Assembly (NCBI GenBank): GCA_963754655.1
Contig: CAVWGN010000001.1
Span: 2,304,001 to 2,368,000, forward strand
Length of the DNA: 64,000 nucleotides
Direction: 5' to 3'
Origin: an uncultured Chlamydiae bacterium
GTDB taxonomy: Bacteria; Chlamydiota; Chlamydiia; Chlamydiales; Parachlamydiaceae
In this document: piece after piece, positions 1 through 64,000 of the stretch
How positions within the stretch are numbered: the first letter of the stretch is position 1
How the letters are laid out: each line of letters opens with the position of its first letter
Made by a program: the position numbers and the translations under genes
The notes under the pieces: generated by a model
The model's database searches: none
What the model was told of the DNA's origin: nothing
Seen by the model: the letters and a program-made list of their open reading frames with translations, nothing else

Positions 1-133
1 TTGCATTTTTGTAAAAATTCTCGCAATTTAATTAATTATCAATTTTGATGATGAAAGATTAGATGATTTTAATCTTCTTTTAGGATAAATTCAAGAAAGG
101 AATTTCTTTTCATTTTAATTAAAGGATCTTTTT

Positions 134-658
134 ATGAAAAAAATTGCAACTTTGTGCTTGAGCAGTCTATCATTATTAAGTGCGACCTTATTAATGGGTC
201 AATCTTATCCATCAGGTGATTATTCTCAAAATCCCTATGCAGGTAATCAAATCAATTGGCTAAGAAATTATTCTGATGCGGTAGCTTTATCTCAATCCAC
301 TTCCAAACCCATAGCCATTTTATTTACGGGCACAGGCTGGTGTCCTGCCTGCATGAAGTTAGAGCGAGCTGTTCTAAACAATCCAGAATTTACACAAGCA
401 GTCGGCCAAAGATTTGTTTTTTTAAAGGCTGAGTTTCCCGATTATTCAGAACAAGCTGTGATGGCTTCTCCCTATAAACCTTTGCTGGATCGCTACGGAA
501 TCAATGAATTTCCCACCATTGTCGTCGTCAATACCAATGGCCAGCTGCTGTATACAGTCAATTATCGAGAAGGCGGACCTCAGGCCTATGCACAGGAATT
601 ACTGCAAAAGCTCAATCAAGGAAGTTCTATGACTCCTAACTCCCATCATCGATTCTAA
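134..658 (+). CDS. Exported thioredoxin-fold thiol-disulfide oxidoreductase (DsbH-like)
   Basis: N-terminal signal-like peptide, FTGTGWCPAC (CxxC) motif, cis-Pro-type FPT motif. Confidence 0.8.
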   Translation: MKKIATLCLSSLSLLSATLLMGQSYPSGDYSQNPYAGNQINWLRNYSDAVALSQSTSKPIAILFTGTGWCPACMKLERAVLNNPEFTQAVGQRFVFLKAEFPDYSEQAVMASPYKPLLDRYGINEFPTIVVVNTNGQLLYTVNYREGGPQAYAQELLQKLNQGSSMTPNSHHRF

Positions 659-689
659 GCTTTCTTACATTTTTTTCTCTGCATAAAGC

Positions 690-2699
690 TCAAACTACCC
701 GCCAATCGGTCACACGCAATACTTCTTTAGGAATTTCAAATAAGAAGCGAGAGGGGCGGCTAACCGCCTCTTTTCCCATACGCTTGCGTTGCTGCGCCAT
801 ACTCAGCGTGAGATGTTGACGAGCGCGCGTAATTGCCACGTACATCAACCGTCTTTCTTCTTCTAATCCTGTTTCTTTTAAGCTTTTTTCATGCGGAATG
901 ATATGATCTTCTAATCCAACTAAGAAGCATGCAGGAAATTCTAATCCTTTAGCACTATGGAAGGTCATCAATTGCACTCGATCATCATGATGACGCTTCT
1001 TATTGGCTTGCATCAATTGATTATCTAAGGTGAGATTCGCAATAAAGGTAGACAAAGATCTATCCAATTCTGGATGGCATTTTGCTTTTTCTTCAAACTC
1101 AGCTAAGGAAGAGATAAATTCCTGAACATTTTCACTTTTAAAATCGCGCATCTGTTGACTCTTTACTTCTTCTTTAATGGCGCGTTGGTAATCGATGCGC
1201 TCAATTAACCACTGAAGAGTTTCGGCTAAATTCCCCTTGTCAAAGCGCTCCTTTGCTTCCTCCAAAGCCCCAATGAAATCTTCTAAGCCTTTATAAGCTT
1301 TAGCATGAAGAGCAAAATGAATAAAGCGTGAATCACGCTGCACCACTCCTTTTAGAACCTCCCATAAGGGTAACTGATGCTGACGATTATATGTCGTCAA
1401 TAAGTCTAACGTTTCTTCGCCTATCCCTCGCCGCGGCTGATTGATGATGCGCAGCAAAGCTTCTTGATCGAGTGGATTGACGATTAAGCGCAGATAGGCA
1501 CATAAATCCTTCACTTCACGCCTTTCGTAAAATTCTACTCCTCCAACAACTTCATAGGGAATTCCTTGAATCCACTGCTGTCCATTTTTCCAGGTATGCT
1601 TCATGAGAGCAAGCTCAAATTGCCGCGATAAAGCATTAGAGCGATAAAGAATCGCCATATCGCGCCAACGCAATCCTTGCACTTCTCTGAGCTTCACTAT
1701 GCGCTTCACAATAGCTTGCGCTTCTTCTTGTTCATTAGGCGAGTGAAAAATTTCAATGGCTTCTCCTTCTCCTTTATCGCTCCACAACGCTTTGTCATGC
1801 CGTTGCTGATTATTTTTAATCACAGCATTGGCTGCTTTTAAAATCATATTTGTCGAGCGATAATTTTGCTCAAGCTTAATCACTGTGGCTTGATCAAAGA
1901 GCAAAATATTTTTGACATCTGCTCCTCGCCAACCATAAATAGATTGATCATCATCTCCTACCACACATAAATTTTGGTACTTAGCAGCAAGCAAAGAAGC
2001 TAATCGATATTGAATAGGATTTGTATCTTGGTATTCATCGATCATAAGATACCGATAACGCTCCTGATACTTTTCAAGAACATGTGGAAACCGTTCAAAA
2101 AGTTCGACGGTCAATCCCAATAAATTATCAAAATCGACGGCATTGTAGGCGCGCATGCTCGCTTGCAAGCGTCTATAGACTTCTTTCGCAAAACCATCAT
2201 GCCAAGAACCCTCTTCAAGCTGATCAGGAGTCAATCCTTTATTTTTAGCTTGGCGAATCGCCGCCAAAGTAGGAGCTAAAGAAGGCAGCTCCCCTTCTTG
2301 CTGCAAAATGTCGCGCGCAATAAGGTTGATCAGCCGCTGAACGTCCTGCTCATCATAAAGACTAAATTTAGTGGTATAGCCAAGGTGGTCAATATCATGG
2401 CGCAGAATCTGCATGCAGAAGCTATGAAAAGTGCACAGCATCACTTGCGCAGCTGCCTGCGCCTCCACAAAAGTAGCTAACCGATGACGCATTTCTGCTG
2501 CGGCTTTATTTGTAAAAGTTAATCCCAAAATTGCTTTGGGAGAAACCCTTTTTTCCTGAATCAAATAAGCCATTCTTAACGTCAAAACACGCGTTTTGCC
2601 ACTCCCAGCTCCAGCCAAAATCAATACACGCCCATTGATCAATTCTACAGCTCGTCTTTGATGGGGATTAAGTAAATCAATTTCTTTACAAATAGTCAT
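690..2699 (-). CDS. UvrD/Rep/PcrA superfamily 1 DNA helicase
   Basis: AGAGSGKT Walker A, TFTNKAA, DEYQDTN, VGDDDQSIYGWRGA, LEQNYRST, TFHSAKGLEF, EERRLMYVAITRA. Confidence 0.95.
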   Translation of the reverse strand: MTICKEIDLLNPHQRRAVELINGRVLILAGAGSGKTRVLTLRMAYLIQEKRVSPKAILGLTFTNKAAAEMRHRLATFVEAQAAAQVMLCTFHSFCMQILRHDIDHLGYTTKFSLYDEQDVQRLINLIARDILQQEGELPSLAPTLAAIRQAKNKGLTPDQLEEGSWHDGFAKEVYRRLQASMRAYNAVDFDNLLGLTVELFERFPHVLEKYQERYRYLMIDEYQDTNPIQYRLASLLAAKYQNLCVVGDDDQSIYGWRGADVKNILLFDQATVIKLEQNYRSTNMILKAANAVIKNNQQRHDKALWSDKGEGEAIEIFHSPNEQEEAQAIVKRIVKLREVQGLRWRDMAILYRSNALSRQFELALMKHTWKNGQQWIQGIPYEVVGGVEFYERREVKDLCAYLRLIVNPLDQEALLRIINQPRRGIGEETLDLLTTYNRQHQLPLWEVLKGVVQRDSRFIHFALHAKAYKGLEDFIGALEEAKERFDKGNLAETLQWLIERIDYQRAIKEEVKSQQMRDFKSENVQEFISSLAEFEEKAKCHPELDRSLSTFIANLTLDNQLMQANKKRHHDDRVQLMTFHSAKGLEFPACFLVGLEDHIIPHEKSLKETGLEEERRLMYVAITRARQHLTLSMAQQRKRMGKEAVSRPSRFLFEIPKEVLRVTDWRVV

Positions 2700-2829
2700 C
2701 TTTTGTCTCTTTCCTCAATAGAATGAATTTACTTTTTTATTAGTTTGATTAAAAAAATTCTTGCCATAGAAGTGTTTCAGTTAATATCAATTTAATGGTC
2801 GCACATTCGGCCAAATTCAAATTCGGCAT

Positions 2830-3168
2830 TCACTTCGGGATATCAAGAGAAAAACAAGCCAGTTTATCTAAAAAGGAAAGAAATTCTTGTTGAATATCCG
2901 ATAAAGTAGCATTGAGAGCTTGAGAGCGCGGGCGAATCACAATATCAAAAGTCTTTTGAAAGTGAGGATAGGAGAGACGAAAAGCTTCACGCACCAGTCG
3001 TTTAAAACGGTTACGTTGATGAGCAGCCCCATAACGCTTTGTAGCAGTAATTCCTAGTCTAGAAAAAACACCTGTCGTAAGACGGATATCTACTAGAATC
3101 CATTGCCCTGTAAATTTGAATGTTTTTTGAGTCATGCGCTGGTACTGATGACGAGTACGCAAGCGCAT
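2830..3168 (-). CDS. rnpA: Ribonuclease P protein component (true start may lie upstream, see findings)
   Basis: RLGITATKRYG-AHQRNRFKRLVREAFR (RNR motif); directly downstream of rpmH. Confidence 0.92.
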   Translation of the reverse strand: MRLRTRHQYQRMTQKTFKFTGQWILVDIRLTTGVFSRLGITATKRYGAAHQRNRFKRLVREAFRLSYPHFQKTFDIVIRPRSQALNATLSDIQQEFLSFLDKLACFSLDIPK

Positions 3169-3188
3169 AGATTTAGAAAAAGAATAAT

Positions 3189-3326
3189 TTAGACGCGTGT
3201 TAATTGCTTACGTCCATGTCTGCGGCGTCTATTGATCAGTTTGCGACCACTGGCAGTGCTCATTCTTTTTAAAAAACCATGCTCAGAAGCACGGCGACGT
3301 TTGCTGGGTTGATAGGTACGTTTCAC
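3189..3326 (-). CDS. rpmH: 50S ribosomal protein L34
   Basis: Hand-translated from GTG at 3326: [45 protein letters not shown]; below the ORF-track length cutoff. Confidence 0.97.
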
Positions 3327-3573
3327 GGTAAATCTTCCTTACAAGTGATTTTTCTTAACAATTCATTTATTGACTTGGCCAAAAGGATAAGAGTTTTAGG
3401 AAATAAAAGCAACAATTTATTCTAGCTTTCAGCGTCTCTCCCTAAATTTCATCTTTCTCATGACAAAAAGATTGAATAAAAATTGTGTTTTGCTTTATAA
3501 CTAATGCTTACTTTATCTCAATTTTAAGAGTCTAGTAAACAAATCATTGGCTGCAAAGGACCTCAGCCACAAT

Positions 3574-3643
3574 CTAGTGCTCGTTGACAGGAGTTTGGGT
3601 ATATTTGTCCAAATATACCCAAACTCCTGTCAACGAGCACTAG
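3574..3643. repeat. Perfect 70-bp palindrome with CTAG termini
   Basis: 34-bp arms ctagtgctcgttgacaggagtttgggtatatttg and its exact reverse complement, 2-nt loop. Confidence 0.95.
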
Positions 3644-3702
3644 GATTCAATCATCCAAAGAAAGGTCGACATCTTTACTGATTAATGAATTAGGAAACTG
3701 TC

Positions 3703-3840
3703 ATGAAAGTTAAAGCATCGGTTAAAGCTGATCCTTCTAAAGGCGATATTCTTGTGCGTCGTTCTGGTCGTTTATACGTGATTAACAAAAAAGATCCTAA
3801 CCGCAAGCAACGTCAAAAAGGCCCAGCCCGAAAAAAATAA
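3703..3840 (+). CDS. rpmJ: 50S ribosomal protein L36 (zinc-free, chlamydial type)
   Basis: Hand-translated: [45 protein letters not shown]. Confidence 0.96.
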
Positions 3841-3850
3841 GGAAATCAAA

Positions 3851-4156
3851 ATGGCGAAAAAGTCATCTGTAGAAAAACAAAAGCGTCGCGAAAGGCTTGT
3901 CAACCTTAAATGGGCAAAAAGACAGGAACTACGCGATAAAGTTTACAATATGAATCTCAGCGAAGAAGAAAGAGAGCAAGCGCGTACTGCCCTCAATAAA
4001 ATGCCTAGAGATTCTTCTCCAATCCGTTTGAGAAATCGGTGCCAAATGACAGGCCGTCCCCGTGGCTATCTACGCAAGTTTAAACTTTCACGTCTTAGTT
4101 TCCGTGAACTTGCCTCTATGGGAATGATCCCAGGAGTGACGAAGTCTAGCTGGTAA
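3851..4156 (+). CDS. rpsN: 30S ribosomal protein S14 (long, zinc-free type)
   Basis: MAKKS...[23 protein letters not shown]...PGVTKSSW. Confidence 0.97.
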
Positions 4157-4159
4157 ACT

Positions 4160-4261
4160 TCTAGAGAAAAGCGTCAAATCAATAGAACGATAGGGATAGG
4201 GGTAGGAGGAGAAGACTCTCCGTAACCCCTATGGTTTTATTGATTTGACGCTTTTTTCTAT
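4160..4261. repeat. Imperfect ~100-bp inverted repeat between convergent genes; may act as a terminator
   Basis: ctagagaaaagcgtcaaatcaata...tattgatttgacgcttttttcta, with inner atagggg/cccctat pairing. Confidence 0.75.
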
Positions 4262-4788
4262 TATAGTTTATTCAAGGCAGCTTTTAGATCAGATAAATGA
4301 TCGACTTTTTCCCACTTTTCCATTCCCTCTGTCCAGACATAACTATTCAGCTCAAGCTGTCCTCGATTCCACAGTTCTCGCAAAGCAATTATGCTGACAG
4401 GACCCATCTGCTGATGATTTTGATCTAGATAATACCAAAGCTTATCCTCTTGCCGCTTGAGTTCTTCCTGATTAGGGACCGTAGAAGGTAAATATTGAAG
4501 AGAAGGATCAGGCTCAGAAACCGTCATGGTAGGCATTCCATTATTGCTTCGCTCATTTTTAACGGATGGAAAAAAAAGAAGAATGAGAGGAGCGAAAATC
4601 CCTAATAAAACTCCTAGGATAAACCAGAGCAAGGGATTCCTCCCTTTCGATTTGGCAAAATAGGCAGTTAAACTTGCTATAATCAAAAGAAGTAGAAAGC
4701 TCAAGAGTATATTTAAATCTGTATGAGGCATGGAAAATCCTTTGCAATGTTGCCATTTATAATAACCTAAGTTTGTTTTTTTCGCCAT
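4261..4788 (-). CDS. Membrane protein with C-terminal GYF_2 (DUF4339)-like domain
   Basis: Two hydrophobic segments, then WYYLD..QQMGPVS..L..L..GQL..SYVWTEGM..W; real start may be the internal Met (MPHTD). Confidence 0.75.
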   Translation of the reverse strand: MAKKTNLGYYKWQHCKGFSMPHTDLNILLSFLLLLIIASLTAYFAKSKGRNPLLWFILGVLLGIFAPLILLFFPSVKNERSNNGMPTMTVSEPDPSLQYLPSTVPNQEELKRQEDKLWYYLDQNHQQMGPVSIIALRELWNRGQLELNSYVWTEGMEKWEKVDHLSDLKAALNKL

Positions 4789-4995
4789 TGGGTATGCGTG
4801 AAAGCCTCATGATTGAGCAGTTAAGCGTTAGCCCAAATGAAAAAAACCAACCCTCGTATGAGGAGTTTTTTGTCTTTTATGTCCTTTATCAACCTGCTTT
4901 AATTGCATCCTTAGACGCCAAAAACGCTAGTCAGATTAAAAAAATCATGGTAATCTATTAGGAAACACCTGTCAACTCTGCAAGGAGAATTTATC

Positions 4996-5484
4996 ATGGT
5001 TAATCCTAAATTAAAAGTTGATAAGAAAAAAGTCGATACTAAAGAATTTGAGCTACCTGAAACAGTATTTATCCGTGATATTGAAGATAAAGTCTTTCAA
5101 TCAATTGTTCTCCAATGCTTAGCACAGATTGAAGGGATTAGCCTTGTCGAGGGAAATTTCATTGATCATGTACTAGGAAGAAGCGCAGAAGGTGTTAAGG
5201 GAATTTATGCAGAACAAGATGACAAAAATCAATCTGTTAACATCAAATTAGAAGTCAATATTCTCTATGGAACTAGTATTCCTGAAAAAGCGGAAGAAAT
5301 TCAAACCAAAATTGCTGATGAGATTACCAAATTAACCGGACTGCATGTTGCTTCTGTCCATGTCGTTTTTAAAAATGTCATCTCAATGGAACAAGCGAGC
5401 AAGCTTAGCCAGCAAGGCTCATCTCAAAACGCTCCTCAACTCATGGAATCCAATTTAGGAGAAGAATATTCGGATGAGTTTTAA
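4996..5484 (+). CDS. Asp23/Gls24 family envelope stress protein
   Basis: V..YGTSIPEKAEEIQ.KI..EI.KLTGLHV..VHV motif; aggag RBS upstream. Confidence 0.85.
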   Translation: MVNPKLKVDKKKVDTKEFELPETVFIRDIEDKVFQSIVLQCLAQIEGISLVEGNFIDHVLGRSAEGVKGIYAEQDDKNQSVNIKLEVNILYGTSIPEKAEEIQTKIADEITKLTGLHVASVHVVFKNVISMEQASKLSQQGSSQNAPQLMESNLGEEYSDEF

Positions 5485-6010
5485 ATTGGGTCGTTTTTTT
5501 TATCTTGCGATTAGCTTTATCATTGGCAGCTTTTTTTTCATTTTTGGAGCTTTTAGCATTGTACTTCCCTGGTCTTCTTTTTTACAGACCATTGCCACTC
5601 AATTTATTTTAGAAAACACTCTGATCCTTTCCCTTTTTGGTCTCGGATTTACCCTTATTGGCCTCTCCATCGTCATTTATGCCCTCCTTAAAACTCGCCA
5701 TCGCTATGTGCACATTCGAATAGGGGAATGGGGCGTAATTCTTGATGAAAAAGTCATTCATCAATACTTAGAAGCCTATTGGAAAAAGCATTTTCCTAAA
5801 TCGCACATCCCTTTCAATTTAAGCATCAAAAAACACTCTCTGCAAATTATTGCCGACCTTCCCTCCCTGCCCTTACGCGAACAAAAACTTTTCCTTGAAC
5901 AAGTCAAACAAGATTTCAATGATTTGTTTGGCCGGGTATTAGGCTATCCTTATGATGTTCATTTAATTGCTAGTTTCCAGGCAAATCAAACATCTGCAAA
6001 TCCCTCCTAA
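5474..6010 (+). CDS. Two-TM membrane protein, possible AmaP-like anchor of Asp23
   Basis: Two N-terminal hydrophobic helices plus a soluble domain; overlaps the Asp23 stop. Confidence 0.55.
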   Translation: MSFKLGRFFYLAISFIIGSFFFIFGAFSIVLPWSSFLQTIATQFILENTLILSLFGLGFTLIGLSIVIYALLKTRHRYVHIRIGEWGVILDEKVIHQYLEAYWKKHFPKSHIPFNLSIKKHSLQIIADLPSLPLREQKLFLEQVKQDFNDLFGRVLGYPYDVHLIASFQANQTSANPS

Positions 6011-7482
6011 ACCAACGGCACAACTTCCTGGCTGGAGCGTTGGAAAAATGCAAAAGGACGCGATGAATGGTGTGACAACATTCCTTGCTGCGCTCGAACA
6101 GAATGAGCAATTAATTGGGCCGTTTGGATAGCATAATAAAGCTGAATTTGTTCAATAGAACAGGAAGATAACTCATGGGGAGTATTCAGCAACGCGAGCT
6201 GATCTAGCAAAGCACAGCCGCGATCTAAATGGGCCCGGTCATGATGAATACCAACATAAGACCACATAATCTGCCGCAAGCATTTCCAATCTTCTTCTAC
6301 AATGGATGAGGAAGCGCCCACATGAGTAACACTTTCGCGAATATCTGGAAAATAATAAATAAACTTATTAGCTTGCTTTGCAATGTCTTCTGCGCAAGCC
6401 AACGCCCATGTTAAACTCTCTAATACACTTAATGACTCTTCTTTGTAATTCCAAAAGAGCCCTGTACAAGCGACTTCTCCAATTGCTCGCAAACGCTGTA
6501 TACTTGTTTGAGCTGCTCTGTCGATGGCAATTCCCCCGCATGTATGGGCAGCAACGGGTACAATAGGTAAGAGATCTTTGGCAATATTAAAACCATGGTT
6601 GAGACAATAGGTATCAACTGTTGGAAACTTTTCTTTTAAAGCAATAGGGTCTAAAAGTGTTAAATCCAACCATAAATGTTCACTGCGTGTCTTCAGTAAC
6701 TGATCATAAAATTGATGCACAAGATAACTAAGAGAAGAAACCTCGATTGCTAAAGGTGCTGTTTTTGAAGCGTAAATCATTCCTCCCTCTGCTAATAATT
6801 CGAGCGGAAGAGGAAAACAAGGACGATCCTTTTCAAATAGACCCATTGGATAAAATTGAATTTGATCCATATTCAGCAACCGGGCTCCTGCTCGATAAGC
6901 AATGGCAATTCCCCCTCCGCAGGCTGTAGATGAATGAGTGGAATAAGGGAATAAAGAAGGAGCGCCTCCGGTAGCTAAGATGGTTTCTTTTGCCAAATAA
7001 TATTCCAATCTCTGATTGTCATGATTATAAGCAACTACGCCAATACAAGCTGGCTTCTTATAGCGATCTGCTTTTTTAAGAGAGTGATGATCTAAAGTTA
7101 AAAGTTCAATAACGCTATGATGGGAGATGCATTCCACGTGAGAATGTTGTTTCAATTGATCTTGTAAACAACGATGAATATCAATATTGCCATTGCGATC
7201 GACAAGATAATTGGGTTCTAATAATTCATCGATACTGGGACGAGCTAAAATAGACAGGTGTTCATAAGCGCGCGAGCAGCTAACCTGCTCTTGCTTTTCC
7301 CTTTGCAATTCCCGCACTTTCTCTTCTAAGCTATCATGTCGAATAAAAGAAGCGTGGTAAACGCGTTGATCAAAAGGAGAAGTCATGATTGTAACAGCAA
7401 TTCCTCGTTTAGCCAAGGCCAAGGCCACAGCGCATCCTGCTATCCCAGCTCCTATAACTAAAATTTCTTTTGTCTTGACCAT
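6007..7482 (-). CDS. L-aspartate oxidase (NadB)-like FAD-binding protein, divergent
   Basis: VIGAGIAG FAD motif, ILATGG, AYRAGA, HTCGGI, AIGEVACTG, LRQIMWSYVGI; catalytic motifs altered. Confidence 0.75.
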   Translation of the reverse strand: MVKTKEILVIGAGIAGCAVALALAKRGIAVTIMTSPFDQRVYHASFIRHDSLEEKVRELQREKQEQVSCSRAYEHLSILARPSIDELLEPNYLVDRNGNIDIHRCLQDQLKQHSHVECISHHSVIELLTLDHHSLKKADRYKKPACIGVVAYNHDNQRLEYYLAKETILATGGAPSLFPYSTHSSTACGGGIAIAYRAGARLLNMDQIQFYPMGLFEKDRPCFPLPLELLAEGGMIYASKTAPLAIEVSSLSYLVHQFYDQLLKTRSEHLWLDLTLLDPIALKEKFPTVDTYCLNHGFNIAKDLLPIVPVAAHTCGGIAIDRAAQTSIQRLRAIGEVACTGLFWNYKEESLSVLESLTWALACAEDIAKQANKFIYYFPDIRESVTHVGASSSIVEEDWKCLRQIMWSYVGIHHDRAHLDRGCALLDQLALLNTPHELSSCSIEQIQLYYAIQTAQLIAHSVRAQQGMLSHHSSRPFAFFQRSSQEVVPLV

Positions 7483-7552
7483 ATCTCTCCTTTATTACTC
7501 GAAATAAATTGATACTTCCTTTAAAGTATATGCCTCGAAATAGGTTGGTCAA

Positions 7553-8179
7553 ATGAGGCATGCTTTTCCTCTCTTTCAATCCCACTTGGATTTAGCGCAT
7601 ACTTACTGGACGCAAATTGTTCAAAAAGGCGATCTTGCCATTGATGCAACATGCGGCAATGGTCATGATACTTTGAAATTATGCCAACTTAGCCTATCAA
7701 TCGACAAGGGTAAAGTCTATGCCTTTGATATTCAATCTCAAGCAATTAAGTCAACCCATCATTTTCTTGATACTCATCTGACAGGGGAATTAAAGTGCCG
7801 GGTGGACATTCGACACTGTTGCCATTCGGCTTTTCCCACAGACATTCTTCCACAAAGCATAAAATTGATTGTTTATAATCTGGGTTATTTACCAGGTGGA
7901 AATAAGGATCAAACCACGCAAGTGGAAACGACCCTGACAAGCTTGCATCACGCTCAAAAGCTATTGCAACCAGGAGGTGTCATCAGTATCACTTGTTATT
8001 CAGGTCATACAGAAGGCGCAAAAGAGCAAGCCGCTATTTTAGACTATGTTTCGTGCTTATCGCCTAAAGAATGGAGCTGTTGCCACCATGTTTGGCTTAA
8101 TCGACAGCAAGCTCCTAGCTTACTTATCCTTCAGCATCAAATCCCACTACCGTTCGATAGCAAAGCAAAAGATGATTGA
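7553..8179 (+). CDS. Class I SAM-dependent methyltransferase (YtqB/MnmM-like)
   Basis: IDATCGNGHDT, VYAFDIQ, YNLGYLPGG, YSGH.EG..E motifs. Confidence 0.85.
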   Translation: MRHAFPLFQSHLDLAHTYWTQIVQKGDLAIDATCGNGHDTLKLCQLSLSIDKGKVYAFDIQSQAIKSTHHFLDTHLTGELKCRVDIRHCCHSAFPTDILPQSIKLIVYNLGYLPGGNKDQTTQVETTLTSLHHAQKLLQPGGVISITCYSGHTEGAKEQAAILDYVSCLSPKEWSCCHHVWLNRQQAPSLLILQHQIPLPFDSKAKDD

Positions 8180-8714
8180 CACCATTAAGGGCAGAATGAG
8201 GGCAAGATTCCGTAGGAAGGTGATAGCGCTGAGCAATAGTATTTTTAGACAAACTCATTTCCTTTGGAAATGGATCGCCTCTTTCTCGATAGGTTTTAAT
8301 CTCTAAGGCCCAATACATAGAAGCAAAATCCAACCAATGATAAGGCCAACGTTTTTGCTCTTGAGTATAGATATCAATAAGTTGAGCAAAAAAATTGCGG
8401 TCAAAAGCTGGATTCTGACAAAGATAAATTGTTGTTCCTCGTAGGATTTGAAGATCGGTAAAAATTTGAATAATTTCTTCACGGACAATCGCCTCTTCCT
8501 TGCCCAATTGAACTTTATCCCATGTAAATCCATTCACTTCGATGCTAACGGGATCGCGCCTTTCCCAGACCTCTAATGGCTGTTTCACAATGGTTTGATA
8601 AGTCAGCTTTTCGTAACCAGAGGGTACATCAACGACCTTAAAAGCTATTTCCAAAAGCCGATGAGAAAAAGGATCAAGACCTGTGGTTTCAGTATCTAAG
8701 AAAATGACTTGCAT
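8124..8714 (-). CDS. DEDD-family 3'-5' exonuclease
   Basis: FLDTETTGLD (ExoI), QNPAFD (ExoII), HSAL (ExoIII region). Confidence 0.8.
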   Translation of the reverse strand: MQVIFLDTETTGLDPFSHRLLEIAFKVVDVPSGYEKLTYQTIVKQPLEVWERRDPVSIEVNGFTWDKVQLGKEEAIVREEIIQIFTDLQILRGTTIYLCQNPAFDRNFFAQLIDIYTQEQKRWPYHWLDFASMYWALEIKTYRERGDPFPKEMSLSKNTIAQRYHLPTESCPHSALNGVNHLLLCYRTVVGFDAEG

Positions 8715-8964
8715 AAATTTTGAATTACCTTAAATCAAAGAAAAGGGGTTCCCATATAGCAAAAATTAGAGACGCATTCAACAAGTTTTTATTAAATAGC
8801 CAAAAACCATCTTTTAGGTAAACTCCCTAGCTTTCTAAAGCCTTTTCTCAAGTATTTAATAATCAAATAGAATGGAAAAAGCCCACTTGTAAAAACAAAG
8901 ATTTTTGTTGCTTGCAAGATAAAATTATGGTTATGATTAAGAGGTTTTAACAAAATTAGCAATT

Positions 8965-9339
8965 ATGAAAGTATTTAAACCTCTTTTACAGCTTTTTGTC
9001 CGCTTTCGTTATCCGGTGTCCATGCCTGAAGATGTGGCTGCTGATTTAGGAATTAATATTACAAATTCTTTGAATTTCCAAGAATTTATGAGTTGTCTAA
9101 TAGATCCCCGCTATCGCCCAACCAAATTGACTCGCTTTATGCCACGTGATCAAGCAGAAGATATCTTTCGCTTGGCTAGACGCAAGGAAAGATTTCCACA
9201 AAATTCCTTAATCTCTTATTATTTTAAAGGAGGGTGGATGGAATTTGTTTTGCAATTTGACGAGCAATCACGCTTAAGACGCCTTTACATTCGACACAAA
9301 GACCTTAAACACAAGCATGAGATCCCAATCTCTTCCTAA
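8965..9339 (+). CDS. Hypothetical protein
   Basis: 124-aa ORF with ATG start, co-oriented upstream of nusB. Confidence 0.65.
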   Translation: MKVFKPLLQLFVRFRYPVSMPEDVAADLGINITNSLNFQEFMSCLIDPRYRPTKLTRFMPRDQAEDIFRLARRKERFPQNSLISYYFKGGWMEFVLQFDEQSRLRRLYIRHKDLKHKHEIPISS

Positions 9340-9409
9340 AGTTGCAAATCTTGCCTGCTTCTGCTACACTTTCCCACGTTTTATTAATTGTCTATTGATT
9401 TAGGATCCT

Positions 9410-9976
9410 ATGGCACTGTCTCAACAAAAATTCCGCGAAATTGTCTTGCAACTCTTATATAGTCAAGATGTCACCCATTCCAATGACGCTTTAATGATTG
9501 AACTGATGATGTCGGAACTCACTGTTTCCAAAAAAAATGTGCGGTTAGCTCAAGAACGTGTACAAAAGATCAGAAAATGTCTTTCAGAAATAGATCCTTT
9601 AATTGCTTCTGTTTCAATTTCCTATGATTTCGAACGCATTCAAGTTGTGACAAAAAACATTTTGAGGCTCGGTGTATATGAGCTTCTTTATGATGATCAA
9701 ATTCCTCATAAAGTGGCCATCGCTGAAGCCATTCGTTTATCGCGAAAATTTAATACGCCGGAATCTGCTTCCTTTGTCAATGCGGTGCTTGACCATCTCT
9801 ATCAAACTAGGCAAGGTGGACAAGTCAATCTGCAAGCACTGACACAACAATCTCAAGCTTTCATACAAAGTGAACAAATCGCCTCTGATGCTGCCCGCGA
9901 ACAATCCCTTCATAAAAAAGAGCTTGGCACAAAGTCTGGAGAGGATCTTTCTCATGACACTAATGGAACAGTTTGA
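9410..9976 (+). CDS. nusB: Transcription antitermination factor NusB
   Basis: REIVLQLLY, ILRLGVYEL, VAIAEAIRLSRKF, FVNAVLD. Confidence 0.93.
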   Translation: MALSQQKFREIVLQLLYSQDVTHSNDALMIELMMSELTVSKKNVRLAQERVQKIRKCLSEIDPLIASVSISYDFERIQVVTKNILRLGVYELLYDDQIPHKVAIAEAIRLSRKFNTPESASFVNAVLDHLYQTRQGGQVNLQALTQQSQAFIQSEQIASDAAREQSLHKKELGTKSGEDLSHDTNGTV

Positions 9977-10850
9977 ACGCCATCGTCTATTAAAAGACGT
10001 GACGACTTTTGGCATTGGGGGGCCAGCAGACTATTTCATTGAAGTCCACGCTATTCCTGCTATGCAATCCGTTCTTCGTTTTTGCAAAATTCATCAATTG
10101 CCTTATTTTATCCTTGGCAAGGGTTCAAATGTATTATTTGATGATCGAGGGTTTGCTGGATTAGTCATCGCCAATCGCATTCATTTCCTCAATAAATTGG
10201 AGGAAAATATTTGGCATGTGGGTGCAGGTTATAGTTTTTCCTTACTAGGGTCACAGACTGCACGTCAAGGATGGACAGGATTAGAGTTTGCCTCAGGTAT
10301 TCCTGGAAGTGTCGGAGGTGCAGTCTACATGAATGCTGGAGCGAATGGATGCGAAACTTGTCAGACTTTAATTTCTGTTGACTTTGTCGATTCAAATGGA
10401 GAATTATTCTGTTTACCAAAAGAGGAACTGTCTTTTGGTTATCGATTCTCTTCTTTTCAACAAAGAAAAGGAGCGATTGTAGGGGCTAATTTTCGGATGA
10501 CAAAAACTCCCGAGGCTCGTCAAAAACAACTAGACATTATAAACTATCGAAAAAAAACACAGCCTTATGATGCTAAATCAGCAGGTTGTGTTTTTCGCAA
10601 TCCCTCGTGTGCTCATGCTGGTGCACTCATCGATCAAAGCGGACTCAAGGGAAAAACTCTCGGCGGTGCACAAGTTTCCACCTTGCATGCTAACTTTGTC
10701 ATCAACACAGGTCATGCCACGTCCGCTGACATTCTTAATCTCATTGAATATATCCGTCATGAAGTGAAAGCCTGCACAGGCTTTCATTTAGAAAACGAAA
10801 TACGCTGCATTCCTTATTGCCCTGCCAAGGGGATATTTGAAAATGAATGA
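9954..10850 (+). CDS. murB: UDP-N-acetylenolpyruvoylglucosamine reductase
   Basis: TTFGIGGPA, LGKGSNVL, GIPGSVGGAVYMNAGA, SAGCVFRNP, HANFVIN; ATG at 9954 preferred over the ORF-track start 9870. Confidence 0.95.
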   Translation: MTLMEQFERHRLLKDVTTFGIGGPADYFIEVHAIPAMQSVLRFCKIHQLPYFILGKGSNVLFDDRGFAGLVIANRIHFLNKLEENIWHVGAGYSFSLLGSQTARQGWTGLEFASGIPGSVGGAVYMNAGANGCETCQTLISVDFVDSNGELFCLPKEELSFGYRFSSFQQRKGAIVGANFRMTKTPEARQKQLDIINYRKKTQPYDAKSAGCVFRNPSCAHAGALIDQSGLKGKTLGGAQVSTLHANFVINTGHATSADILNLIEYIRHEVKACTGFHLENEIRCIPYCPAKGIFENE

Positions 10851-11688
10851 GTTCCGTGCCGATTTACATTGCCATACAACTTGTTCAGATGGCACGGTTA
10901 AACCACAAGATATCATTCAGCTAGCCCATGATATAGGATTGCAAGGTCTTTCTATCACTGATCATGACACCATTTCGGCTTATCCGGAAGCAGCTCCTCT
11001 TGCGCAAGCGAAGAATTTAAGTCTCATATCCGGATTAGAGCTCTCAGCTATTCATCAACACACAAGTGTGCATATTTTAGCTTATAGCTTTCCTCTCTCT
11101 TCTCCGATTATTGAAGAATTTTGCCACAGACATCATCAAAGACGCGAACAGCGCAATCAAGCGATTCTCCATCTTCTGGCTAAACATCACATGCCCTTGT
11201 CCGTTGAAGATTTGTCGCAAGAAGCATTCTCTTGCCCAAAACATTCCATTGGACGTCCGCATATTGCTATGGCAATGGTAAAAAAAGGATATGTCAATTC
11301 CATCCAAGAAGCCTTTTATAAATATATTGGCGAAGGAAAACTCTGCTATGAACCAGGAGCGATTTTTAGCGTAGAGGAAACTCTTGATATCATTCATCAA
11401 GCAAAAGGACTAGCCATTATCGCCCATCCTCATTTAATTGAGAAAGTGGGCATTTTACGAGATTTATTGGAAATGAACTTTGATGGCATTGAAGGTTATT
11501 ATGCACGCTTTCCGCGCACAGCTACTGAACGTTGGATCAAAATTGGCGAGCGCAAAGGGTGGATCATCACAGGTGGATCTGATTTTCATGGAGATATTAA
11601 ACCTACACTTCCTTTGGGAAGTTCATGGGTTAATGCAGAAACATTTGCCATTCTTGAACAACATTTTCAACTCAACCAGTCGTCTTAA
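10837..11688 (+). CDS. PHP-domain phosphoesterase (YciV/TrpH-like)
   Basis: DLHCHTTCSDG, ITDHDT, HILAY, GRPHIA, AHP, TGGSDFHG. Confidence 0.9.
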   Translation: MKMNEFRADLHCHTTCSDGTVKPQDIIQLAHDIGLQGLSITDHDTISAYPEAAPLAQAKNLSLISGLELSAIHQHTSVHILAYSFPLSSPIIEEFCHRHHQRREQRNQAILHLLAKHHMPLSVEDLSQEAFSCPKHSIGRPHIAMAMVKKGYVNSIQEAFYKYIGEGKLCYEPGAIFSVEETLDIIHQAKGLAIIAHPHLIEKVGILRDLLEMNFDGIEGYYARFPRTATERWIKIGERKGWIITGGSDFHGDIKPTLPLGSSWVNAETFAILEQHFQLNQSS

Positions 11689-11701
11689 ACCTAAATCAAA
11701 C

Positions 11702-12958
11702 ATGTCTTATTCTGCTCTTATTCAAAAGCTTTTTAATGTCAATTTATTCGGTGGCGTCAAACTCGGTCTGCAAAATGTTCAATACCTCCAAAAACTATTG
11801 AACTTTCCCGATCGATCTTTCACGACCATCCATGTGGCAGGCACTAATGGCAAAGGCTCAGTCACGACAAAAATTGCTCATGCTTTTGAGCAGGCAGGCT
11901 ATCGAGTCGGGCTGTATACCTCTCCGCATATTTCTAGCTTCAGAGAGCGCATCCGCATCAATGGCACAATGATTCCAGAGGAGGCTGTAGAATCTCTTCT
12001 TACCTTCCTTTTTCAATTAATAGAATCTGAACAAATTCCCGCTACGTTTTTCGAGTTAACCACTTTTTTAGCTTTCCTCTATTTTGCTCATCAACACGTG
12101 GAAGTTGCGGTTTTGGAAACAGGCTTAGGAGGACGTCTAGATGCCACTAATGTGGTCTCCCCTTGCCTATCCATCATTACCTCTATTCAATTAGACCACA
12201 CTGAAATCCTAGGTCATACACGCGAAGCAATCGCTAGGGAAAAAGGAGGGATCATTAAAGAAAAAATTCCAGTCATCATTGGTCCTCATGTTCCTTTAGA
12301 ACCCATTCACTCCATTGCTTTAGACAAAGGCAGCCTTTGCATACAAGTCAAAGAAACTTCTCCTCTCTTTGAAGAGCAAAATCAAATGATTGCCCGTGCA
12401 GCCTTAAATTATCTTGCTTCTCAATTTCATCTTTCGCCTCATGACATTGAAAAAGGCTTAGGAGGAAAACAGCCTTGCCGCTTTGAAGTGATCAATGGAT
12501 CTCCTCATATCATCTTAGACGTGGCACACAATCCTGATGGTCTTCAACATCTTTTTCAAATGATGGCGCATGATTACCCAGAGCAGCCTTTGCGTCTATT
12601 ATTTGGATTATCCAAAAATAAAGATCTTACAGGCTGTTTACAGCTTCTCGCTAAGCATGGCGCTCACTTTCATCTGGTAGAGGCAAGTAATGGACGTGGT
12701 GCATCAGTTACCCATCTTTATACCCATTTATGTGAGTTAGCAGTCAATCCTTCTTGCATTTTCAAGCATGAATTCATTTTTGAAGGGATAAATCAAGCAA
12801 AAGAAAAAGCCATAAAACATGGAGAGATTCTTGTCATTTGTGGTTCTTTCTTTATCATGAAACAAGTGCGACAAGCTCTTGACTTTAATGAACCTTGCGA
12901 TCAACTAGATCTCAATGAGTCATATAGGGCAAAAGAAGATGATTTGCCTCCAAGATGA
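11702..12958 (+). CDS. folC: Dihydrofolate/folylpolyglutamate synthase
   Basis: IHVAGTNGKGS, YTSPH, ETGLGGRLDATN, EKGGIIK, LDVAHNPDG, CGSF; ATG at 11702 is the likely start. Confidence 0.93.
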   Translation: MSYSALIQKLFNVNLFGGVKLGLQNVQYLQKLLNFPDRSFTTIHVAGTNGKGSVTTKIAHAFEQAGYRVGLYTSPHISSFRERIRINGTMIPEEAVESLLTFLFQLIESEQIPATFFELTTFLAFLYFAHQHVEVAVLETGLGGRLDATNVVSPCLSIITSIQLDHTEILGHTREAIAREKGGIIKEKIPVIIGPHVPLEPIHSIALDKGSLCIQVKETSPLFEEQNQMIARAALNYLASQFHLSPHDIEKGLGGKQPCRFEVINGSPHIILDVAHNPDGLQHLFQMMAHDYPEQPLRLLFGLSKNKDLTGCLQLLAKHGAHFHLVEASNGRGASVTHLYTHLCELAVNPSCIFKHEFIFEGINQAKEKAIKHGEILVICGSFFIMKQVRQALDFNEPCDQLDLNESYRAKEDDLPPR

Positions 12959-13162
12959 CTTAGAGTTGCCTAAATGTTTTTATCCTCCTTTAGTTTATCA
13001 TTCTTTTTTAATAAAAATTATAATTGATAGGGAATGAACTTGTAAAGTCGCCAAGTTGAGTTAAAGATAAAAGGTTGATATAAATTCACTAATATGAATA
13101 AGATTGTTCAGCATATATTTCAAATTAAATTTTTATAAATCAAAATAAAAGGTATAAAAAAA

Positions 13163-14569
13163 ATGTTTTCTGTTAATGATATTGAAGTAAGATATTATCT
13201 TGATTTAGAAAATCAAGGAGAATGTAGAGTTTGCTCTAACAAATTTAGCAAAGAAGATTTATTGCAAGAAAAAGTCCATAAAACTTGGTGCAATCATTTT
13301 TTTCATACAGCTTGTTTAGATAATCTTTATAAAGCGAAGCCTTCAGAAAGTCTCCTTTGTAAGACTTGTAAAACACCCACAGATTATGCGTTCGATTCAA
13401 AAGATTGGAAAGCAACAATTGAAAGAATTCGACACCACATTCAGAACAGAGGAAGAGGAAGTAAAAGACATTTAGAAGACTCTAAAGAAGCATTGGTCAT
13501 ACCCCCTCCTAATTTCAAGCCTAGTCTTTGGCGTAAAATAGTGATGCATACTCTATCAAAAAATCGAGAGAGGCCCGATCTATTTTGTCGTTTTTTAACA
13601 ACTATTCAAGATATACGCTTAGTATGTAAAGATTTTTCTCAGTGGTTTTCCTTAGAGGAGTGTTCTCCAAGCTTAAAAATTTATTTAGAAAAAAATAACA
13701 TGCAAGCACATAAAATATTATCATCATCATTGGATAATCCACTCATTCTAGCCTGTGCAAAAAGAAATTTTAGCCTTATTCGCTTTTTGCTTTTGTCTTC
13801 AGATGATCCTACTACACTAGCAACACAGCGTGACGACTTTGGAGTAAATGCTTTTAATTATCTTCTTTTTAACAAACCGAACGTAAAGTCTTTGAAACTT
13901 ATGCTTGAGACAGCTCAAGTGGATATCTATGACGAATGCATGTATTCAGTAGACTGGGATTGCGGAGCGCTAGATTATTTAAATACTAATAAAGAAGATT
14001 TGGCTTGCATGAAATTGTTACTTGAAAAAGCGGACAATAAATATAACGTGTTGGATTATGAATTAGGCAACAGGCTGTTTAAAGGTGATAAAGAAATGGT
14101 TCTCTTTTTTCTAGATCAGTTATTTCAATTTTCTGATAAACCTGAGGTAGCCAATTTTTGTGCTAATTATGACTTTGCGCGCTTCTTTACTGATCACAAT
14201 ATACCAAAAGAAAAGCAGGGAGAATGGTTTGAAAAGTTTCTACCCAGAGAATTTATTCCTCGTTGGTTTAAACTTATGGAAAATGAACAATTTGAATGTA
14301 TTTTTACAGATAGTTCAAAGCGCAATCTTCTTCATAGCGCGATTTCAATTGGTGGAACAGTGGAACTTATTCAAGCCATTATTCAACATGCTCATGTAGA
14401 CCTTTTAAAGCCAAATTTTTTTTATGAATCCGTTCTAGTTTTAGCTTTAAACTCAACTAAGAGGGACATGGCAGAATACTTAGCTGAAACAATGCGTATG
14501 TTGGCGAAACAGCAGAATGATGAAGAAACATTAAATCGTATTGAAAATCTTATGCCAGAATTTGTTTAA
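13163..14569 (+). CDS. Putative effector: RING-H2 finger, F-box-like segment and ankyrin repeats
   Basis: C-x2-C-x18-C-x-H-x2-H-x2-C-x14-C-x2-C; P.LWRKIV...IRLVCKDF; NPLILAC..NFSLIRFLL, RNLLHSAI, SVLVLAL...MAEYL. Confidence 0.7.
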   Translation: MFSVNDIEVRYYLDLENQGECRVCSNKFSKEDLLQEKVHKTWCNHFFHTACLDNLYKAKPSESLLCKTCKTPTDYAFDSKDWKATIERIRHHIQNRGRGSKRHLEDSKEALVIPPPNFKPSLWRKIVMHTLSKNRERPDLFCRFLTTIQDIRLVCKDFSQWFSLEECSPSLKIYLEKNNMQAHKILSSSLDNPLILACAKRNFSLIRFLLLSSDDPTTLATQRDDFGVNAFNYLLFNKPNVKSLKLMLETAQVDIYDECMYSVDWDCGALDYLNTNKEDLACMKLLLEKADNKYNVLDYELGNRLFKGDKEMVLFFLDQLFQFSDKPEVANFCANYDFARFFTDHNIPKEKQGEWFEKFLPREFIPRWFKLMENEQFECIFTDSSKRNLLHSAISIGGTVELIQAIIQHAHVDLLKPNFFYESVLVLALNSTKRDMAEYLAETMRMLAKQQNDEETLNRIENLMPEFV

Positions 14570-14746
14570 TTTTTAGTCAGAGAAACTTTTCAATCCTGAA
14601 GTTAACTGATTGTGGCTCACCTTACGTATTGCTCTCTCCTAAATAACCTCTGGTCATTTTCGGTTTTTAGAGAGAGAGCTGTTATCAGTTTGACTTGAGC
14701 GTAAGGTGTAAGATGAAGGATTGAAGAACTTCTTACCATTTAATTG

Positions 14747-15856
14747 CTATTGCGTTAGTGGCCGTAACAAAAATCCATGAGAAACACCATTAATCTTGCC
14801 TTGACCAATGATATGCCCACTATCGTTGAGATCAACAAGCTCATCTAAAGAATCCCAAACATGACCTTGATGATCAGTTAAATCCACCACTTCTAATAAA
14901 TCATAAAGCTGGCCTTTCTCCCAAATTGCCGGCTTCCCTCTTTTTTCACCCTCTAAAAATTTTCCCACAATCAAATTTTGATTATTATTTTTAATAGGAT
15001 CAAAGTGGTCGATCATGATGCATTCGCTGAAAGAATCACTCAAAAAACCACGAGTGGTGTGAGTCAAAGGATCATAAAAAGTTCCGATCACTTGACCGAG
15101 GTCATTGATGGCCCTTCCAATTCCATTAACAGGAAATTTCAAAAGGCGGATTGCCTCATCTGCGATATTATAAACAAACGTGCCCACCCTTTCCTCTTCA
15201 TGCACGCTATCTTCTTCTTTATAATAGTATCCTAAAACTTCCGATCGATTATTAATGCTTATTCCTATACAAGAGTGCAGCTGAGTAACGAGCTTGTATT
15301 CACCCTTTTGATAAATCCACATCCGATATTGAAATCCTAAAGGATTTCCTACCAAAAAGTCTTTAATGGAATCGCTGTTCATCACAACTAACTCACCATG
15401 ATCATTGACATCCCATAATACTGTTCTTTCCTGTTGAAAAGGAGAATACTTGCCTGCGTCTTTTGGAAATCCCAATCCCACCACGTTAAAAAGGGTAAAA
15501 AAGCTTAAAGGATTTTGCCAACAAAAAATTGTTTCTTGATCGAAATCCCAAATATCATCATTGACTAACAGCCATTGACTACCAAAAATTTCAGAATGAT
15601 TATTGATTAAAGGTCTAATTGAAGGGCGAATTTTAAAATAATTGAGTTGATTTGAAGAAGGATCCCAAATAAATATGTAACTTTTAGCGTTATGCTTAAA
15701 TATTCCACAAATCTGTCCGCTCTCGTTGATGCTAGTTACCTCGCTTGTTTGATAATTAAGCAGCCCGATATCGATTAAGTGGTAACGTTGCAGTGCATTC
15801 AGGGAATCAACAAAAAAAAATAATAATGAAAATAGATAAAGGAAATATTTTATCAC
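14747..15856 (-). CDS. Secreted HAF-type extracellular repeat protein
   Basis: Signal peptide; repeated IN(D/E/N)xGxxxG units (INESGQICG, INNRSEVLG, INDLGQVIG, LNDSGHIIG); terminal HGFLL. Confidence 0.75.
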   Translation of the reverse strand: MIKYFLYLFSLLFFFVDSLNALQRYHLIDIGLLNYQTSEVTSINESGQICGIFKHNAKSYIFIWDPSSNQLNYFKIRPSIRPLINNHSEIFGSQWLLVNDDIWDFDQETIFCWQNPLSFFTLFNVVGLGFPKDAGKYSPFQQERTVLWDVNDHGELVVMNSDSIKDFLVGNPLGFQYRMWIYQKGEYKLVTQLHSCIGISINNRSEVLGYYYKEEDSVHEEERVGTFVYNIADEAIRLLKFPVNGIGRAINDLGQVIGTFYDPLTHTTRGFLSDSFSECIMIDHFDPIKNNNQNLIVGKFLEGEKRGKPAIWEKGQLYDLLEVVDLTDHQGHVWDSLDELVDLNDSGHIIGQGKINGVSHGFLLRPLTQ

Positions 15857-15994
15857 TTTACACTCCTGCTAAATGGATACTTATTCTAATCCTTCTCTCG
15901 ATTTAGAACAATATGGAGTTATAAATGAACAATTCTTCAAATTGGAAGAGACTTTATTGCAGTGAATAAAATGTGTATAGCCATTTAAGCTAAG

Positions 15995-16033
15995 AAAAAA
16001 AGCCAAGCAGATGACCTTGAGTCGTTGCTTGGC
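15995..16033 (-). terminator. Probable intrinsic terminator of the 16047-16568 gene
   Basis: gccaagca..tgcttggc stem followed by a T7 run on the minus strand. Confidence 0.6.
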
Positions 16034-16046
16034 CAAATTCCGTCAG

Positions 16047-16568
16047 TTAACCGTGATTCTGAATAGCAGCCAAAATAACCTGTGGATCTTGTCTAAGAGC
16101 TGCATATTGAGGATCCTCGCCATCGTTCTGAATGGCAGCTAAGAGAATTGCTGGATCTTTTTTAAGGCTTTCATCTGGATGCAGAAGAATCTGAACATTT
16201 TTCTTAGCGGCAGCCAGGATCACCTGTCCAATCAGGTGATGTTGCTGAGATGTCCAATGCTCGCTCACCTCAATTCCCTTATAAATAATGGATTGAATGG
16301 ATTGAGCAGGATTTTCACGTTGAAAAAAAGGCTGTACCAGGGACTTCGCCCATGAGATGGAAGGATTTTTCTCAAGAATGCGTTTCCACTTTTGACAGGT
16401 AAGTAAAATAGAATAAATATCATGTAAAGCTTGGCTGTCTTGATTGATAATCCGATTAAAAATTATTTTGAATATATCCTCAGGAATGAATATATTGACA
16501 GCTTCATTTGAAGGATTTTGCGTGATTTGTGAATGATGACTGTTAATGTACATTATTATTATCTCCAT
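16047..16568 (-). CDS. F-box-like protein with DUF4116-like repeats
   Basis: IPEDIFKIIF...ILLTCQKWKRI; repeats LKKDPAILLAAIQNDG and LRQDPQVILAAIQNHG. Confidence 0.65.
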   Translation of the reverse strand: MEIIIMYINSHHSQITQNPSNEAVNIFIPEDIFKIIFNRIINQDSQALHDIYSILLTCQKWKRILEKNPSISWAKSLVQPFFQRENPAQSIQSIIYKGIEVSEHWTSQQHHLIGQVILAAAKKNVQILLHPDESLKKDPAILLAAIQNDGEDPQYAALRQDPQVILAAIQNHG

Positions 16569-16923
16569 TAAAAAAAGTTAAAAAACAAACAAAACATTTA
16601 ATAATTATTGATTTTTAAATAAATTTACAATTATTATGAAATTATTTTAATAAGATTTAATAATAATGTCAATAAAAAAAATTTAGTTTGTGTTAGAACA
16701 AATTTTAGAGCATCGCTCAATTCTCCCTTTTGATTATTTCGTAGAGGCTTTTAAGAATTTTTTCGTCGGAGCGACTGAGTTTGATCACTCGAAGCCATAT
16801 CCTTTTCTAAACTATTTGTCAGCTATTATCAATGTGTCAATTTTTTTTGCTGTCAGATTAACAAAACATTGTATGGATAACCAGAGAAAGATATATAAGT
16901 AATAAAAAGAAGGAGCTCATCTC

Positions 16924-17400
16924 ATGTCCTCGGTCCTGAATTTTTTCCAGTCTGAGCATGTTCTCGCTCTTCTCATTGCCATTTTGATTTTCCTGACTAC
17001 TTTATTCTTAGTTGTTAAGCGTTGGATTGGTTTTTCTATCACCCTGCTGCTTCTTCTTTTCTCTTTAGTAGCAGGCCTTCTGATTAATCATCACCAAGAC
17101 TTTCAGCATTATCTTAGCTTCTCTTCTTCTCCCGTAAAAGAGGAAGTGACAACAGCAGATTTCCACAAACAAATGCAACAAGCCATGGAGGGTTTGAAAC
17201 TAGAGGTCGCCACTGAAAAAGAAAATTTGCGTCGTGTCATGACTCAAGTTCAAGAGATTTTCAATTCTATGGATATGCAAAAGCAGAAACTACAAAACTT
17301 CATAGACGAAGTGCGTGAACGATTCAAAACACATTATCCTACAGAACATCCTCCTTTATCTACACCCTCTACAGCCCCTCTTGCTGAAGCGGAAAGCTGA
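16924..17400 (+). CDS. Bilobed-hydrophobic plus coiled-coil membrane protein (Inc-like architecture)
   Basis: Two adjacent hydrophobic stretches (aa ~13-54), heptad-like C-terminal region; aggag RBS. Confidence 0.6.
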   Translation: MSSVLNFFQSEHVLALLIAILIFLTTLFLVVKRWIGFSITLLLLLFSLVAGLLINHHQDFQHYLSFSSSPVKEEVTTADFHKQMQQAMEGLKLEVATEKENLRRVMTQVQEIFNSMDMQKQKLQNFIDEVRERFKTHYPTEHPPLSTPSTAPLAEAES

Positions 17401-17475
17401 TAGCATGGAAAATGGCAGCTTATAAATATCCATGTAAGATGTCCTTCGGGAACACTCAGGGTTTCTGATGAACAT

Positions 17476-17972
17476 CTAGTACTCAACCACATGAGTTTTT
17501 GCCTATTAGGGCGGTGCAAACCCTCGATGCATTAAGTTAAGAGTAGGCGCTAGGCTATACGCGACGCATTCAGTCGCCCGCCGCTTCGCTCCGGGCTCTA
17601 GGTAAGGGGATATGAACCCACCGTTCGGTCGCCCTCCGGGCTCGGTCACGGTGGGCTATGATCAGTCGTCCTCCGGACTCTAGCAGCATTATCAAAACGC
17701 CTTGACTAGCATTCTAGCAGCATTATCAAACGCCTTACCTAACATTCAATGGCTTTTACATTGCTGCTAGAGTCCGGAGGACGACTGATCATAGCCCACC
17801 GTGACCGAGCCTGGAGGGCGACCGAACGGTGGGTTCATATCCCCTTACCTAGAGCCCAGAGCGAAGCGGCGGGCGACTGAATGCGTCGCGTAGCCTAGCG
17901 CCCATCTCTTACCTTAACGCATAGGGATTTAAAAACATCTCGATAGGCAAAAACTCATGTGGTTGAGTCTAG
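17476..17972. mobile_element. Nested palindromic non-autonomous element (MITE/REPIN-like, three layers)
   Basis: Outer IR ctagtactcaaccacatgagtttttgcctat; middle IR atgcattaagttaagag...; inner CTAG-bounded IR 17598-17852 with GC-rich REP-like stems; a further outer-arm copy starts at 17969. Confidence 0.8.
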
Positions 17973-18162
17973 TACTCAACCACATGAGTTTTTGCCTATT
18001 GGAACTGCTTGCAAACTTCCACGGCTAACTCAACAAGAAAGAGAGTATCCTTCCATTGGCAAGAAGACTTGGCAAGCTTAATGACCTAACTTTTACGCCG
18101 TATGCAACTTTTATGTCGTTCTTTTGAGACGGCATAAAACTTGCACGCGCATAAATTTTTTA

Positions 18163-19194
18163 TTAATAACTATGAGGATCAATTTTTACTTTTCCGTGAA
18201 AGATATAGTAAACAGCCGTCGTATAAGCAATCACCAATGGAATGCCAATGACAGCCATTAAAAACAAAACTTCCAATGTCAATTTGGAAGAAGCCGAATT
18301 GTAAATGGTTAAACTAAGATTGTGGGGATCGTCGATTGAACGCACCACATTTGGATAAGTGCCAATGGCATACAAAGCCAGCAAGCATACCATGTTGAAA
18401 CAAGAAGAAGCAAAGGCGTGGGCATCCCGGCCACGATAAATTTCCCTAGGGATATTCGCAACAAGCAAGATATTAAAAATGGCAATGGCAAAAAAGATAG
18501 GACGATCGTGCAAGGCTTGGATCATATGAGGCATATAAATCAGTGTTGCCATAGTTGTCACTGCATAAATAATAATAAAAAAAATAATGCAAGGATTCGT
18601 CCAGCTGCGCATCTTATCGTGAAAATCCCCTTCGGTCTTCATTAAAATATAAATCGATCCATGCATAGCAAACAAAGAAAGCGTTAACAAGCCTACTAAA
18701 AAAGCATAAGGATTAAAAATTGTGTCAATTGTCCCTATAAATTCCTTGTTTGCATCTAATGGAATGCCTCGAATGAGATTGCCTATAATCATGCCCAATA
18801 TAAAGGAAATAAGGGTACTCCCCAAAAAAAAGACAATGTCCCAAGTCCAACGCCACCACTTCATCGGCTGCTTACTTCGAAATTCAATGGCGACGGCGCG
18901 AAAAATTAAACCGAATAAGAGCATCATGACAGGCATGTAAAATGCCGATAGCATCGTCGCATAAATATCCGGAAAACCTGCAAAGAGAGCTCCTCCAGCA
19001 GTCACTAGCCAGACTTCATTACCATCCCATACAGGCCCAATCGAATTAAGCATGACGCGGCGCTCTTGATCACCTTTGGCAAATAAATGCAGCATGCCAA
19101 CTCCCAGATCAAAGCCGTCCAAGATAGCATATCCAATAATCAGAATGACAAAAACTGTAAACCAGCCAAATTCTAAATCATAGATCGGTATCAT
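18163..19194 (-). CDS. cydB: Cytochrome bd ubiquinol oxidase subunit II
   Basis: LDGFDLGVG, IGPVWDGNEVWLV, FRAVAIEFR. Confidence 0.96.
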   Translation of the reverse strand: MIPIYDLEFGWFTVFVILIIGYAILDGFDLGVGMLHLFAKGDQERRVMLNSIGPVWDGNEVWLVTAGGALFAGFPDIYATMLSAFYMPVMMLLFGLIFRAVAIEFRSKQPMKWWRWTWDIVFFLGSTLISFILGMIIGNLIRGIPLDANKEFIGTIDTIFNPYAFLVGLLTLSLFAMHGSIYILMKTEGDFHDKMRSWTNPCIIFFIIIYAVTTMATLIYMPHMIQALHDRPIFFAIAIFNILLVANIPREIYRGRDAHAFASSCFNMVCLLALYAIGTYPNVVRSIDDPHNLSLTIYNSASSKLTLEVLFLMAVIGIPLVIAYTTAVYYIFHGKVKIDPHSY

Positions 19195-20572
19195 GCGCTT
19201 TCTCCCGCATTAGGTATTGAAGTCCATGATAGGGTGTCGAAGTATCGTCTCCAGCTTGTTCTGGTCCATGTTTTACTTTCTCATTCAGAAGATAAATAAA
19301 TAAGAAAAATAAGACGAGATAAACGACAGAAAACATGATAATAGAAGATAAGATTTGATTAGCTGTCACTGACTTAGAAAGGCCATCCGAGATACGCAAT
19401 AGTCCATATACAATCCAAGGATAGCGACCTGATTCAGCACAATACCATCCTGTTTGATTGCCAATTTGAGGCAAAACCACTGAAAAAACCAATGTCATTA
19501 AAAAATAAGGATGGGCTTCAAGACGTTTTTTAAACCAAAGATAGAGGCCTACAAGAGTTAAACAAAACATTACAGCCCACATCCCTAACATCAAACGATA
19601 AGCATTAAAAAGAACGGGAACATTCGGCCAATCGTCTTTGGGAATTTGATCTAAGCCTTTAATTTCCGCATCAAATGAACCAAATGATAAGAAGCTTAGC
19701 AGCTTGGGAATTTGAATGGCATACTCTAATTTTTCCTCCTTGGGATTGACAATCCCATAAATTGTTAAAGGCACACTCGATTCTGTTTTATAAAGAGCTT
19801 CTAAAGCTGCAAGCTTAGAGGGCTGATATTTGGCTACCACTTTGGCGCTTAGATCACCTACTACTAACTGTAAAATGCCAGAAATCAAAGCAACGAGTAA
19901 TCCAATGTACATGGAATTACGGGCGAAAATTAAATGCTTTTTTTTCAATAGATAATAAGCTGAAATGCTAATCACTAAAAATGCTCCAGCTAACCAACAC
20001 CCTAAAATCACATGAGCGAGTCGAATAGTTGACGACGGATTAAAAACCATTTCCCAAAAACTCGTGATTTCAGCGCGGGCTTGCACTCCCTCACCTACAA
20101 TGTGAAAACCTGTGGGAGTTTGCATCCAAGAATTAGCCACCACAATCCAAATAGCACTAAAATGAGCTCCTAGACATACCATCAAGCTAGAAAAAAAGTG
20201 CAGCTTTTTTCCAACCCGATTCCAACCAAAAATTAAAATTGCCAAAAAGCCCGATTCAAGAAAAAAGGCAAATACCCCTTCTGCCGCAAGTGCACTTCCA
20301 AATACATCTCCGACATAACGCGAATAAGTTGCCCAATTCGTTCCAAATTCAAATTCCATGACGATGCCTGTGGCCACTCCAATCGCAAAAGTTAAAGCAA
20401 AGACTTTGGTCCAAAATTGCGCCATTCGCAAATAAACGACATTGCTTGTTTTAAGATAAATGGCTTCCATAATGACCATGATTAAGCCAAGTCCAATGCT
20501 CAAAACAGGAAAAATGTAGTGAAACATAATGGTCAAAGCAAATTGAAAGCGCGCGAGCGTTAAGACGTCCAT
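19178..20572 (-). CDS. cydA: Cytochrome bd ubiquinol oxidase subunit I
   Basis: [48 protein letters not shown]. Confidence 0.97.
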
Positions 20573-20640
20573 ATGATTTCTAGCCAGAAGATTTGATTCA
20601 TTAATTTTTAAAACTCAACTTATATCAAACCCGAGAAATA

Positions 20641-20768
20641 AATTCATTAATTCAAGCTCAATCATGAGCCAGATTTTTGTGACGATCGTTTCGAAGTGAT
20701 ATTTCTTAATATTAATGAGAAATGATTGCTCAAAAGAAGACCATAAGTGAGCTTGAATTGATGAACTG
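20641..20768. repeat. Degenerate inverted repeat upstream of cydA
   Basis: aattcattaattcaagctca ... tgagcttgaattgatgaact (2 mismatches over 20 bp), weaker inner pairing. Confidence 0.55.
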
Positions 20769-20894
20769 ATTGATAAGGATTAGAGTTAGGTAGCAAAAGT
20801 TCTAAAAGCCAAACTTAGAAAAATAGATTTTGAGAAAACTGCGCCTACGCCTTATCTAAAGAAAGAACTATTTTCCCAATATGACAGCCCTTTA

Positions 20895-21002
20895 GGCCAT
20901 ACGTATTAAGCTAAGAGATGAGCGTAGGCTACGCGCGACGCTTTCAGCCGCCACGCCGCTTCGCCTAATCTAGCACCCACTCTTAGCTTAATACGTATGG
21001 CC
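20895..21002. mobile_element. Small palindromic element with GGCC ends; degenerate copies recur in the array spacers
   Basis: ggccatacgtattaagctaagag...ctcttagcttaatacgtatggcc; related sequence near 24054, 26768, 29798, 32861, 41288, 43501, 45743. Confidence 0.7.
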
Positions 21003-21053
21003 CTTTAGGCCTAACGACAAAACCCTCAGCTAATTCAAAAACTTATCTTACTG

Positions 21054-21476
21054 CCCACATTCCTAGACCAGGAAGATAAGTTTTTTGAATTAGATAAGAG
21101 CTCTGTCGTTAGGCCTGAAGGGCCGTCATGTTACAGCCCAGGTCGAAGCGAAGCGGAGGCCTGGGTAAAATAAAAAAGAATCGAGTCCTGAAAGGACGGC
21201 ATACTCAAAGGAGTGATTTCGCTTCGCAAGGGAATGGAGGATTTTCTATCTCTACATTAGCTCTAGAAGGAGAAAAAAATATCTTGCTTCTCAAAAAGAA
21301 TACCGAATATTTGTGGGATTAATTTATGCCGTCCTTTCAGGAATCGATTCTTTTTTTTATTTTACCCAGGCCTCCGCTTCGCTTCGACCTGGGCTGTAAC
21401 ATGACGGCCCTTCAGGCCTAACGACAGAGCTCTTAACTAATTCAAAAAACTTATTCTCCTGGTCTAGGAATGTGGG
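21054..21476. mobile_element. REPIN-like element: two ~150-bp inverted arms carrying REP-like stems around a ~120-bp spacer
   Basis: cccacattcctagaccagg...aggcctgaagggccgtcatgttacagcccagg...cctggg...gtcctgaaaggacggcata and its reverse complement. Confidence 0.8.
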
Positions 21477-21484
21477 TTACTGGT

Positions 21485-21817
21485 CTAGACGGGTATGATT
21501 AAATCTGGGAGTTTATATTTTTTAGCAGATCGATACGAAATGGTAGGGCGGCGGTAGCTGCTTTCAGTGGGAAGCCCCGTATGAAGCGAGCTTGCGAGCG
21601 GAATGCGGGGTGTAGGCAAGATAGCATTGAGCTGCGGAAGCAGCGTAAGATCACTCACACCGCTTCCGTGGTTTATATTTATTGATGCCCACTCCGCATT
21701 CCACTCGCAAGCTCGCTTCATATGGGGCTTCCCACTGAAAGCGGCTACCGCCGCCCTACCATTTCGTATCGATCTGCTAAAAAATATAAACTCCCAGATT
21801 TAATCACACCCTTCTAG
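21485..21817. mobile_element. CTAG-bounded palindromic element with ~130-bp arms
   Basis: ctagacgggtatgattaaatctgggagtttat... versus ...ataaactcccagatttaatcacacccttctag. Confidence 0.8.
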
Positions 21818-22092
21818 GAATATTATTTAAATTCTTCTAAATCAAAATGTTGGGATGTGTTATGCTATTTTTTATCTTTGCTACTTTTGACCTTTATTCT
21901 TATCTCTCTTACAAAACCTGGGAAAGATACGAAATCCAAAAATGAAATGGTTATTAATAAATTTTAATCAAAGACCTCCGCCATCTTTCAAGCTTGGACT
22001 TAAATCAGTGTCAATGAGCACATACTCGTGTAAACAATTATTAAATGTGTTAATTAAAAATAAATAAAATGATAATAATAAGGTAAATCATA

Positions 22093-24009
22093 ATGAATAT
22101 TCCAACTTCAAGTCTTCCTTTATGCACAGGTGTTGGATACAAGCGAAACTCCACTTGTATTCAACCTTTCCAACCTCCTCGTAAACGAATCAAACAAGAG
22201 ATTAACCCTCAGACAATCTCCTCTGCTTTTCCATTTTGGCAAGAATTATCAAACTATAAGGATATTATTCTAAAAATTAGTTCTTATCTTAGAATTAAAG
22301 ATTTACTCCATTTAGAAGCTACTCATAAAGCACAAGGCAATTATACTAAGGACTTTTGGATTCAAAAGAAAAAGGATTCTGTCCCTAATTGGGCAATGTG
22401 TGAAAAAGAGCCTCATCAAGATAAATGGAACGTCTGTTTAACTTCAGCACTTAAACGCTGCGTCAAAGAATTAGCAGCAAATTCCATGGGAATTAATGTG
22501 CCATTAGCCCAAAACATCTTTCTTTACTCTCAAGGACTTTTCAAAAGATTTCCCTTGTATGGATGTTATGTTAAAAGCGAAATAACTAAATTAGCTAATA
22601 ACTCCCCTAATATCTTAAATGAATTACAATCACAAAAAGATGAAATTTATCAGTTAGCTTTACAAAAAAAGGGAGGAGAATTAATTCTTCAAACTCTTTT
22701 TGAAATACACAATTATCTTTCTCAACCCAATGCACGATCCTATTATTTAATTAGCCAATATGCAACGGAGGCAATTAATCAAAAAGCTTATTGCATTAGC
22801 CTATTTGCTTTAAAACTATTCTATCAAAAAAATTCACACGCAAATTTAAATAATGATCAACGAAATCTATTAGAAGATTTAAGTCTACAGGCTGCTAAAA
22901 AAGGATATTTTTTGGCGTTAGATCTTTTGCTCTCTCACTATTCTCCAGCAGATGTCCAAAAGTTAATTGATCAAGGCTTGTGTTATGCTCCAGTGCTAGC
23001 TCAGCAGGCTGTTCAGTTTTTCTCTACACAGCAATGGAGACAAGCTGACGCGCTTTTAGTGGAGGCCATTGCTAAATATGGAAATAAAGTTCCAGCTAAG
23101 GTTTTAAATAATGCAGCTTACATTAAAATGCGCTTGAAGCAATATTCTGAAGCAGATGCTCTCTATGCCCAAGCAATTGTCAAGTATGGGCCTCAAGTTT
23201 CAGCTTATATTCTAGACAATGCCGCTTTCGTTAAAAAAGAATTGAAGCAATATTCTGAAGCAGATGCTCTCTATGCCCAAGCTATTGCCAAGTATGGGCC
23301 TCAAGTTCCAGCTTATGTTCTAAAATATTCCGCTTTCGTTAAAAAAGAATTGAAGCAATATTTTGAAGCAGATGCACTTTATGCCCAAGCAATTGCCAAG
23401 TATGGGCCTCAAGTTCCAGCTGATGTTCTAACCGATTCCGCTTTCGTTAAAAAAGAATTGAAGCAATACCCTGAAGCAGATGCTCTCTATGCCCAAGCAA
23501 TTGCCAAGTATGGGCCTCAAGTTCCAGCTGATGTTCTAACCAATTCCGCTTTCATTAAAATACAATTGAAGCAATATTCTGAAGGAGATGCTCTCTATGC
23601 TCAAGCAATTGCCAAGTATGGGCCTCAAGTTCCAGCTTATATTCTAGCTAATTCCGCTTTCGTTAAAAAAGAATTGAAGCAATATTTTGAAGCAGATGCA
23701 CTTTATGCCCCAGCAATTGCCAAGTATGGGGACCAAGTTCCAGCTTATGTTCTAGTCAATTCCGCTTTCGTTAAAAAAGAATTGAAGCAATACCCTGAAG
23801 CAGATGCTCTCCATGCCCAAGCAATTGCCAAGTATGGGGACCAAGTTCCAGCTTCTGTTCTAGCCAATTCCGCTTTCGTTAAACAAGAATTGAAGCAATA
23901 CCCTGAAGCAGATGCACTTTATGCCCAAGCAATTGCCAAGTATGGGCATCAAGTTCCAGCTGATGTTTTAGAGGCTGCAGCTCAAGTTAAACTTCAATTA
24001 AAAGAATAA
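22093..24009 (+). CDS. Array paralog 1: NLS/F-box-like/36-aa TPR-like repeat protein, 8 repeats
   Basis: Repeats start at aa 335; 638 = 334 + 8x36 + 16. Confidence 0.9.
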   Translation: MNIPTSSLPLCTGVGYKRNSTCIQPFQPPRKRIKQEINPQTISSAFPFWQELSNYKDIILKISSYLRIKDLLHLEATHKAQGNYTKDFWIQKKKDSVPNWAMCEKEPHQDKWNVCLTSALKRCVKELAANSMGINVPLAQNIFLYSQGLFKRFPLYGCYVKSEITKLANNSPNILNELQSQKDEIYQLALQKKGGELILQTLFEIHNYLSQPNARSYYLISQYATEAINQKAYCISLFALKLFYQKNSHANLNNDQRNLLEDLSLQAAKKGYFLALDLLLSHYSPADVQKLIDQGLCYAPVLAQQAVQFFSTQQWRQADALLVEAIAKYGNKVPAKVLNNAAYIKMRLKQYSEADALYAQAIVKYGPQVSAYILDNAAFVKKELKQYSEADALYAQAIAKYGPQVPAYVLKYSAFVKKELKQYFEADALYAQAIAKYGPQVPADVLTDSAFVKKELKQYPEADALYAQAIAKYGPQVPADVLTNSAFIKIQLKQYSEGDALYAQAIAKYGPQVPAYILANSAFVKKELKQYFEADALYAPAIAKYGDQVPAYVLVNSAFVKKELKQYPEADALHAQAIAKYGDQVPASVLANSAFVKQELKQYPEADALYAQAIAKYGHQVPADVLEAAAQVKLQLKE

Positions 24010-24478
24010 CCCGCAGGAGATCATCTTGTAATATGACGGCTCTTTAGGCCTTAGGCCATACCATCAACAAGTTAAGAGAGGGGCTTAGACTACGCAGCGA
24101 CTGAAGCGTCGTGTAGCCTAAACTCATCTGTTAGCTTGATGCGTATGACCCTTTAGGGCTAACTACAAAATCCTCAGCTAATTCAAAAACTTATCTTCCC
24201 GGCCTAGAAATGTGAGTTAAATTCTTCTAGATCAAAATGTTTGGATTTATTATGCTATTTTTTATCTTTGATACTTTTGGCCTTTATTCTTATCTTTCTT
24301 AAAAAAGTTGGGAAAGATATGAAATTCAAAATGAAGTAGTTATTAAGAAATTTTAATCGAAAGCCTCCTGCCATCAAGCTTGGACTTAAATCAGTCTCAA
24401 TGAGCACATCCTTATGTCCACAAGTACTAAATATATTAATTAAAAATAAAAAAAATGATAATAATAAGGTAAATCATA

Positions 24479-26722
24479 ATGAATATTCAAAGTTCGAGTC
24501 TTTCTTTATGTACAGGTGTGGGGCACAAACGAAACTCCAATTGTATTCAACCTTTCAAACCTCCTCGCAAGCGAATCAAACTAGAGGCCACCCCTCAGAA
24601 CAACTCCTCTGCTAATTTTCCATTTTGGCAAGAATTATCAAACTATAAGGATATTATTCTAAAAATTAGTTCTTATCTTAGAATTAAAGATTTACTCCAT
24701 TTAGAAGCTACTCATCAAGCACAAAGCAATTATACTAACGACTTTTGGACTCAAAAGAGAAAGGATTCTGTACCTAATTGGGCCATGTGTGAAAAAGAAC
24801 CTCATCAAGATAAATGGAACATCTGTTTAACTTCAGCACTTAAACGCTGCGTCAAAGAATTAGCAGCAAATCCCACGGGGATTAATGTGCCATTAGGCCA
24901 AAACATCTTTCTTTACTCTCAAGGACTTTTCAAAAGATTCCCATTGTATGGATGTTATGTTGAAAGCGAAATAGCTAAATTAGCTACTAGCTCTTCTAAT
25001 ACCTTAAACAAATTACAATCACAAAAAGATGAAATTTATCAGTTAGCTTTACAAAAAAAGGGAGGGGAATTAATTCTTCAAACTCTTTTTGAAATCCACA
25101 CTTATCTTTCTCAACCCAATGCACGATCCTATGATTTAATTAGCCAATATGCAAAAGAGGCAATTAATCAAAAAGCTTATTGCATTAGTCTATTTGCTTT
25201 AAAACTATTCTATCAAAAAACTTCACACGCAAATTTAAATCATGATCAACGAAATCTATTAGAAGATTTAAGTCTACAAGCTGCTAAAAAAGGATATTTT
25301 TTGGCGTTAGATCTTTTGCTATCTTACTATTCTCCAGCAGACGTCCAAAAGTTAATTGATCAAGGCTTGTGTTATGCTCCAGTGCTAGCCCACCATGCTG
25401 TTCAGTTTTTCTCTACGCAGCAATGGGGAAAAGCGGACGCTCTTTTAGTGCAGGCCATCGCTAAATATGGGAATAAAGTTCCATTTAAGGTTTTAGATAA
25501 TGCAGCTTACCTTAAAACGTACTTGAAGCAATATTCTGAAGCAGATGCTCTCTATACCCAAGCAATTGTCAAGTATGGGCCTCAAGTTCCAGCTTACATT
25601 CTAGACAATGCCGCTTTCGTTAAAAACGAATTGAAGCAATATTCTGAAGCAGATGCACTTTATACCCAAGCAATTGCCAAGTATGGGCCTCAAGTTCCAG
25701 ATTATGTTCTAGCAAATTCCGCTTTCATTAAAAAAGAATTGAAGCAATATTTTGAAGCAGATGCAATTTATGCCCAAGCAATTGTCAAGTATGGGCCTCA
25801 AGTTCCAGATGATGTTCTAGCAAATTCCGCTTTCGTTAAAAAAGAATTGAAGCAATATTCTGAAGCAGATGCTCTCTATGCCCAAACTATGGCCAAGTAT
25901 GGACCTCAAGTTCCAGCTCATGTTCTAGCCAATTCCGCTTTCGTTAAACAAGAATTGAAGCAATATTTTGAAGCAGATGCACTTTATGCCCAAGCAATTG
26001 CCAAGTATGGGCCTCAAGTTCCAGCTTCTGTTCTAGAAAATGTCGCTTTCGTTAAAAAAGAATTGAAGCAATGTTTTGAAGCAGATGCACTTTATGCCCA
26101 AGCAATTGCCAAGTATGAGCCTCAAGTTCCAGCTTCTGTTCTAGCCAATTCCGCTTTCATTAAAATACAATTGAAGCAATATTTTGAAGGAGATGCTCTC
26201 TATGCCCAAGCTTTTGCCAAGTATGGGCTTCAAGTTCCAGATTATGTTCTAGCAAATGTCGCTTTCGTTAAACTAAAATTGAAGCACTATTCTGAAGCAG
26301 ATGCTCTTTATGCCCAAGCTTTTGCCAAGTATGGACCTCAAGTTCCAGATTATGTTCTAAACAATGCCGCTTTCGTTAAAAAAGAATTGAAGCAATATTT
26401 TGAAGCGGATGCATTTTATGCCCAAGCAATTGCCAAGTATGGGGACCAAGTTCCAGCTTCTGTTCTAGCCCATTCCGCTTTCGTTAAAAAAGAATTGAAT
26501 CAATACCCTGAAGCAGATGATCTCTATGCCCAAGCAATTGCCAAGGATGGAGACCAAATTCCAGCTTATGTTCTAACCCATTCCGCTTTCGTTAAAAAAG
26601 AATTGAAGCAATACCCTGAAGCATATGCACTTTATGCCCAAGCAATTGCCAAGTATGGGCCTCAAGTTCCAGATGATGTTTTAGAGGCTGCAGCTCAAGT
26701 TAAACTTCAATTAAAAGAATAA
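24479..26722 (+). CDS. Array paralog 2, 11 repeats
   Basis: Same N-terminal region (+1 aa) and 108-bp repeats. Confidence 0.9.
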   Translation: MNIQSSSLSLCTGVGHKRNSNCIQPFKPPRKRIKLEATPQNNSSANFPFWQELSNYKDIILKISSYLRIKDLLHLEATHQAQSNYTNDFWTQKRKDSVPNWAMCEKEPHQDKWNICLTSALKRCVKELAANPTGINVPLGQNIFLYSQGLFKRFPLYGCYVESEIAKLATSSSNTLNKLQSQKDEIYQLALQKKGGELILQTLFEIHTYLSQPNARSYDLISQYAKEAINQKAYCISLFALKLFYQKTSHANLNHDQRNLLEDLSLQAAKKGYFLALDLLLSYYSPADVQKLIDQGLCYAPVLAHHAVQFFSTQQWGKADALLVQAIAKYGNKVPFKVLDNAAYLKTYLKQYSEADALYTQAIVKYGPQVPAYILDNAAFVKNELKQYSEADALYTQAIAKYGPQVPDYVLANSAFIKKELKQYFEADAIYAQAIVKYGPQVPDDVLANSAFVKKELKQYSEADALYAQTMAKYGPQVPAHVLANSAFVKQELKQYFEADALYAQAIAKYGPQVPASVLENVAFVKKELKQCFEADALYAQAIAKYEPQVPASVLANSAFIKIQLKQYFEGDALYAQAFAKYGLQVPDYVLANVAFVKLKLKHYSEADALYAQAFAKYGPQVPDYVLNNAAFVKKELKQYFEADAFYAQAIAKYGDQVPASVLAHSAFVKKELNQYPEADDLYAQAIAKDGDQIPAYVLTHSAFVKKELKQYPEAYALYAQAIAKYGPQVPDDVLEAAAQVKLQLKE

Positions 26723-27188
26723 CCCGCAGGAGATCATCTTGTAATATGACGGCCCTTTAGGCCTTAGGCCATACCATCAACAAGTTAAGAGAGGGGCTTA
26801 GACTACGCGGCGACTGAAGCGTTGTGTAGCCTAAACCCATCTGTTAGCTTAATGCTATGACCTTTAGGCCTAACTACAAATCCTCAGCTAATTCAAAAAC
26901 TTACCTTCCGGTCCTAGAAATGTGAGTTAAATTCTTCTAGATCAAAATGTTTGGATTTATTATGCTATTTTTTATCTTTGATACTTTTGGCCTTTATTCT
27001 TGTCTTTCTTACAAAAGTTGGGAAAGATATGAAATTCAAAATGAAGTAGTTATTAAGAAATTTTAATCAAAAGCCTCCTGCCATCAAGCCTGGACTTAAA
27101 TCAGTCTCAATGAGCACATACTTATATCACCAACTATTAAATGTATTAATTAAAAATAAAGAAAATGATAATAATAAGGTAAATCATA

Positions 27189-29753
27189 ATGAATATTCAA
27201 AGTTCAAGTCTTCCTTTATGCACAGGTGTTGGATACAAGCGAAACTCCACTTGTATTCAACCTTTCCAACCTCCTCGTAAACGAATCAAACAAGAGATTA
27301 ACCCTCAGACAATCTCCTCTACTTTTCCATTTTGGCAAGAATTATCAATCTATAAGGATATTATTCTAAAAATTAGTTCTTATCTTAGAATTAAAGATTT
27401 ACTCCATTTAGAAGCTACTCATAAAGCACAAGGCAATTATACTAAGGACTTTTGGATTCAAAAGAAAAAGGATTCTGTCCCTAATTGGGCAATGTGTGAA
27501 AAAGAGCCTCATCAAGATAAATGGAACGTCTGTTTAACTTCAGCACTTAAACGCTGCGTCAAAGAATTAGCAGCAAATTCCATGGGAATTAATGTGCCAT
27601 TAGCCCAAAACATCTTTCTTTACTCTCAAGGACTTTTCAAAAGATTTCCCTTGTATGGATGTTATGTTAAAAGCGAAATAACTAAATTAGCTAATAACTC
27701 CCCTAATATCTTAAATGAATTACAATCACAAAAAGATGAAATTTATCAGTTAGCTTTACAAAAAAAGGGAGGAGAATTAATTCTTCAAACTCTTTTTGAA
27801 ATACACAATTATCTCTCTCAACCCAATGCCCGATCCTATTATTTAATTAGCCAATATGCAACTGAGGCAATTAATCAAAAAGCTTATTGCATTAGCCTAT
27901 TTGCTTTAAAACTATTCTATCAAAAAACTTCACACGCAAATTTAAATAATGATCAACGAAATCTATTAGAAGATTTAAGTCTACAGGCTGCTAAAAAAGG
28001 ATATTTTTTGGCGTTAGATCTTTTGCTCTCTCACTATTCTCCAGCAGATGTCCAAAAGTTAATTGATCAAGGCTTATGTTATGCTCCAGTGCTAGCTCAG
28101 CAGGCTGTTCAGTTTTTCTCTACACAGCAATGGAGACAAGCTGACGCGCTTTTAGTGGAGGCCATTGCTAAATATGGGAATAAAGTTCCAGCTAAGGTTT
28201 TAAATAATGCAGCTTACATTAAAATGCGCTTGAAGCAATATTCTGAAGCAGATGCTCTCTATGCCCAAGCTATTGCCAAGTATGGGCCTCAAGTTTCAGC
28301 TTATATTCTAGACAATGCCGCTTTCGTTAAAAAAGAATTGAAGCAATATTCTGAAGCAGATGCTCTCTATGCCCAAGCAATTGCCAAGTATGGGCCTCAA
28401 GTTTCAGCTTATATTCTAAACAATGCAGCTTACATTAAAATGCAATTGAAGCAATATTCTGAAGCAGATGCTCTCTATGCCCAAGCAATTGTCAAGTATG
28501 GGCCTCAAGTTCCAGCTTATATTCTAGACAATGCCGCTTTCGTTAAAAAAGAATTGAAGCAATATTCTGAAGCAGATGCTCTCTATGCCCAAGCAATTGC
28601 CAAGTATGAGCCTCAAGTTTCAGATTATGTTCTAGCAAATTCCGCTTTCGTTAAAAAAGAATTGAAGCAATATTTTGAAGCAGATGCACTTTATGCCCGA
28701 GCTATTGCCCAGTATGGGCCTCAAGTTCCAGATTATGTTCTAGCACATTCCGCTTACATTAAAATGCAATTGAAGCAATATTCTGAAGCAGATGCTCTCT
28801 ATGCCCAAGCAATTGCCAAGTATGGGCCTCAAGTTCCAGATTATGTTCTAACAAATTCCGCTTACATTAAAATGCAATTGAAGCAATATTCTGAAGCAGA
28901 TGCTCTCTATGCCCAAGCTTTTGCCAAGTATGGGCCCCAAGTTCCAGCTTATATTCTAGCCAATTCCACTTTCGTTAAAAAAGAATTGAAGCAATACCCT
29001 GAAGCAGATGCACTTTATGCCCAAGCAATTGCCAAGTATGGGGACCAAGTTCCAGCTTCTGTTCTAAACAATGCCGCTTTCGTTAAAAAAGAATTGAAGC
29101 AATACCCTGAAGCAGATGCACTTTATGCCCAAGCAATTGCCAAGTATGGAGACCAAGTTCCAGTTTCTGTTCTAGTCCTGTCCGCTTTCGTGAAAAAAGA
29201 ATTGAAGCAATACCCTGAAGCAGATGCTCTCCATGCCCAAGCAATTGCCAAGTATGGAGACCAAATTCCAGCTTATGTTCTAACCGATTCCGCTTTCGTG
29301 AAAAAAGAATTGAAGCAATACCCTGAAGCAGATGCACTTTATGCCCAAGCAATTGCCAAGTATGGAGACCAAGTTCCAGCTTATATTCTAGTCAATTCCG
29401 CTTTCGTGAAAAAAGAATTGAACCAATACCCTGAAGCAGATGCTCTCCATGCTCAAGCAATTGCCAAGTATGGGGACCAAGTTCCAGCTTATGTTCTAAA
29501 CAATGCCGCTTTCGTTAAAAAAAAATTGAAGCAATATTTTGAAGCAGATGATCTCTATGCCCGAGCAATTGCCAAGGATGGAGACCAAATTCCAGCTTCT
29601 GTTCTAGCCAATTCCGCTTTCGTTAAAAAAGAATTGAAGCAATACCCTGAAGCGGATGCACTTTATGCCCAAGCAATTGCCAAGCTTGGACCGCAAGTTC
29701 CAGCTGATGTTTTAGAGGCTGCAGCTCAAGTTAAACTTCAATTAAAAGAATAA
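27189..29753 (+). CDS. Array paralog 3, 14 repeats
   Basis: Same architecture; N-terminal region nearly identical to paralog 1. Confidence 0.9.
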   Translation: MNIQSSSLPLCTGVGYKRNSTCIQPFQPPRKRIKQEINPQTISSTFPFWQELSIYKDIILKISSYLRIKDLLHLEATHKAQGNYTKDFWIQKKKDSVPNWAMCEKEPHQDKWNVCLTSALKRCVKELAANSMGINVPLAQNIFLYSQGLFKRFPLYGCYVKSEITKLANNSPNILNELQSQKDEIYQLALQKKGGELILQTLFEIHNYLSQPNARSYYLISQYATEAINQKAYCISLFALKLFYQKTSHANLNNDQRNLLEDLSLQAAKKGYFLALDLLLSHYSPADVQKLIDQGLCYAPVLAQQAVQFFSTQQWRQADALLVEAIAKYGNKVPAKVLNNAAYIKMRLKQYSEADALYAQAIAKYGPQVSAYILDNAAFVKKELKQYSEADALYAQAIAKYGPQVSAYILNNAAYIKMQLKQYSEADALYAQAIVKYGPQVPAYILDNAAFVKKELKQYSEADALYAQAIAKYEPQVSDYVLANSAFVKKELKQYFEADALYARAIAQYGPQVPDYVLAHSAYIKMQLKQYSEADALYAQAIAKYGPQVPDYVLTNSAYIKMQLKQYSEADALYAQAFAKYGPQVPAYILANSTFVKKELKQYPEADALYAQAIAKYGDQVPASVLNNAAFVKKELKQYPEADALYAQAIAKYGDQVPVSVLVLSAFVKKELKQYPEADALHAQAIAKYGDQIPAYVLTDSAFVKKELKQYPEADALYAQAIAKYGDQVPAYILVNSAFVKKELNQYPEADALHAQAIAKYGDQVPAYVLNNAAFVKKKLKQYFEADDLYARAIAKDGDQIPASVLANSAFVKKELKQYPEADALYAQAIAKLGPQVPADVLEAAAQVKLQLKE

Positions 29754-30252
29754 CCCGCAGGAGATGATCTTGTAATATGACGGCTCTTTAGGCCTTAGGC
29801 CATACCATCAACAAGCTAAGAGATGGGCTTAGACTACGCGGCGACTGAAGCGTCTTGTAGTCTAAACTCATCTGTTAGCTTGATGCGTATGAGACCCTTT
29901 AGGCCTAACTACAAAATCCTCAGCTAATTCAAAAACTTATCTTCCCGGCCTAGAAATGTGAGTTAAATTCTTCTGGATCAAAATGTTTGGATTTATTATG
30001 CTATTTTTTATCTTGGATACTTTTGGCCTTTATTCTTATCTTTCTTACAAAAGTTGGGAAAGATATGAAGTTCAAAATAAAGTAGTTATTAAGAAATTTT
30101 AATCAAAAATACCCCTGCCATCTTTCAAGCTTAGACTTAAATCAGTCTCAATGAGCACATACTTGTGTAAACAAGTATTGAATGTATAAATTAAAAACAA
30201 AGATAGTTATAATAACTAAAAGATATTTATAATAAATTAAAGGTAAATCATA

Positions 30253-32817
30253 ATGAATATTCAAAGTTCGAGTCTTCCTTTATATACAGGTATTGGATAC
30301 AAGCGAAACTCCACTTGTATTCAACCTTTCCAACCTCCTCGCAAACGAATCAAACAAGAGATTAACCCTCAGAACAGCTCCTCTACTTTTCCATTTTGGC
30401 AAGAATTATCAAACTATAAGGACATTATTCTAAAGATTGGTTCCTATCTTAGAATTAAAGACTTACTTCATCTAGAAGCTACTCATCAAGCACAAAGCAA
30501 TTATACTAAGGATTTTTGGACTCAAAAGAGAAAGGATTCTGTACCTAATTGGGCCATGTGTGAAAAAGAGCCCCATCAAGATAAATGGGACGTCTGTTTA
30601 AATTCAGCACTTAAACGCTCTGTCAAAGAATTAGCAGCAAATTCCGCAGGGATTAATGTGTCATTAGCTCAAAATATCTTTCTTTACTCTCAAGGACTTT
30701 TCAAAAGATTTCCCTTGTATGGATGTTATGTTAAAAGCGAAATAGCTAAATTAGCTAGTAGCTCCCCTAATATCTTAAATGAATTAAAATCACAAAAAGA
30801 TGAAATTTACCAGTTAGCTTTACAAAAAAAGGGAGGAGAATTAATTCTTCAAACTCTTTTTGAAATCCATAATTATCTTCTTCAATCCAATGCACGATCC
30901 TATCACTTAATTAGCCAATATGCAACCGAGGCAATTAATCAAAAAGCTTATTGCATTAGTCTATTTGCTTTAAAACTATTCTATCAAAAAATTGCACATG
31001 CAAATTTAAATAATGATCAACGAATTCTATTAGAAAATTTAAGTCTACAGGCTGCTAAAAAAGGATATTTTTTGGCGTTAGATCTTTTGCTCTCTCACTA
31101 TTCTCCGGCAGACGTCCAAAAGTTAATTGATCAAGGCTTGTGTTATGCTCCAGTGCTAGCCCAGCAGGCTGTTCAGTTTTTCTCTACACAGCAATGGGGA
31201 AAAGCGGACGCGCTTTTAGTGGAGGCCATCGCTAAATATGGGAATAAAGTTCCAGCTAAGGTTTTAGATAATGCAGCTTACATTAAAATGCGATTGAAGC
31301 AATATTCTGAAGCAGATGCTCTCTATGCCCAAGCAATTGTCAAGTATGGGCCTCAAGTTCCAGCTCTTGTTCTAGACAATGCCGCTTTCGTTAAAATAGA
31401 ATTGAAGCAATATTCTGAAGCAGATGCTCTCTATTACCAAGCTATTGCCAAGTATGAACCTCAAGTTCCAGCTCTTGTTCTAGATCAGGCAGCTTACATT
31501 AAAATGCAATTGAAGCAAGATTCTGAAGCAGATGCTCTCTATGCCCAAGCAATTGTCAAGTATGGGCCTCAAGTTCCAGCTTATGTTCTAAAATATTCCG
31601 CTTTCGTTAAAAAAAAATTGAAGCAATATTCTGAAGCAGATGCACTTTATACCCAAGCAATTGCCAAGTATGGGCCTCAAGTTCCAGCTTATATTCTAGA
31701 CAATGCCGCTTTCGTTAAAACAGAATTGAAGCAATATCCTGAAGCAGATGCTCTCTATGCCCAAGCTATTGCCAAGTATGAACCTCAAGTTCCAGCTAAT
31801 GTTCTAGCCAATTCCGCTTTCGTTAAAAAAGAATTGAAGCAATATCCTGAAGCAGATGATCTCTATGCCCGAGCAATTGCCAAGGATGAACCTCAAGTTC
31901 CAGCTAATGTTCTAGCCGATTCCGCTTTCGTTAAAAAAGAATTGAAGCAATATCCTGAAGCAGATGATCTCTATGCCCGAGCAATTGCCAAGGATGAACC
32001 TCAAGTTCCAGCTAATGTTCTAGCCGATTCCGCTTTCGTTAAAAAAGAATTGAAGCAATATCCTGAAGCAGATGATCTCTATGCCCGAGCAATTGCCAAG
32101 GATGAATCTCAAGTTCCAGCTGATGTTCTAGATCAGGCAGCTTACATTAAAATGCAATTGAAGCAATATTCTGAAGCAGATGCTCTCTATGCCCAAGCTA
32201 TTGCCAAGTATGGGGAACAAGTTCCAGCTTATATTCTAGCCAATTCCGCTTTCGTTAAAAAAGAATTTAAGCAATACCCTGAAGCAGATGCTCTCTATGC
32301 TCAAGCAATTGCCAAGTATGGGCCTCAAGTTCCAGCTTCTGTTCTAGTCCTGTCCGCTTCCGTTAAAAAAGAATTGAAGCAATACCCTGAAGCAGATGCT
32401 CTCTATGCCCAAGCTATTGCCAAGTATGGGGAACAAGTTCCAGCTTATATTCTAGCCCAGTCCGCTTTCGTTAAAAAAGAATTGAAGCAATACCCTGAAG
32501 CAGATGCTCTCTGTGCCCAAGCAATTGCCAAGTATGGGCCTCAAGTTCCAGCTTCTGTTCTAGTCCTGTCCGCTTCCGTTAAAAAAGAATTGAAGCAATA
32601 CCCTGAAGCAGATGCTCTCTGTGCCCAAGCAATTGCCAAGCTTGGACCGCAAGTTCCAGCTTATATTCTAGCCAATTCCGCTTTCGTTAAACAAGAATTG
32701 AAGCAATACCCTGAAGCAGATGCACTTTATGCCCAAGCAATCGCCAAGTATGGGGACCAAGTTCCAGCTTATGTTTTAGAGGCTGCAGCTCAAGTTAAAC
32801 TTCAATTAAAAGAATAA
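30253..32817 (+). CDS. Array paralog 4, 14 repeats
   Basis: Same architecture; exact 108-bp periodicity at 31811-32106. Confidence 0.9.
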   Translation: MNIQSSSLPLYTGIGYKRNSTCIQPFQPPRKRIKQEINPQNSSSTFPFWQELSNYKDIILKIGSYLRIKDLLHLEATHQAQSNYTKDFWTQKRKDSVPNWAMCEKEPHQDKWDVCLNSALKRSVKELAANSAGINVSLAQNIFLYSQGLFKRFPLYGCYVKSEIAKLASSSPNILNELKSQKDEIYQLALQKKGGELILQTLFEIHNYLLQSNARSYHLISQYATEAINQKAYCISLFALKLFYQKIAHANLNNDQRILLENLSLQAAKKGYFLALDLLLSHYSPADVQKLIDQGLCYAPVLAQQAVQFFSTQQWGKADALLVEAIAKYGNKVPAKVLDNAAYIKMRLKQYSEADALYAQAIVKYGPQVPALVLDNAAFVKIELKQYSEADALYYQAIAKYEPQVPALVLDQAAYIKMQLKQDSEADALYAQAIVKYGPQVPAYVLKYSAFVKKKLKQYSEADALYTQAIAKYGPQVPAYILDNAAFVKTELKQYPEADALYAQAIAKYEPQVPANVLANSAFVKKELKQYPEADDLYARAIAKDEPQVPANVLADSAFVKKELKQYPEADDLYARAIAKDEPQVPANVLADSAFVKKELKQYPEADDLYARAIAKDESQVPADVLDQAAYIKMQLKQYSEADALYAQAIAKYGEQVPAYILANSAFVKKEFKQYPEADALYAQAIAKYGPQVPASVLVLSASVKKELKQYPEADALYAQAIAKYGEQVPAYILAQSAFVKKELKQYPEADALCAQAIAKYGPQVPASVLVLSASVKKELKQYPEADALCAQAIAKLGPQVPAYILANSAFVKQELKQYPEADALYAQAIAKYGDQVPAYVLEAAAQVKLQLKE

Positions 32818-33114
32818 CCCAAGAAGATCATCTTGTAATATGACAACCCTTTAGGCCTTAGGCCATACCATTAACAAGCTAAGAGATGGGCTTAGACTAC
32901 GCGGCGACTGAAGCGTCGTGTAGCCTAAACTGAAATTCAAAATGAAGTAGTTATTAAGAAATTTTAATCAAAAGCCCCTGCCATCTTTCAAGCTTAGACT
33001 TAAATCAGTCTCAATGAGCACATACTTGTGTAAATAAGTATTGAATGTATAAATTAAAAACAAAAATAGTTATAATAATTAAAAGATATTTATAATAATT
33101 AAAGATAAATCATA

Positions 33115-34383
33115 ATGAATATTCAAAGTTCGAGCCTTCCTTTATGTACAGGTGTGGGATACAAGCGAAACTCCAATTGTATGCAACCCTTCCAACCTCC
33201 TCGCAAGCGAATCAAACTAGAGACTACCCCTCAGAACATCTCCTCTGCTTTTCCATTTTGGCAAGAATTATCAAACTATAAGGACATTATTCTAAAGATT
33301 GGCTCCTATCTTAGAATTAAAGACTTACTTCATCTAGAAGCTACTCATCAAACACAAGGCAATTATACTAAGGACTTTTGGACTCAAAAGAGAAAGGATT
33401 CTGTCCCTAATTGGGCCATGTGTGAAAAAGAGCCTCATCAAGACAAATGGAACGTCTGTTTAACTTCAGCACTTAAACGCACTGTCAAAGAATTAGCAGC
33501 AAATTCCGTAGAGATTAATGTGCCATTAGCCCAAAACATCTTTCTTTACTCTCAAGGACTTTTCAAAAGATTTCCCTTGTATGGATGTTATGTTAAAAGC
33601 GAAATAACTAAATTAGCTAATAGCTCCCCTAATATCTTAAATGAATTACAATCACAAAGAGATGAAATTTATCAGTTAGCTTTACAAAAAAAGGGAGGAG
33701 AATTAATTCTTCAAACTCTTTTTGAAATACACAATTATCTTTCTCAACCCAATGCACGATCCTATGATTTAATTAGCCAATATGCAACTGAGGCAATTAA
33801 TCAAAAAGCTTATTGCATTAGCCTATTTGCTTTAAAACTATTCTATCAAAAAACTTCACACCCAAATTTAAATAATGATCAACGAAATCTATTAGAAGAT
33901 TTAAGTCTACAGGCTGCTAAAAAAGGATATTTTTTGGCGTTAGATCGTTTGCTATCTTACTATTCTCCGGCAGACGTCCAAAAGTTAATTGATCAAGATT
34001 TGTGTTATGCTCCAGTGCTAGCCAAGCATGCTCTTTCATTTTTCTCTACACAGCAATGGGGACAAGCTGACGCGCTTTTAGTGGAGGCAATCTCTAAATA
34101 TGGGAATAAGGTTCCAGCTTATGTTCTAGTTAATGCCGCTTTAATGAAAATACAATTGAACCAATATTCTGAAGCAGATGCTCTCTATGCTAAAGCAATT
34201 GTCAAGTATGGGGACCAAGTTCCAGCTTATATTCTAGCTAATGCCGCTATAATTAAAACAGAATTGAAGCAATATTCTGAAGCAGATGCACTTTATACCC
34301 AATTAATTGCCCAGTTAGGACCTCAAGTTCCAGCTGATATTTTAGAAGCTGCAGCTCAAGTTAAACTGCAATTAAAAGAATAA
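33115..34383 (+). CDS. Array paralog 5, 2 repeats
   Basis: 422 = 334 + 2x36 + 16; intact terminal half-repeat. Confidence 0.88.
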   Translation: MNIQSSSLPLCTGVGYKRNSNCMQPFQPPRKRIKLETTPQNISSAFPFWQELSNYKDIILKIGSYLRIKDLLHLEATHQTQGNYTKDFWTQKRKDSVPNWAMCEKEPHQDKWNVCLTSALKRTVKELAANSVEINVPLAQNIFLYSQGLFKRFPLYGCYVKSEITKLANSSPNILNELQSQRDEIYQLALQKKGGELILQTLFEIHNYLSQPNARSYDLISQYATEAINQKAYCISLFALKLFYQKTSHPNLNNDQRNLLEDLSLQAAKKGYFLALDRLLSYYSPADVQKLIDQDLCYAPVLAKHALSFFSTQQWGQADALLVEAISKYGNKVPAYVLVNAALMKIQLNQYSEADALYAKAIVKYGDQVPAYILANAAIIKTELKQYSEADALYTQLIAQLGPQVPADILEAAAQVKLQLKE

Positions 34384-34850
34384 CCCGCAAGAGATCATCT
34401 TGTAATATGACGGCCCTTTAGGCCTAAGTACAGAGCTCTCAGCCAATTCAAAAAACTTATCTTTCTGGTCTAGTACTCAACCACATTAGTTTTGTGTATT
34501 TAGACTCTTTAAAGCCCCGGGGTGGGTTGTTCATTTTGTGCAAAAAATGAGCTTTATTTTTCACAATAATTGGCATAATTAAATTGAAGGTCGCATGTTT
34601 ATGCCGTCCTTTCAGGACTCGATGTCTTTTTGATAGAACCCAGGCCTCCGCTTCGCTGCGACCTGGGCTGTAACATGACGGCCCTTCAGGCCTTAACAAA
34701 AGAGATTTAAGTCCCTCTTCTATAGTCCATAAATAGTCCTTTTGTTAAGGCTTAAAGGGCCGGCCCTTCAGGCCTTAACAAGAGATGTTTAAGTCCCTCT
34801 TCTATAGTCCCTAAATCATCTTTTTGTTAAGGCCTGAAGGGCCGTCATGT

Positions 34851-36116
34851 TGTTTAGGTACAATACATAGGTAACACTATTGGACAAGACATAGGTAACA
34901 CTTTTAAATAGGCAATAAAAAGTTTATTTGAGGTGGATTATGCCTTGGGAAAATAGAGGTACTATGTCAATGAAAGAAGAATTTATAAAAAGAGCCTTAA
35001 GTCAAACAGTGAATTTTAGTCAATTATGCCAAGAATTTAAAATTAGTAGAAAGACAGGTTATAAATGGCTTAATCGCTACACTGAAGAAGGAATATTAGG
35101 TCTAGTGGAACATTCCAAGAGACCGATTGTTTGCCCAGATCAAACATCGAATGAGATGGTTGATCTAATTCTTGAGATTCAAAAGCAATATCCTGCTTGG
35201 GGAGGAAGAAAATTAAGACAAGTCCTCATCAATCAAGGACATCAGGATTTGCCTTGTGAAAAGACATTCAATCGTCTGCTTAGTAAGCATAGAGAAATTT
35301 ACATCCAAAAACCAGTCAAAGCTTTTATAAGATTTGAGCGATCACAACCTAACGAATTATGGCAGATGGATTTTAAGGGTCATTTTCAAATTGAAGAAGG
35401 AAGATGCCATCCTTTAACAATTTTAGATGATCATTCACGCTTTTCGATTTGCTTAAAGGCCTGCTTATCAGAAAGTGAGGCTTGCGTTCGACAAGCTTTG
35501 GAAGATTGTTTTCGCCAATACGGCTTGCCGGATGCTATGACTATGGATAATGGCTCTCCTTGGAAAGGAAGCCCTCCTTTTCGTTTGTCAAGGCTGACTG
35601 TTTGGCTTATGAGATTAGGGATCAAGGTTAGTCATTCTAGGCCTTATCATCCTCAGACACAAGGAAAAGATGAACGATTTCACCGGACTTTAAAAGAAGA
35701 GGTTTTAAAATTTTATCAATTTAAAAACTTAGCAGATATTCAGCAGCGCTTTGATGAATGGCGTGAAGTATATAATTGTATTAGGCCACATGATGGTATT
35801 AACTTGCAATGTCCAGCTCAGCGCTATAAACCGAGTCTCAAACTATTTCCTGAAAGGCTTGAGCCTCTTGAATATCCATTCGCTGATGAAATAAGAAAAG
35901 TGGGGGTGTGTGGCACTATATCTTTTAAAGATAAGGCCTATTTCGTGGGTGAGCATTTATCTAAAGAATATGTTGGTTTAGTGGAAAAAGAGGAAGGAAC
36001 TTTTGATGTCTATTTTGCAACAACGAAAATTCAAAGATTAAATTTAAGGAATAATTCATGAAAAAGTGTTACCTATGTCTTGTCCAATAGTGTTACCTTT
36101 CTCTTGTCCTTAAACA
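34851..36116 (+). mobile_element. IS481-family insertion sequence, 1266 bp
   Basis: TGT...ACA ends, ~55-bp imperfect IRs with internal acataggtaacact repeats, CATGT direct repeats at 34846-34850 and 36117-36121. Confidence 0.9.
34940..36061 (+). CDS. IS481-family DDE transposase
   Basis: MPW start, HTH (ISRKTGYKWL), WGGRKL, WQMDFKG, LDDHSRF, DNGSPW, PQTQGKDERFHRT. Confidence 0.93.
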   Translation: MPWENRGTMSMKEEFIKRALSQTVNFSQLCQEFKISRKTGYKWLNRYTEEGILGLVEHSKRPIVCPDQTSNEMVDLILEIQKQYPAWGGRKLRQVLINQGHQDLPCEKTFNRLLSKHREIYIQKPVKAFIRFERSQPNELWQMDFKGHFQIEEGRCHPLTILDDHSRFSICLKACLSESEACVRQALEDCFRQYGLPDAMTMDNGSPWKGSPPFRLSRLTVWLMRLGIKVSHSRPYHPQTQGKDERFHRTLKEEVLKFYQFKNLADIQQRFDEWREVYNCIRPHDGINLQCPAQRYKPSLKLFPERLEPLEYPFADEIRKVGVCGTISFKDKAYFVGEHLSKEYVGLVEKEEGTFDVYFATTKIQRLNLRNNS

Positions 36117-36152
36117 CATGTTACAGCCCAGGTCGCAGCGAAGCGGAGGCCT

Positions 36153-38030
36153 GGGTTGGGATGAGAAAACAAAAAAATATTTAACAACTAATTATTAGAA
36201 CGCTTTTCCTCCTATTTTAAATTCGCTTGGCTTTTTAAAAAGAGGCTTTTATAATTGATTGCTCAAAATTAGATGAGGCATAAAATGGATTCAAAAAGCA
36301 CTCAAAAGCATGAGCGTCCTTCAGATATACGTAAACAAGTGAAGCATTACCAGGAAAGTCGTGATGAATGGAAGCAAAGAAACGCAGAAAAAAGAACTAA
36401 GATTCAAGCTCTAATGACTGATAAGAAACGATTAGGAGAAAGGCTACAAAAGGAACAAGATAATATCTTGGCATTAAACAAACAGATAAAATGCCTTCAG
36501 TCGAGATTAGAAGAGGTAGAAGAGAAAAGTAAAATCAAAGACAAGCAAATTGATGAATTAAAAAAAAAGCTTGTGCGATAATTGAGCAAGAAATTAGCAA
36601 CAATCGAAGGGTCGCTCGACATCAATATCCTATATTATTTATATTTTTGTGATTTCACTTGCATTAGCTGCAATAGCATTTAGAGCGATTCAGCGAATTT
36701 TCATCTTCATGCAGAGTTGTAACATTCCAATATTTAAATATTTCAATTTCCAGCCTTCATGGAAAAGCGTCGAATTGTGGTTTTTACGATATGGGCTTTA
36801 CAAGCTTATAAAGGCTAAGAAAAAGGCTTCAGATTGGATTATCCTTGTTGATTTTAAAGTTCAAGCTGGTTACCAAAAGTGCTTAATAGTTCTTGGAGTT
36901 CAATTAAGTACATTACAAAGTAAGTTTGAAAAAAGGGGCAGCTTTGATATTCATCATGAAGATTTCCAACCACTAGCGCTACAACCCATGAATTCATCAA
37001 CTGGTGAAAAAGTTGCGCATGTTTTAGAAGAAATATCGGAAAAAATTGGCCCATTTCTGCAGATAGTGGCAGATCATGGCAGTGATGTAAATAAAGGTGT
37101 AAGACTATATTGCCAAAACCATGAAAAAACAATAAACACCTATGATGTGGTCCATAAACTAGCAATTCTATTAAAAAAGGAACTGGAAAAAGATGATACT
37201 TGGAAACACATAATTCAATTGATTACAGATACAAAACAAAAGACAAAACAGAGTCCAGAGGCTTTTTTGAGCCCTCCCAAACAAAGAGAAAAAGCGCGAT
37301 TCATGAATGCTGATATTTTAATTGATTGGCTACAAGATATTTTAAACCTTCTTCAAATGCAAGAGACGATTCCCCATTTAGATATAAAGAGACGATTCCC
37401 CATTTAGATATAAATAGATTAAAAGATAAAGCTGGTTGGATAGTCGATTTCGAAGAAGTCATTGAAAATATGCTCAGATGACAGAAATCATTCGTTTGGC
37501 AAGGCATTTAGTAAGAACTGAAGGTCTTCATAGACGAAGCTATGCGACTTTTTTTCTTAAAGCAAGACTTCACTTTAGAAGTTTGAAACCAGAAGCACTA
37601 CATTTGGCAAAAGAGATTTTTTATTTTTTGAAACAGGAAGGTAGAGTGCTATCCAAGGGACAGGTGTTAGTGGGAAGCAGCGAAGGAATAGAGTCTTTGA
37701 TAGGAAGACAGAAAATAATAGTAGAGAGAACCAAAGCAACATCTAGTATAACTAAAAGTATCCTAAGTCTTGCAGGAATGGTTGGGAAAAATAATTGTGA
37801 TATCTTACAAGAGGCTTTAGAAACGGTGTCAGTCGAAATGTTGGAGGAATGGGAAGAAACATGGATTGGCAAAACGGATTTAGCAAAACGAAAAGAAGTT
37901 TTGAGTTTGGGCAAAGTAAATTCAGATGTCATTGAACTTACTATAAAATCAAATAAATTGGAGCCAGAACCGTTAGCGATTTTAGCTATGTAAAAATCGG
38001 TTTTTAGCCCTCGTTTTCTCATCCCAGCCC
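36153..38030 (+). mobile_element. Decayed IS-like element, ~1.88 kb, family uncertain
   Basis: 18-bp terminal IR gggttgggatgagaaaac / gttttctcatcccagccc enclosing a coiled-coil ORF and transposase-like fragments. Confidence 0.75.
36273..37993 (+). pseudogene. Fragmented putative DDE transposase (coiled-coil ORF A plus pieces 36649-37407 and 37478-37993)
   Basis: Acidic motifs ILVD, VADHGSD, YDVVH, SSEGIES; frame breaks near 36648, at a 26-bp tandem duplication (37361-37412) and near 37468. Confidence 0.7.
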
Positions 38031-38445
38031 CGGGGCTAGGGTGTTAATTTTGTGCAAAAAAATGAGCTTTATTTTTCACAATAATTGGCATAGTTAAATT
38101 GAAGGTCGCATGTTTATGCCGTCCTTTCAGGACTCGATGTCTTTTTGATAGAACCCAGGCCTCCGCTTCGCTGCGACCTGGGCTGTAACATGACGGCCCT
38201 TCAGGCCTTAACAAAAAGATGATTTAGAGACTATAGAAGAGAGACTTAAACATCTCTTGTTAAGGCCTGAAGGGCCGTCATGTTACAGCCCAGGTCGCAG
38301 CGAAGCGGAGGCCTGGGTTCTATCAAAAAGACATCGAGTCCTGAAAGGACGGCATAAACATGCGACCTTCAATTTAACTATGCCAATTATTGTGAAAAAT
38401 AAAGCTCATTTTTTTGCACAAAATGAACACCCTAGCCCCGGGGCT
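38026..38445. repeat. ~420-bp palindrome with ~190-bp near-perfect arms containing REP-like stems
   Basis: agccccggggctagggtgtt...ggccttaacaa / ttgttaaggcc...caccctagccccggggct; the arm is also present at ~34513-34699. Confidence 0.9.
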
Positions 38446-38786
38446 TTGAAGCAATCTAAATACACAAAACTAGTGTGGTTGAGTACTAGGAATGTGATTT
38501 AAATTATTCTAGATCAAAATGTTTGGATTTGTTATGCTATTTTTTATCTTTGATACTTTTGAGCTTTATTCTTATCTTTCTTGCAAAAACTGGGAAAGAT
38601 ACGAAATCTAAAATAAAATGATTATTAAGAAAGTTTAATCAAAAGACATCTGTCATCTTTCAAGCTTGGACTCAAACCAGTTTCAATGAACATATACTCC
38701 TGTAAACAAGTATTGAATTTATAAATTAAAAGCAAAGATAATTACAATAACTAAAATATAGTTATAATAATTAAAGGTAAATCATA

Positions 38787-41243
38787 ATGAATATTCAAAG
38801 TTCAAGTCGTCCTTTATGTACAGGTGTTGGATACAAGCGAAACTCCACTTGTATTCAACCTTTCCAATCTCCTCGCAAACGAATCAAACAAGAGATTAAC
38901 CCTCGGACAATTTCCTCTACTTTTCCATTTTGGCAAGAATTATCAAACTATAAGGATATTATTCTAAAAATTAGTTCTTATCTTAGAATTAAAGATTTAC
39001 TCCATTTAGAAGCTACTCATAAAGTACAAGGCAATTATACTAAGGACTTTTGGATTCAAAAGAAAAAGGATTCTGTCCCTAATTGGGCAATGTGTGAAAA
39101 AGAGCCTCATCAAGATAAATGGAACGTCTGTTTAACTTCAGCACTTAAACGCTGCGTCAAAGAATTAGCAGCAAATTCCGTAGAGATTAATGTGTCATTA
39201 GCTCAAAATATCTTTCTTTACTCTCAAGGACTTTTCAAAAGATTCCCATTGTATGGATGTTATGTTGAAAGCGAAATAGCTAAATTAGCTAATAGCTCTC
39301 CTAATACCTTAAACAAATTACAATCACAAAAAGATGAAATTTACCAGTTAGCTTTACAAAAAAAGGGAGGAGAATTAATTCTTCAAACTCTTTTTGAAAT
39401 CCATAATTATCTTCTTCAATCCAATGCACGATCCTATCACTTAATTAGCCAATATGCAACCGAGGCAATTAATCAAAAAGCTTATTGCATTAGTCTATTT
39501 GCTTTAAAACTATTCTATCAAAAAATTGCACATGCAAATTTAAATAATGATCAACGAATTCTATTAGAAAATTTAAGTCTACAGGCTGCTAAAAAAGGAT
39601 ATTTTTTGGCGTTAGATCTTTTGCTCTCTCACTATTCTCCGGCAGACGTCCAAAAGTTAATTGATCAAGGCTTGTGTTATGCTCCAGTGCTAGCCCAGCA
39701 GGCTGTTCAGTTTTTCTCTACACAGCAATGGGGAAAAGCGGACGCGCTTTTAGTGGAGGCCATCGCTAAATATGGGAATAAAGTTCCAGCTAAGGTTTTA
39801 GATAATGCAGCTTACATTAAAATGCGATTGAAGCAATATTCTGAAGCAGATGCTCTCTATGCCCAAGCAATTGTCAAGTATGGGCCTCAAGTTCCAGCTC
39901 TTGTTCTAGACAATGCCGCTTTCGTTAAAATAGAATTGAAGCAATATTCTGAAGCAGATGCTCTCTGTGCCCAAGCAATTGTCAAGTATGGGCCTCAAGT
40001 TCCAGCTTATATTCTAAACAATGCCGCTTTCGTTAAAACAGAATTGAATCAATATTTTGAAGCAGATGCTCTCTATGCCCAAGCTATTGCCAAGTATGGG
40101 CCTCAAGTTCCAGCTTATATTCTAAACAATGCAGCTTTCGTTAAAAAAGAATTGAAGCAATATCCTGAAGCAGATGATCTCTATGCCCAAGCAATTGTCA
40201 AGTATGGGCCTCAAGTTCCAGCTAATGTTCTAGCCAATTCCGCTTTCGTTAAAAAAGAATTGAAGCAATATCCTGAAGCAGATGATCTCTATGCCCGAGC
40301 AATTGCCAAGGATGAATCTCAAGTTCCAGCTGATGTTCTAGATCAGGCAGCTTACATTAAAATGCAATTGAAGCAATATTCTGAAGCAGATGCTCTCTAT
40401 GCCCAAGCAATTGTCAAGTATGGGCCTCAAGTTCCAGTTTATATTCTAAACAATGCCGCTTTCGTTAAAAAACAATTTAAGCAATATTCTGAAGCAGATG
40501 CTCTCTATGCCCAAGCAATTGTCAAGTATGGGCCTCAAGTTCCAGCTTATATTCTAAACAATGCAGCTTTCGTTAAAATAGAATTGAAGCAATATTCTGA
40601 AGGAGATGCTCTCTGTGCCCAAGCAATTGCCAAGTATGGGCCTCAAGTTCCAGCTTCTGTTCTAGTCAAGTCCGCTTTCGTTAAAAAAGAATTGAAGCAA
40701 TACCCTGAAGCGGATGCTCTCTGTGCCCAAGCAATTGCCAAGCTTGGACCGCAAGTTCCAGCTAATGTTCTAGACAATGCCGCTGAAGTTAAAATAGGAT
40801 TGAAGCAATATTTTGAAGCAGATGCTCTCTGTGCCCAAGCAATTGCCAAGTATGGGCCTCAAATTCCAGCTTCTATTCTAGTCAAGTCCGCTTTCGTTAA
40901 AAAAGAATTGAAGCAATATTTTGAAGCAGATGCTCTCTATGCCCAAGCAATTGCCAAGTATGGGCCTCAAGTTCCAGCTTCTGTTCTAGTCCTGTCCGCT
41001 TTCGTTAAAAAAGAATTGAAGCAATATCCTGAAGCAGATGCTCTCTGTGCCCAAGCAATTGCCAAGTATGGGGACCGAGTTCCAGCTAATGTTCTAGCTA
41101 ATGCCGCTATAGTTAAAACAGAATTGAAGCAATACCCTGAAGCAGATGCACTTTATGCCCAAGCAATCGCCAAGTATGGGCATCAAGTTCCAGCTGATGT
41201 TTTAGAGGCTTCAGCTCAAGTTAAACTTCAATTAAAAGAATAA
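38787..41243 (+). CDS. Array paralog 6, 13 repeats
   Basis: 818 = 334 + 13x36 + 16. Confidence 0.9.
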   Translation: MNIQSSSRPLCTGVGYKRNSTCIQPFQSPRKRIKQEINPRTISSTFPFWQELSNYKDIILKISSYLRIKDLLHLEATHKVQGNYTKDFWIQKKKDSVPNWAMCEKEPHQDKWNVCLTSALKRCVKELAANSVEINVSLAQNIFLYSQGLFKRFPLYGCYVESEIAKLANSSPNTLNKLQSQKDEIYQLALQKKGGELILQTLFEIHNYLLQSNARSYHLISQYATEAINQKAYCISLFALKLFYQKIAHANLNNDQRILLENLSLQAAKKGYFLALDLLLSHYSPADVQKLIDQGLCYAPVLAQQAVQFFSTQQWGKADALLVEAIAKYGNKVPAKVLDNAAYIKMRLKQYSEADALYAQAIVKYGPQVPALVLDNAAFVKIELKQYSEADALCAQAIVKYGPQVPAYILNNAAFVKTELNQYFEADALYAQAIAKYGPQVPAYILNNAAFVKKELKQYPEADDLYAQAIVKYGPQVPANVLANSAFVKKELKQYPEADDLYARAIAKDESQVPADVLDQAAYIKMQLKQYSEADALYAQAIVKYGPQVPVYILNNAAFVKKQFKQYSEADALYAQAIVKYGPQVPAYILNNAAFVKIELKQYSEGDALCAQAIAKYGPQVPASVLVKSAFVKKELKQYPEADALCAQAIAKLGPQVPANVLDNAAEVKIGLKQYFEADALCAQAIAKYGPQIPASILVKSAFVKKELKQYFEADALYAQAIAKYGPQVPASVLVLSAFVKKELKQYPEADALCAQAIAKYGDRVPANVLANAAIVKTELKQYPEADALYAQAIAKYGHQVPADVLEASAQVKLQLKE

Positions 41244-41544
41244 CCCACAGAAGATCATTTTGTAATATGACAGCCCTTTAGGCCTTAGGCCATACCATTA
41301 ACAAGCTAAGAGATGGGCTTAGACTACGCGGCGACTGAAGCGTCGTGTAGCCTAAACTGAAATTCAAAATGAAGTAGTTATTAAGAAATTTTAATCAAAA
41401 GACCCCCTTCCATCTTTCAAGTTGGGACTTAAACCAGTCTCAATAAGCACGTACTCGTGTAAACAAGTATTGAATATATTAATTAAAAACAAAGATAGTT
41501 ATAATAACTAAAAGATATTTATAATAAATTAAAGGTAAATCATA

Positions 41545-43461
41545 ATGAATATTGAAAGTTCGAGTCTTTCTTTATGTACAGGTGTGGGACACAAGCGAAA
41601 CTCCACTTGTATTCAACCCTTCCAACCTCCTCGTAAACGAATCAAACAAGAGATTAACCCTCAGACAATCTCCTCTACTTTTCCATTTTGGCAAGAATTA
41701 TCAAATTATCAGGATATTATTTTAAAAATTGGTTCTTATCTTAGAATTAAAGATTTACTCCATCTAGAAGCCACTCATCAAGCACAAAGCAATTACAATA
41801 AGGACTTTTGGACTCAAAAGAGAAAGGCTTCTGTATCTAATTGGGCCATGTGTGAAAAAGAGCCCCATCAAGATAAATGGGACGTCTGTTTAAATTCAGC
41901 ACTTAAACGCACTGTCAAAGAATTAGCAGCAAATTCCTTGCAGACTAATGTGCCTTTAGCTCAAAACATCTTTCTTTACTCTCAAGGACTTTTCAAAAGA
42001 TTTCCTTTATATGGATGTTATGTTGAAAGCGAAATAGCTAAATTAACTAATAGCTCCCCTAACATCTTAAACAGATTACAAACACAAAAAGATGAGATTT
42101 ACTATTTAGCTTTACAAAAAAAAGGAGGAGAATTAATTCTTCAAACTCTTTTTGAAATACACAATTATCTTCTTCAACCCAATGCACGATCCTATCACTT
42201 AATTAGCCAATATGCAACCGAGGCAATTAATCAAAAAGCTTATTGCATTAGTCTATTTGCTTTAAAACTATTCTATCAAAAAATTGCACATGCAAATTTA
42301 AATAATGATCAACGAAATCTATTAGAAGATTTAAGTCTACAGGCTGCTAAAAAAGGATATTTTTTGGCGTTAGATCTTTTGCTCTCTCACTATTCTCCGG
42401 CAGACGTCCAAAAGTTAATTGATCAAGGCTTGTGTTATGCTCCAGTGCTAGCCCACCAGGCTGTTCAGTTTTTCTCTACACAGCAATGGGGAAAAGCGGA
42501 CGCGCTTTTAGTGGAGGCCATCGCTAAATATGGGAATAAAGTTCCAGCTAATGTTTTAGATAATGCAGCTTACATTAAAACGCACTTGAAGCAATATTCT
42601 GAAGCAGATGCACTTTATGCCCAAGCAATTGTCAAGTATGGGCCTCAAGTTCCAGCTTATATTCTAGACAATGCCGCTTTCGTTAAAATAGAATTGAAGC
42701 AATATTCTGAAGCAGATGCTCTCTATTCCCAAGCTATTGCCAAGTATGAACCTCAAGTTCCAGCTCTTGTTCTAGATCCGGCAGCTTACATTAAAATGCA
42801 ATTGAAGCAATATTCTGAAGCAGATGCTCTCTATGCCCAAGCAATTGTCAAGTATGGGCCTCAAGTTCCAGCTTATGTTCTAAAATATTCCGCTTTCGTT
42901 AAAAAAAAATTGAAGCAATATTTTGAAGCAGATGCACTTTATGCCCAAGCAATTGCCAAGTATGAACCTCAAGTTCCAGCTGAGGTTTTAGATAATGCAG
43001 CTTACATTAAAATGCAATTGAAGCAATATTCTCAAGCAGATGCTCTCTATGCCCAAGCAATTGTCAAGTGTGGGCCTCAAGTTCCAGCTTATATTCTAGG
43101 CAATGCTGCTTTCGTTAAAAAAGAATTGAAGCAATATTCTGAAGCAGATGCTCTCTATGCCCAAACTATTGCCAAGCTTGAACCGCAAGTTCCAGCTAAT
43201 GTTCTAGCCAATTCTGCTTTCGTTAAAAAAGAATTGAAGCAATACCCTGAAGCAGATGATCTCTATGCCCGAGCAATTGCCAAGGATGGAGACCAAATTA
43301 CAGCTTATGCTCTAGCCGATTCCGCTTTCGTTAAAAAAGAATTGAAGCAATACCCTGAAGCGGATGCACTTTATGCTCAAGCAATTGCCAAGCTTGGACC
43401 GCAAGTTCCAGCTGATGTTTTAGAGGCTGCAGCTCAAGTTAAACTTCAATTAAAAGAATAA
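41545..43461 (+). CDS. Array paralog 7, 8 repeats
   Basis: Same architecture. Confidence 0.9.
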   Translation: MNIESSSLSLCTGVGHKRNSTCIQPFQPPRKRIKQEINPQTISSTFPFWQELSNYQDIILKIGSYLRIKDLLHLEATHQAQSNYNKDFWTQKRKASVSNWAMCEKEPHQDKWDVCLNSALKRTVKELAANSLQTNVPLAQNIFLYSQGLFKRFPLYGCYVESEIAKLTNSSPNILNRLQTQKDEIYYLALQKKGGELILQTLFEIHNYLLQPNARSYHLISQYATEAINQKAYCISLFALKLFYQKIAHANLNNDQRNLLEDLSLQAAKKGYFLALDLLLSHYSPADVQKLIDQGLCYAPVLAHQAVQFFSTQQWGKADALLVEAIAKYGNKVPANVLDNAAYIKTHLKQYSEADALYAQAIVKYGPQVPAYILDNAAFVKIELKQYSEADALYSQAIAKYEPQVPALVLDPAAYIKMQLKQYSEADALYAQAIVKYGPQVPAYVLKYSAFVKKKLKQYFEADALYAQAIAKYEPQVPAEVLDNAAYIKMQLKQYSQADALYAQAIVKCGPQVPAYILGNAAFVKKELKQYSEADALYAQTIAKLEPQVPANVLANSAFVKKELKQYPEADDLYARAIAKDGDQITAYALADSAFVKKELKQYPEADALYAQAIAKLGPQVPADVLEAAAQVKLQLKE

Positions 43462-43570
43462 ACGCAAGGGATCATCTTGTAATATGAGGGCCCTTTAGAG
43501 GCCATACGCATCAAGCTAAGAGATAAGCTGAGGCTAAGCCGACGATTCAGTCGGCACGGTGCTTCGCTCT

Positions 43571-43710
43571 GGGCTGGGATGAGAAAACAAAAAAAATATT
43601 TAACAACTAATTATTAGAACTCTTCTCCTTCTATTTTAAATTCACTTGGCTTTTTAAAAGACGTGCTTATAATTGATTGCTCAAAATCAAATGAGACACA
43701 AAATGTATTT
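43571..43710 (+). mobile_element. Left-end remnant of the 36153-38030 element
   Basis: gggctgggatgagaaaac...atgagacacaaaatg matches ~36153-36290, including the ORF A start. Confidence 0.8.
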
Positions 43711-43997
43711 TAAAATGTTCTAGATCAAAAAATTTTGATTTGTTATACTATTCTTTATCTTTTATACTTTTGAGATTTATTTTTATCTCTCTTACAAAAC
43801 TGAGAAAGATATGAAATCCAAAATGAAATGGTTATTAAGAAATTTTAATCAAAAGCCCCCTTCCATCTTTCAAGTTTGGACTTAAACCAGTCTCAATAAG
43901 CACGTACTCGTGTAAACAAGTATTGAATATATTAATTAAAAACAAAGATAGTTATAATAGCTAAAAGATATTTATAATAAATTAAAGGTAAATCATA

Positions 43998-45698
43998 ATG
44001 AATATTCAAAGTTCGAGTCTTTCCTTATGTACAGGTGTGGGACACAAGCGAAACTCCACTTGTATTCAACCCTTCCAACCTCCTCGTAAACGAATCAAAC
44101 AAGAGATTAAGCCTCAGACAATCTCCTCTACTTTTCCATTTTGGCAAGAATTATCAAATTATCGGGATATTATTTTAAAAATTGGTTCTTATCTTAGAAT
44201 TAAAGATTTACTCCATCTAGAAGCCACTCATCAAGCACAAAGCAATTATACTAAGGACTTTTGGATTCAAAAGAAAAAGAATTCTGTACCCAATTGGGCC
44301 ATGTGTGAAAAAGAGCCTCATCAAGATAAATGGGACGTCTGTTTAAATTCAGCACTTAAACGCTCTGTCAAAGAATTAGCAGCAAATTCCGCAGGGGTTA
44401 ATGTGTCATTAGCTCAAAATATCTTTCTTTACTCTCAAGGACTTTTCAAAAGATTTCCCTTGTATGGATGTTATGTTAAAAGCGAAATAGCTAAATTAGC
44501 TAGTAGCTCCCCTAATATCTTAAATGAATTAAAATCACAAAAAGATGAAATTTACCAGTTAGCTTTACAAAAAAAGGGAGGAGAATTAATTCTTCAAACT
44601 CTTTTTGAAATCCACAATTATCTTTCTCAACCCAATGCACGATCTTATTATTTAATTAGCCAATATGCAACTGAGGCAATTAATCAAAAAGCTTATTGCA
44701 TTAGTCTATTTGCTTTAAAACTATTCTATCAAAAAATTGCACACGCAAATTTAAATAATGATCAACGAAATCTATTAGAAGATTTAAGTCTACAGGCTGC
44801 TAAAAAAGGATATTTTTTGGCGTTAGATCTTTTGCTCTCTCACTATTCTCCGGCAGACGTCCAAAAGTTAATTGATCAAGGCTTGTGTTATGCTCCAGTG
44901 CTAGCCAAGCAGGCTGTTCAGTTTTTCTCTACACAGCAATGGGGACAAGCTGACGCGCTTTTAGTGGAGGCCATCGCTAAATATGGGAATAAAGTTCCAG
45001 CTGAGGTTTTAGATAATGCAGCTTACATTAAAACGCACTTGAAGCAATATTCTGAAGCAGATGCTCTCTATGCCCAAGCAATTGTCAAGTATGGGCCTCA
45101 AGTTCCAGCTCTTGTTCTAGGCAATGCCGCTTTCGTTAAAATAGAATTGAAGCAATACCCTGAAGTAGATGCTCTCTGTGCCCAAGCAATTGCCAAGTAT
45201 GGGCCTCAAGTTCCAGCTTATATTCTAGACAATGCCGCTTTCGTTAAAAAAGAATTGAAGCAATATTTTGAAGCAGATGCTCTCTATGCCCAAGCTATTG
45301 CCAAGTATGAACCTCAAGTTCCAGCTAATGTTCTAGCCAATTCCGCTTTCGTTAAAAAAGAATTGAAGCAATACCCTGAAGCAGATGCTCTCTGTGCCCA
45401 AGCAATTGCCAAGTATGGGGAACAAGTTCCAGCTTCTGTTCTATGCAATTCCGCTTTCGTTAAAAAAGAATTGAAGCAATACTCTGAAGCAGATGCTCTC
45501 TGTGCCCAAGCAATTGCCAAGTATGGGGAACAAGTTCCAGCTTACGTTCTAACCCATTATGCTTTCGTTAAAAAAGAATTGAAGCAATACCCTGAAGCAG
45601 ATGCACTTTATGCCCAAGCAATCGCCAAGTATGGGCATCAAGTTCCAGCTGATGTTTTAGAGGCTTCAGCTCAAGTTAAACTTCAATTAAAAGAATAA
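43998..45698 (+). CDS. Array paralog 8, 6 repeats
   Basis: 566 = 334 + 6x36 + 16. Confidence 0.9.
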   Translation: MNIQSSSLSLCTGVGHKRNSTCIQPFQPPRKRIKQEIKPQTISSTFPFWQELSNYRDIILKIGSYLRIKDLLHLEATHQAQSNYTKDFWIQKKKNSVPNWAMCEKEPHQDKWDVCLNSALKRSVKELAANSAGVNVSLAQNIFLYSQGLFKRFPLYGCYVKSEIAKLASSSPNILNELKSQKDEIYQLALQKKGGELILQTLFEIHNYLSQPNARSYYLISQYATEAINQKAYCISLFALKLFYQKIAHANLNNDQRNLLEDLSLQAAKKGYFLALDLLLSHYSPADVQKLIDQGLCYAPVLAKQAVQFFSTQQWGQADALLVEAIAKYGNKVPAEVLDNAAYIKTHLKQYSEADALYAQAIVKYGPQVPALVLGNAAFVKIELKQYPEVDALCAQAIAKYGPQVPAYILDNAAFVKKELKQYFEADALYAQAIAKYEPQVPANVLANSAFVKKELKQYPEADALCAQAIAKYGEQVPASVLCNSAFVKKELKQYSEADALCAQAIAKYGEQVPAYVLTHYAFVKKELKQYPEADALYAQAIAKYGHQVPADVLEASAQVKLQLKE

Positions 45699-45977
45699 CC
45701 CACAGAAGATCATCTTGTAATATGACAACCCTTTAGGCCTTAGGCCATACCATTAACAAGCTAAGAGATGGGCTTAGACTACGCGGCGACTGAAGCGTCG
45801 TGTAGCCTAAACTGAAATTCAAAATGAAGTAGTTATTAAGAAATTTTAATCAAAAGCCCCTGGCATCTTTCAAGTTGGGACTTAAACCAGTCTCAATAAG
45901 CACGTACTCGTGTAAACAAGTATTGAATATATTAATTAAAAACAAAGATAGTTATAATAAATTAAAGGTAAATCATA

Positions 45978-47354
45978 ATGAATATTGAAAGTTCGAGTCT
46001 TTCCTTATGTACAGGTGTGGGACACAAGCGAAACTCCACTTGTATTCAACCCTTCCAACCTCCTCGTAAACGAATCAAACAAGAGATTAAGCCTCAGACA
46101 ATCTCCTCTACTTTTCCATTTTGGCAAGAATTATCAAATTATCGGGATATTATTTTAAAAATTGGTTCTTATCTTAGAATTAAAGATTTACTCCATCTAG
46201 AAGCCACTCATCAAGTACAAAGCAATTATACTAAGGACTTTTGGATTCAAAAGAAAAAGAATTCTGTACCCAATTGGGCCATGTGTGAAAAAGAGCCCCA
46301 TCAAGATAAATGGGACGTCTGTTTAAATTCAGCACTTAAACGCTCTGTCAAAGAATTAGCAGCAAATTCATTGCAGACTAATGTGCCCTTAGCTCAAAAT
46401 ATCTTTCTTTACTCTCAAGGACTTTTCAAAAGATTTCCTTTGTATGGATGTTATGTTGAAAGCGAAATAGCTAAATTAGCTAGTAGCTCCCCTAATATCT
46501 TAAATGAATTACAATCACAAAAAAATGAGATTTACCATTTAGCTTTACAAAAAAAAGGAGGAGAATTAATTCTTCAAACTCTTTTTGAAATACACAATTA
46601 TCTTTCTCAACCCAATGCACGATCTTATTATTTAATTAGCCAATACGCCACTGAGGCAATTAATCAAAAAGCTTATTGCATTAGCCTATTTGCTTTAAAA
46701 CTATTCTATCAAAAAGCTTCACACGCAGATTTAAATACTGAGCAACAAAATCTATTAGAGGATTTGAGTCTACAGGCTGCTAAAAAAGGATATTTTTTGG
46801 CTTTAGATCTTTTGCTCTCTCACTATTCTCCAGCAGACGTCCAAAAGTTAATTGATCAAGGCTTGTGTTATGCTCCAGTGCTAGCCAAGCATGCTCTTTC
46901 ATTTTTCTCTACACAGCAATGGGGAAAAGCGGACGCGCTTTTAGTGGAGGCCATCGCTAAATATGGGAATAAAGTTCCAGCTCGTGTTCTAGACACTGCC
47001 GCTCACATTAAAATAGAATTGAAGCAATATTCTGAAGCAGATGCTCTCTATGCTAAAGCAATTGCCGAGTATGGGGACCTAGTTCCAGCTACGACTCTAG
47101 AAAATTACACTTTCGTTAAAGGAGAATTGAAGCAATACCCTGAAGCAGATGCTCTCTGTACCCAAGCAATTGCCCAGTATGGGGACCACGTTACAACTAG
47201 TGCTTTAAACAATGCTGCTTTCGTTAAAAAAGAATTGAAGCAATATTGTGAAGCAGATGCTCTCTATACCCAAGCAATTGCCAAGTATGGGAACCGAGTT
47301 CCAGCTGATGTTTTAGAGGCTGCAGCTCAAGTTAAACTTCAATTAAAAGAATAA
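45978..47354 (+). CDS. Array paralog 9, 3 (more divergent) repeats
   Basis: 458 = 334 + 3x36 + 16; abuts folP. Confidence 0.88.
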   Translation: MNIESSSLSLCTGVGHKRNSTCIQPFQPPRKRIKQEIKPQTISSTFPFWQELSNYRDIILKIGSYLRIKDLLHLEATHQVQSNYTKDFWIQKKKNSVPNWAMCEKEPHQDKWDVCLNSALKRSVKELAANSLQTNVPLAQNIFLYSQGLFKRFPLYGCYVESEIAKLASSSPNILNELQSQKNEIYHLALQKKGGELILQTLFEIHNYLSQPNARSYYLISQYATEAINQKAYCISLFALKLFYQKASHADLNTEQQNLLEDLSLQAAKKGYFLALDLLLSHYSPADVQKLIDQGLCYAPVLAKHALSFFSTQQWGKADALLVEAIAKYGNKVPARVLDTAAHIKIELKQYSEADALYAKAIAEYGDLVPATTLENYTFVKGELKQYPEADALCTQAIAQYGDHVTTSALNNAAFVKKELKQYCEADALYTQAIAKYGNRVPADVLEAAAQVKLQLKE

Positions 47355-47377
47355 TCTGTAGGAGATCATCTTGTAAA

Positions 47378-48175
47378 ATGGCACATACTCAATTAATGGG
47401 AATCCTCAATGTAACGCCAGATTCTTGTTTCGATCAAGGCCGTTGGTTTGATCATTCGATTGCCATCCAACGCGGAATTCAAATTTGCAGTGAAGGAGCA
47501 GATTGGCTGGATATTGGGGGTGAATCCACACGTCCAAGAGCCGAGCCTGTTTCGGAAACAGAAGAATTACGCAGAGTCATTCCCGTTATCAAAGCATTGA
47601 AACAAAAGATTTCTATTCCTATTTCTATTGATACCCTAAAGGCCAAAGTGGCAGAAGCTGCCATTGAAGCTGGAGCTTCATTGATCAATGATGTCTCTGG
47701 ATTTCGCGATCCAGCCATGCGCCAAGTTGCTGCAAATTCGCAACTTCCCATTTGCGTCATGCATATGCATGAAAATCCCGCTACCATGCAAAATCATCCG
47801 CATTATTCACAAGGAGTGATTCCCTTTTTACTAGATTGGTTTAAAAAACGCATTGACCTTTTATTAGCCAATGGAATTAAAGAAAAAAACATTATTTTAG
47901 ATCCAGGAATTGGATTTGGAAAAACGGTTGCCGATAATGTTGAAATTGTACACAATTTGCACAAAATTAAGGCTCTGGGTTTTCCTATTCTAATGGGGCT
48001 ATCGCGCAAATCTTTTTTGGGAAAGATCATTAATAAAAGCTATCCTGATCTACTTCCCGTTTCCCTAGCCGTTAATACGCTAGCTATTCTAGCTCATGTA
48101 GAGATGATTCGCGTGCATGATATTTCTGAACATCGCGATGTCATTGATTTAATGGCTTACTTAGAAAAAAAATGA
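47378..48175 (+). CDS. folP: Dihydropteroate synthase
   Basis: MGILNVTPDS, DIGGESTRP, ISIDT, INDVSG, LDPGIGFGK, GLSRKS, RVHD. Confidence 0.96.
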   Translation: MAHTQLMGILNVTPDSCFDQGRWFDHSIAIQRGIQICSEGADWLDIGGESTRPRAEPVSETEELRRVIPVIKALKQKISIPISIDTLKAKVAEAAIEAGASLINDVSGFRDPAMRQVAANSQLPICVMHMHENPATMQNHPHYSQGVIPFLLDWFKKRIDLLLANGIKEKNIILDPGIGFGKTVADNVEIVHNLHKIKALGFPILMGLSRKSFLGKIINKSYPDLLPVSLAVNTLAILAHVEMIRVHDISEHRDVIDLMAYLEKK

Positions 48176-48188
48176 AGACCTAAGCATC

Positions 48189-48995
48189 ATGATGTGGCTC
48201 TTTCAATTAATGGTTCCAGGGATTGAAATTCTGAGTATTGCTATTGTACTCTATTATTTGCTTTCATTCTTTTGGAATACACGGGCAATGGATTTGCTTT
48301 ATGGGAGCCTAGCCTTTTTGGGCTTTTTTGCGTTGTCGAAATGGTTAAATCTTCCTGTTCTTGAAAAACTCATGCTATATGTCGTCAATGTCGCTGTTTT
48401 GGCTTTGCTAATCATCTTTCAACCAGAATTACGCCTCGCTTTATCTAAGCTCAGCTTAAAAAGCAAAAAATATCGGGAAATCACAGAATTTGATAAGTTT
48501 CTTGAAAGCATTTCGCAATCGATTTATCGCCTTTCCGAAAGACGCATTGGGGCTTTGGTTGTTTTAGAGAACCAAGATTCTTTAGAAGATCTTGCCAATA
48601 AGGCTGTTGTCGTCAATGCTCAATTTTCGCCAGAGTTATTGGAATCTATTTTTATTACAACGACACCCTTACATGATGGAGCAGTCATCATTCGCGGAAC
48701 AACAATCTTATCCGCAGCAACAATTCTTCCTTTAGCAGACGATAGTACTCATTTATCTAAATCAATGGGAACGCGCCACCGAGCGGGATTAGGAATCAGC
48801 CAGCTAACTGATGCACTTGTCATTGTTGTCTCGGAGGAAACAGGTAAAGTCTCAATTGCACGCGATGGCATCATGACGCGTGGCGTAAAAGTCGATCGTT
48901 TCAAAGGCATTATTCGAAGTGTATTCAGCCCCCCTAAAACAGCCATCCCCGCTAGCTTAAACATTTGGGAACAACTGAAATTATGGAATCGCTAA
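48189..48995 (+). CDS. dacA: Diadenylate cyclase CdaA/DacA
   Basis: Three TM segments, IFQPELR, PLHDGAVII, GTRHRAGLG, VSEETG. Confidence 0.95.
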   Translation: MMWLFQLMVPGIEILSIAIVLYYLLSFFWNTRAMDLLYGSLAFLGFFALSKWLNLPVLEKLMLYVVNVAVLALLIIFQPELRLALSKLSLKSKKYREITEFDKFLESISQSIYRLSERRIGALVVLENQDSLEDLANKAVVVNAQFSPELLESIFITTTPLHDGAVIIRGTTILSAATILPLADDSTHLSKSMGTRHRAGLGISQLTDALVIVVSEETGKVSIARDGIMTRGVKVDRFKGIIRSVFSPPKTAIPASLNIWEQLKLWNR

Positions 48996-50275
48996 TTAAT
49001 AAGCTATTTTTCCACCAGTGGCAACGCAAGCTTGTCGCTTTGTTAACTGCAACTGTGATTTGGTTCTTTGTCAATCATTCAATCATTTCTTCAAAAACGA
49101 TTCCCTCTGTTCCTATTCGGGTCATCAATCTTCCTACAGATAAAACTATCCAAGGATTATTGCCCAATGGCTTTCTGGGCAAACGGACAACTCTCACTCT
49201 TAGCGGAACAAAGGATGTGATCGATCAATTGGAACCTGGCGATGTCGAGATCATTTTAGATGTTTCCAATCTTCCTAGCGATAGCATTGTGCAAATTACT
49301 AAAAAAAACTTAGTGAGTCTAAATCCTAACATTAATTTACCTGCACATATCATCTCTATCAGTCATCCAGAATTTGTTATCAAAATGAGCCCTATTTTAA
49401 CTGAACAGATTCCCATTGTCATTCACTCTCCTAAAGGAGAAGCTCCTAAAGGCTATGAATTTCTTGATATCTGGCCAATTTATCTCACACAAACTGTGAG
49501 CGGCCCCCAAGAACAAGTGTTAAATCTTAAAAATCAAGGATTAGAGCTCACCTTTAATTTAAACGATATCACCAAGGAGCAGTTGGATGTTCTTCAATTC
49601 AATGGCTTATATGATGATGAAGTCAATTTTCATATTCCTGATCAATGGAAGAAAGTCAATATTCTTTTCTCTTCGCGAGGACCCGAACTTATCAATGATC
49701 CAGAAGCCAAAAATCTTCAAATGACTTTTCTGCGCCAGCAATTGATTCCCATTAAAAATGAATTACCTGTCCATGTCTTTTATCCCCTTAAAAATAACGC
49801 CACAATTAATCCTAATACTTATGGATTGGCTCCCTCTCCTTTTATTCAGTTTAAACATCATATTCCCGTTTTAACAGTTCCTTTATTCGCATCAAATGTC
49901 AGCAAACTTTTTTTAGAAATTGTAAAGGATAACATTGAAATTGATATTATTGCAGCTCCCCCAAATGAACGCGAATATCTAGAATGGGATACTGATTTTA
50001 TTGATGAGACTCATTTGGAAGACACATATGTCGCTTTCCTCATCAGCAATTCTAAAATCTCTGACACGCCTTATAATAAAAATCGCGATAGGGAAAAATA
50101 TTTTCGTCAACGCTTTCGCATTTATCTTCAGCGTTTTACTCTTTACTTGTCTCCTCAGTATAAATTAGTCCTGCAATCCCGATTAGAAGATGGCAAAATT
50201 GATGTGCATGTTCCTCACGCTTCTCTCATCAACCCCTCCCTATCCCTTATAGAGCACCCGTCAGATGCCCGCTGA
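48983..50275 (+). CDS. ybbR: YbbR/CdaR-like diadenylate cyclase regulator
   Basis: N-terminal TM (KLVALL.A..IWF.V), beta-rich extracytoplasmic region, directly after dacA; ATG at 48983 is the likely start. Confidence 0.75.
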   Translation: MESLINKLFFHQWQRKLVALLTATVIWFFVNHSIISSKTIPSVPIRVINLPTDKTIQGLLPNGFLGKRTTLTLSGTKDVIDQLEPGDVEIILDVSNLPSDSIVQITKKNLVSLNPNINLPAHIISISHPEFVIKMSPILTEQIPIVIHSPKGEAPKGYEFLDIWPIYLTQTVSGPQEQVLNLKNQGLELTFNLNDITKEQLDVLQFNGLYDDEVNFHIPDQWKKVNILFSSRGPELINDPEAKNLQMTFLRQQLIPIKNELPVHVFYPLKNNATINPNTYGLAPSPFIQFKHHIPVLTVPLFASNVSKLFLEIVKDNIEIDIIAAPPNEREYLEWDTDFIDETHLEDTYVAFLISNSKISDTPYNKNRDREKYFRQRFRIYLQRFTLYLSPQYKLVLQSRLEDGKIDVHVPHASLINPSLSLIEHPSDAR

Positions 50276-50993
50276 ACGCTATTACCTTGATCATATTTTT
50301 AAAGTCGCGGGACACCAGGAACTCAAAGGATCTGAATTTCATCATTTAGCTCATGTCATGCGAACTCGAAAAGGCGACTCTGTTGAGCTAGTGAATGGTA
50401 AAGGATCTTTGGCACAAGCCATCGTACAAGATCTGGCGAAAGATAAAGCCGTTCTCAAAATTGAGCAGCTCTATCAAGAGCCTGAGCCTCTTTGTCGTTT
50501 GATTCTATCCCAAGCTTTGTCTAAACCCCATCGTTTAGATTTTATTTTAGAAAAAGGAACTGAATTAGGGGTAAATCGCTTCTGGCTTTTCCCGGGGCAT
50601 CATAGTGCCAAAAAAGAATGTTATCCAAGTCAACTGGAAAGAGCTCAAATGGTGACCATTTCCGCCATGAAACAGTGTGGGCGGCTCTATCTTCCCACTC
50701 TCCATCTTCAGCCTGCTATTGATCAGTGGGAAAACTTAATCCATACCCCCACTTTTTTTGGAGATTTAGATCCCCATGCCCCTCTTTTTGAAACGGAATG
50801 GAAAAGGTTTAGTCATTCCTCTTACCCCCTTGTTTTTATCACTGGGCCTGAAGGAGGATTTAGCCAACAAGAAGTACAATGCCTAAAAAATCAGGGAGCT
50901 CAAGGTGTTAAATTGCATGACAATATTTTGCGTACTGATACAGCCTCTTTGATGGCATTAAGTTTGTTAAGCCATTGGCTGCTCTCAGCTTAA
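50265..50993 (+). CDS. rsmE: 16S rRNA m3U1498 methyltransferase
   Basis: HHLAHVMR, EKGTELGV, AMKQCGR, GPEGGFS, ILRTDTA. Confidence 0.93.
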   Translation: MPAERYYLDHIFKVAGHQELKGSEFHHLAHVMRTRKGDSVELVNGKGSLAQAIVQDLAKDKAVLKIEQLYQEPEPLCRLILSQALSKPHRLDFILEKGTELGVNRFWLFPGHHSAKKECYPSQLERAQMVTISAMKQCGRLYLPTLHLQPAIDQWENLIHTPTFFGDLDPHAPLFETEWKRFSHSSYPLVFITGPEGGFSQQEVQCLKNQGAQGVKLHDNILRTDTASLMALSLLSHWLLSA

Positions 50994-51010
50994 TTTTCTT
51001 ATCCCTACTT

Positions 51011-52786
51011 TTAATCAAATACCACACCTTTATACACAAGTGCTTTTTCAGGATCTAAAGTGACGAGCTGGCCTTCTTTTAGAATGCGGCAAGCAGCATC
51101 GGCCCGCAAAAGAATAGGCTTTCCTAAATTTAATGCAATTTTCTTTGCATACTTTTCAGAGGCAACATCGTTGATGTGATTTTGAAGAATAATACCCGCC
51201 GCCTCTTGCAGGAGAGGAAGATAAGAATCATCGCATTTAGCAATCACTAGCAATTGATTTCTGACCGCATACGGTTCTTTGGCTTCAGGGGCCAATACCA
51301 TGGCCACATTGCCATGAATGCGGGAGCCATATCCAACATACCCCCTAACTAATACATCTCCAATATTTTCCACTATCATCATATTGGTGGTTCCTGAAAT
51401 CCCAAAAGGCGTCCCCGCCGTAACGACGACGAGATCTCCATAAGAAACTAAATGATTTTCCAAGGCAAATGTGCTAATTTTTTCAAATCCATCGCGAATG
51501 GTTTGACAATCTGGATAATAAAAGGGAATGACTCCCCAATTAAATGCTAGCTGGTGAAAGCTTTTTTGTTGCGCTGTCATTGCAATAATGGGCATTTTGG
51601 GACGCAAGCGTGATAACAACCTAGCTGTTGAACCTCCGCGTGTAAAAGCAAAAATGGCTTTTGCATTGGAACTATAAGCTGTTTTTACAGTCGCTAACGT
51701 CACAGCAGAAGGAACATCATGATAGACTAAAGGAGCATGTTGATCAAAAAAAGCGCGATAATTGAAATCAGCCTCTGCCTCTTCAATAATACTCCGCATG
51801 ACATTCACTGTTTCGATTGGATAACGGCCAATAGCAGTCTCACCGGACAACATAACGGCTGAAGTACTATCATAAATGGCATTGGCAACATCAGAAGTTT
51901 CAGCTCTTGTAGGGCGTGGATTATGAATCATAGATTCAAGCATTTGCGTGGCTGTTACCACAGGCTTGCCGGCCAAATAGCTTTTGCGAATCATCATTTT
52001 TTGCAACCTAGGAACATGACTGAGGGGGACTTCAACACCTAAGTCTCCTCGTGCAATCATGATACCATCTGCTGCTTGAACAATGTTGTCAAAATTTTGC
52101 ACCCCTTCGTTATTTTCAATCTTAGCAATGACTAAAATATCCTGTTTTTTTTGATCCGCTAAAATCTTTTTAATGTTCAAAACATGCTCAGCAGAGCGAA
52201 CAAAAGAAGCTGCAATAATATCAATATTATGCTGACAGCCAAACTTAATGTCATGAATATCTTTAGCGGTTACGGCAGGCAAGTTAAGATGTGTATTGGG
52301 AATATTGACTCCTTTACCCGAACGAATGATTCCTCCATTCTGAATTTCAACTATTGCTCCTTCTTCTGTCTTTTCAACTACGTAAGAAGAAATATAGCCA
52401 TCATCAAATAACACTTGTGTTCCCGCATATAATTGCTCGGGAATATCGGGTGGATAAATGGAAACTTGCGTCTCATCTCCTAAAACCTCATGCTTGAGAA
52501 GGTGCCATTTTTGACCTGGTTCTAACGTTGTATGACCTTCTTTAATTTTTCCTAAACGAATTTCAGGTCCTTTAGTATCTAACATAATCGCTACAGGTCG
52601 TTTAAGCTGCTGGCGCGCTTCTTTTAAATCTTGTATCATTTTTAAATGTTCTTCATGAGTTCCATGGCTAAAATTAAGTCGTGCAACATTCATTCCCGCC
52701 TTCATCAATTCTATTAGCTTCTCCAACGAATTGACAGAGGGTCCTATTGTACAAATAATCTTTGTCTTAATCATGCGATGACTCAA
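51011..52786 (-). CDS. pyk: Pyruvate kinase with C-terminal PEP-utilizer-like extension
   Basis: TKIICTIGP, ARLNFSHG, DTKGPEIR, IARGDLGVE, ATQMLESM, MLSGETA. Confidence 0.97.
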   Translation of the reverse strand: MSHRMIKTKIICTIGPSVNSLEKLIELMKAGMNVARLNFSHGTHEEHLKMIQDLKEARQQLKRPVAIMLDTKGPEIRLGKIKEGHTTLEPGQKWHLLKHEVLGDETQVSIYPPDIPEQLYAGTQVLFDDGYISSYVVEKTEEGAIVEIQNGGIIRSGKGVNIPNTHLNLPAVTAKDIHDIKFGCQHNIDIIAASFVRSAEHVLNIKKILADQKKQDILVIAKIENNEGVQNFDNIVQAADGIMIARGDLGVEVPLSHVPRLQKMMIRKSYLAGKPVVTATQMLESMIHNPRPTRAETSDVANAIYDSTSAVMLSGETAIGRYPIETVNVMRSIIEEAEADFNYRAFFDQHAPLVYHDVPSAVTLATVKTAYSSNAKAIFAFTRGGSTARLLSRLRPKMPIIAMTAQQKSFHQLAFNWGVIPFYYPDCQTIRDGFEKISTFALENHLVSYGDLVVVTAGTPFGISGTTNMMIVENIGDVLVRGYVGYGSRIHGNVAMVLAPEAKEPYAVRNQLLVIAKCDDSYLPLLQEAAGIILQNHINDVASEKYAKKIALNLGKPILLRADAACRILKEGQLVTLDPEKALVYKGVVFD

Positions 52787-52987
52787 TTTTTAAGTTCTTA
52801 GTTTTAATGTAATCCTAACTTTTTATTTTGACAACGTTAGTTATACCTAGCAAGCAGTCTACCCCCTTTCTACAGTTAAAAAGCAATTCAATTTCGCCGT
52901 GAGATATCTATTCATGTTGAGTTTTATAGATCAAAAACTCAGAGTGAAGAAAGGGATTCTTGGAAATCAAAGGAGGAGAGGAGAGAA

Positions 52988-53586
52988 TGAAAAATCGTAA
53001 ATGGATCAGTATGTTGCTTACGTTGCTTGCATTTGGACATTCCGCTCAAGCAGAAGTAGAGCAGGTCATCGTAACCTGGAATGCTTTTATCTGTCAAAAC
53101 ATGTGCACTCCTTTCCTTGAGCGTCATTTGGGAGCCATTCGGGAGGTCACCAATCTTCAAATCAATGCTGCTTCAGGTGCCGCTGTCATGTCCTGGGATC
53201 CAAATTATCCCTTTAGCTATGAACCCTTTAGGTATGCCTCTTCTGCAGCAGGCATCCGCATTGACAGCATACGCCTTCGCGTAAGAGGAACGATTAGCCA
53301 TGATAACAGCAATCTCTATCTTGTGTCTAATGGCGATGATGCCCGTTTTCTATTAATTGGCCCGCTTCATCCAGAACCGGGGCGCTATATCCCTAAATAT
53401 AGCCTTGCCACACATCCTTTGCCTCCTGAAACCCAAAATCAATTGCTAGAAGCTGAAAGAAAAGGATTTACGGTTGTCATTTCAGGGCCCTTATTTTTGC
53501 CGCATTTTTACCCTCGTACGCTTATTTGTGAACAAGTTAAAGTCAATGCTAGAGAAAGCCAAATGGATTTACGCTATCAACGCTGA
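52988..53586 (+). CDS. Exported hypothetical protein with CxxxC, possibly HMA-like N-domain
   Basis: Signal peptide MKNRKWISMLLTLLAFGHSAQA after a GA-rich RBS; ICQNMC motif. Confidence 0.6.
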
Positions 53587-53669
53587 TTTTTTATTTGACA
53601 TTTCTCACTATAAAGACTATTCGTGGAGGTAGGCCTGCGCCCTAGTACTCGTTTACATTAGGCTTTATT

Positions 53670-56669
53670 ATGATTGAAGGAGTTGTTGCACCCAATCCTG
53701 AAAAAGACTCTACAGAAGCCCAAATCCCTCATACAATTCTTGCAGATTGCAATGATTTGCCACTTAAATGGATGGCTAAAATTGCCAAGCATCAACAAAT
53801 TTCAAACTTGATGCTCAAAAAACAAATCAACGAATTTACAAGCAGCTCAGAATCAGCAATTTCTATATTAAATGACTCTAATCTTGCTTTATCAATTCTG
53901 AATCGATTGAAGATTCAACAGAAAAATTTAATTCATGTCATTTCCAATTTTCCTGTCATTTCTTCTCCCCCTCCGTCTCAATTAGAAACAATGCCCTCTT
54001 TGCAAGGAATGGAAAAGCATCATTTGATTCAATGGTTAAAAGATAGAGGATATGTATCCGTAGCAAAAAAATTAGAAGCACAAGCAGGTTATCCTTGGGA
54101 TGAATTTTTAAAGATTTCCCATCCGATTCTTATTGAACAACTTATAAATATTTACTCGCTTTGTTGCTACAAAAACATCTCTGAAGAAGAGACAAAAAAA
54201 CTTGTTGACTTTGCTCTTTATTTAGCTAATTTCACTCTCTCTCTTAATCCTAAACAAGACTATTCCTCTTCTTATGAGCTCGTGAATGAAACAAAACAAC
54301 TGCTGGGCCAGCTTATTTATCTCATTAATCAAGATCCATACTCAGCAGTCAGTGCAATTGATAAAGACACTTATCAAAAGTCGTTAGATAACATTAAAAA
54401 TGAATTCACCTTAAAAATTAAAGCAATTTGCGTAAGGCTTCAAAGCCATTATGCTGCTCATCATGCGACACAGCTACAAAATCCAGAAATCGCTCTTAGT
54501 ACGATGATTCCTGTAGAGATTGCCAAAGCTTTACTGACTGATAGTGGAACGATTAACGTCGGGATTATCAAATTTTTGTCTGATATTTTTCTATCCGATG
54601 AGAATCGGCATATCAACCACGAAGTCAATCTTGAACATGCTTTTAATCTTCTTCAGAAATCGCCTAAGCTGCGAGCTGAATTTGAAAACATTCATTGTCC
54701 ACGTTCTTCAAAAGCAAGTTCTATAGATATCATTAAAGCTACCTTGAATCTTCCACTTGTCCATCAGGTCAGTTTATTGGATACCCGCTTAACCGCCTTA
54801 AGCGCCTTACTTTCCCATTTAAGGCAAGGAGAAGATAGATCATGCTTTGCAGCTGCCTTAGCAATCGAAATTTTGTCTTCCCATCTAGATTTTTGTTTTA
54901 AAGATTTTAAGCAGCTTTTGGAAGAGGGAAAACTGACACGTTGTGTGAAAGGCGTACATAAAGATATTTCATTTATTAAGCGAATCAACGATGAAACTCT
55001 GCATAAGAAAATAAGTTTTAATGCAAAAGCAGAATTAATTATTCATCTACAAAAAGTTCCTCTATGGAAAGCACCCGGCCTGATAGCAGCCTGTCAGTCG
55101 ATTGGGTTGGCAGATCCAGAAGCTGCACTATTAGCTGTCATTAAAAAGCTTCCTCCGCTTCATCAACAAGACTTTTACGAAATGGAAATTAGAACTCTTT
55201 TGGAAAATCTTTGTAAGCAAGCACAACTGATGCGAAATTTAGAGCCTTCTTCTTTAGAAAATTTATACGATCAGTCTTGTTTTGCTTTTAGCTCGCAGAC
55301 ATCACAGCCTCTTTTAAAAATTTGGGAGAATGCCATTGCAAATATGGCTGAGGCAGATAAGTGCAGTATGATCAAAACAAATATTTTGGAATCTACACTT
55401 GATGCGCTTCAATTTAAATTAGGAGAATTGAAAATTTCCCCCTCACTTCTCTTGCAACGCTTTTTTCTTCATCTGCAAAAATCATTGTATGAAAAAATTC
55501 GTTTGCAATATGACCCCTCTATCTCTAGCGAACCCGATGCTAAAGTGACAGGAGGGTTTGTTCTCTATAATCATAGACAAAGAATCGATAATGCAAAATC
55601 ATTTCGCTTTTTCTTGCTCGATATTCTTTTAGAAGTCAATAGTAAAATGCGGAAGAGTTTCTCTTCCGATATTGAAAGACAAGAACTCAATCAAATTATA
55701 GAAATTTTAACTCCTTCTATTGACGCCCCTTATTTTATGGCTTATCTTCTTGCTCGTTACCACCCCTCTAATAAATTGATTATCAGGCAATTAGCGCATA
55801 ACCAACCCCTTACTTATGGGTGTTTACCCTTTACTCCCTGGATGACCCAAACAGGAAATAATTCAAAAACGCTTCTAAAAATTTATTTCGAATCTGAGAA
55901 ATCCATTCAAAGCGAAAAATTTATTGCTTTAAGCGCGGAACAGACCTTGGCTAACATCATTGAAATATGTAAGCGAATGTCGGAAGATGAGAAGCACCTT
56001 TTTCTTAATAATCCCAATAAACTCAAACCCTTTTGCATTTTAGGCAAACATCGCTTGCCTTTTATGGCAGGGCATCCTTCCCTTGCAAATGCTTGGCAAC
56101 AAGATTATCCCACTAGAAATTGGATAGATCGATTTGTTATGATACCGGGAAGAGAAATTGCCGAAACAATCATTGATAAACAGACAAGGCAAAACTTTTT
56201 GCTTTATCTACAAGCAGAATCCTTGCCAAAAGCAATGACTACAGACATACTTGGCGCAGCATTTGAATTGATACAACAAATTCCTCAGGGTTTGACCTTT
56301 AAACAATATCGCAGCCATATTTTAAAAATTTATGAAACCGTTCATCCTACCCTAACAACATCATTATCCGGCAAAATCACACGTCAAATCGATACAATCC
56401 TTTGTCAATCTCTGCCACCCAAACTTAAGAAAAAACTAGAAGATTCAGCCGTTCACTTTGCAGATACAAATTGGTATCATGGCATTCAAGATCTTCATTT
56501 CTGTTTTGCTGTTAACCCCGGAAATGGCGAACTAGAAATGTGGGAAGCCTATGCTAATGGAACTCATTTACGGGCACTTGATCAACATTATTGGCTGTTT
56601 AATCAAAAATGGGAATTTTTAACCCTACAAGAAAAACTGATAGCAGATGATGATGCTTTTTTAACTTGA
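53670..56669 (+). CDS. Large hypothetical protein (possible cysteine-hydrolase motif)
   Basis: 999-aa ORF; LRQGEDRSCFAAA and FADTNW motifs. Confidence 0.7.
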   Translation: MIEGVVAPNPEKDSTEAQIPHTILADCNDLPLKWMAKIAKHQQISNLMLKKQINEFTSSSESAISILNDSNLALSILNRLKIQQKNLIHVISNFPVISSPPPSQLETMPSLQGMEKHHLIQWLKDRGYVSVAKKLEAQAGYPWDEFLKISHPILIEQLINIYSLCCYKNISEEETKKLVDFALYLANFTLSLNPKQDYSSSYELVNETKQLLGQLIYLINQDPYSAVSAIDKDTYQKSLDNIKNEFTLKIKAICVRLQSHYAAHHATQLQNPEIALSTMIPVEIAKALLTDSGTINVGIIKFLSDIFLSDENRHINHEVNLEHAFNLLQKSPKLRAEFENIHCPRSSKASSIDIIKATLNLPLVHQVSLLDTRLTALSALLSHLRQGEDRSCFAAALAIEILSSHLDFCFKDFKQLLEEGKLTRCVKGVHKDISFIKRINDETLHKKISFNAKAELIIHLQKVPLWKAPGLIAACQSIGLADPEAALLAVIKKLPPLHQQDFYEMEIRTLLENLCKQAQLMRNLEPSSLENLYDQSCFAFSSQTSQPLLKIWENAIANMAEADKCSMIKTNILESTLDALQFKLGELKISPSLLLQRFFLHLQKSLYEKIRLQYDPSISSEPDAKVTGGFVLYNHRQRIDNAKSFRFFLLDILLEVNSKMRKSFSSDIERQELNQIIEILTPSIDAPYFMAYLLARYHPSNKLIIRQLAHNQPLTYGCLPFTPWMTQTGNNSKTLLKIYFESEKSIQSEKFIALSAEQTLANIIEICKRMSEDEKHLFLNNPNKLKPFCILGKHRLPFMAGHPSLANAWQQDYPTRNWIDRFVMIPGREIAETIIDKQTRQNFLLYLQAESLPKAMTTDILGAAFELIQQIPQGLTFKQYRSHILKIYETVHPTLTTSLSGKITRQIDTILCQSLPPKLKKKLEDSAVHFADTNWYHGIQDLHFCFAVNPGNGELEMWEAYANGTHLRALDQHYWLFNQKWEFLTLQEKLIADDDAFLT

Positions 56670-56815
56670 GCTCTATACTTGCCATGTCCTAAAAAAACAT
56701 TTGGCAATGTTATTCCCTATGTACATCACATAAAACGCGACTGATCGATCAAATTCTTGACACTCTTTCAATTTTCATTTAGAAAAAGATTAGAATTTTA
56801 AAGAAAGGATTTTAA

Positions 56816-57325
56816 ATGTCAGTTCAAATTGGAGCCCATCGAGAAGAATATGTAGAAGGATGTCATCATCTTTGGCCTACAAGTTCCTCTTGCTTTTCTT
56901 ATCTTTACAACTCCGATCATACAGCTTACCGATTTGCAGATCCACACATGGAGGATTTTTCTTTATTACGTACAATAGAAATTCTAGGTAAAAAGGTAAT
57001 TTTTACCATTAACCCACAACGCGTTCTTTATTACGATAGTGGGTTCATTAACTCTCTTCCGGAACTCTTCGCAAAAATTAAATTTCCGCAGAATTTAAAT
57101 CAAGAGATGTTAGACAAAATTGCTATCATTGCCAATTATCTATCTTTAGGAGAAGAATATAAATACCTTCGCACAACCGCTAAACAACTAAGTGGAGAAT
57201 TGACATTTTTGGTTCAAAAGGGAGAAGAAGAATGCTGCCGTGTCACCCTTCCTTCTTTTAAAGATAATACGAAAACTCAGTACGAAGTAATTAACGAAGA
57301 AGACATCTTTTCCTTTCAATATTGA
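56816..57325 (+). CDS. Hypothetical protein
   Basis: 169-aa ORF with aagga RBS; shares a motif with the next gene. Confidence 0.65.
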   Translation: MSVQIGAHREEYVEGCHHLWPTSSSCFSYLYNSDHTAYRFADPHMEDFSLLRTIEILGKKVIFTINPQRVLYYDSGFINSLPELFAKIKFPQNLNQEMLDKIAIIANYLSLGEEYKYLRTTAKQLSGELTFLVQKGEEECCRVTLPSFKDNTKTQYEVINEEDIFSFQY

Positions 57326-57338
57326 GCTCAACCGGAAG

Positions 57339-57833
57339 GTGAACATGAAGATTTCCATTCAAATGCTCTTCGTGGGACCGAATGAACTATTCTTTTTATT
57401 TAATCATCAACATCAACCAGTCATTGAAATGGAAGGAATTCAATATCATTCTCTTGGCCAGCTTCTACATATTCTCCCTCAACTTCATCACCCTCAACAC
57501 ATTGAAAAGCTTGTTCAAATTGCCAATTTTCTCGCAAGAGGAATTGAATTTCAATACATTGAAGATATTGAATTATTTAAAGAAAACTATTACCAAGAAA
57601 TTGAAGCAGAACAATCGTCTCTACTTGAGGATAGCCCAAAATTGAAAGATTATGGAATTTTTGATCTTTCAGGGATGCATCCTCCCTGCTTAAAAAAACA
57701 CCAGCTGATCTTTTTTGTGAAGCATGACTACTTATCGGTTCCCTATCAAGCAACTTTATTCCAGCCAATTGAGAGTGAATCCCTTCATATGAACTACGAG
57801 CTGCTTCCCTTACTTAATAGAAACTTAGATTAA
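57339..57833 (+). CDS. Hypothetical protein
   Basis: 164-aa ORF; shares the IANxLxxGxE(F/Y)xY motif with the preceding gene. Confidence 0.65.
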   Translation: MNMKISIQMLFVGPNELFFLFNHQHQPVIEMEGIQYHSLGQLLHILPQLHHPQHIEKLVQIANFLARGIEFQYIEDIELFKENYYQEIEAEQSSLLEDSPKLKDYGIFDLSGMHPPCLKKHQLIFFVKHDYLSVPYQATLFQPIESESLHMNYELLPLLNRNLD

Positions 57834-57952
57834 ATTTTTCAGGCAAGATTATTAGCTTTTAAGGATTATCTGGTAATCAATCTTCATCATTTGCTTCCTT
57901 TTTGCTTTCTGCTATAATCGAAAAGTTCCTAAATCTTTATTTTTTCGATCAA

Positions 57953-60900
57953 ATGAATCACGAACAAATCATTTTAAAAAAAGTCCGCGTTCATAATTTG
58001 AAAGCTATCGACCTGACTTTGGACAAAAATGAACTTATCGTTTTTACGGGAGTTTCAGGATCAGGAAAATCATCTTTGGCTTTTGATACCATTTATATGG
58101 AAGGACAGCGACGCTACGTCGAATCACTTTCAACTTTTGCTAGAAGGCAAATGGGAGAGCTGACAAAGCCTGATCTTGAGCATGCAAGTGGCATTTCCCC
58201 CACAATTTCCATTGAACAAAAAACAGCTGGGCGCAATCCACGCTCAACGGTAGGAACTCTAACCGAAATTTACGATTATTTACGCGTTCTTTATGCTCGC
58301 ATAGGCATTCCGCATTGCCCGGTGAGTGGAGAGCCTGTTAGACCCCAAAGCCGTGAGCGCATTATCAAGTCAGTCGAAAGTCTTCCTCTCCGCACTAAAA
58401 TCATGATTTTAGCACCTTATGCCCGGGGCAAAAAAGCAGAATTTCGTGAAGATTTTCAAGAACTCATTCGCAAGGGATATATGCGAACCCGCGTTGATGG
58501 AAAGATTGTCAATCTGACCGATGCCCTAACCCTAGACGGCAATGTTGCCCATGACGTCGATGTTGTAATTGATCGCTTAACAGTTGAACCGAATGCACAT
58601 TCACGCATTGCCGATTCCATCATGCAAGCGTTGCAATTGGGGCAGGGCGTTTGCAGTGTGCTTGATACCGAAACGAGTGAAGAACAACTTTTCTCTATGC
58701 ATGCTTACTCCCCCAAATCAGGCCTCTCCTATACATCATTAGAACCCCATGATTTTTCATTTAACAGCCCATCAGGAATGTGCCTACGCTGCCAGGGCAT
58801 GGGAAACATTCAGGAATTTAATCTCGATCTCATCATCAATCCTGATTTAAGTATTGCAGAAGATTGTTGTTCAGTGGCCAGTTCTTATCAAACTGTCCGC
58901 TATGGCAATATTTATGATAATTTAGCCGAACAATATCGATTTAGCGTACACACGCCTTGGAAAAAGCTTTCAAAAGAAGCCAAAAAAGTTTTTCTGCATG
59001 GAACCGACAAAAAATGGACTCGCATGCGATTTGTCCACCCTGTCACAGGGGCCTTTTGGAACGATCACATCCAATGGAGGGGTGTCTTGCACGACGCTCA
59101 TTCTCGCTTTGCCGAGGCCAAAAGCGATAACTATCGCAAAAAAATGCAAGCATTGATGAGCATCCAAACTTGCCCAGAATGTCATGGAGAGCGAATTAAA
59201 CCTTATCCTGCTGCTACTCTGATTCAGGGCAAGCGCATCAGAGCCTTAACTGCCATGACAGTCGACGAATGCCAACGCTTTTTTCAAGAATTAAATTTTT
59301 CACGCCAAGAACTGATTATCGCCGAAGAATTACTAAAAGAAATTCGGCAACGTCTTCAATTTCTCCTGGAAGTTGGCTTGCATTACCTGACATTAGATCG
59401 CACTGCTCCTACTCTTTCTGGCGGAGAAGCGCAAAGAGTACGATTGGCTTCGCAAATTGGATGCGGTTTGGTGGGAATCACTTATATTTTAGATGAACCC
59501 TCCATCGGCCTTCATCCTCGCGATAATCGCAAGCTTATCGATACTCTTAAGCATCTACGTAATATGGGTAACACAGTCATCGTTGTTGAACACGACGAAG
59601 AAACCATTTGGGAAGCAGATCGCGTGGTCGACTTTGGGCCAGGAGCCGGTATTAAAGGGGGAGAAATCCTTGTCAATGGAGATATTGCTAATTTATTGCA
59701 AAATAAACAATCGGTCACGGGTGCTTACCTTTCCGGAAAGAAGCAAATTCCCATTCCTTCTCAACGACGTAAACCGACGCTAGAGTTGTTAAAAATTGTG
59801 AAAGCTCAACACCATAATCTCAAAAATCTCACTATTTCCATTCCATTGGGATTATTTGTCGCCGTCACAGGTGTATCGGGGTCCGGAAAATCTTCTTTGA
59901 TTACCGATATTCTGTATCCTGCTCTTTCCAATCTTTTGCATGGAGGAGAGCATTCAGTGGGTGCTCACCAAGCCATTGAGGGTGTTCAAGCCATTGACAA
60001 AGTGATTGCAATTGATCAATCTCCGATTGGGCGTAATCCACGTTCTAACCCAGCCACTTACATTAAACTTTTCGATGAAATTCGAGATCTTTTTAGCCAG
60101 CTTCCTGAGAGCCAAGCCCGTGGCTATAAACCTGGAAGATTTAGTTTTAATGTCAAAGAGGGTTCTTGCACTCAATGCGAAGGCATGGGACAAATCAAGG
60201 TCGATATGGACTTCATGGAAGACGCCTGGATTGACTGTCCCCTTTGCAAAACCAAGCGCTTCGATTCAGAAACTCTTGCAGTTCTCTATAAAGAAAAGAA
60301 TATCTATGACATTTTGGAGATGAGCGTAGGTGAAGCATTTGAGTTCTTTGCCAATATTCCTTCTATTCGGCATAAACTAGAGACATTAAAACAAGTTGGA
60401 ATGGATTATATCAAGCTTGGTCAATCTTCGACGACTTTGTCTGGAGGAGAAGCACAACGCATTAAGTTAGCTAAAGAACTCGCCCGTCCTGCAACGGGTA
60501 AGACCCTGTATATTTTAGATGAACCAACAACGGGGCTTCATTTTCACGATATCAAACATTTGCTTGAAGTTCTTCAAGCACTCGTTGCTAAAGGCAATAC
60601 CGTCCTAGTTATTGAACACAATATGGATGTTGTCAAGACAGCCGATTGGGTTATTGACTTAGGTCCGGAGGGAGGAGAAGGAGGTGGACGCTTAGTTGCA
60701 GAGGGTGATCCTGAATACATTGCTACGCTCGAAACTCCAACAGGTCTTGCTATAAGGGAAGCCCTTTATCCTCATAAAGCTGAAAAAGTTAAAGCTGCCC
60801 TCGACAATCAGCGTCGTAATCGGCTTTCCAAAAAAAAACGTCAAGCCGCTATCATTCATGAAATTACGGTTACAGGAGCAGAGCAAAATAATCTCAAGCA

Positions 60901-63658
60901 CCTTTCTGTATCAATTCCACGTGAAAAGATCACCGTTTTCACCGGACCTTCTGGCTCGGGCAAATCCTCTCTTGCCTTCGAAACAATTTATGCTGAAGGA
61001 CAAAGACGCTATATTGAATCACTTTCACCTTATGCCCGTCAATTTGTCAAGCAAATGCCTAAACCAAAAGTCGGCCATGTCAGTGGACTATCGCCCGCCA
61101 TTGCCATCGAGCAAAAGGCGCATGCTGGAAATCCACGGAGCACAGTAGGAACCATGACGGAAATCTATGATTATTTGCGCATTCTTTTTGCACGACTGGG
61201 CGTTCCGCATTGTCCTGAAACAGGTGAGATCATTCAAGCAATTAGCAAAGAGCACGTCGTTGAACGTCTTCTTTCTTATCCAGTAGGCGAACGCTTGCAC
61301 ATTTTGGCGCCCTTAGATCTAGGCAAGCAAGAGCGTTTTGAGGAGGTTATGGCACGTTTAAAGCGGCAAGGCTTTACACGCATTCGCCTCAACGGCACAT
61401 TTTATGAATTGGAGCAAGAAAGAGGAGGAGCTGGCATTCCCTTTGACCGCAAACGTAAAAATGAATTGTCTTTAGTCATCGACCGCTTAAAAGTTGATCC
61501 TTCAGTCAAAGCTCGGCTTTACGAAGCTGTTGAAAATGCGGCTTCTATAGCAGGAAATAAGCTTATCGTCTTACGGGAAGATAAAGAGATTCCATTTAAT
61601 TTAGCTTTTGCTGTCGAAAGTACTGGAAAATCTTATCCAGAAATTACCCCCCATACTTTTGCTTTTAATACACCAGAAGGGATGTGCCCCGATTGCATGG
61701 GATTAGGTTATCAATATGGCGCTAACCTGATCCATAATCCTGATATCTTGGAACATTCCATTCTTGGTTTGATGCGTTATTTATGGCAGGACAACTTCAG
61801 CCAATCTTCCTTTACCTTTGTAGAGCAATTCCTTGAAAAAGAGGGTATCGATCCCTATACTCCGCTGCATCAGCTTCCTATTGATAAAATTCAACTGCTC
61901 ATGCAAGGCATGCCTGAAGATCAATGGCTAGCCGACTCTTCTGGGCTGCGCTTCCGCTGGCTGGGCATCAACTCTGTCATGGCGAAAGCTGGGAAAAGTG
62001 CAACCACTGCCTTGCGTGAAGCAGTGATTCCCCTATTGCAAGAACAAACCTGCTTATCTTGCCAAGGAGCGCGTATTAATCCTTTGGCCCGCCATGTCAC
62101 CATTCAAGATCTTGCCATTCAAGATGTGTGCCATCTATCCATCGAACAAGCCTTGAATTTTGTACAACGACTGCATTTGGACCAGCAAGAATTGAAGCTT
62201 TTAGAAGAAGTACAAACACAACTCATTCATCGCCTACGGTTTTTATGTGAAGTTGGATTGCACTATTTATCCCTTGAAAGGCGCGCTCCCTCCCTTAGCG
62301 GCGGCGAAGCGCAACGCATTCGCTTAGCACGACAGCTTGGCAGTGGGTTAACAGGCGTTCTCTATGTTCTGGATGAACCGACCATTGGGTTACATCCTAG
62401 AGACAATGCCCGATTGAATGCCGCCCTCAAACAACTCAAAGAATTGGGCAATACCTTGCTCATGGTCGAACACGACCCTCTCACAATCGCTACAGCTGAT
62501 TACATTTTGGATTTTGGACCCCAATCAGGCGAACATGGGGGTCACATTACCGCACGTGGCACTTTAAAACAAATTCTGCGTAATTCACACTCTTTGACCG
62601 GATCTTATTTATCAGGCAAAAAACAGATTCCCACTCCTCCTCAGCGCCGCCTTCCTCACAAGGGAATGATTTCCATTCGTAATGCCTCCAAAAATAATTT
62701 AAAGCATTTGAATGTCGATATTCCTGTTGGGGTTCTGACTTGTTTGACAGGGGTATCAGGATCTGGAAAATCCACACTGCTGCAGCAGATTTTATTACCC
62801 GCTCTGGAGCGCCGGTTTGCTTCTGATTCTGTAGTCATTGAAGGAGCAACTCTTTCAGGTCTCGCTCAATTTGATAAAGTCATTTCAATTGACCAAGATC
62901 CCATTGGACACACCATTCGCTCAGATGTTGGGACCTATGTCGATGTGTTGACTCGTATTCGCGATTTTTTTACCAGTCTACCTGTAGCCAAGACAAAGGG
63001 ATTACAACCCAAGCATTTTAGCTATAATCATCGAAAAGGAATGTGTTCAGCTTGTTGGGGATTAGGTTATCGCCGTGTGGAAATGCATTTTCTACCTGCT
63101 GTCAAAGTTATCTGCGACGAGTGTCATGGGATGCGTTTAAATCCCCTCAGCCTCGAAGTCGCTTATAAAGGAAAAAATGTAGGACAATATCTTGATACAA
63201 CAGTAGACGAAGCCCGTCTTGCTTTTGAAAATCATCCTCGCATTACCCGCATTTTAGACACCTTAATCGCGGTAGGACTCGGCTACGTTAAGCTAGGACA
63301 AGAAACGGCCAGCCTCTCAGGTGGAGAAGCACAGCGCCTCAAACTAAGCCGCGAGCTCGCAAAACGCTCAACAGGCAAAACACTTTATCTCTTAGATGAA
63401 CCTACCACAGGACTCCACAGCGAAGATATTCAAAAACTTTTAATCGTCCTCCATCGATTAGTTGATAAGGGTAATACCATGATCTTAATCGAACATCAGC
63501 TGGATATGATTAAAAATGCCGATTATCTCATCGACCTTGGACCCGAAGCTGGAGAACAAGGAGGCTTTATTGTCTGTACAGGAACCCCTGAACAAGTCGC
63601 AACTTTCCAGAATTCTTGGACAGGAAAGTATTTGAAAGATAGTTTTAATTTTTGTTAA
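57953..63658 (+). CDS. uvrA: Excinuclease ABC subunit A, tandemly doubled form
   Basis: Four GxSGSGKS Walker A motifs, four LSGGEAQR signatures, CxxC zinc modules; ATG at 57953 is the likely start. Confidence 0.97.
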   Translation: MNHEQIILKKVRVHNLKAIDLTLDKNELIVFTGVSGSGKSSLAFDTIYMEGQRRYVESLSTFARRQMGELTKPDLEHASGISPTISIEQKTAGRNPRSTVGTLTEIYDYLRVLYARIGIPHCPVSGEPVRPQSRERIIKSVESLPLRTKIMILAPYARGKKAEFREDFQELIRKGYMRTRVDGKIVNLTDALTLDGNVAHDVDVVIDRLTVEPNAHSRIADSIMQALQLGQGVCSVLDTETSEEQLFSMHAYSPKSGLSYTSLEPHDFSFNSPSGMCLRCQGMGNIQEFNLDLIINPDLSIAEDCCSVASSYQTVRYGNIYDNLAEQYRFSVHTPWKKLSKEAKKVFLHGTDKKWTRMRFVHPVTGAFWNDHIQWRGVLHDAHSRFAEAKSDNYRKKMQALMSIQTCPECHGERIKPYPAATLIQGKRIRALTAMTVDECQRFFQELNFSRQELIIAEELLKEIRQRLQFLLEVGLHYLTLDRTAPTLSGGEAQRVRLASQIGCGLVGITYILDEPSIGLHPRDNRKLIDTLKHLRNMGNTVIVVEHDEETIWEADRVVDFGPGAGIKGGEILVNGDIANLLQNKQSVTGAYLSGKKQIPIPSQRRKPTLELLKIVKAQHHNLKNLTISIPLGLFVAVTGVSGSGKSSLITDILYPALSNLLHGGEHSVGAHQAIEGVQAIDKVIAIDQSPIGRNPRSNPATYIKLFDEIRDLFSQLPESQARGYKPGRFSFNVKEGSCTQCEGMGQIKVDMDFMEDAWIDCPLCKTKRFDSETLAVLYKEKNIYDILEMSVGEAFEFFANIPSIRHKLETLKQVGMDYIKLGQSSTTLSGGEAQRIKLAKELARPATGKTLYILDEPTTGLHFHDIKHLLEVLQALVAKGNTVLVIEHNMDVVKTADWVIDLGPEGGEGGGRLVAEGDPEYIATLETPTGLAIREALYPHKAEKVKAALDNQRRNRLSKKKRQAAIIHEITVTGAEQNNLKHLSVSIPREKITVFTGPSGSGKSSLAFETIYAEGQRRYIESLSPYARQFVKQMPKPKVGHVSGLSPAIAIEQKAHAGNPRSTVGTMTEIYDYLRILFARLGVPHCPETGEIIQAISKEHVVERLLSYPVGERLHILAPLDLGKQERFEEVMARLKRQGFTRIRLNGTFYELEQERGGAGIPFDRKRKNELSLVIDRLKVDPSVKARLYEAVENAASIAGNKLIVLREDKEIPFNLAFAVESTGKSYPEITPHTFAFNTPEGMCPDCMGLGYQYGANLIHNPDILEHSILGLMRYLWQDNFSQSSFTFVEQFLEKEGIDPYTPLHQLPIDKIQLLMQGMPEDQWLADSSGLRFRWLGINSVMAKAGKSATTALREAVIPLLQEQTCLSCQGARINPLARHVTIQDLAIQDVCHLSIEQALNFVQRLHLDQQELKLLEEVQTQLIHRLRFLCEVGLHYLSLERRAPSLSGGEAQRIRLARQLGSGLTGVLYVLDEPTIGLHPRDNARLNAALKQLKELGNTLLMVEHDPLTIATADYILDFGPQSGEHGGHITARGTLKQILRNSHSLTGSYLSGKKQIPTPPQRRLPHKGMISIRNASKNNLKHLNVDIPVGVLTCLTGVSGSGKSTLLQQILLPALERRFASDSVVIEGATLSGLAQFDKVISIDQDPIGHTIRSDVGTYVDVLTRIRDFFTSLPVAKTKGLQPKHFSYNHRKGMCSACWGLGYRRVEMHFLPAVKVICDECHGMRLNPLSLEVAYKGKNVGQYLDTTVDEARLAFENHPRITRILDTLIAVGLGYVKLGQETASLSGGEAQRLKLSRELAKRSTGKTLYLLDEPTTGLHSEDIQKLLIVLHRLVDKGNTMILIEHQLDMIKNADYLIDLGPEAGEQGGFIVCTGTPEQVATFQNSWTGKYLKDSFNFC

Positions 63659-63762
63659 TTTATTTAGTAATAAATTGATTTAAATATTTAAATTTGATAA
63701 TATATTTTTATTATAAAATAAGCGTAAAAATAAATTATAATTTATTTATTTAATGAGGTTAA

Positions 63763-64000
63763 ATGCTGAACATTGATTTAAATACTCAGTTTACAAAAGA
63801 AATTCTTTTAAATACTTTTAACACTAGCGTCCAGTTTGTTTCTAAGTGGAAGGAGAGAGCTATTCAATGGATTATAAATTTGCCTGAGCAAAACAATCCC
63901 CATATGACCCTAGCGATTTTCGCAACTGCTAATCTTTTCTTTTTTATCATGATCAATGCTATAGCTAATGGATTGGATGAACGCGTCAATAGCACTCCAC
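63763..64000 (+). CDS. Partial hypothetical protein running off the window end
   Basis: gagg RBS, ATG at 63763, open to the end (MLNIDLNTQFTKEILL...), one hydrophobic stretch. Confidence 0.6.
   Translation, partial: MLNIDLNTQFTKEILLNTFNTSVQFVSKWKERAIQWIINLPEQNNPHMTLAIFATANLFFFIMINAIANGLDERVNSTP

Follow-up and report, generated by a model that had tools for sequence, protein, structure and literature searches.

The window, a 64,000-nucleotide stretch of DNA from an uncultured Chlamydiae bacterium, contains nine intact open reading frames that are all encoded on the plus strand and lie side by side apart from one intergenic insertion. Each encodes an N-region of 334 aa (335 in gene 2), followed by tandem 36-aa units numbering 8, 11, 14, 14, 2, 13, 8, 6 and 3 in genes 1–9 (79 in total), and closes with a 16-aa terminal half-unit, ADVLEAAAQVKLQLKE or close variants. 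TRF found the 108-bp period in all nine genes. The original prediction had described nine intact paralogs with an N-region of about 334 aa, these unit counts, this half-repeat and, for gene 1, the residue string NN-DN-KY-TD-TN-AN-VN-AN at unit positions 5–6, and our analysis reproduced all of this exactly. The nine genes are as follows.

22093..24009, plus strand: paralog 1, 638 aa (N-region of 334 aa, 8 TPR units, capping half-unit)
24479..26722, plus strand: paralog 2, 747 aa, 11 units
27189..29753, plus strand: paralog 3, 854 aa, 14 units
30253..32817, plus strand: paralog 4, 854 aa, 14 units, with recent one-unit and two-unit internal duplications
33115..34383, plus strand: paralog 5, 422 aa, 2 units
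38787..41243, plus strand: paralog 6, 818 aa, 13 units
41545..43461, plus strand: paralog 7, 638 aa, 8 units
43998..45698, plus strand: paralog 8, 566 aa, 6 units; a full-length structure model was made for this paralog
45978..47354, plus strand: paralog 9, 458 aa, 3 units, these being the most divergent units

Paralog 1 and the region ahead of it are divided into the following features, with a degenerate "unit 0" inside the solenoid at residues 299–334.

21925..22092, plus strand: conserved upstream region of about 170 nt with 3' end AAGGTAAATCATAATG, preceding paralog 1
22141..22194, plus strand: bipartite NLS-like motif (residues 17–34: KR, 11 residues, RKRIK), preceding the F-box
22231..22377, plus strand: predicted divergent F-box, a three-helix segment (residues ~47–95) present in all nine genes
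22378..23094, plus strand: conserved helical linker and degenerate TPR-like solenoid (residues 96–334; pN/pS 0.24–0.43)
23095..23958, plus strand: variable TPR array, 8 units of 108 bp
23959..24009, plus strand: terminal half-unit (16 aa, helix A only, probable TPR capping helix) and stop codon

Between genes 5 and 6, the array is split by nested mobile elements, which interrupt none of the nine genes and have further genomic copies at 91–100% identity.

34384..38786, no strand assigned: nested mobile elements, 4.4 kb, intergenic
34928-36061: IS481-type IS transposase ORF (Pfam rve, HTH and LZ_Tnp_IS481)
about 36147-38034: multicopy element of ~1.9 kb within the insertion
about 38026-38489: palindromic multicopy element of ~0.45 kb within the insertion

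Counterparts of the upstream region precede all nine genes (mean column identity of 79% over the nine aligned regions), and this conserved region and a ribosome-binding site have been retained separately ahead of every copy. A promoter and terminator scan of 21800–34500 returned 36 promoter-like sites vs. 36.9 expected and 11 terminator-like sites vs. 10.5 expected. The family was not found in the three same-genus genomes searched; one homolog belongs to Candidatus Protochlamydia phocaeensis, and a scan of genome contigs with an N-region profile (A1) gave 60 pattern matches, none of them confirmed. The search of sequencing runs yielded no RNA run among those listed. One soil-metagenome DNA run contained 0.40 of the query words, and its contigs on 21900–24500 were short pieces (122–485 nt, with 0–17 differences) that may originate from paralogs or a relative.

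Pfam scanning of four full-length paralogs (E ≤ 1) placed the repeats among TPRs. Paralog 3 matched TPR_12 (E 4e-21, 75.3 bits, cut-off 30.1) and TPR_10 (E 3e-21, 75.1 bits, cut-off 27.5), and paralog 1 matched both above cut-off (E 1e-11 and 2.9e-10, respectively), while the short paralogs 5 and 9 scored under the TPR cut-offs. At E ≤ 1, the four paralogs matched neither a PPR nor a TAL_effector family, in agreement with the initial description of the repeats as TPR-like and not TALE-homologous. At 36 aa, the unit departs in length from the 34-residue TPR, a kind of variation also seen in other TPR-like classes; the two additional residues are accommodated where helix B ends and in the loop. 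The AF2 model of paralog 8 had a pLDDT of ~80–98 over residues 190–566, and its helix-turn-helix units stacked as a right-handed superhelix resembling that of solved TPR domains. Among the structural matches listed, the best were peptide-binding TPR proteins and consensus TPRs, and PPR proteins were absent. According to this model, the units form a continuous TPR superhelix. Its final helix occupies residues 551–563, the consensus TPR alignment extends through the last residue, and the final half-repeat is probably an ordinary TPR capping helix. At the sequence level, a phmmer search of the PDB with the paralog 8 array gave no match at E ≤ 0.001, and a three-unit profile gave weak TPR matches only (best E 0.02). 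The SEL1 repeat class was rejected, with no SEL1 family listed, as was the HAT class, with HAT_PRP39_C found only at E 0.007 in one relative (G180).

Alignment of the 79 units showed 15 of 36 positions to be at least 95% conserved, with 78 distinct units and mean pairwise identities of 74% (protein) and 85% (DNA), so that calling the scaffold nearly invariant was an overstatement. Per-position entropy, the check proposed with the original prediction, was uneven: it was highest at positions 5 (2.59 bits), 2 (2.45), 12 (1.99) and 6 (1.74), with further peaks at 18 (1.58), 33 (1.55), 13 (1.51) and 9 (1.30), a wider pattern than the hypervariable di-residue first envisaged. Positions 2, 5, 6, 9, 12 and 13 held 42% of total entropy. 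Nine of 1,947,792 six-position subsets reached the entropy sum of this set, which ranked first among the 1716 six-position subsets within helix A; its clustering of entropy far exceeds chance. All 17 residue pairs previously listed for positions 5–6 and all eight residues listed for position 2 were present, and both lists were short by two (DP and DT, giving 19 pairs; R and T, giving 10 residues). Every paralog has its own ordered set of variable residues, as had been proposed, and in the model these residues lie not in the inter-helix loop but on helix A (unit positions 1–13), where they form one predicted recognition surface. Part of the variation lies off the helix-A face, at positions 18, 22, 26, 29, 31 and 33. 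In four metagenome relatives inspected by eye, units vary mainly at positions 2, 5, 6, 9, 12 and 13.

These positions have a precedent. In PMC1261162, the most variable TPR positions are given as 2, 5, 9, 12, 13, 33 and 34, all on the concave face, and the peptide contacts of HOP as TPR positions 2, 5, 6, 9, 12 and 13. From the repeat register and this published geometry, the contact positions of the nine proteins are predicted to line the TPR lumen. Position 6 is asparagine in 55 of the 79 units and occupies the site of the canonical TPR asparagine; for OGT, PMC11145291 describes a ladder of asparagines in the lumen that holds the peptide by its backbone and a ladder of aspartates that selects side chains.

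At the contact sites, tree-based counts over the 79 units (N 131.3, S 11.7) corresponded to a dN/dS of 2.02 (binomial p 0.0115), compared to 0.79 at the remaining 30 unit sites. The N-region had a dN/dS of 0.30. Pairwise pN/pS was 1.30 against 0.56 for a set of positions chosen by their high entropy. The contact face thus carries an excess of amino-acid-changing substitutions, while purifying selection acts on the N-region. The signal at the contact sites is modest (p ~0.01); it comes from a tree of 108-nt units and few synonymous sites, and units have probably recombined with each other.

The N-region contains a segment for which a profile of 35 sequences (3 from the window; residues 50–102) was searched against 177,635 PDB sequences. 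The top matches included FBXL5 (3.7e-6), FBXW11 (4.5e-6), beta-TrCP1 (4.8e-6) and FBXW7 (3.4e-5). All 14 PDB rows at E ≤ 0.0015 were named F-box proteins, FBXO4, FBXO31, FBXW8 and FBXL2 among them, SKP2 came next after these rows, and the PDB proteins aligned over their N-terminal F-box stretch. Nine of 40 homologs had a Pfam F-box or F-box-like match at E ≤ 0.01 in the aligned place, one of them above cut-off, and the G143 relative matched Pfam F-box at E 8e-4. For the window proteins themselves, Pfam (F-box profiles PF00646 and PF12937) listed no F-box in the N-regions of four of the nine paralogs scanned alone (E ≤ 10) and no F-box family for four full-length paralogs (E ≤ 1); DUF294 and OTU likewise had no Pfam match in the N-region (four of nine paralogs scanned, E ≤ 10). 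Profile A1 of the N-region matched only an interleukin in the PDB (E 0.09), which was taken as chance. A model of residues 40–200 (pLDDT 88) opens with three helices (47–64, 68–77 and 81–93), and the top ESM Atlas match was an F-box cluster (score 0.92). Structural similarity of the segment to solved F-boxes was weak. With a pN/pS of 0.25, the segment is among the most constrained parts of the protein. Judging from these sequence comparisons, residues ~47–95 are best described as a divergent F-box. The L-P of the LPxE motif at the start of helix 1 is important for Skp1 binding. Many homologs have this L-P, whereas the window proteins read ELSNYKDIIL at this site; because L-S stands in its place, Skp1 binding could be weakened or lost. 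Every one of the nine copies has L-S, and the four metagenome relatives have L-T or L-I.

Ahead of the F-box, all nine genes encode KR, an 11-residue spacer and RKRIK at residues 17–34. A classical bipartite NLS consists of two basic residues, a spacer of 10–12 residues and a basic cluster, and the motif conforms to this arrangement. Among 1701 ORFs of at least 200 aa in this genome, the strict bipartite pattern occurs within the first 60 aa in nine, which are exactly the nine paralogs. K17 and R18 are the same in all 15 family members compared, residues 1–47 have a pLDDT below 50, with the tail predicted to be disordered, and acidic residues are absent from the first 35 in seven of the nine copies. 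Together, the NLS-like motif and the F-box would fit effectors delivered to the host and possibly to its nucleus, from among the F-box/repeat expansions that environmental chlamydiae are known to have, and to this extent the original prediction of putative nuclear effectors is supported.

The nine proteins, in which a basic, disordered N-terminal tail is followed by a divergent F-box, a conserved helical solenoid, 2–14 TPR units and a capping helix, look like adaptors of an amoeba-associated chlamydia that recognize host proteins and not DNA. We consider it somewhat probable that they are lineage-specific, secreted, possibly nuclear F-box/TPR adaptors of SCF whose TPR lumen takes up host peptides. 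The proteins would be secreted into the host cell, probably via type III secretion, and the F-box would dock on host Skp1, making each protein a substitute substrate receptor of an SCF ubiquitin ligase. The bipartite basic motif may bring at least part of the protein pool into the nucleus. The TPR lumen would then bind extended stretches of host proteins, with the position-6 asparagine holding the peptide backbone and positions 2, 5, 9, 12 and 13 reading side chains. Gene duplication, unit gain and loss, and diversifying selection at the contacts could in this way have produced nine receptors for different host targets.

An arrangement in which the proteins are TPR binders past SCF use, their F-box a degenerate relic and host (perhaps nuclear) proteins sequestered, scaffolded or mislocalised via the lumen, appears unlikely. 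The change of L-P to L-S in the nine copies and to L-T or L-I in the four relatives would suit a relic, as would the missing Pfam F-box score on the window proteins scanned and the weak structural similarity to solved F-boxes. However, a relic is expected to drift, whereas this segment is under purifying selection and still informs a profile whose F-box matches reach E 4e-6. We regard it as highly improbable that the arrays are TALE- or PPR-like readers acting in the host nucleus and recognizing one base per 36-aa unit via positions 2, 5 and 6. Ordered, gene-specific strings in highly similar helical repeats, an NLS-like motif and a terminal half-unit are what such a reader would have; in PPRs, too, the code residues face inward on a TPR-like hairpin, and the pairs TD, TN, NN and DN resemble PPR code pairs. 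Yet neither PPR nor TAL_effector was detected at E ≤ 1, the top structural matches listed are peptide-binding and consensus TPRs, and charge argues against nucleic acid: arrays are near neutral (−4 to +4) and contact positions net acidic to neutral (−6 to +1), with no basic stripe. Moreover, N6 is a canonical TPR position and not a code residue, at least eight positions vary, and the F-box suggests a protein-substrate role. The TALE analogy and its one-repeat-per-base code also fit poorly with variable residues that sit on helix A at the TPR peptide-contact positions, as these appear in the available portion of PMC1261162. Present evidence does not support a new nucleic-acid code here.

Mostly non-adaptive diversity, arising from gene birth-and-death, unit gain and loss, a small symbiont population and relaxed constraint at exposed residues, with redundant, perhaps unsecreted copies that have no targets of their own, also seems improbable. 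Relaxed constraint alone would give a dN/dS of at most 1, against ~2 at the contact sites, and would not single out exactly the canonical ligand positions; the nine genes are all intact, each with its conserved upstream region, and the N-regions are constrained (dN/dS 0.30). Consistent with drift, on the other hand, are the fairly high dN/dS of non-contact repeat sites (0.79), the absence of the family from the three same-genus genomes searched, and PMC4209131, which in its accessible text argues that drift contributes to such expansions and finds no whole-gene positive selection.

Returning to host-peptide-binding SCF adaptors, there may be a per-repeat code for peptide residues. It is doubtful that the arrays go as far as a natural modular peptide-reading system, in which N6 of each unit grips the backbone while about two side chains are read by positions 2, 5, 9, 12 and 13. 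If they did, the unit string of a paralog would spell a linear host motif of 5 to 30 residues, and gain, loss or exchange of units between the nine genes would redirect SCF to other host (nuclear) proteins. Such a system would do for protein targeting what the TALE code does for DNA, and would be a naturally occurring analogue of designed repeat-protein binders. In environmental chlamydiae, F-box/repeat expansions make up the largest gene families, and their targets are not named in the available part of PMC4209131. The present array is an unusually clean case, with nine recent copies of one scaffold that differ mainly at predicted contacts and in the number of units, so that if copies differ in their host targets, the cause could be traced straight to a small number of residues. 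This makes effector recognition, and its modularity, experimentally tractable. For binder engineering, the array also provides a natural TPR scaffold of 36 aa in which tolerant positions are known.

Compared to known systems, the nine proteins resemble TAL effectors in having highly similar tandem units of ~35 aa and gene-specific strings of variable residues, in ending the array with a partial unit and in carrying signals for nuclear targeting. Unlike TAL effectors, to which they have no homology, they lack a basic DNA-binding stripe and a visible activation domain, their NLS-like motif is N-terminal, their units average 74% identity, and their variable residues spread across one face of helix A instead of two loop residues. 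The units differ from those of OGT, LGN, HOP and consensus CTPR in their length (36 and not 34 aa, with a longer helix B and loop), in matching solved TPRs only weakly by sequence (best E 0.02) and in their fusion to an F-box. By analogy with Legionella AnkB and plant-pathogen F-box effectors, as cited in the available text of PMC4209131, the F-box would serve host Skp1 and the repeats would pick substrates; unlike AnkB, the proteins carry TPRs rather than ankyrin repeats and form nine paralogs in one array. The closest likeness is to the F-box/TPR families of PMC4209131 (Domman 2014), which, in the sections available, form tandem arrays in Parachlamydiaceae, with working type III secretion signals on tested representatives of the four largest families. 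Like NEX2 and other such expansions described there, the nine genes combine an N-terminal F-box with C-terminal TPRs of varying number, form tandem arrays made by duplication, are restricted to amoeba-associated chlamydiae and have whole-gene dN/dS of ~0.3. Most NEX2 members are described as having a DUF294 nucleotidyltransferase mid-domain, and the nine paralogs, with no DUF294 or OTU match in the four N-regions scanned, are set apart by this domain description. In further contrast to these expansions, their F-box is too divergent for Pfam, and their very similar 36-aa units vary at ligand contacts with dN/dS above 1, whereas PMC4209131, as far as its available text goes, reports no positive selection. 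This kind of F-box/TPR effector is thus already known (Domman 2014, PMC4209131); the new details are a lineage-restricted family and its diversification at contact sites.

The nine ORFs of the array were all intact and lay on the forward strand, spanning positions 22093–47354 of the window. Dividing each protein at its first full unit gave an N-region of 334 aa (335 aa in gene 2), a run of units of exactly 36 aa each, and a 16-aa half-unit that closed every array. Genes 1–9 carried 8, 11, 14, 14, 2, 13, 8, 6, and 3 units (n = 79), and Tandem Repeats Finder detected the 108-bp period in 9/9 genes. A genome search for the N-region recovered the nine copies of the array and none besides. Among the sequencing runs listed as matching the locus, none was of RNA. 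The ∼170–200 nt before each start codon were also conserved (79% mean column identity across the nine upstream regions), ending in AAGGTAAATCATAATG, which indicates that the duplicated unit was the gene plus its own leader. The array was bordered by cydAB on one side and folP on the other, and 0/9 paralogs were broken. Genes 5 and 6 were separated by 4.4 kb of three nested or adjacent mobile elements:

34384–38786: the spacer with all three elements
34928–36061: transposase ORF of an IS481-type insertion sequence, 2–3 genome copies
about 36147–38034: ∼1.9-kb element, at least 10 copies elsewhere in the genome at 98% identity
about 38026–38489: ∼0.45-kb palindromic element, at dozens of genome sites in both orientations

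ORFs 36649–37407 and 37478–37993 of the ∼1.9-kb element had no Pfam match. The spacer also held an 82-bp tandem repeat (34679–34844; 2.0 copies, 89% matches) with GGCCCTTCAGGCC-like ends, and the short motif cggcccttcaggcct at 21404–21418 (within 21400–21420) was similar to these ends. By eye, a near-perfect long palindrome with arms of ∼130 nt was seen at 21500–21800, ∼300 nt upstream of paralog 1, similar in look to palindromic mobile repeats of the same genome. Three other eukaryote-like or repeat proteins lay near the array, one with ankyrin repeats (Ank_2, E 8e-6), one with a GYF_2 domain, and one with DUF4116:

13163–14569, 4261–4788, and 16047–16568: eukaryote-like/repeat proteins

Further along, ORF 57902–63658 (1918 aa) had two UvrA domain sets, with UvrA_inter matched twice and several ABC/AAA stretches; at about twice the usual UvrA length, it resembles a UvrA that was duplicated or fused. 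ORF 53670–56669 (999 aa) had no Pfam match at E ≤ 1e-5, and neither did the flanking ORFs 52960–53586, 56816–57325, and 57339–57833.

The original prediction described a TALE-reminiscent array with a nearly invariant scaffold and a hypervariable di-residue at positions 5–6, and proposed calculating per-position entropy. Aligning the 79 units showed that its residue lists were correct, and that the picture itself was oversimplified: 15/36 unit positions were conserved at ≥95%, and entropy peaked at eight positions, in bits 5 (2.59), 2 (2.45), 12 (1.99), 6 (1.74), 18 (1.58), 33 (1.55), 13 (1.51), and 9 (1.30). On average, two units were 74% identical in protein and 85% identical in DNA, and 78/79 units were distinct. 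The nearest unit by DNA resided in a different gene for 64/79 units, indicating that the arrays were largely inherited via gene duplication; they were subsequently altered by unit gain and loss, as exemplified by fresh one-unit and two-unit internal duplications in gene 4.

The arrays fell in Pfam TPR_12 and TPR_10, above cut-off. In the AlphaFold2 model of paralog 8 (mean pLDDT 76.7; about 80–98 from residue 190 onward), helix A comprised unit positions 1–13 and helix B positions 17–34. According to Magliery and Regan (PMC1261162), TPR positions 2, 5, 9, 12, 13, 33, and 34 vary most and all lie on the concave face, and HOP touches its peptides via positions 2, 5, 6, 9, 12, and 13. These six contact positions held 42% of the total entropy across the 79 units, a share reached by only 9 of 1,947,792 six-position subsets, and within helix A they formed the top subset (1 of 1716). 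On a helical wheel, they fell inside 120–240 degrees, facing away from the conserved packing residues 4, 7, 8, 11, and 14. Asparagine occupied position 6, the site of an asparagine in canonical TPRs, in 55/79 units. In the lumen of OGT (PMC11145291), Asn and Asp form ladders, in which Asn residues hold the backbone of unstructured peptides and Asp residues select side chains.

A nucleic-acid reader of the TALE or PPR kind, with one repeat per base, was not supported. No homology to TALE or PPR proteins was seen (no TAL_effector or PPR family in Pfam at E ≤ 1), the variable residues occupied one face of a helix and not a loop, surface charge was neutral to acidic, and the best structural matches listed were peptide binders. 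Net charge was near neutral for the arrays (−4 to +4) and ranged from −6 to +1 at the contact positions, where many residues were aromatic or polar, a composition that does not resemble a nucleic-acid-binding stripe. A per-unit code that would read peptide residues is the boldest remaining reading.

Selection was examined by three measures. In pairwise comparisons of the 79 units, pN was 0.372 and pS 0.287 at {2, 5, 6, 12, 13, 18, 33}, a set picked for its high entropy, and 0.083 and 0.147 at the remaining positions. In a tree-based count (FastTree with Fitch codon states), the contact set, fixed beforehand from the literature, had N 131.3, S 11.7, and dN/dS 2.02 (binomial p = 0.0115), and the other 30 positions had dN/dS 0.79. 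The N-regions had dN/dS 0.30; split by segment, the F-box had pN/pS 0.25 and the conserved solenoid 0.24. We thus consider a diversifying-selection signal to be present at modest strength, with the shortness of the units, the scarcity of synonymous sites, and likely recombination as caveats.

No Pfam family matched the N-regions of the four window proteins in which this part was scanned alone. Relatives were few. Four proteins from one metagenome had ∼46% identity and the same architecture, the three same-genus genomes that were searched had no match, and 201 genomes of the order yielded just two distant relatives. When 1.8 billion representatives were searched with a profile that partly included repeat columns, a wider family emerged, with 86 proteins passing E ≤ 1e-30 and 427 passing E ≤ 1e-10; one member was annotated from Candidatus Protochlamydia phocaeensis. 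When 40 of 150 listed homologs, selected for a match beginning in the N-region, were scanned with Pfam, 9/40 had an F-box or F-box-like match (E ≤ 0.01) at the aligned place, one of them above cut-off, and the relative in another genome, G143, did likewise at E 8e-4. A profile of this segment (35 sequences, window-protein residues 50–102) searched against all PDB sequences matched almost exclusively F-box proteins: FBXL5 (3.7e-6), FBXW11 (4.5e-6), beta-TrCP1 (4.8e-6), and FBXW7 (3.4e-5), followed by FBXO4, FBXO31, FBXW8, FBXL2, and SKP2. Within the LPxE motif, many homologs had L-P and the window proteins L-S, which is the main doubt over Skp1 binding. Two more ORFs outside the window (735–737 aa, ∼3.5 kb apart) matched the segment profile in the genome under study (G000):

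G000:C1:1006876–1006989: F-box-profile match, E 1.6e-7
G000:C1:1010445–1010558: F-box-profile match, E 5.9e-8

With four weaker matches elsewhere in G000, these represent further candidate F-box proteins. In G180, another genome with a distant relative, a further ORF of 36-aa TPR-like units preceded that relative (locus L002, 1–483 and 1252–3270), which means that the wider family is arranged in tandem in another genus too.

Residues 1–47 were predicted to be disordered in the model of paralog 8, and 7/9 copies had no acidic residue among the first 35. Residues 17–34 consisted of KR, 11 residues, and RKRIK, which matches the classical bipartite NLS pattern. Of the 1701 ORFs of at least 200 aa in this genome, 9 carried the strict pattern in their first 60 residues, exactly the nine paralogs, and 26 carried a loose version. 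K17 and R18 were invariant in 15/15 aligned family members. This confinement and invariance make nuclear import of the nine proteins plausible.

The evidence best supports reading the nine genes as putative secreted F-box/TPR adaptors for the host SCF ligase. The proteins would be secreted and then dock onto the ligase, the TPR lumen would hold host proteins as extended peptides and present them to it, and the nine copies would have diverged at predicted contact residues. The families described by Domman et al. (2014) are of the same kind; that study (PMC4209131) reports families that combine F-box and TPR, genes arrayed in tandem, 1 to 39 repeats per protein, type III signals that functioned in the representatives tested, and dN/dS of 0.29–0.63 at gene level without positive selection. 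To these, the nine-gene locus adds a lineage-restricted family that lacks the DUF294 mid-domain, an NLS-like motif at the N terminus, 36-aa units that are very alike, and diversification of individual sites that falls precisely on the canonical ligand positions.

What the first reader, a model, noticed from the sequence alone, without database searches (positions are those of the whole stretch)
23095..23960. Repeat variation maps to TPR ligand-groove positions and is mostly non-synonymous
Seen: numbering from the Ala after VP, the unit fits TPR spacing (L4, A7/S7, A8, Y17, A20, Y24, A27) with a 2-aa longer loop. The main variable sites are 2, 5, 6, 9, 12, 13 and 18. Codon changes fall mostly at first and second positions (pos 2 tat/gat/tct/aat/ctt/cat; pos 5 gac/acc/gtc/gcc/aac/ggc/tgc; pos 6 aat/gat/cat/tat), while scaffold codons are nearly fixed. 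Known: helix-A positions 2, 5, 6, 9, 12 and 13 line the concave ligand-binding face of TPR arrays, and an Asn ladder there binds extended peptides. Inference: diversifying selection on the binding surface, making this a natural binder library.
Basis: partly seen in the sequence, partly recalled or inferred. Interest (0 to 1): 0.75.

Follow-up and report, generated by a model that had tools for sequence, protein, structure and literature searches.

The report
Diversifying binding grooves in chlamydial effectors
Nine neighbouring genes of a chlamydia-like bacterium carry near-identical protein repeats that differ mostly at the six positions predicted to line a binding groove, with a statistical excess of amino-acid change there, so they likely form a reshuffled set of host-protein grabbers that would tag their targets for destruction.

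Summary
Confirmed and extended. The stretch is the repeat region of the first of nine tandem paralogs. Each has an NLS-like tail, a weak F-box-like motif, a helical domain and 2-14 TPR units of 36 aa (79 units in all).

Positions 2, 5, 6, 9, 12 and 13, the published peptide-contact positions, hold most of the variation. A tree-free codon model gives omega 8.7 there, 1.25 elsewhere and 0.39 in the N-terminal domain. No neutral simulation (0 of 190) came near the observed statistic. A separately homogenised array in another genus has exactly these six as its most variable sites.

Corrections: the codon lists pool paralogs; position 18 is not a groove site; 33 and 7 also vary; the pooled scaffold is not nearly fixed; within-codon dN/dS alone is only 1.3. 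No reverse-transcriptase diversifier was found.

The regime matches fungal NLR repeats, but here it sits in probable secreted ubiquitin-ligase adaptors, for which purifying selection was reported. Ligands, secretion and Skp1 binding are untested.

The parts
22093..24009 (+). g1, 638 aa: NLS-like tail, F-box-like motif, helical domain, 8 TPR units, cap helix
22093..22230 (+). Predicted disordered N-terminal tail (aa 1-46) with a basic PPRKRIK NLS-like motif; putative secretion signal region (untested)
   Evidence: pLDDT under 50 for aa 1-46; K[KR]x[KR] in the first 70 aa of 59 of 147 homologs vs 10 of 136 in a control segment
22240..22374 (+). F-box-like three-helix motif (aa about 50-94), diverged, lacks the usual Leu-Pro start
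   Evidence: own score not significant (E 0.48); aligned homologs pass the Pfam F-box cut-off; family profile hits 7 F-box proteins weakly; helices 56-65, 68-77, 81-94
22375..23094 (+). All-helical family domain plus a degenerate first repeat; no clear fold match; purifying selection (omega about 0.33)
23095..23958 (+). Eight 108-bp/36-aa TPR units (the finding); hypervariable at 2, 5, 6, 9, 12, 13, also 18, 33, 7
23959..24009 (+). C-terminal capping helix, nearly identical in all nine paralogs
24479..26722 (+). g2, 747 aa, 11 units
27189..29753 (+). g3, 854 aa, 14 units
30253..32817 (+). g4, 854 aa, 14 units
33115..34383 (+). g5, 422 aa, 2 units
38787..41243 (+). g6, 818 aa, 13 units
41545..43461 (+). 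g7, 638 aa, 8 units
43998..45698 (+). g8, 566 aa, 6 units
45978..47354 (+). g9, 458 aa, 3 units

Best explanation
The nine genes encode near-identical TPR repeat arrays whose variation is concentrated, with dN/dS above 1, at the six positions predicted to line the peptide-binding groove, and they are likely secreted effectors whose F-box-like motif would link the bound host protein to the host SCF ubiquitin ligase. Steps: (1) shown: tandem duplication, repeat-number change and near-equal similarity of units within and between genes. (2) Inferred: unequal crossing-over and gene conversion keep the scaffold uniform and re-deal the units. (3) Shown statistically: excess amino-acid change at 2, 5, 6, 9, 12, 13, purifying selection on the N-terminal domain. 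(4) Predicted: the units stack into a TPR superhelix in which Asn6 (55 of 79 units) would hold an extended peptide backbone, while 2, 5, 9, 12 and 13 would read side chains. (5) Inferred and untested: type III export into a protist host, nuclear import through the basic motif, Skp1 binding and substrate degradation. Selection would then favour new groove combinations that keep pace with changing host targets or hosts.
For: Register: model residue 335 aligns to residue 1 of an 8-repeat consensus TPR (8chy; Z 28.4, rmsd 2.9, 272 of 272 aligned). The next rows are LGN/Pins TPR complexes with partner proteins. Pfam TPR position 1 equals unit position 1 in homologs. PMC1261162 (passages) names 2, 5, 6, 9, 12, 13 as HOP peptide contacts and Asn6 as a backbone contact.

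Selection, tree-free model: omega 8.7 groove vs 1.25 other (LRT 46); hotspot null rejected at p=0.002; helix-A-specific rate LRT 33. Omega 3.5-6.4 and p<=0.02 in 7 of 7 genes tested singly; 4.8 after dropping first and first-type units (62 units); N-terminal domain 0.39 at similar theta. Tree-based M2a vs M1a LRT 59. Plain allele counts: 30 extra alleles at 12 groove first/second positions vs 12 at 17 fourfold sites (p=4e-5). Largest neutral values: omega 3.3 and LRT 9.0 in 110 runs, 3.95 and 10.7 in 80 multi-nucleotide runs.

Out of sample: in G006 (other genus, own scaffold, 19 units) the top six sites are exactly 2, 13, 12, 5, 9, 6, with omega 9.9 vs 0.70. In a second TPR family of this genome with no significant BLASTP similarity, omega is 3.0 vs 0.38 (34 units). 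Negative control: 109 PPR units gave no class above 1.

Shuffling: nearest unit lies in another gene for 60 of 79 (12 same gene, 7 ties); within-gene difference 14.1% vs between-gene 14.9%.

F-box: 3 of 60 homologs pass the Pfam cut-off at the aligned segment; 11 of 24 PDB rows, 7 proteins, are F-box proteins; 10 F-box-like hits over cut-off in this genome. An SctV/FlhA-family export gate is present.
Against: Within-codon piN/piS in the groove is only 1.31, and the minimum-step ratio is 1.01. Pooled non-groove omega is about 1 (1.25 tree-free, 0.86 tree-based), and non-groove first/second positions carry more extra alleles per site (0.92) than fourfold sites (0.71). So the scaffold is weakly constrained or the synonymous baseline is depressed, and the size of omega is uncertain (3 to 9 by method). 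The hotspot null is rejected in only 2 of 7 single genes and not in the finding's own gene. The tree model flags 18 and 33 but not 9 or 13 in this family, and only site 5 in g1. In the second TPR family only 1 of 3 genes is significant alone. The F-box score of these nine genes is not significant (best E 0.48; 0 of 2 own N-termini hit), the Leu-Pro start is missing, and all PDB profile hits have E>0.03. PMC4209131 (passages) found purifying selection and no concerted evolution in other chlamydial F-box families. Both codon models are my own code, not PAML or HyPhy. No ligand, secretion or expression data.
Confidence: 0.6

Rival explanations
1. Same diversified groove, but not a degrader. The F-box-like motif is vestigial, or the N-terminal helical domain does the work, and the proteins act as nuclear binders, decoys or inhibitors; the ligand could even be nucleic acid read unit by unit (TALE- or PPR-like).
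For: Weak, Leu-Pro-less F-box in these paralogs. A 200-aa helical domain without a clear fold match. NLS-like motif. The second TPR family shows the same pattern with no F-box family hit at E<=0.001. Invariant or near-invariant Lys at 11, 15 and 30.
Against: The F-box segment is under purifying selection (omega 0.29), and aligned homologs pass the Pfam cut-off. Groove residues are mixed: 189 of 474 aromatic or aliphatic, 91 acidic, 63 basic, spread over six sites, unlike the two-site PPR pattern seen elsewhere in this genome. The best structural matches are TPR protein-binding domains.
Confidence: 0.17
2. Protected specificity rather than an arms race. Each unit's groove residues are old and useful; gene conversion wipes out differences everywhere else, and selection only rejects conversions that overwrite the groove. 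This also gives an apparent omega above 1.
For: Pairwise synonymous diversity in groove codons is raised (0.275 vs 0.157, mostly codon 5). A first-unit haplotype recurs at internal places, and removing it halves omega.
Against: Freed groove theta is not raised (0.49 vs 0.60). Fourfold sites beside the groove codons (1, 3, 4, 8) are invariant. Many groove alleles are singletons, and unit order differs between paralogs.
Confidence: 0.13
3. No selection for diversity: a young, redundant family under relaxed constraint, with exposed codons drifting and local mutation hotspots or multi-base changes inflating omega.
For: Pooled scaffold omega near 1. Within-codon ratios near 1. Hotspot null not rejected in 5 of 7 single genes.
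Against: 0 of 190 neutral simulations reach the observed omega or LRT. Hotspot null rejected in the pooled data and in G006 (p=0.002 and 0.0001). The same six positions recur in arrays with different DNA sequence. Positions 16, 19 and 21, outside the groove, stay nearly invariant. All nine reading frames are intact.
Confidence: 0.08
4. A diversity-generating retroelement mutates adenines of AAY codons in the repeats.
Against: No RVT_1 match in the genome, which is 96.7% complete. All unit copies found lie within the nine genes, so no separate template. Third-position adenines of scaffold codons are kept in 64-79 of 79 units, and adenines are not the most variable base (extra alleles per site: A 1.0, C 1.32, G 1.15, T 0.87).
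Confidence: 0.01

Closest known systems
Fungal NLR repeats with high internal conservation (Podospora het-d/e/r WD40; TPR and ANK loci). PMC4986451: abstract passage, passages and section 17 read. PMC13449251: abstract and passages read.
   Same: Near-identical repeats, repeat-number variation, exchange of units between genes, and positively selected sites mapped to the concave TPR face.
   Different: Here the genes are bacterial, no NACHT or NB-ARC domain was detected, they carry an F-box-like and NLS-like N-terminus, and they are likely offensive effectors rather than immune sensors. Units are 36 aa. Diversity is seen among tandem paralogs; allelic polymorphism was not examined.
Parachlamydiaceae expanded F-box/BTB repeat families NEX1, NEX2 (F-box, DUF294, TPR), PEX1, PEX2. 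PMC4209131: passages read; supplements not opened.
   Same: Chlamydial tandem paralog family pairing a ubiquitin-pathway motif with C-terminal TPRs of varying number; proposed type III effectors.
   Different: No DUF294, OTU or CHAT hit here. Paralogs are 88-98% identical in the N-terminus, against 45-64% average identity there. That paper reports gene-wide dN/dS of 0.29-0.63, no positive selection and no concerted evolution; here units are homogenised and six sites exceed 1.
Generic TPR ligand-site hypervariability (Magliery and Regan 2005). PMC1261162: passages read.
   Same: The same positions (2, 5, 9, 12, 13; contact and Asn at 6; possibly 33).
   Different: That is variation across all TPRs over deep time at the protein level; here it is among units about 85% identical in DNA, with codon-level evidence.
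Bacterial F-box repeat effectors: Legionella AnkB (as described in PMC4209131 passages) and Orientia Ank5/Ank13 (search listing only)
   Same: F-box plus repeat binder architecture acting on host ubiquitin ligases.
   Different: Ankyrin rather than TPR repeats, and experimentally shown activity; whether their repeats are homogenised and site-diversified I did not check.

Membership tests
TPR repeat proteins | Helix-turn-helix units with the consensus at 4, 7, 8, 11, 17, 20, 24, 27, 32 | tested here: met
   Pfam TPR_12 and TPR_10 over cut-off; 4, 7, 8, 17, 20, 24, 27 fit, while 11 is Lys, 32 is Gly/Glu and the unit is 36 aa (consensus recalled)
TPR repeat proteins | Superhelical fold with helix A forming a concave groove | tested here: met
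   Predicted model, pLDDT 85-98 per 10-residue block over the repeats; Z 28.4, rmsd 2.9, 272 aligned to consensus TPR 8chy. Prediction only
TPR repeat proteins | Groove binds a peptide or protein ligand | not testable with these tools
   No ligand known
F-box proteins (SCF substrate adaptors) | F-box motif | tested here: inconclusive
   Own genes E 0.48-0.73, 0 of 2; 3 of 60 homologs over cut-off; profile hits to 7 solved F-box proteins at E 0.04-1.7
F-box proteins (SCF substrate adaptors) | Skp1 binding and substrate ubiquitylation | not testable with these tools
   No host Skp1 sequence among the session's sequences or the complex tool's references; no job sent
High-internal-conservation (HIC) diversifying repeats | Repeats about 80-100% identical | tested here: met
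   82-90% DNA matches in the seven longer arrays, 82% and 76% in the two shortest; mean difference 14%
High-internal-conservation (HIC) diversifying repeats | A few sites under positive selection on the binding face | tested here: met
   own implementations
High-internal-conservation (HIC) diversifying repeats | Repeat exchange between genes | tested here: inconclusive
   Nearest unit in another gene for 60 of 79; four-gamete pairs 608 of 1035. Recent whole-gene duplication and homoplasy contribute; only 3 of 36 gene pairs share an identical tract of 110 bp or more
High-internal-conservation (HIC) diversifying repeats | Repeat-number polymorphism among alleles in a population | not testable with these tools
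   Only one genome and one short-contig run; number varies 2-14 among paralogs
NLR (STAND) receptors | NACHT or NB-ARC ATPase domain | tested here: not met
   No such Pfam hit in g1-g3 (only an N-terminal-helical-domain model at E 0.01-0.02 inside the repeats); the N-terminal model is all-helical
Neochlamydia NEX2 family | F-box plus DUF294 nucleotidyltransferase (in most members) plus TPR | tested here: not met
   No DUF294 or OTU hit; NEX2 sequences themselves were not compared
Type III secreted effectors | Secretion system in the genome and translocation of the protein | tested here: inconclusive
   One SctV/FlhA-family gene; predicted disordered N-terminus; translocation untested
Diversity-generating retroelement target | Reverse transcriptase, template repeat, adenine-specific variation | tested here: not met

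The most novel reading that the evidence does not exclude
Environmental chlamydiae run an offensive counterpart of the fungal NLR diversification system. Homogenised, shuffled repeat units with a few positively selected contact residues serve as interchangeable specificity modules on host-directed effectors, across several unrelated scaffolds in one genome (two TPR families, about 98 DUF4116 arrays, Myb arrays). The F-box-TPR family would be a natural set of modular, re-programmable protein degraders with a readable unit-to-residue code.
Probability: 0.25. Interest if true: 0.85.

Novelty: new variant of a known kind. Interest (0 to 1): 0.58.

Why it matters
The published view of the expanded chlamydial F-box families is birth-and-death evolution under purifying selection, from gene-wide averages (PMC4209131). 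This family shows that site-specific diversifying selection on the binding face can hide under such averages (N-terminal omega 0.39, groove 3-9), and that the concerted-evolution-plus-diversification regime described for fungal immune receptors also operates on probable bacterial effectors. It makes an open question testable: what these effectors target and whether paralogs differ in specificity. With a nearly constant scaffold and 56 natural groove words, specificity can be tied to six residues per unit, which is also useful for designed TPR binders.

Tried and rejected
DGR: rejected.

Within-codon dN/dS as the test: underpowered, gave 1.0-1.3; replaced by shared-rate models.

Position 18 as a groove site: it lies at the start of helix B in the model, has four residues only, tree-free P(omega>1) is 0.74, and it is invariant in G006. 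It is variable in the metagenome lineage and flagged by the tree model, so it is left open as a non-groove variable site.

DNA for metagenome homologs P0006-P0009: scan found 77 pattern matches and no relative, so these were analysed as protein only (21 of 22 units; one unit with an insertion dropped).

Protein-level test in further homologs: 37 of 157 proteins had four or more detected units; the 9 with at least 50% unit identity were tested and 8 gave p<0.005. Four of these are one lineage that seeded the profile, and old arrays show only generic TPR variability, so I give this little weight.

Fold searches of the N-terminal model: no Foldseek match at E<=0.001 and best Z 8.2 to helical proteins; no F-box chain listed. 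This is inconclusive.

Atlas look-ups returned no result.

Sequencing runs: no RNA holder listed. One soil DNA run holds 40% of sampled words; its short contigs cover both the N-terminus and the repeats but cannot resolve units and may be the source sample, so it was not used as support.

Relatives: matches in 4 of 41 genomes including this one, 0 of 3 of the same genus with this query, so no strain-level orthologs.

Literature: nine searches in an open-access library listed no paper on site-level positive selection in chlamydial repeat effectors; subscription papers and the supplements of PMC4209131 were not seen and could bear on novelty.

The DUF4116 single-cluster fit ran past its bound and is not quoted. 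The complex predictor was not used (no host partner available).

Full report
What is there. The finding lies in ORF 22093-24009 (+, 638 aa), the first of nine co-oriented paralogs between 22093 and 47354. All share a 334-aa N-terminal part (88.5-98.5% identical to g1), then 8, 11, 14, 14, 2, 13, 8, 6 and 3 units of 108 bp, and a capping helix. That gives 79 internal units; each gene's degenerate first repeat and cap were left out of all counts. All units are in frame without stops. Every close copy of the unit in the 3.16-Mb genome lies in this cluster. The organism is chlamydia-like: family members occur in three other genera of its family, a 31%-identical relative sits in a record titled Parachlamydiales (L049), and the genome has one SctV/FlhA-family gene and many F-box-like hits (10 over cut-off).

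Register and fold. Pfam calls the repeats TPR. In homologs, TPR profile position 1 falls on unit position 1. The AlphaFold model is confident over the repeats. It aligns from residue 335, the Ala after VP, to residue 1 of an 8-repeat consensus TPR (Z 28.4, rmsd 2.9, 272 of 272 aligned over 287 model residues, about two extra per unit); LGN/Pins complexes follow at Z 28.0-27.6. A weak sequence alignment to CHIP agrees with this register (E 0.06). PMC1261162 (passages) lists 2, 5, 6, 9, 12 and 13 as HOP peptide contacts, 2, 5, 9, 12, 13, 33 and 34 as the most variable concave-face positions, and Asn6 as a backbone contact. The test positions were therefore fixed from the literature. I could not read model coordinates, so the concave-face assignment rests on register.

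Where the variation is. Entropy ranks 5, 2, 12, 6, 18, 33, 13, 9, 7, 3; groove mean 1.93 bits against 0.76 overall, p=1e-5. Two genes of G006 (another genus, about 31% identical, with their own homogenised scaffold, 19 units) rank 2, 13, 12, 5, 9, 6 as the top six, and position 18 is invariant there. A metagenome lineage (21 units, protein only) gives p=5.5e-5.

Is it selection? The simplest test is weak. Within the groove codons piN/piS is 1.31 (others 0.67) and the minimum-step ratio is 1.01 (others 1.07), with only 2.7 synonymous sites per unit. Measured against the unit's synonymous rate the excess is clear: 30 extra alleles at 12 groove first/second positions against 12 at 17 fourfold sites (p=4e-5); G006 18 of 12 against 8 of 15 (p=9e-4); g1 alone 13 of 12 against 6 of 17 (p=0.002).

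Because units recombine, I wrote a tree-free codon model after genomegaMap (method recalled, checked by simulation). It gives omega 8.7 in the groove and 1.25 elsewhere (LRT 46). A groove-specific mutation rate with omega fixed at 1 fits worse (p=0.002), and a helix-A-specific rate does not remove the signal (LRT 33). Single genes give 3.5-6.4 against 0.45-0.88, p<=0.02 in 7 of 7 (g5 and g9 have too few units and were not tested); the hotspot null is rejected in 2 of 7, not in g1. Dropping first and first-type units leaves 4.8 (62 units, LRT 22). The N-terminal domain gives 0.39 at similar theta (0.42 vs 0.59). G006 gives 9.9 against 0.70, hotspot p=0.0001.

Neutral simulations with 79 units (one tree, free recombination, blocks, growth, rate variation: 110 runs; multi-nucleotide mutation: 80 runs) reached at most omega 3.95 and LRT 10.7; 6 of the first 110 passed the nominal 5% level. 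A tree-based M2a vs M1a test gives LRT 59 (79 units), 17.4 (G006) and 15.7 (g1), with fixed-site omega 3.2, 3.8 and 3.0. It flags 2, 5, 6, 12, 18, 33 here, and 2, 5, 6, 9, 12, 13 at 0.87 or more in G006 (29 and 24 lower); recombination can inflate such tests. The method does not ring everywhere: 109 near-identical PPR units of the same genome give no class above 1. A second TPR family of this genome, with no significant similarity to this one and its register set by Pfam, ranks 6, 13, 9, 2, 36, 12 and gives 3.0 against 0.38; 1 of its 3 genes is significant alone.

One result remains awkward. Pooled non-groove sites sit near omega 1, with many rare replacements. The scaffold is either loosely constrained in this redundant family or the synonymous baseline is low. 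The direction of the result is robust; the size (3 to 9) is not.

How diversity is made. No reverse transcriptase, no template copy and no adenine bias. Units differ by 14.1% within and 14.9% between genes; the nearest unit is in another gene for 60 of 79; 608 of 1035 informative column pairs show all four gametes. This fits duplication plus conversion and unequal crossing-over; identical tracts between genes are short (3 of 36 pairs at 110 bp or more), so exchange is not very recent or uses short tracts. The result is 56 distinct six-residue groove words among 79 units.

What the proteins likely do. The N-terminal family has 232 representatives at 50% clustering. The first 46 residues are predicted disordered and carry a basic motif (59 of 147 homologs vs 10 of 136 control segments). 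Residues about 50-94 form three predicted helices that align with segments passing Pfam's F-box cut-off in 3 of 60 homologs scanned, out of 147 listed. The family profile's PDB hits include seven different F-box proteins at this segment, each weak (E 0.04-1.7). In the nine paralogs the motif scores only E 0.48 or worse and lacks the Leu-Pro start, though it is under purifying selection (omega 0.29). The rest of the domain has no clear fold match. The most likely mechanism is an exported, possibly nuclear, SCF substrate adaptor whose TPR groove selects targets. Export, Skp1 binding and ligands are inferred.

Comparison with what is known. TPR groove hypervariability is known (PMC1261162). Chlamydial F-box-TPR families are known, but were reported as diverged, under purifying selection and not concerted (PMC4209131, passages). 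Near-identical repeats with positively selected concave-face sites and exchange between genes are known from fungal NLRs and noted in NLR-like proteins of other groups, including bacteria (PMC4986451, section 17 and passages; PMC13449251, passages). This family works like those repeats but is not an NLR. Nine searches of the open-access library listed no report of this regime in chlamydial effectors; that is not proof of absence.

Verdict. Observation confirmed with corrections; interpretation supported. New variant of a known kind. Confidence that the groove is under selection for diversity is about 0.85; confidence in the full F-box adaptor mechanism is about 0.6. Interest 0.58.

Noticed in passing
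G000:C1:2736645-2768371 (L044 = first gene); also 2586974-2588806 (L048) and 1739496-1741496: Nine tandem arrays with 109 near-identical PPR units in a bacterium; positions 5 and 35 alternate as TN 30, NN 29, TD 26, ND 17 (PPR code recalled). Two genes seen end in an LD[LC]HG...[IV]TG[KI]G motif that resembles an Smr nuclease domain (recalled; not listed by Pfam). They look like natural programmable RNA binders or cutters. No omega above 1.
   Followed up: partly
G000:C1:1211906-1228439 (L045 = first gene): Cluster of proteins with up to 13 tandem Myb repeats (44 units in 8 arrays counted); variation concentrates at unit positions 33, 34, 37, 38 and 41-43, in the last helix region (recognition helix recalled), with a class at omega about 10 (LRT 40).
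   Followed up: partly
genome-wide, e.g. L046 = G000:C1:2035622-2037649; short member at window 16047-16568 (-): About 98 arrays (817 units) of 75-bp DUF4116 repeats; the one member scanned has an F-box-like N-terminus below cut-off. Variation concentrates at unit positions 12, 14 and 17, with a class at omega about 9 (LRT 29; high divergence, so rough).
   Followed up: partly
G000:C1:1650783-1652627 (L043), 1679637-1681574, 1694989-1696356; older copies near 1.10 Mb: Second 36-aa TPR family with a basic NLS-like N-terminus and no F-box hit; same groove positions vary.
   Followed up: yes
window 34928-37993: An IS481 transposase (34928-36061) and three ORFs in a row (36273-37993; the middle one has no Pfam or NCBIfam hit) interrupt the paralog array between g5 and g6.
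   Followed up: partly
window 21500-21800, and the 3' flanks of g1-g8: A long palindrome lies upstream of g1, and short hairpin-like repeat elements follow most paralogs' stop codons; they may have aided duplication (untested).
   Followed up: no
window 13163-14569 (+): 468-aa protein with a RING-like N-terminus and ankyrin-like hits, all below Pfam cut-offs; another likely ubiquitin-pathway effector.
   Followed up: partly
L006:3799-4638 and L002:589-1221: In G006 the two homogenised paralogs are separated by two ORFs that look like a HipA-type kinase module (motif resemblance, recalled; not scanned).
   Followed up: no
L022:1480-3783: A G006 family member in which most repeats are replaced by what looks like a protein-kinase domain (HGDLKPEN motif; not scanned), showing that the N-terminal module takes other C-terminal cargo.
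   Followed up: no
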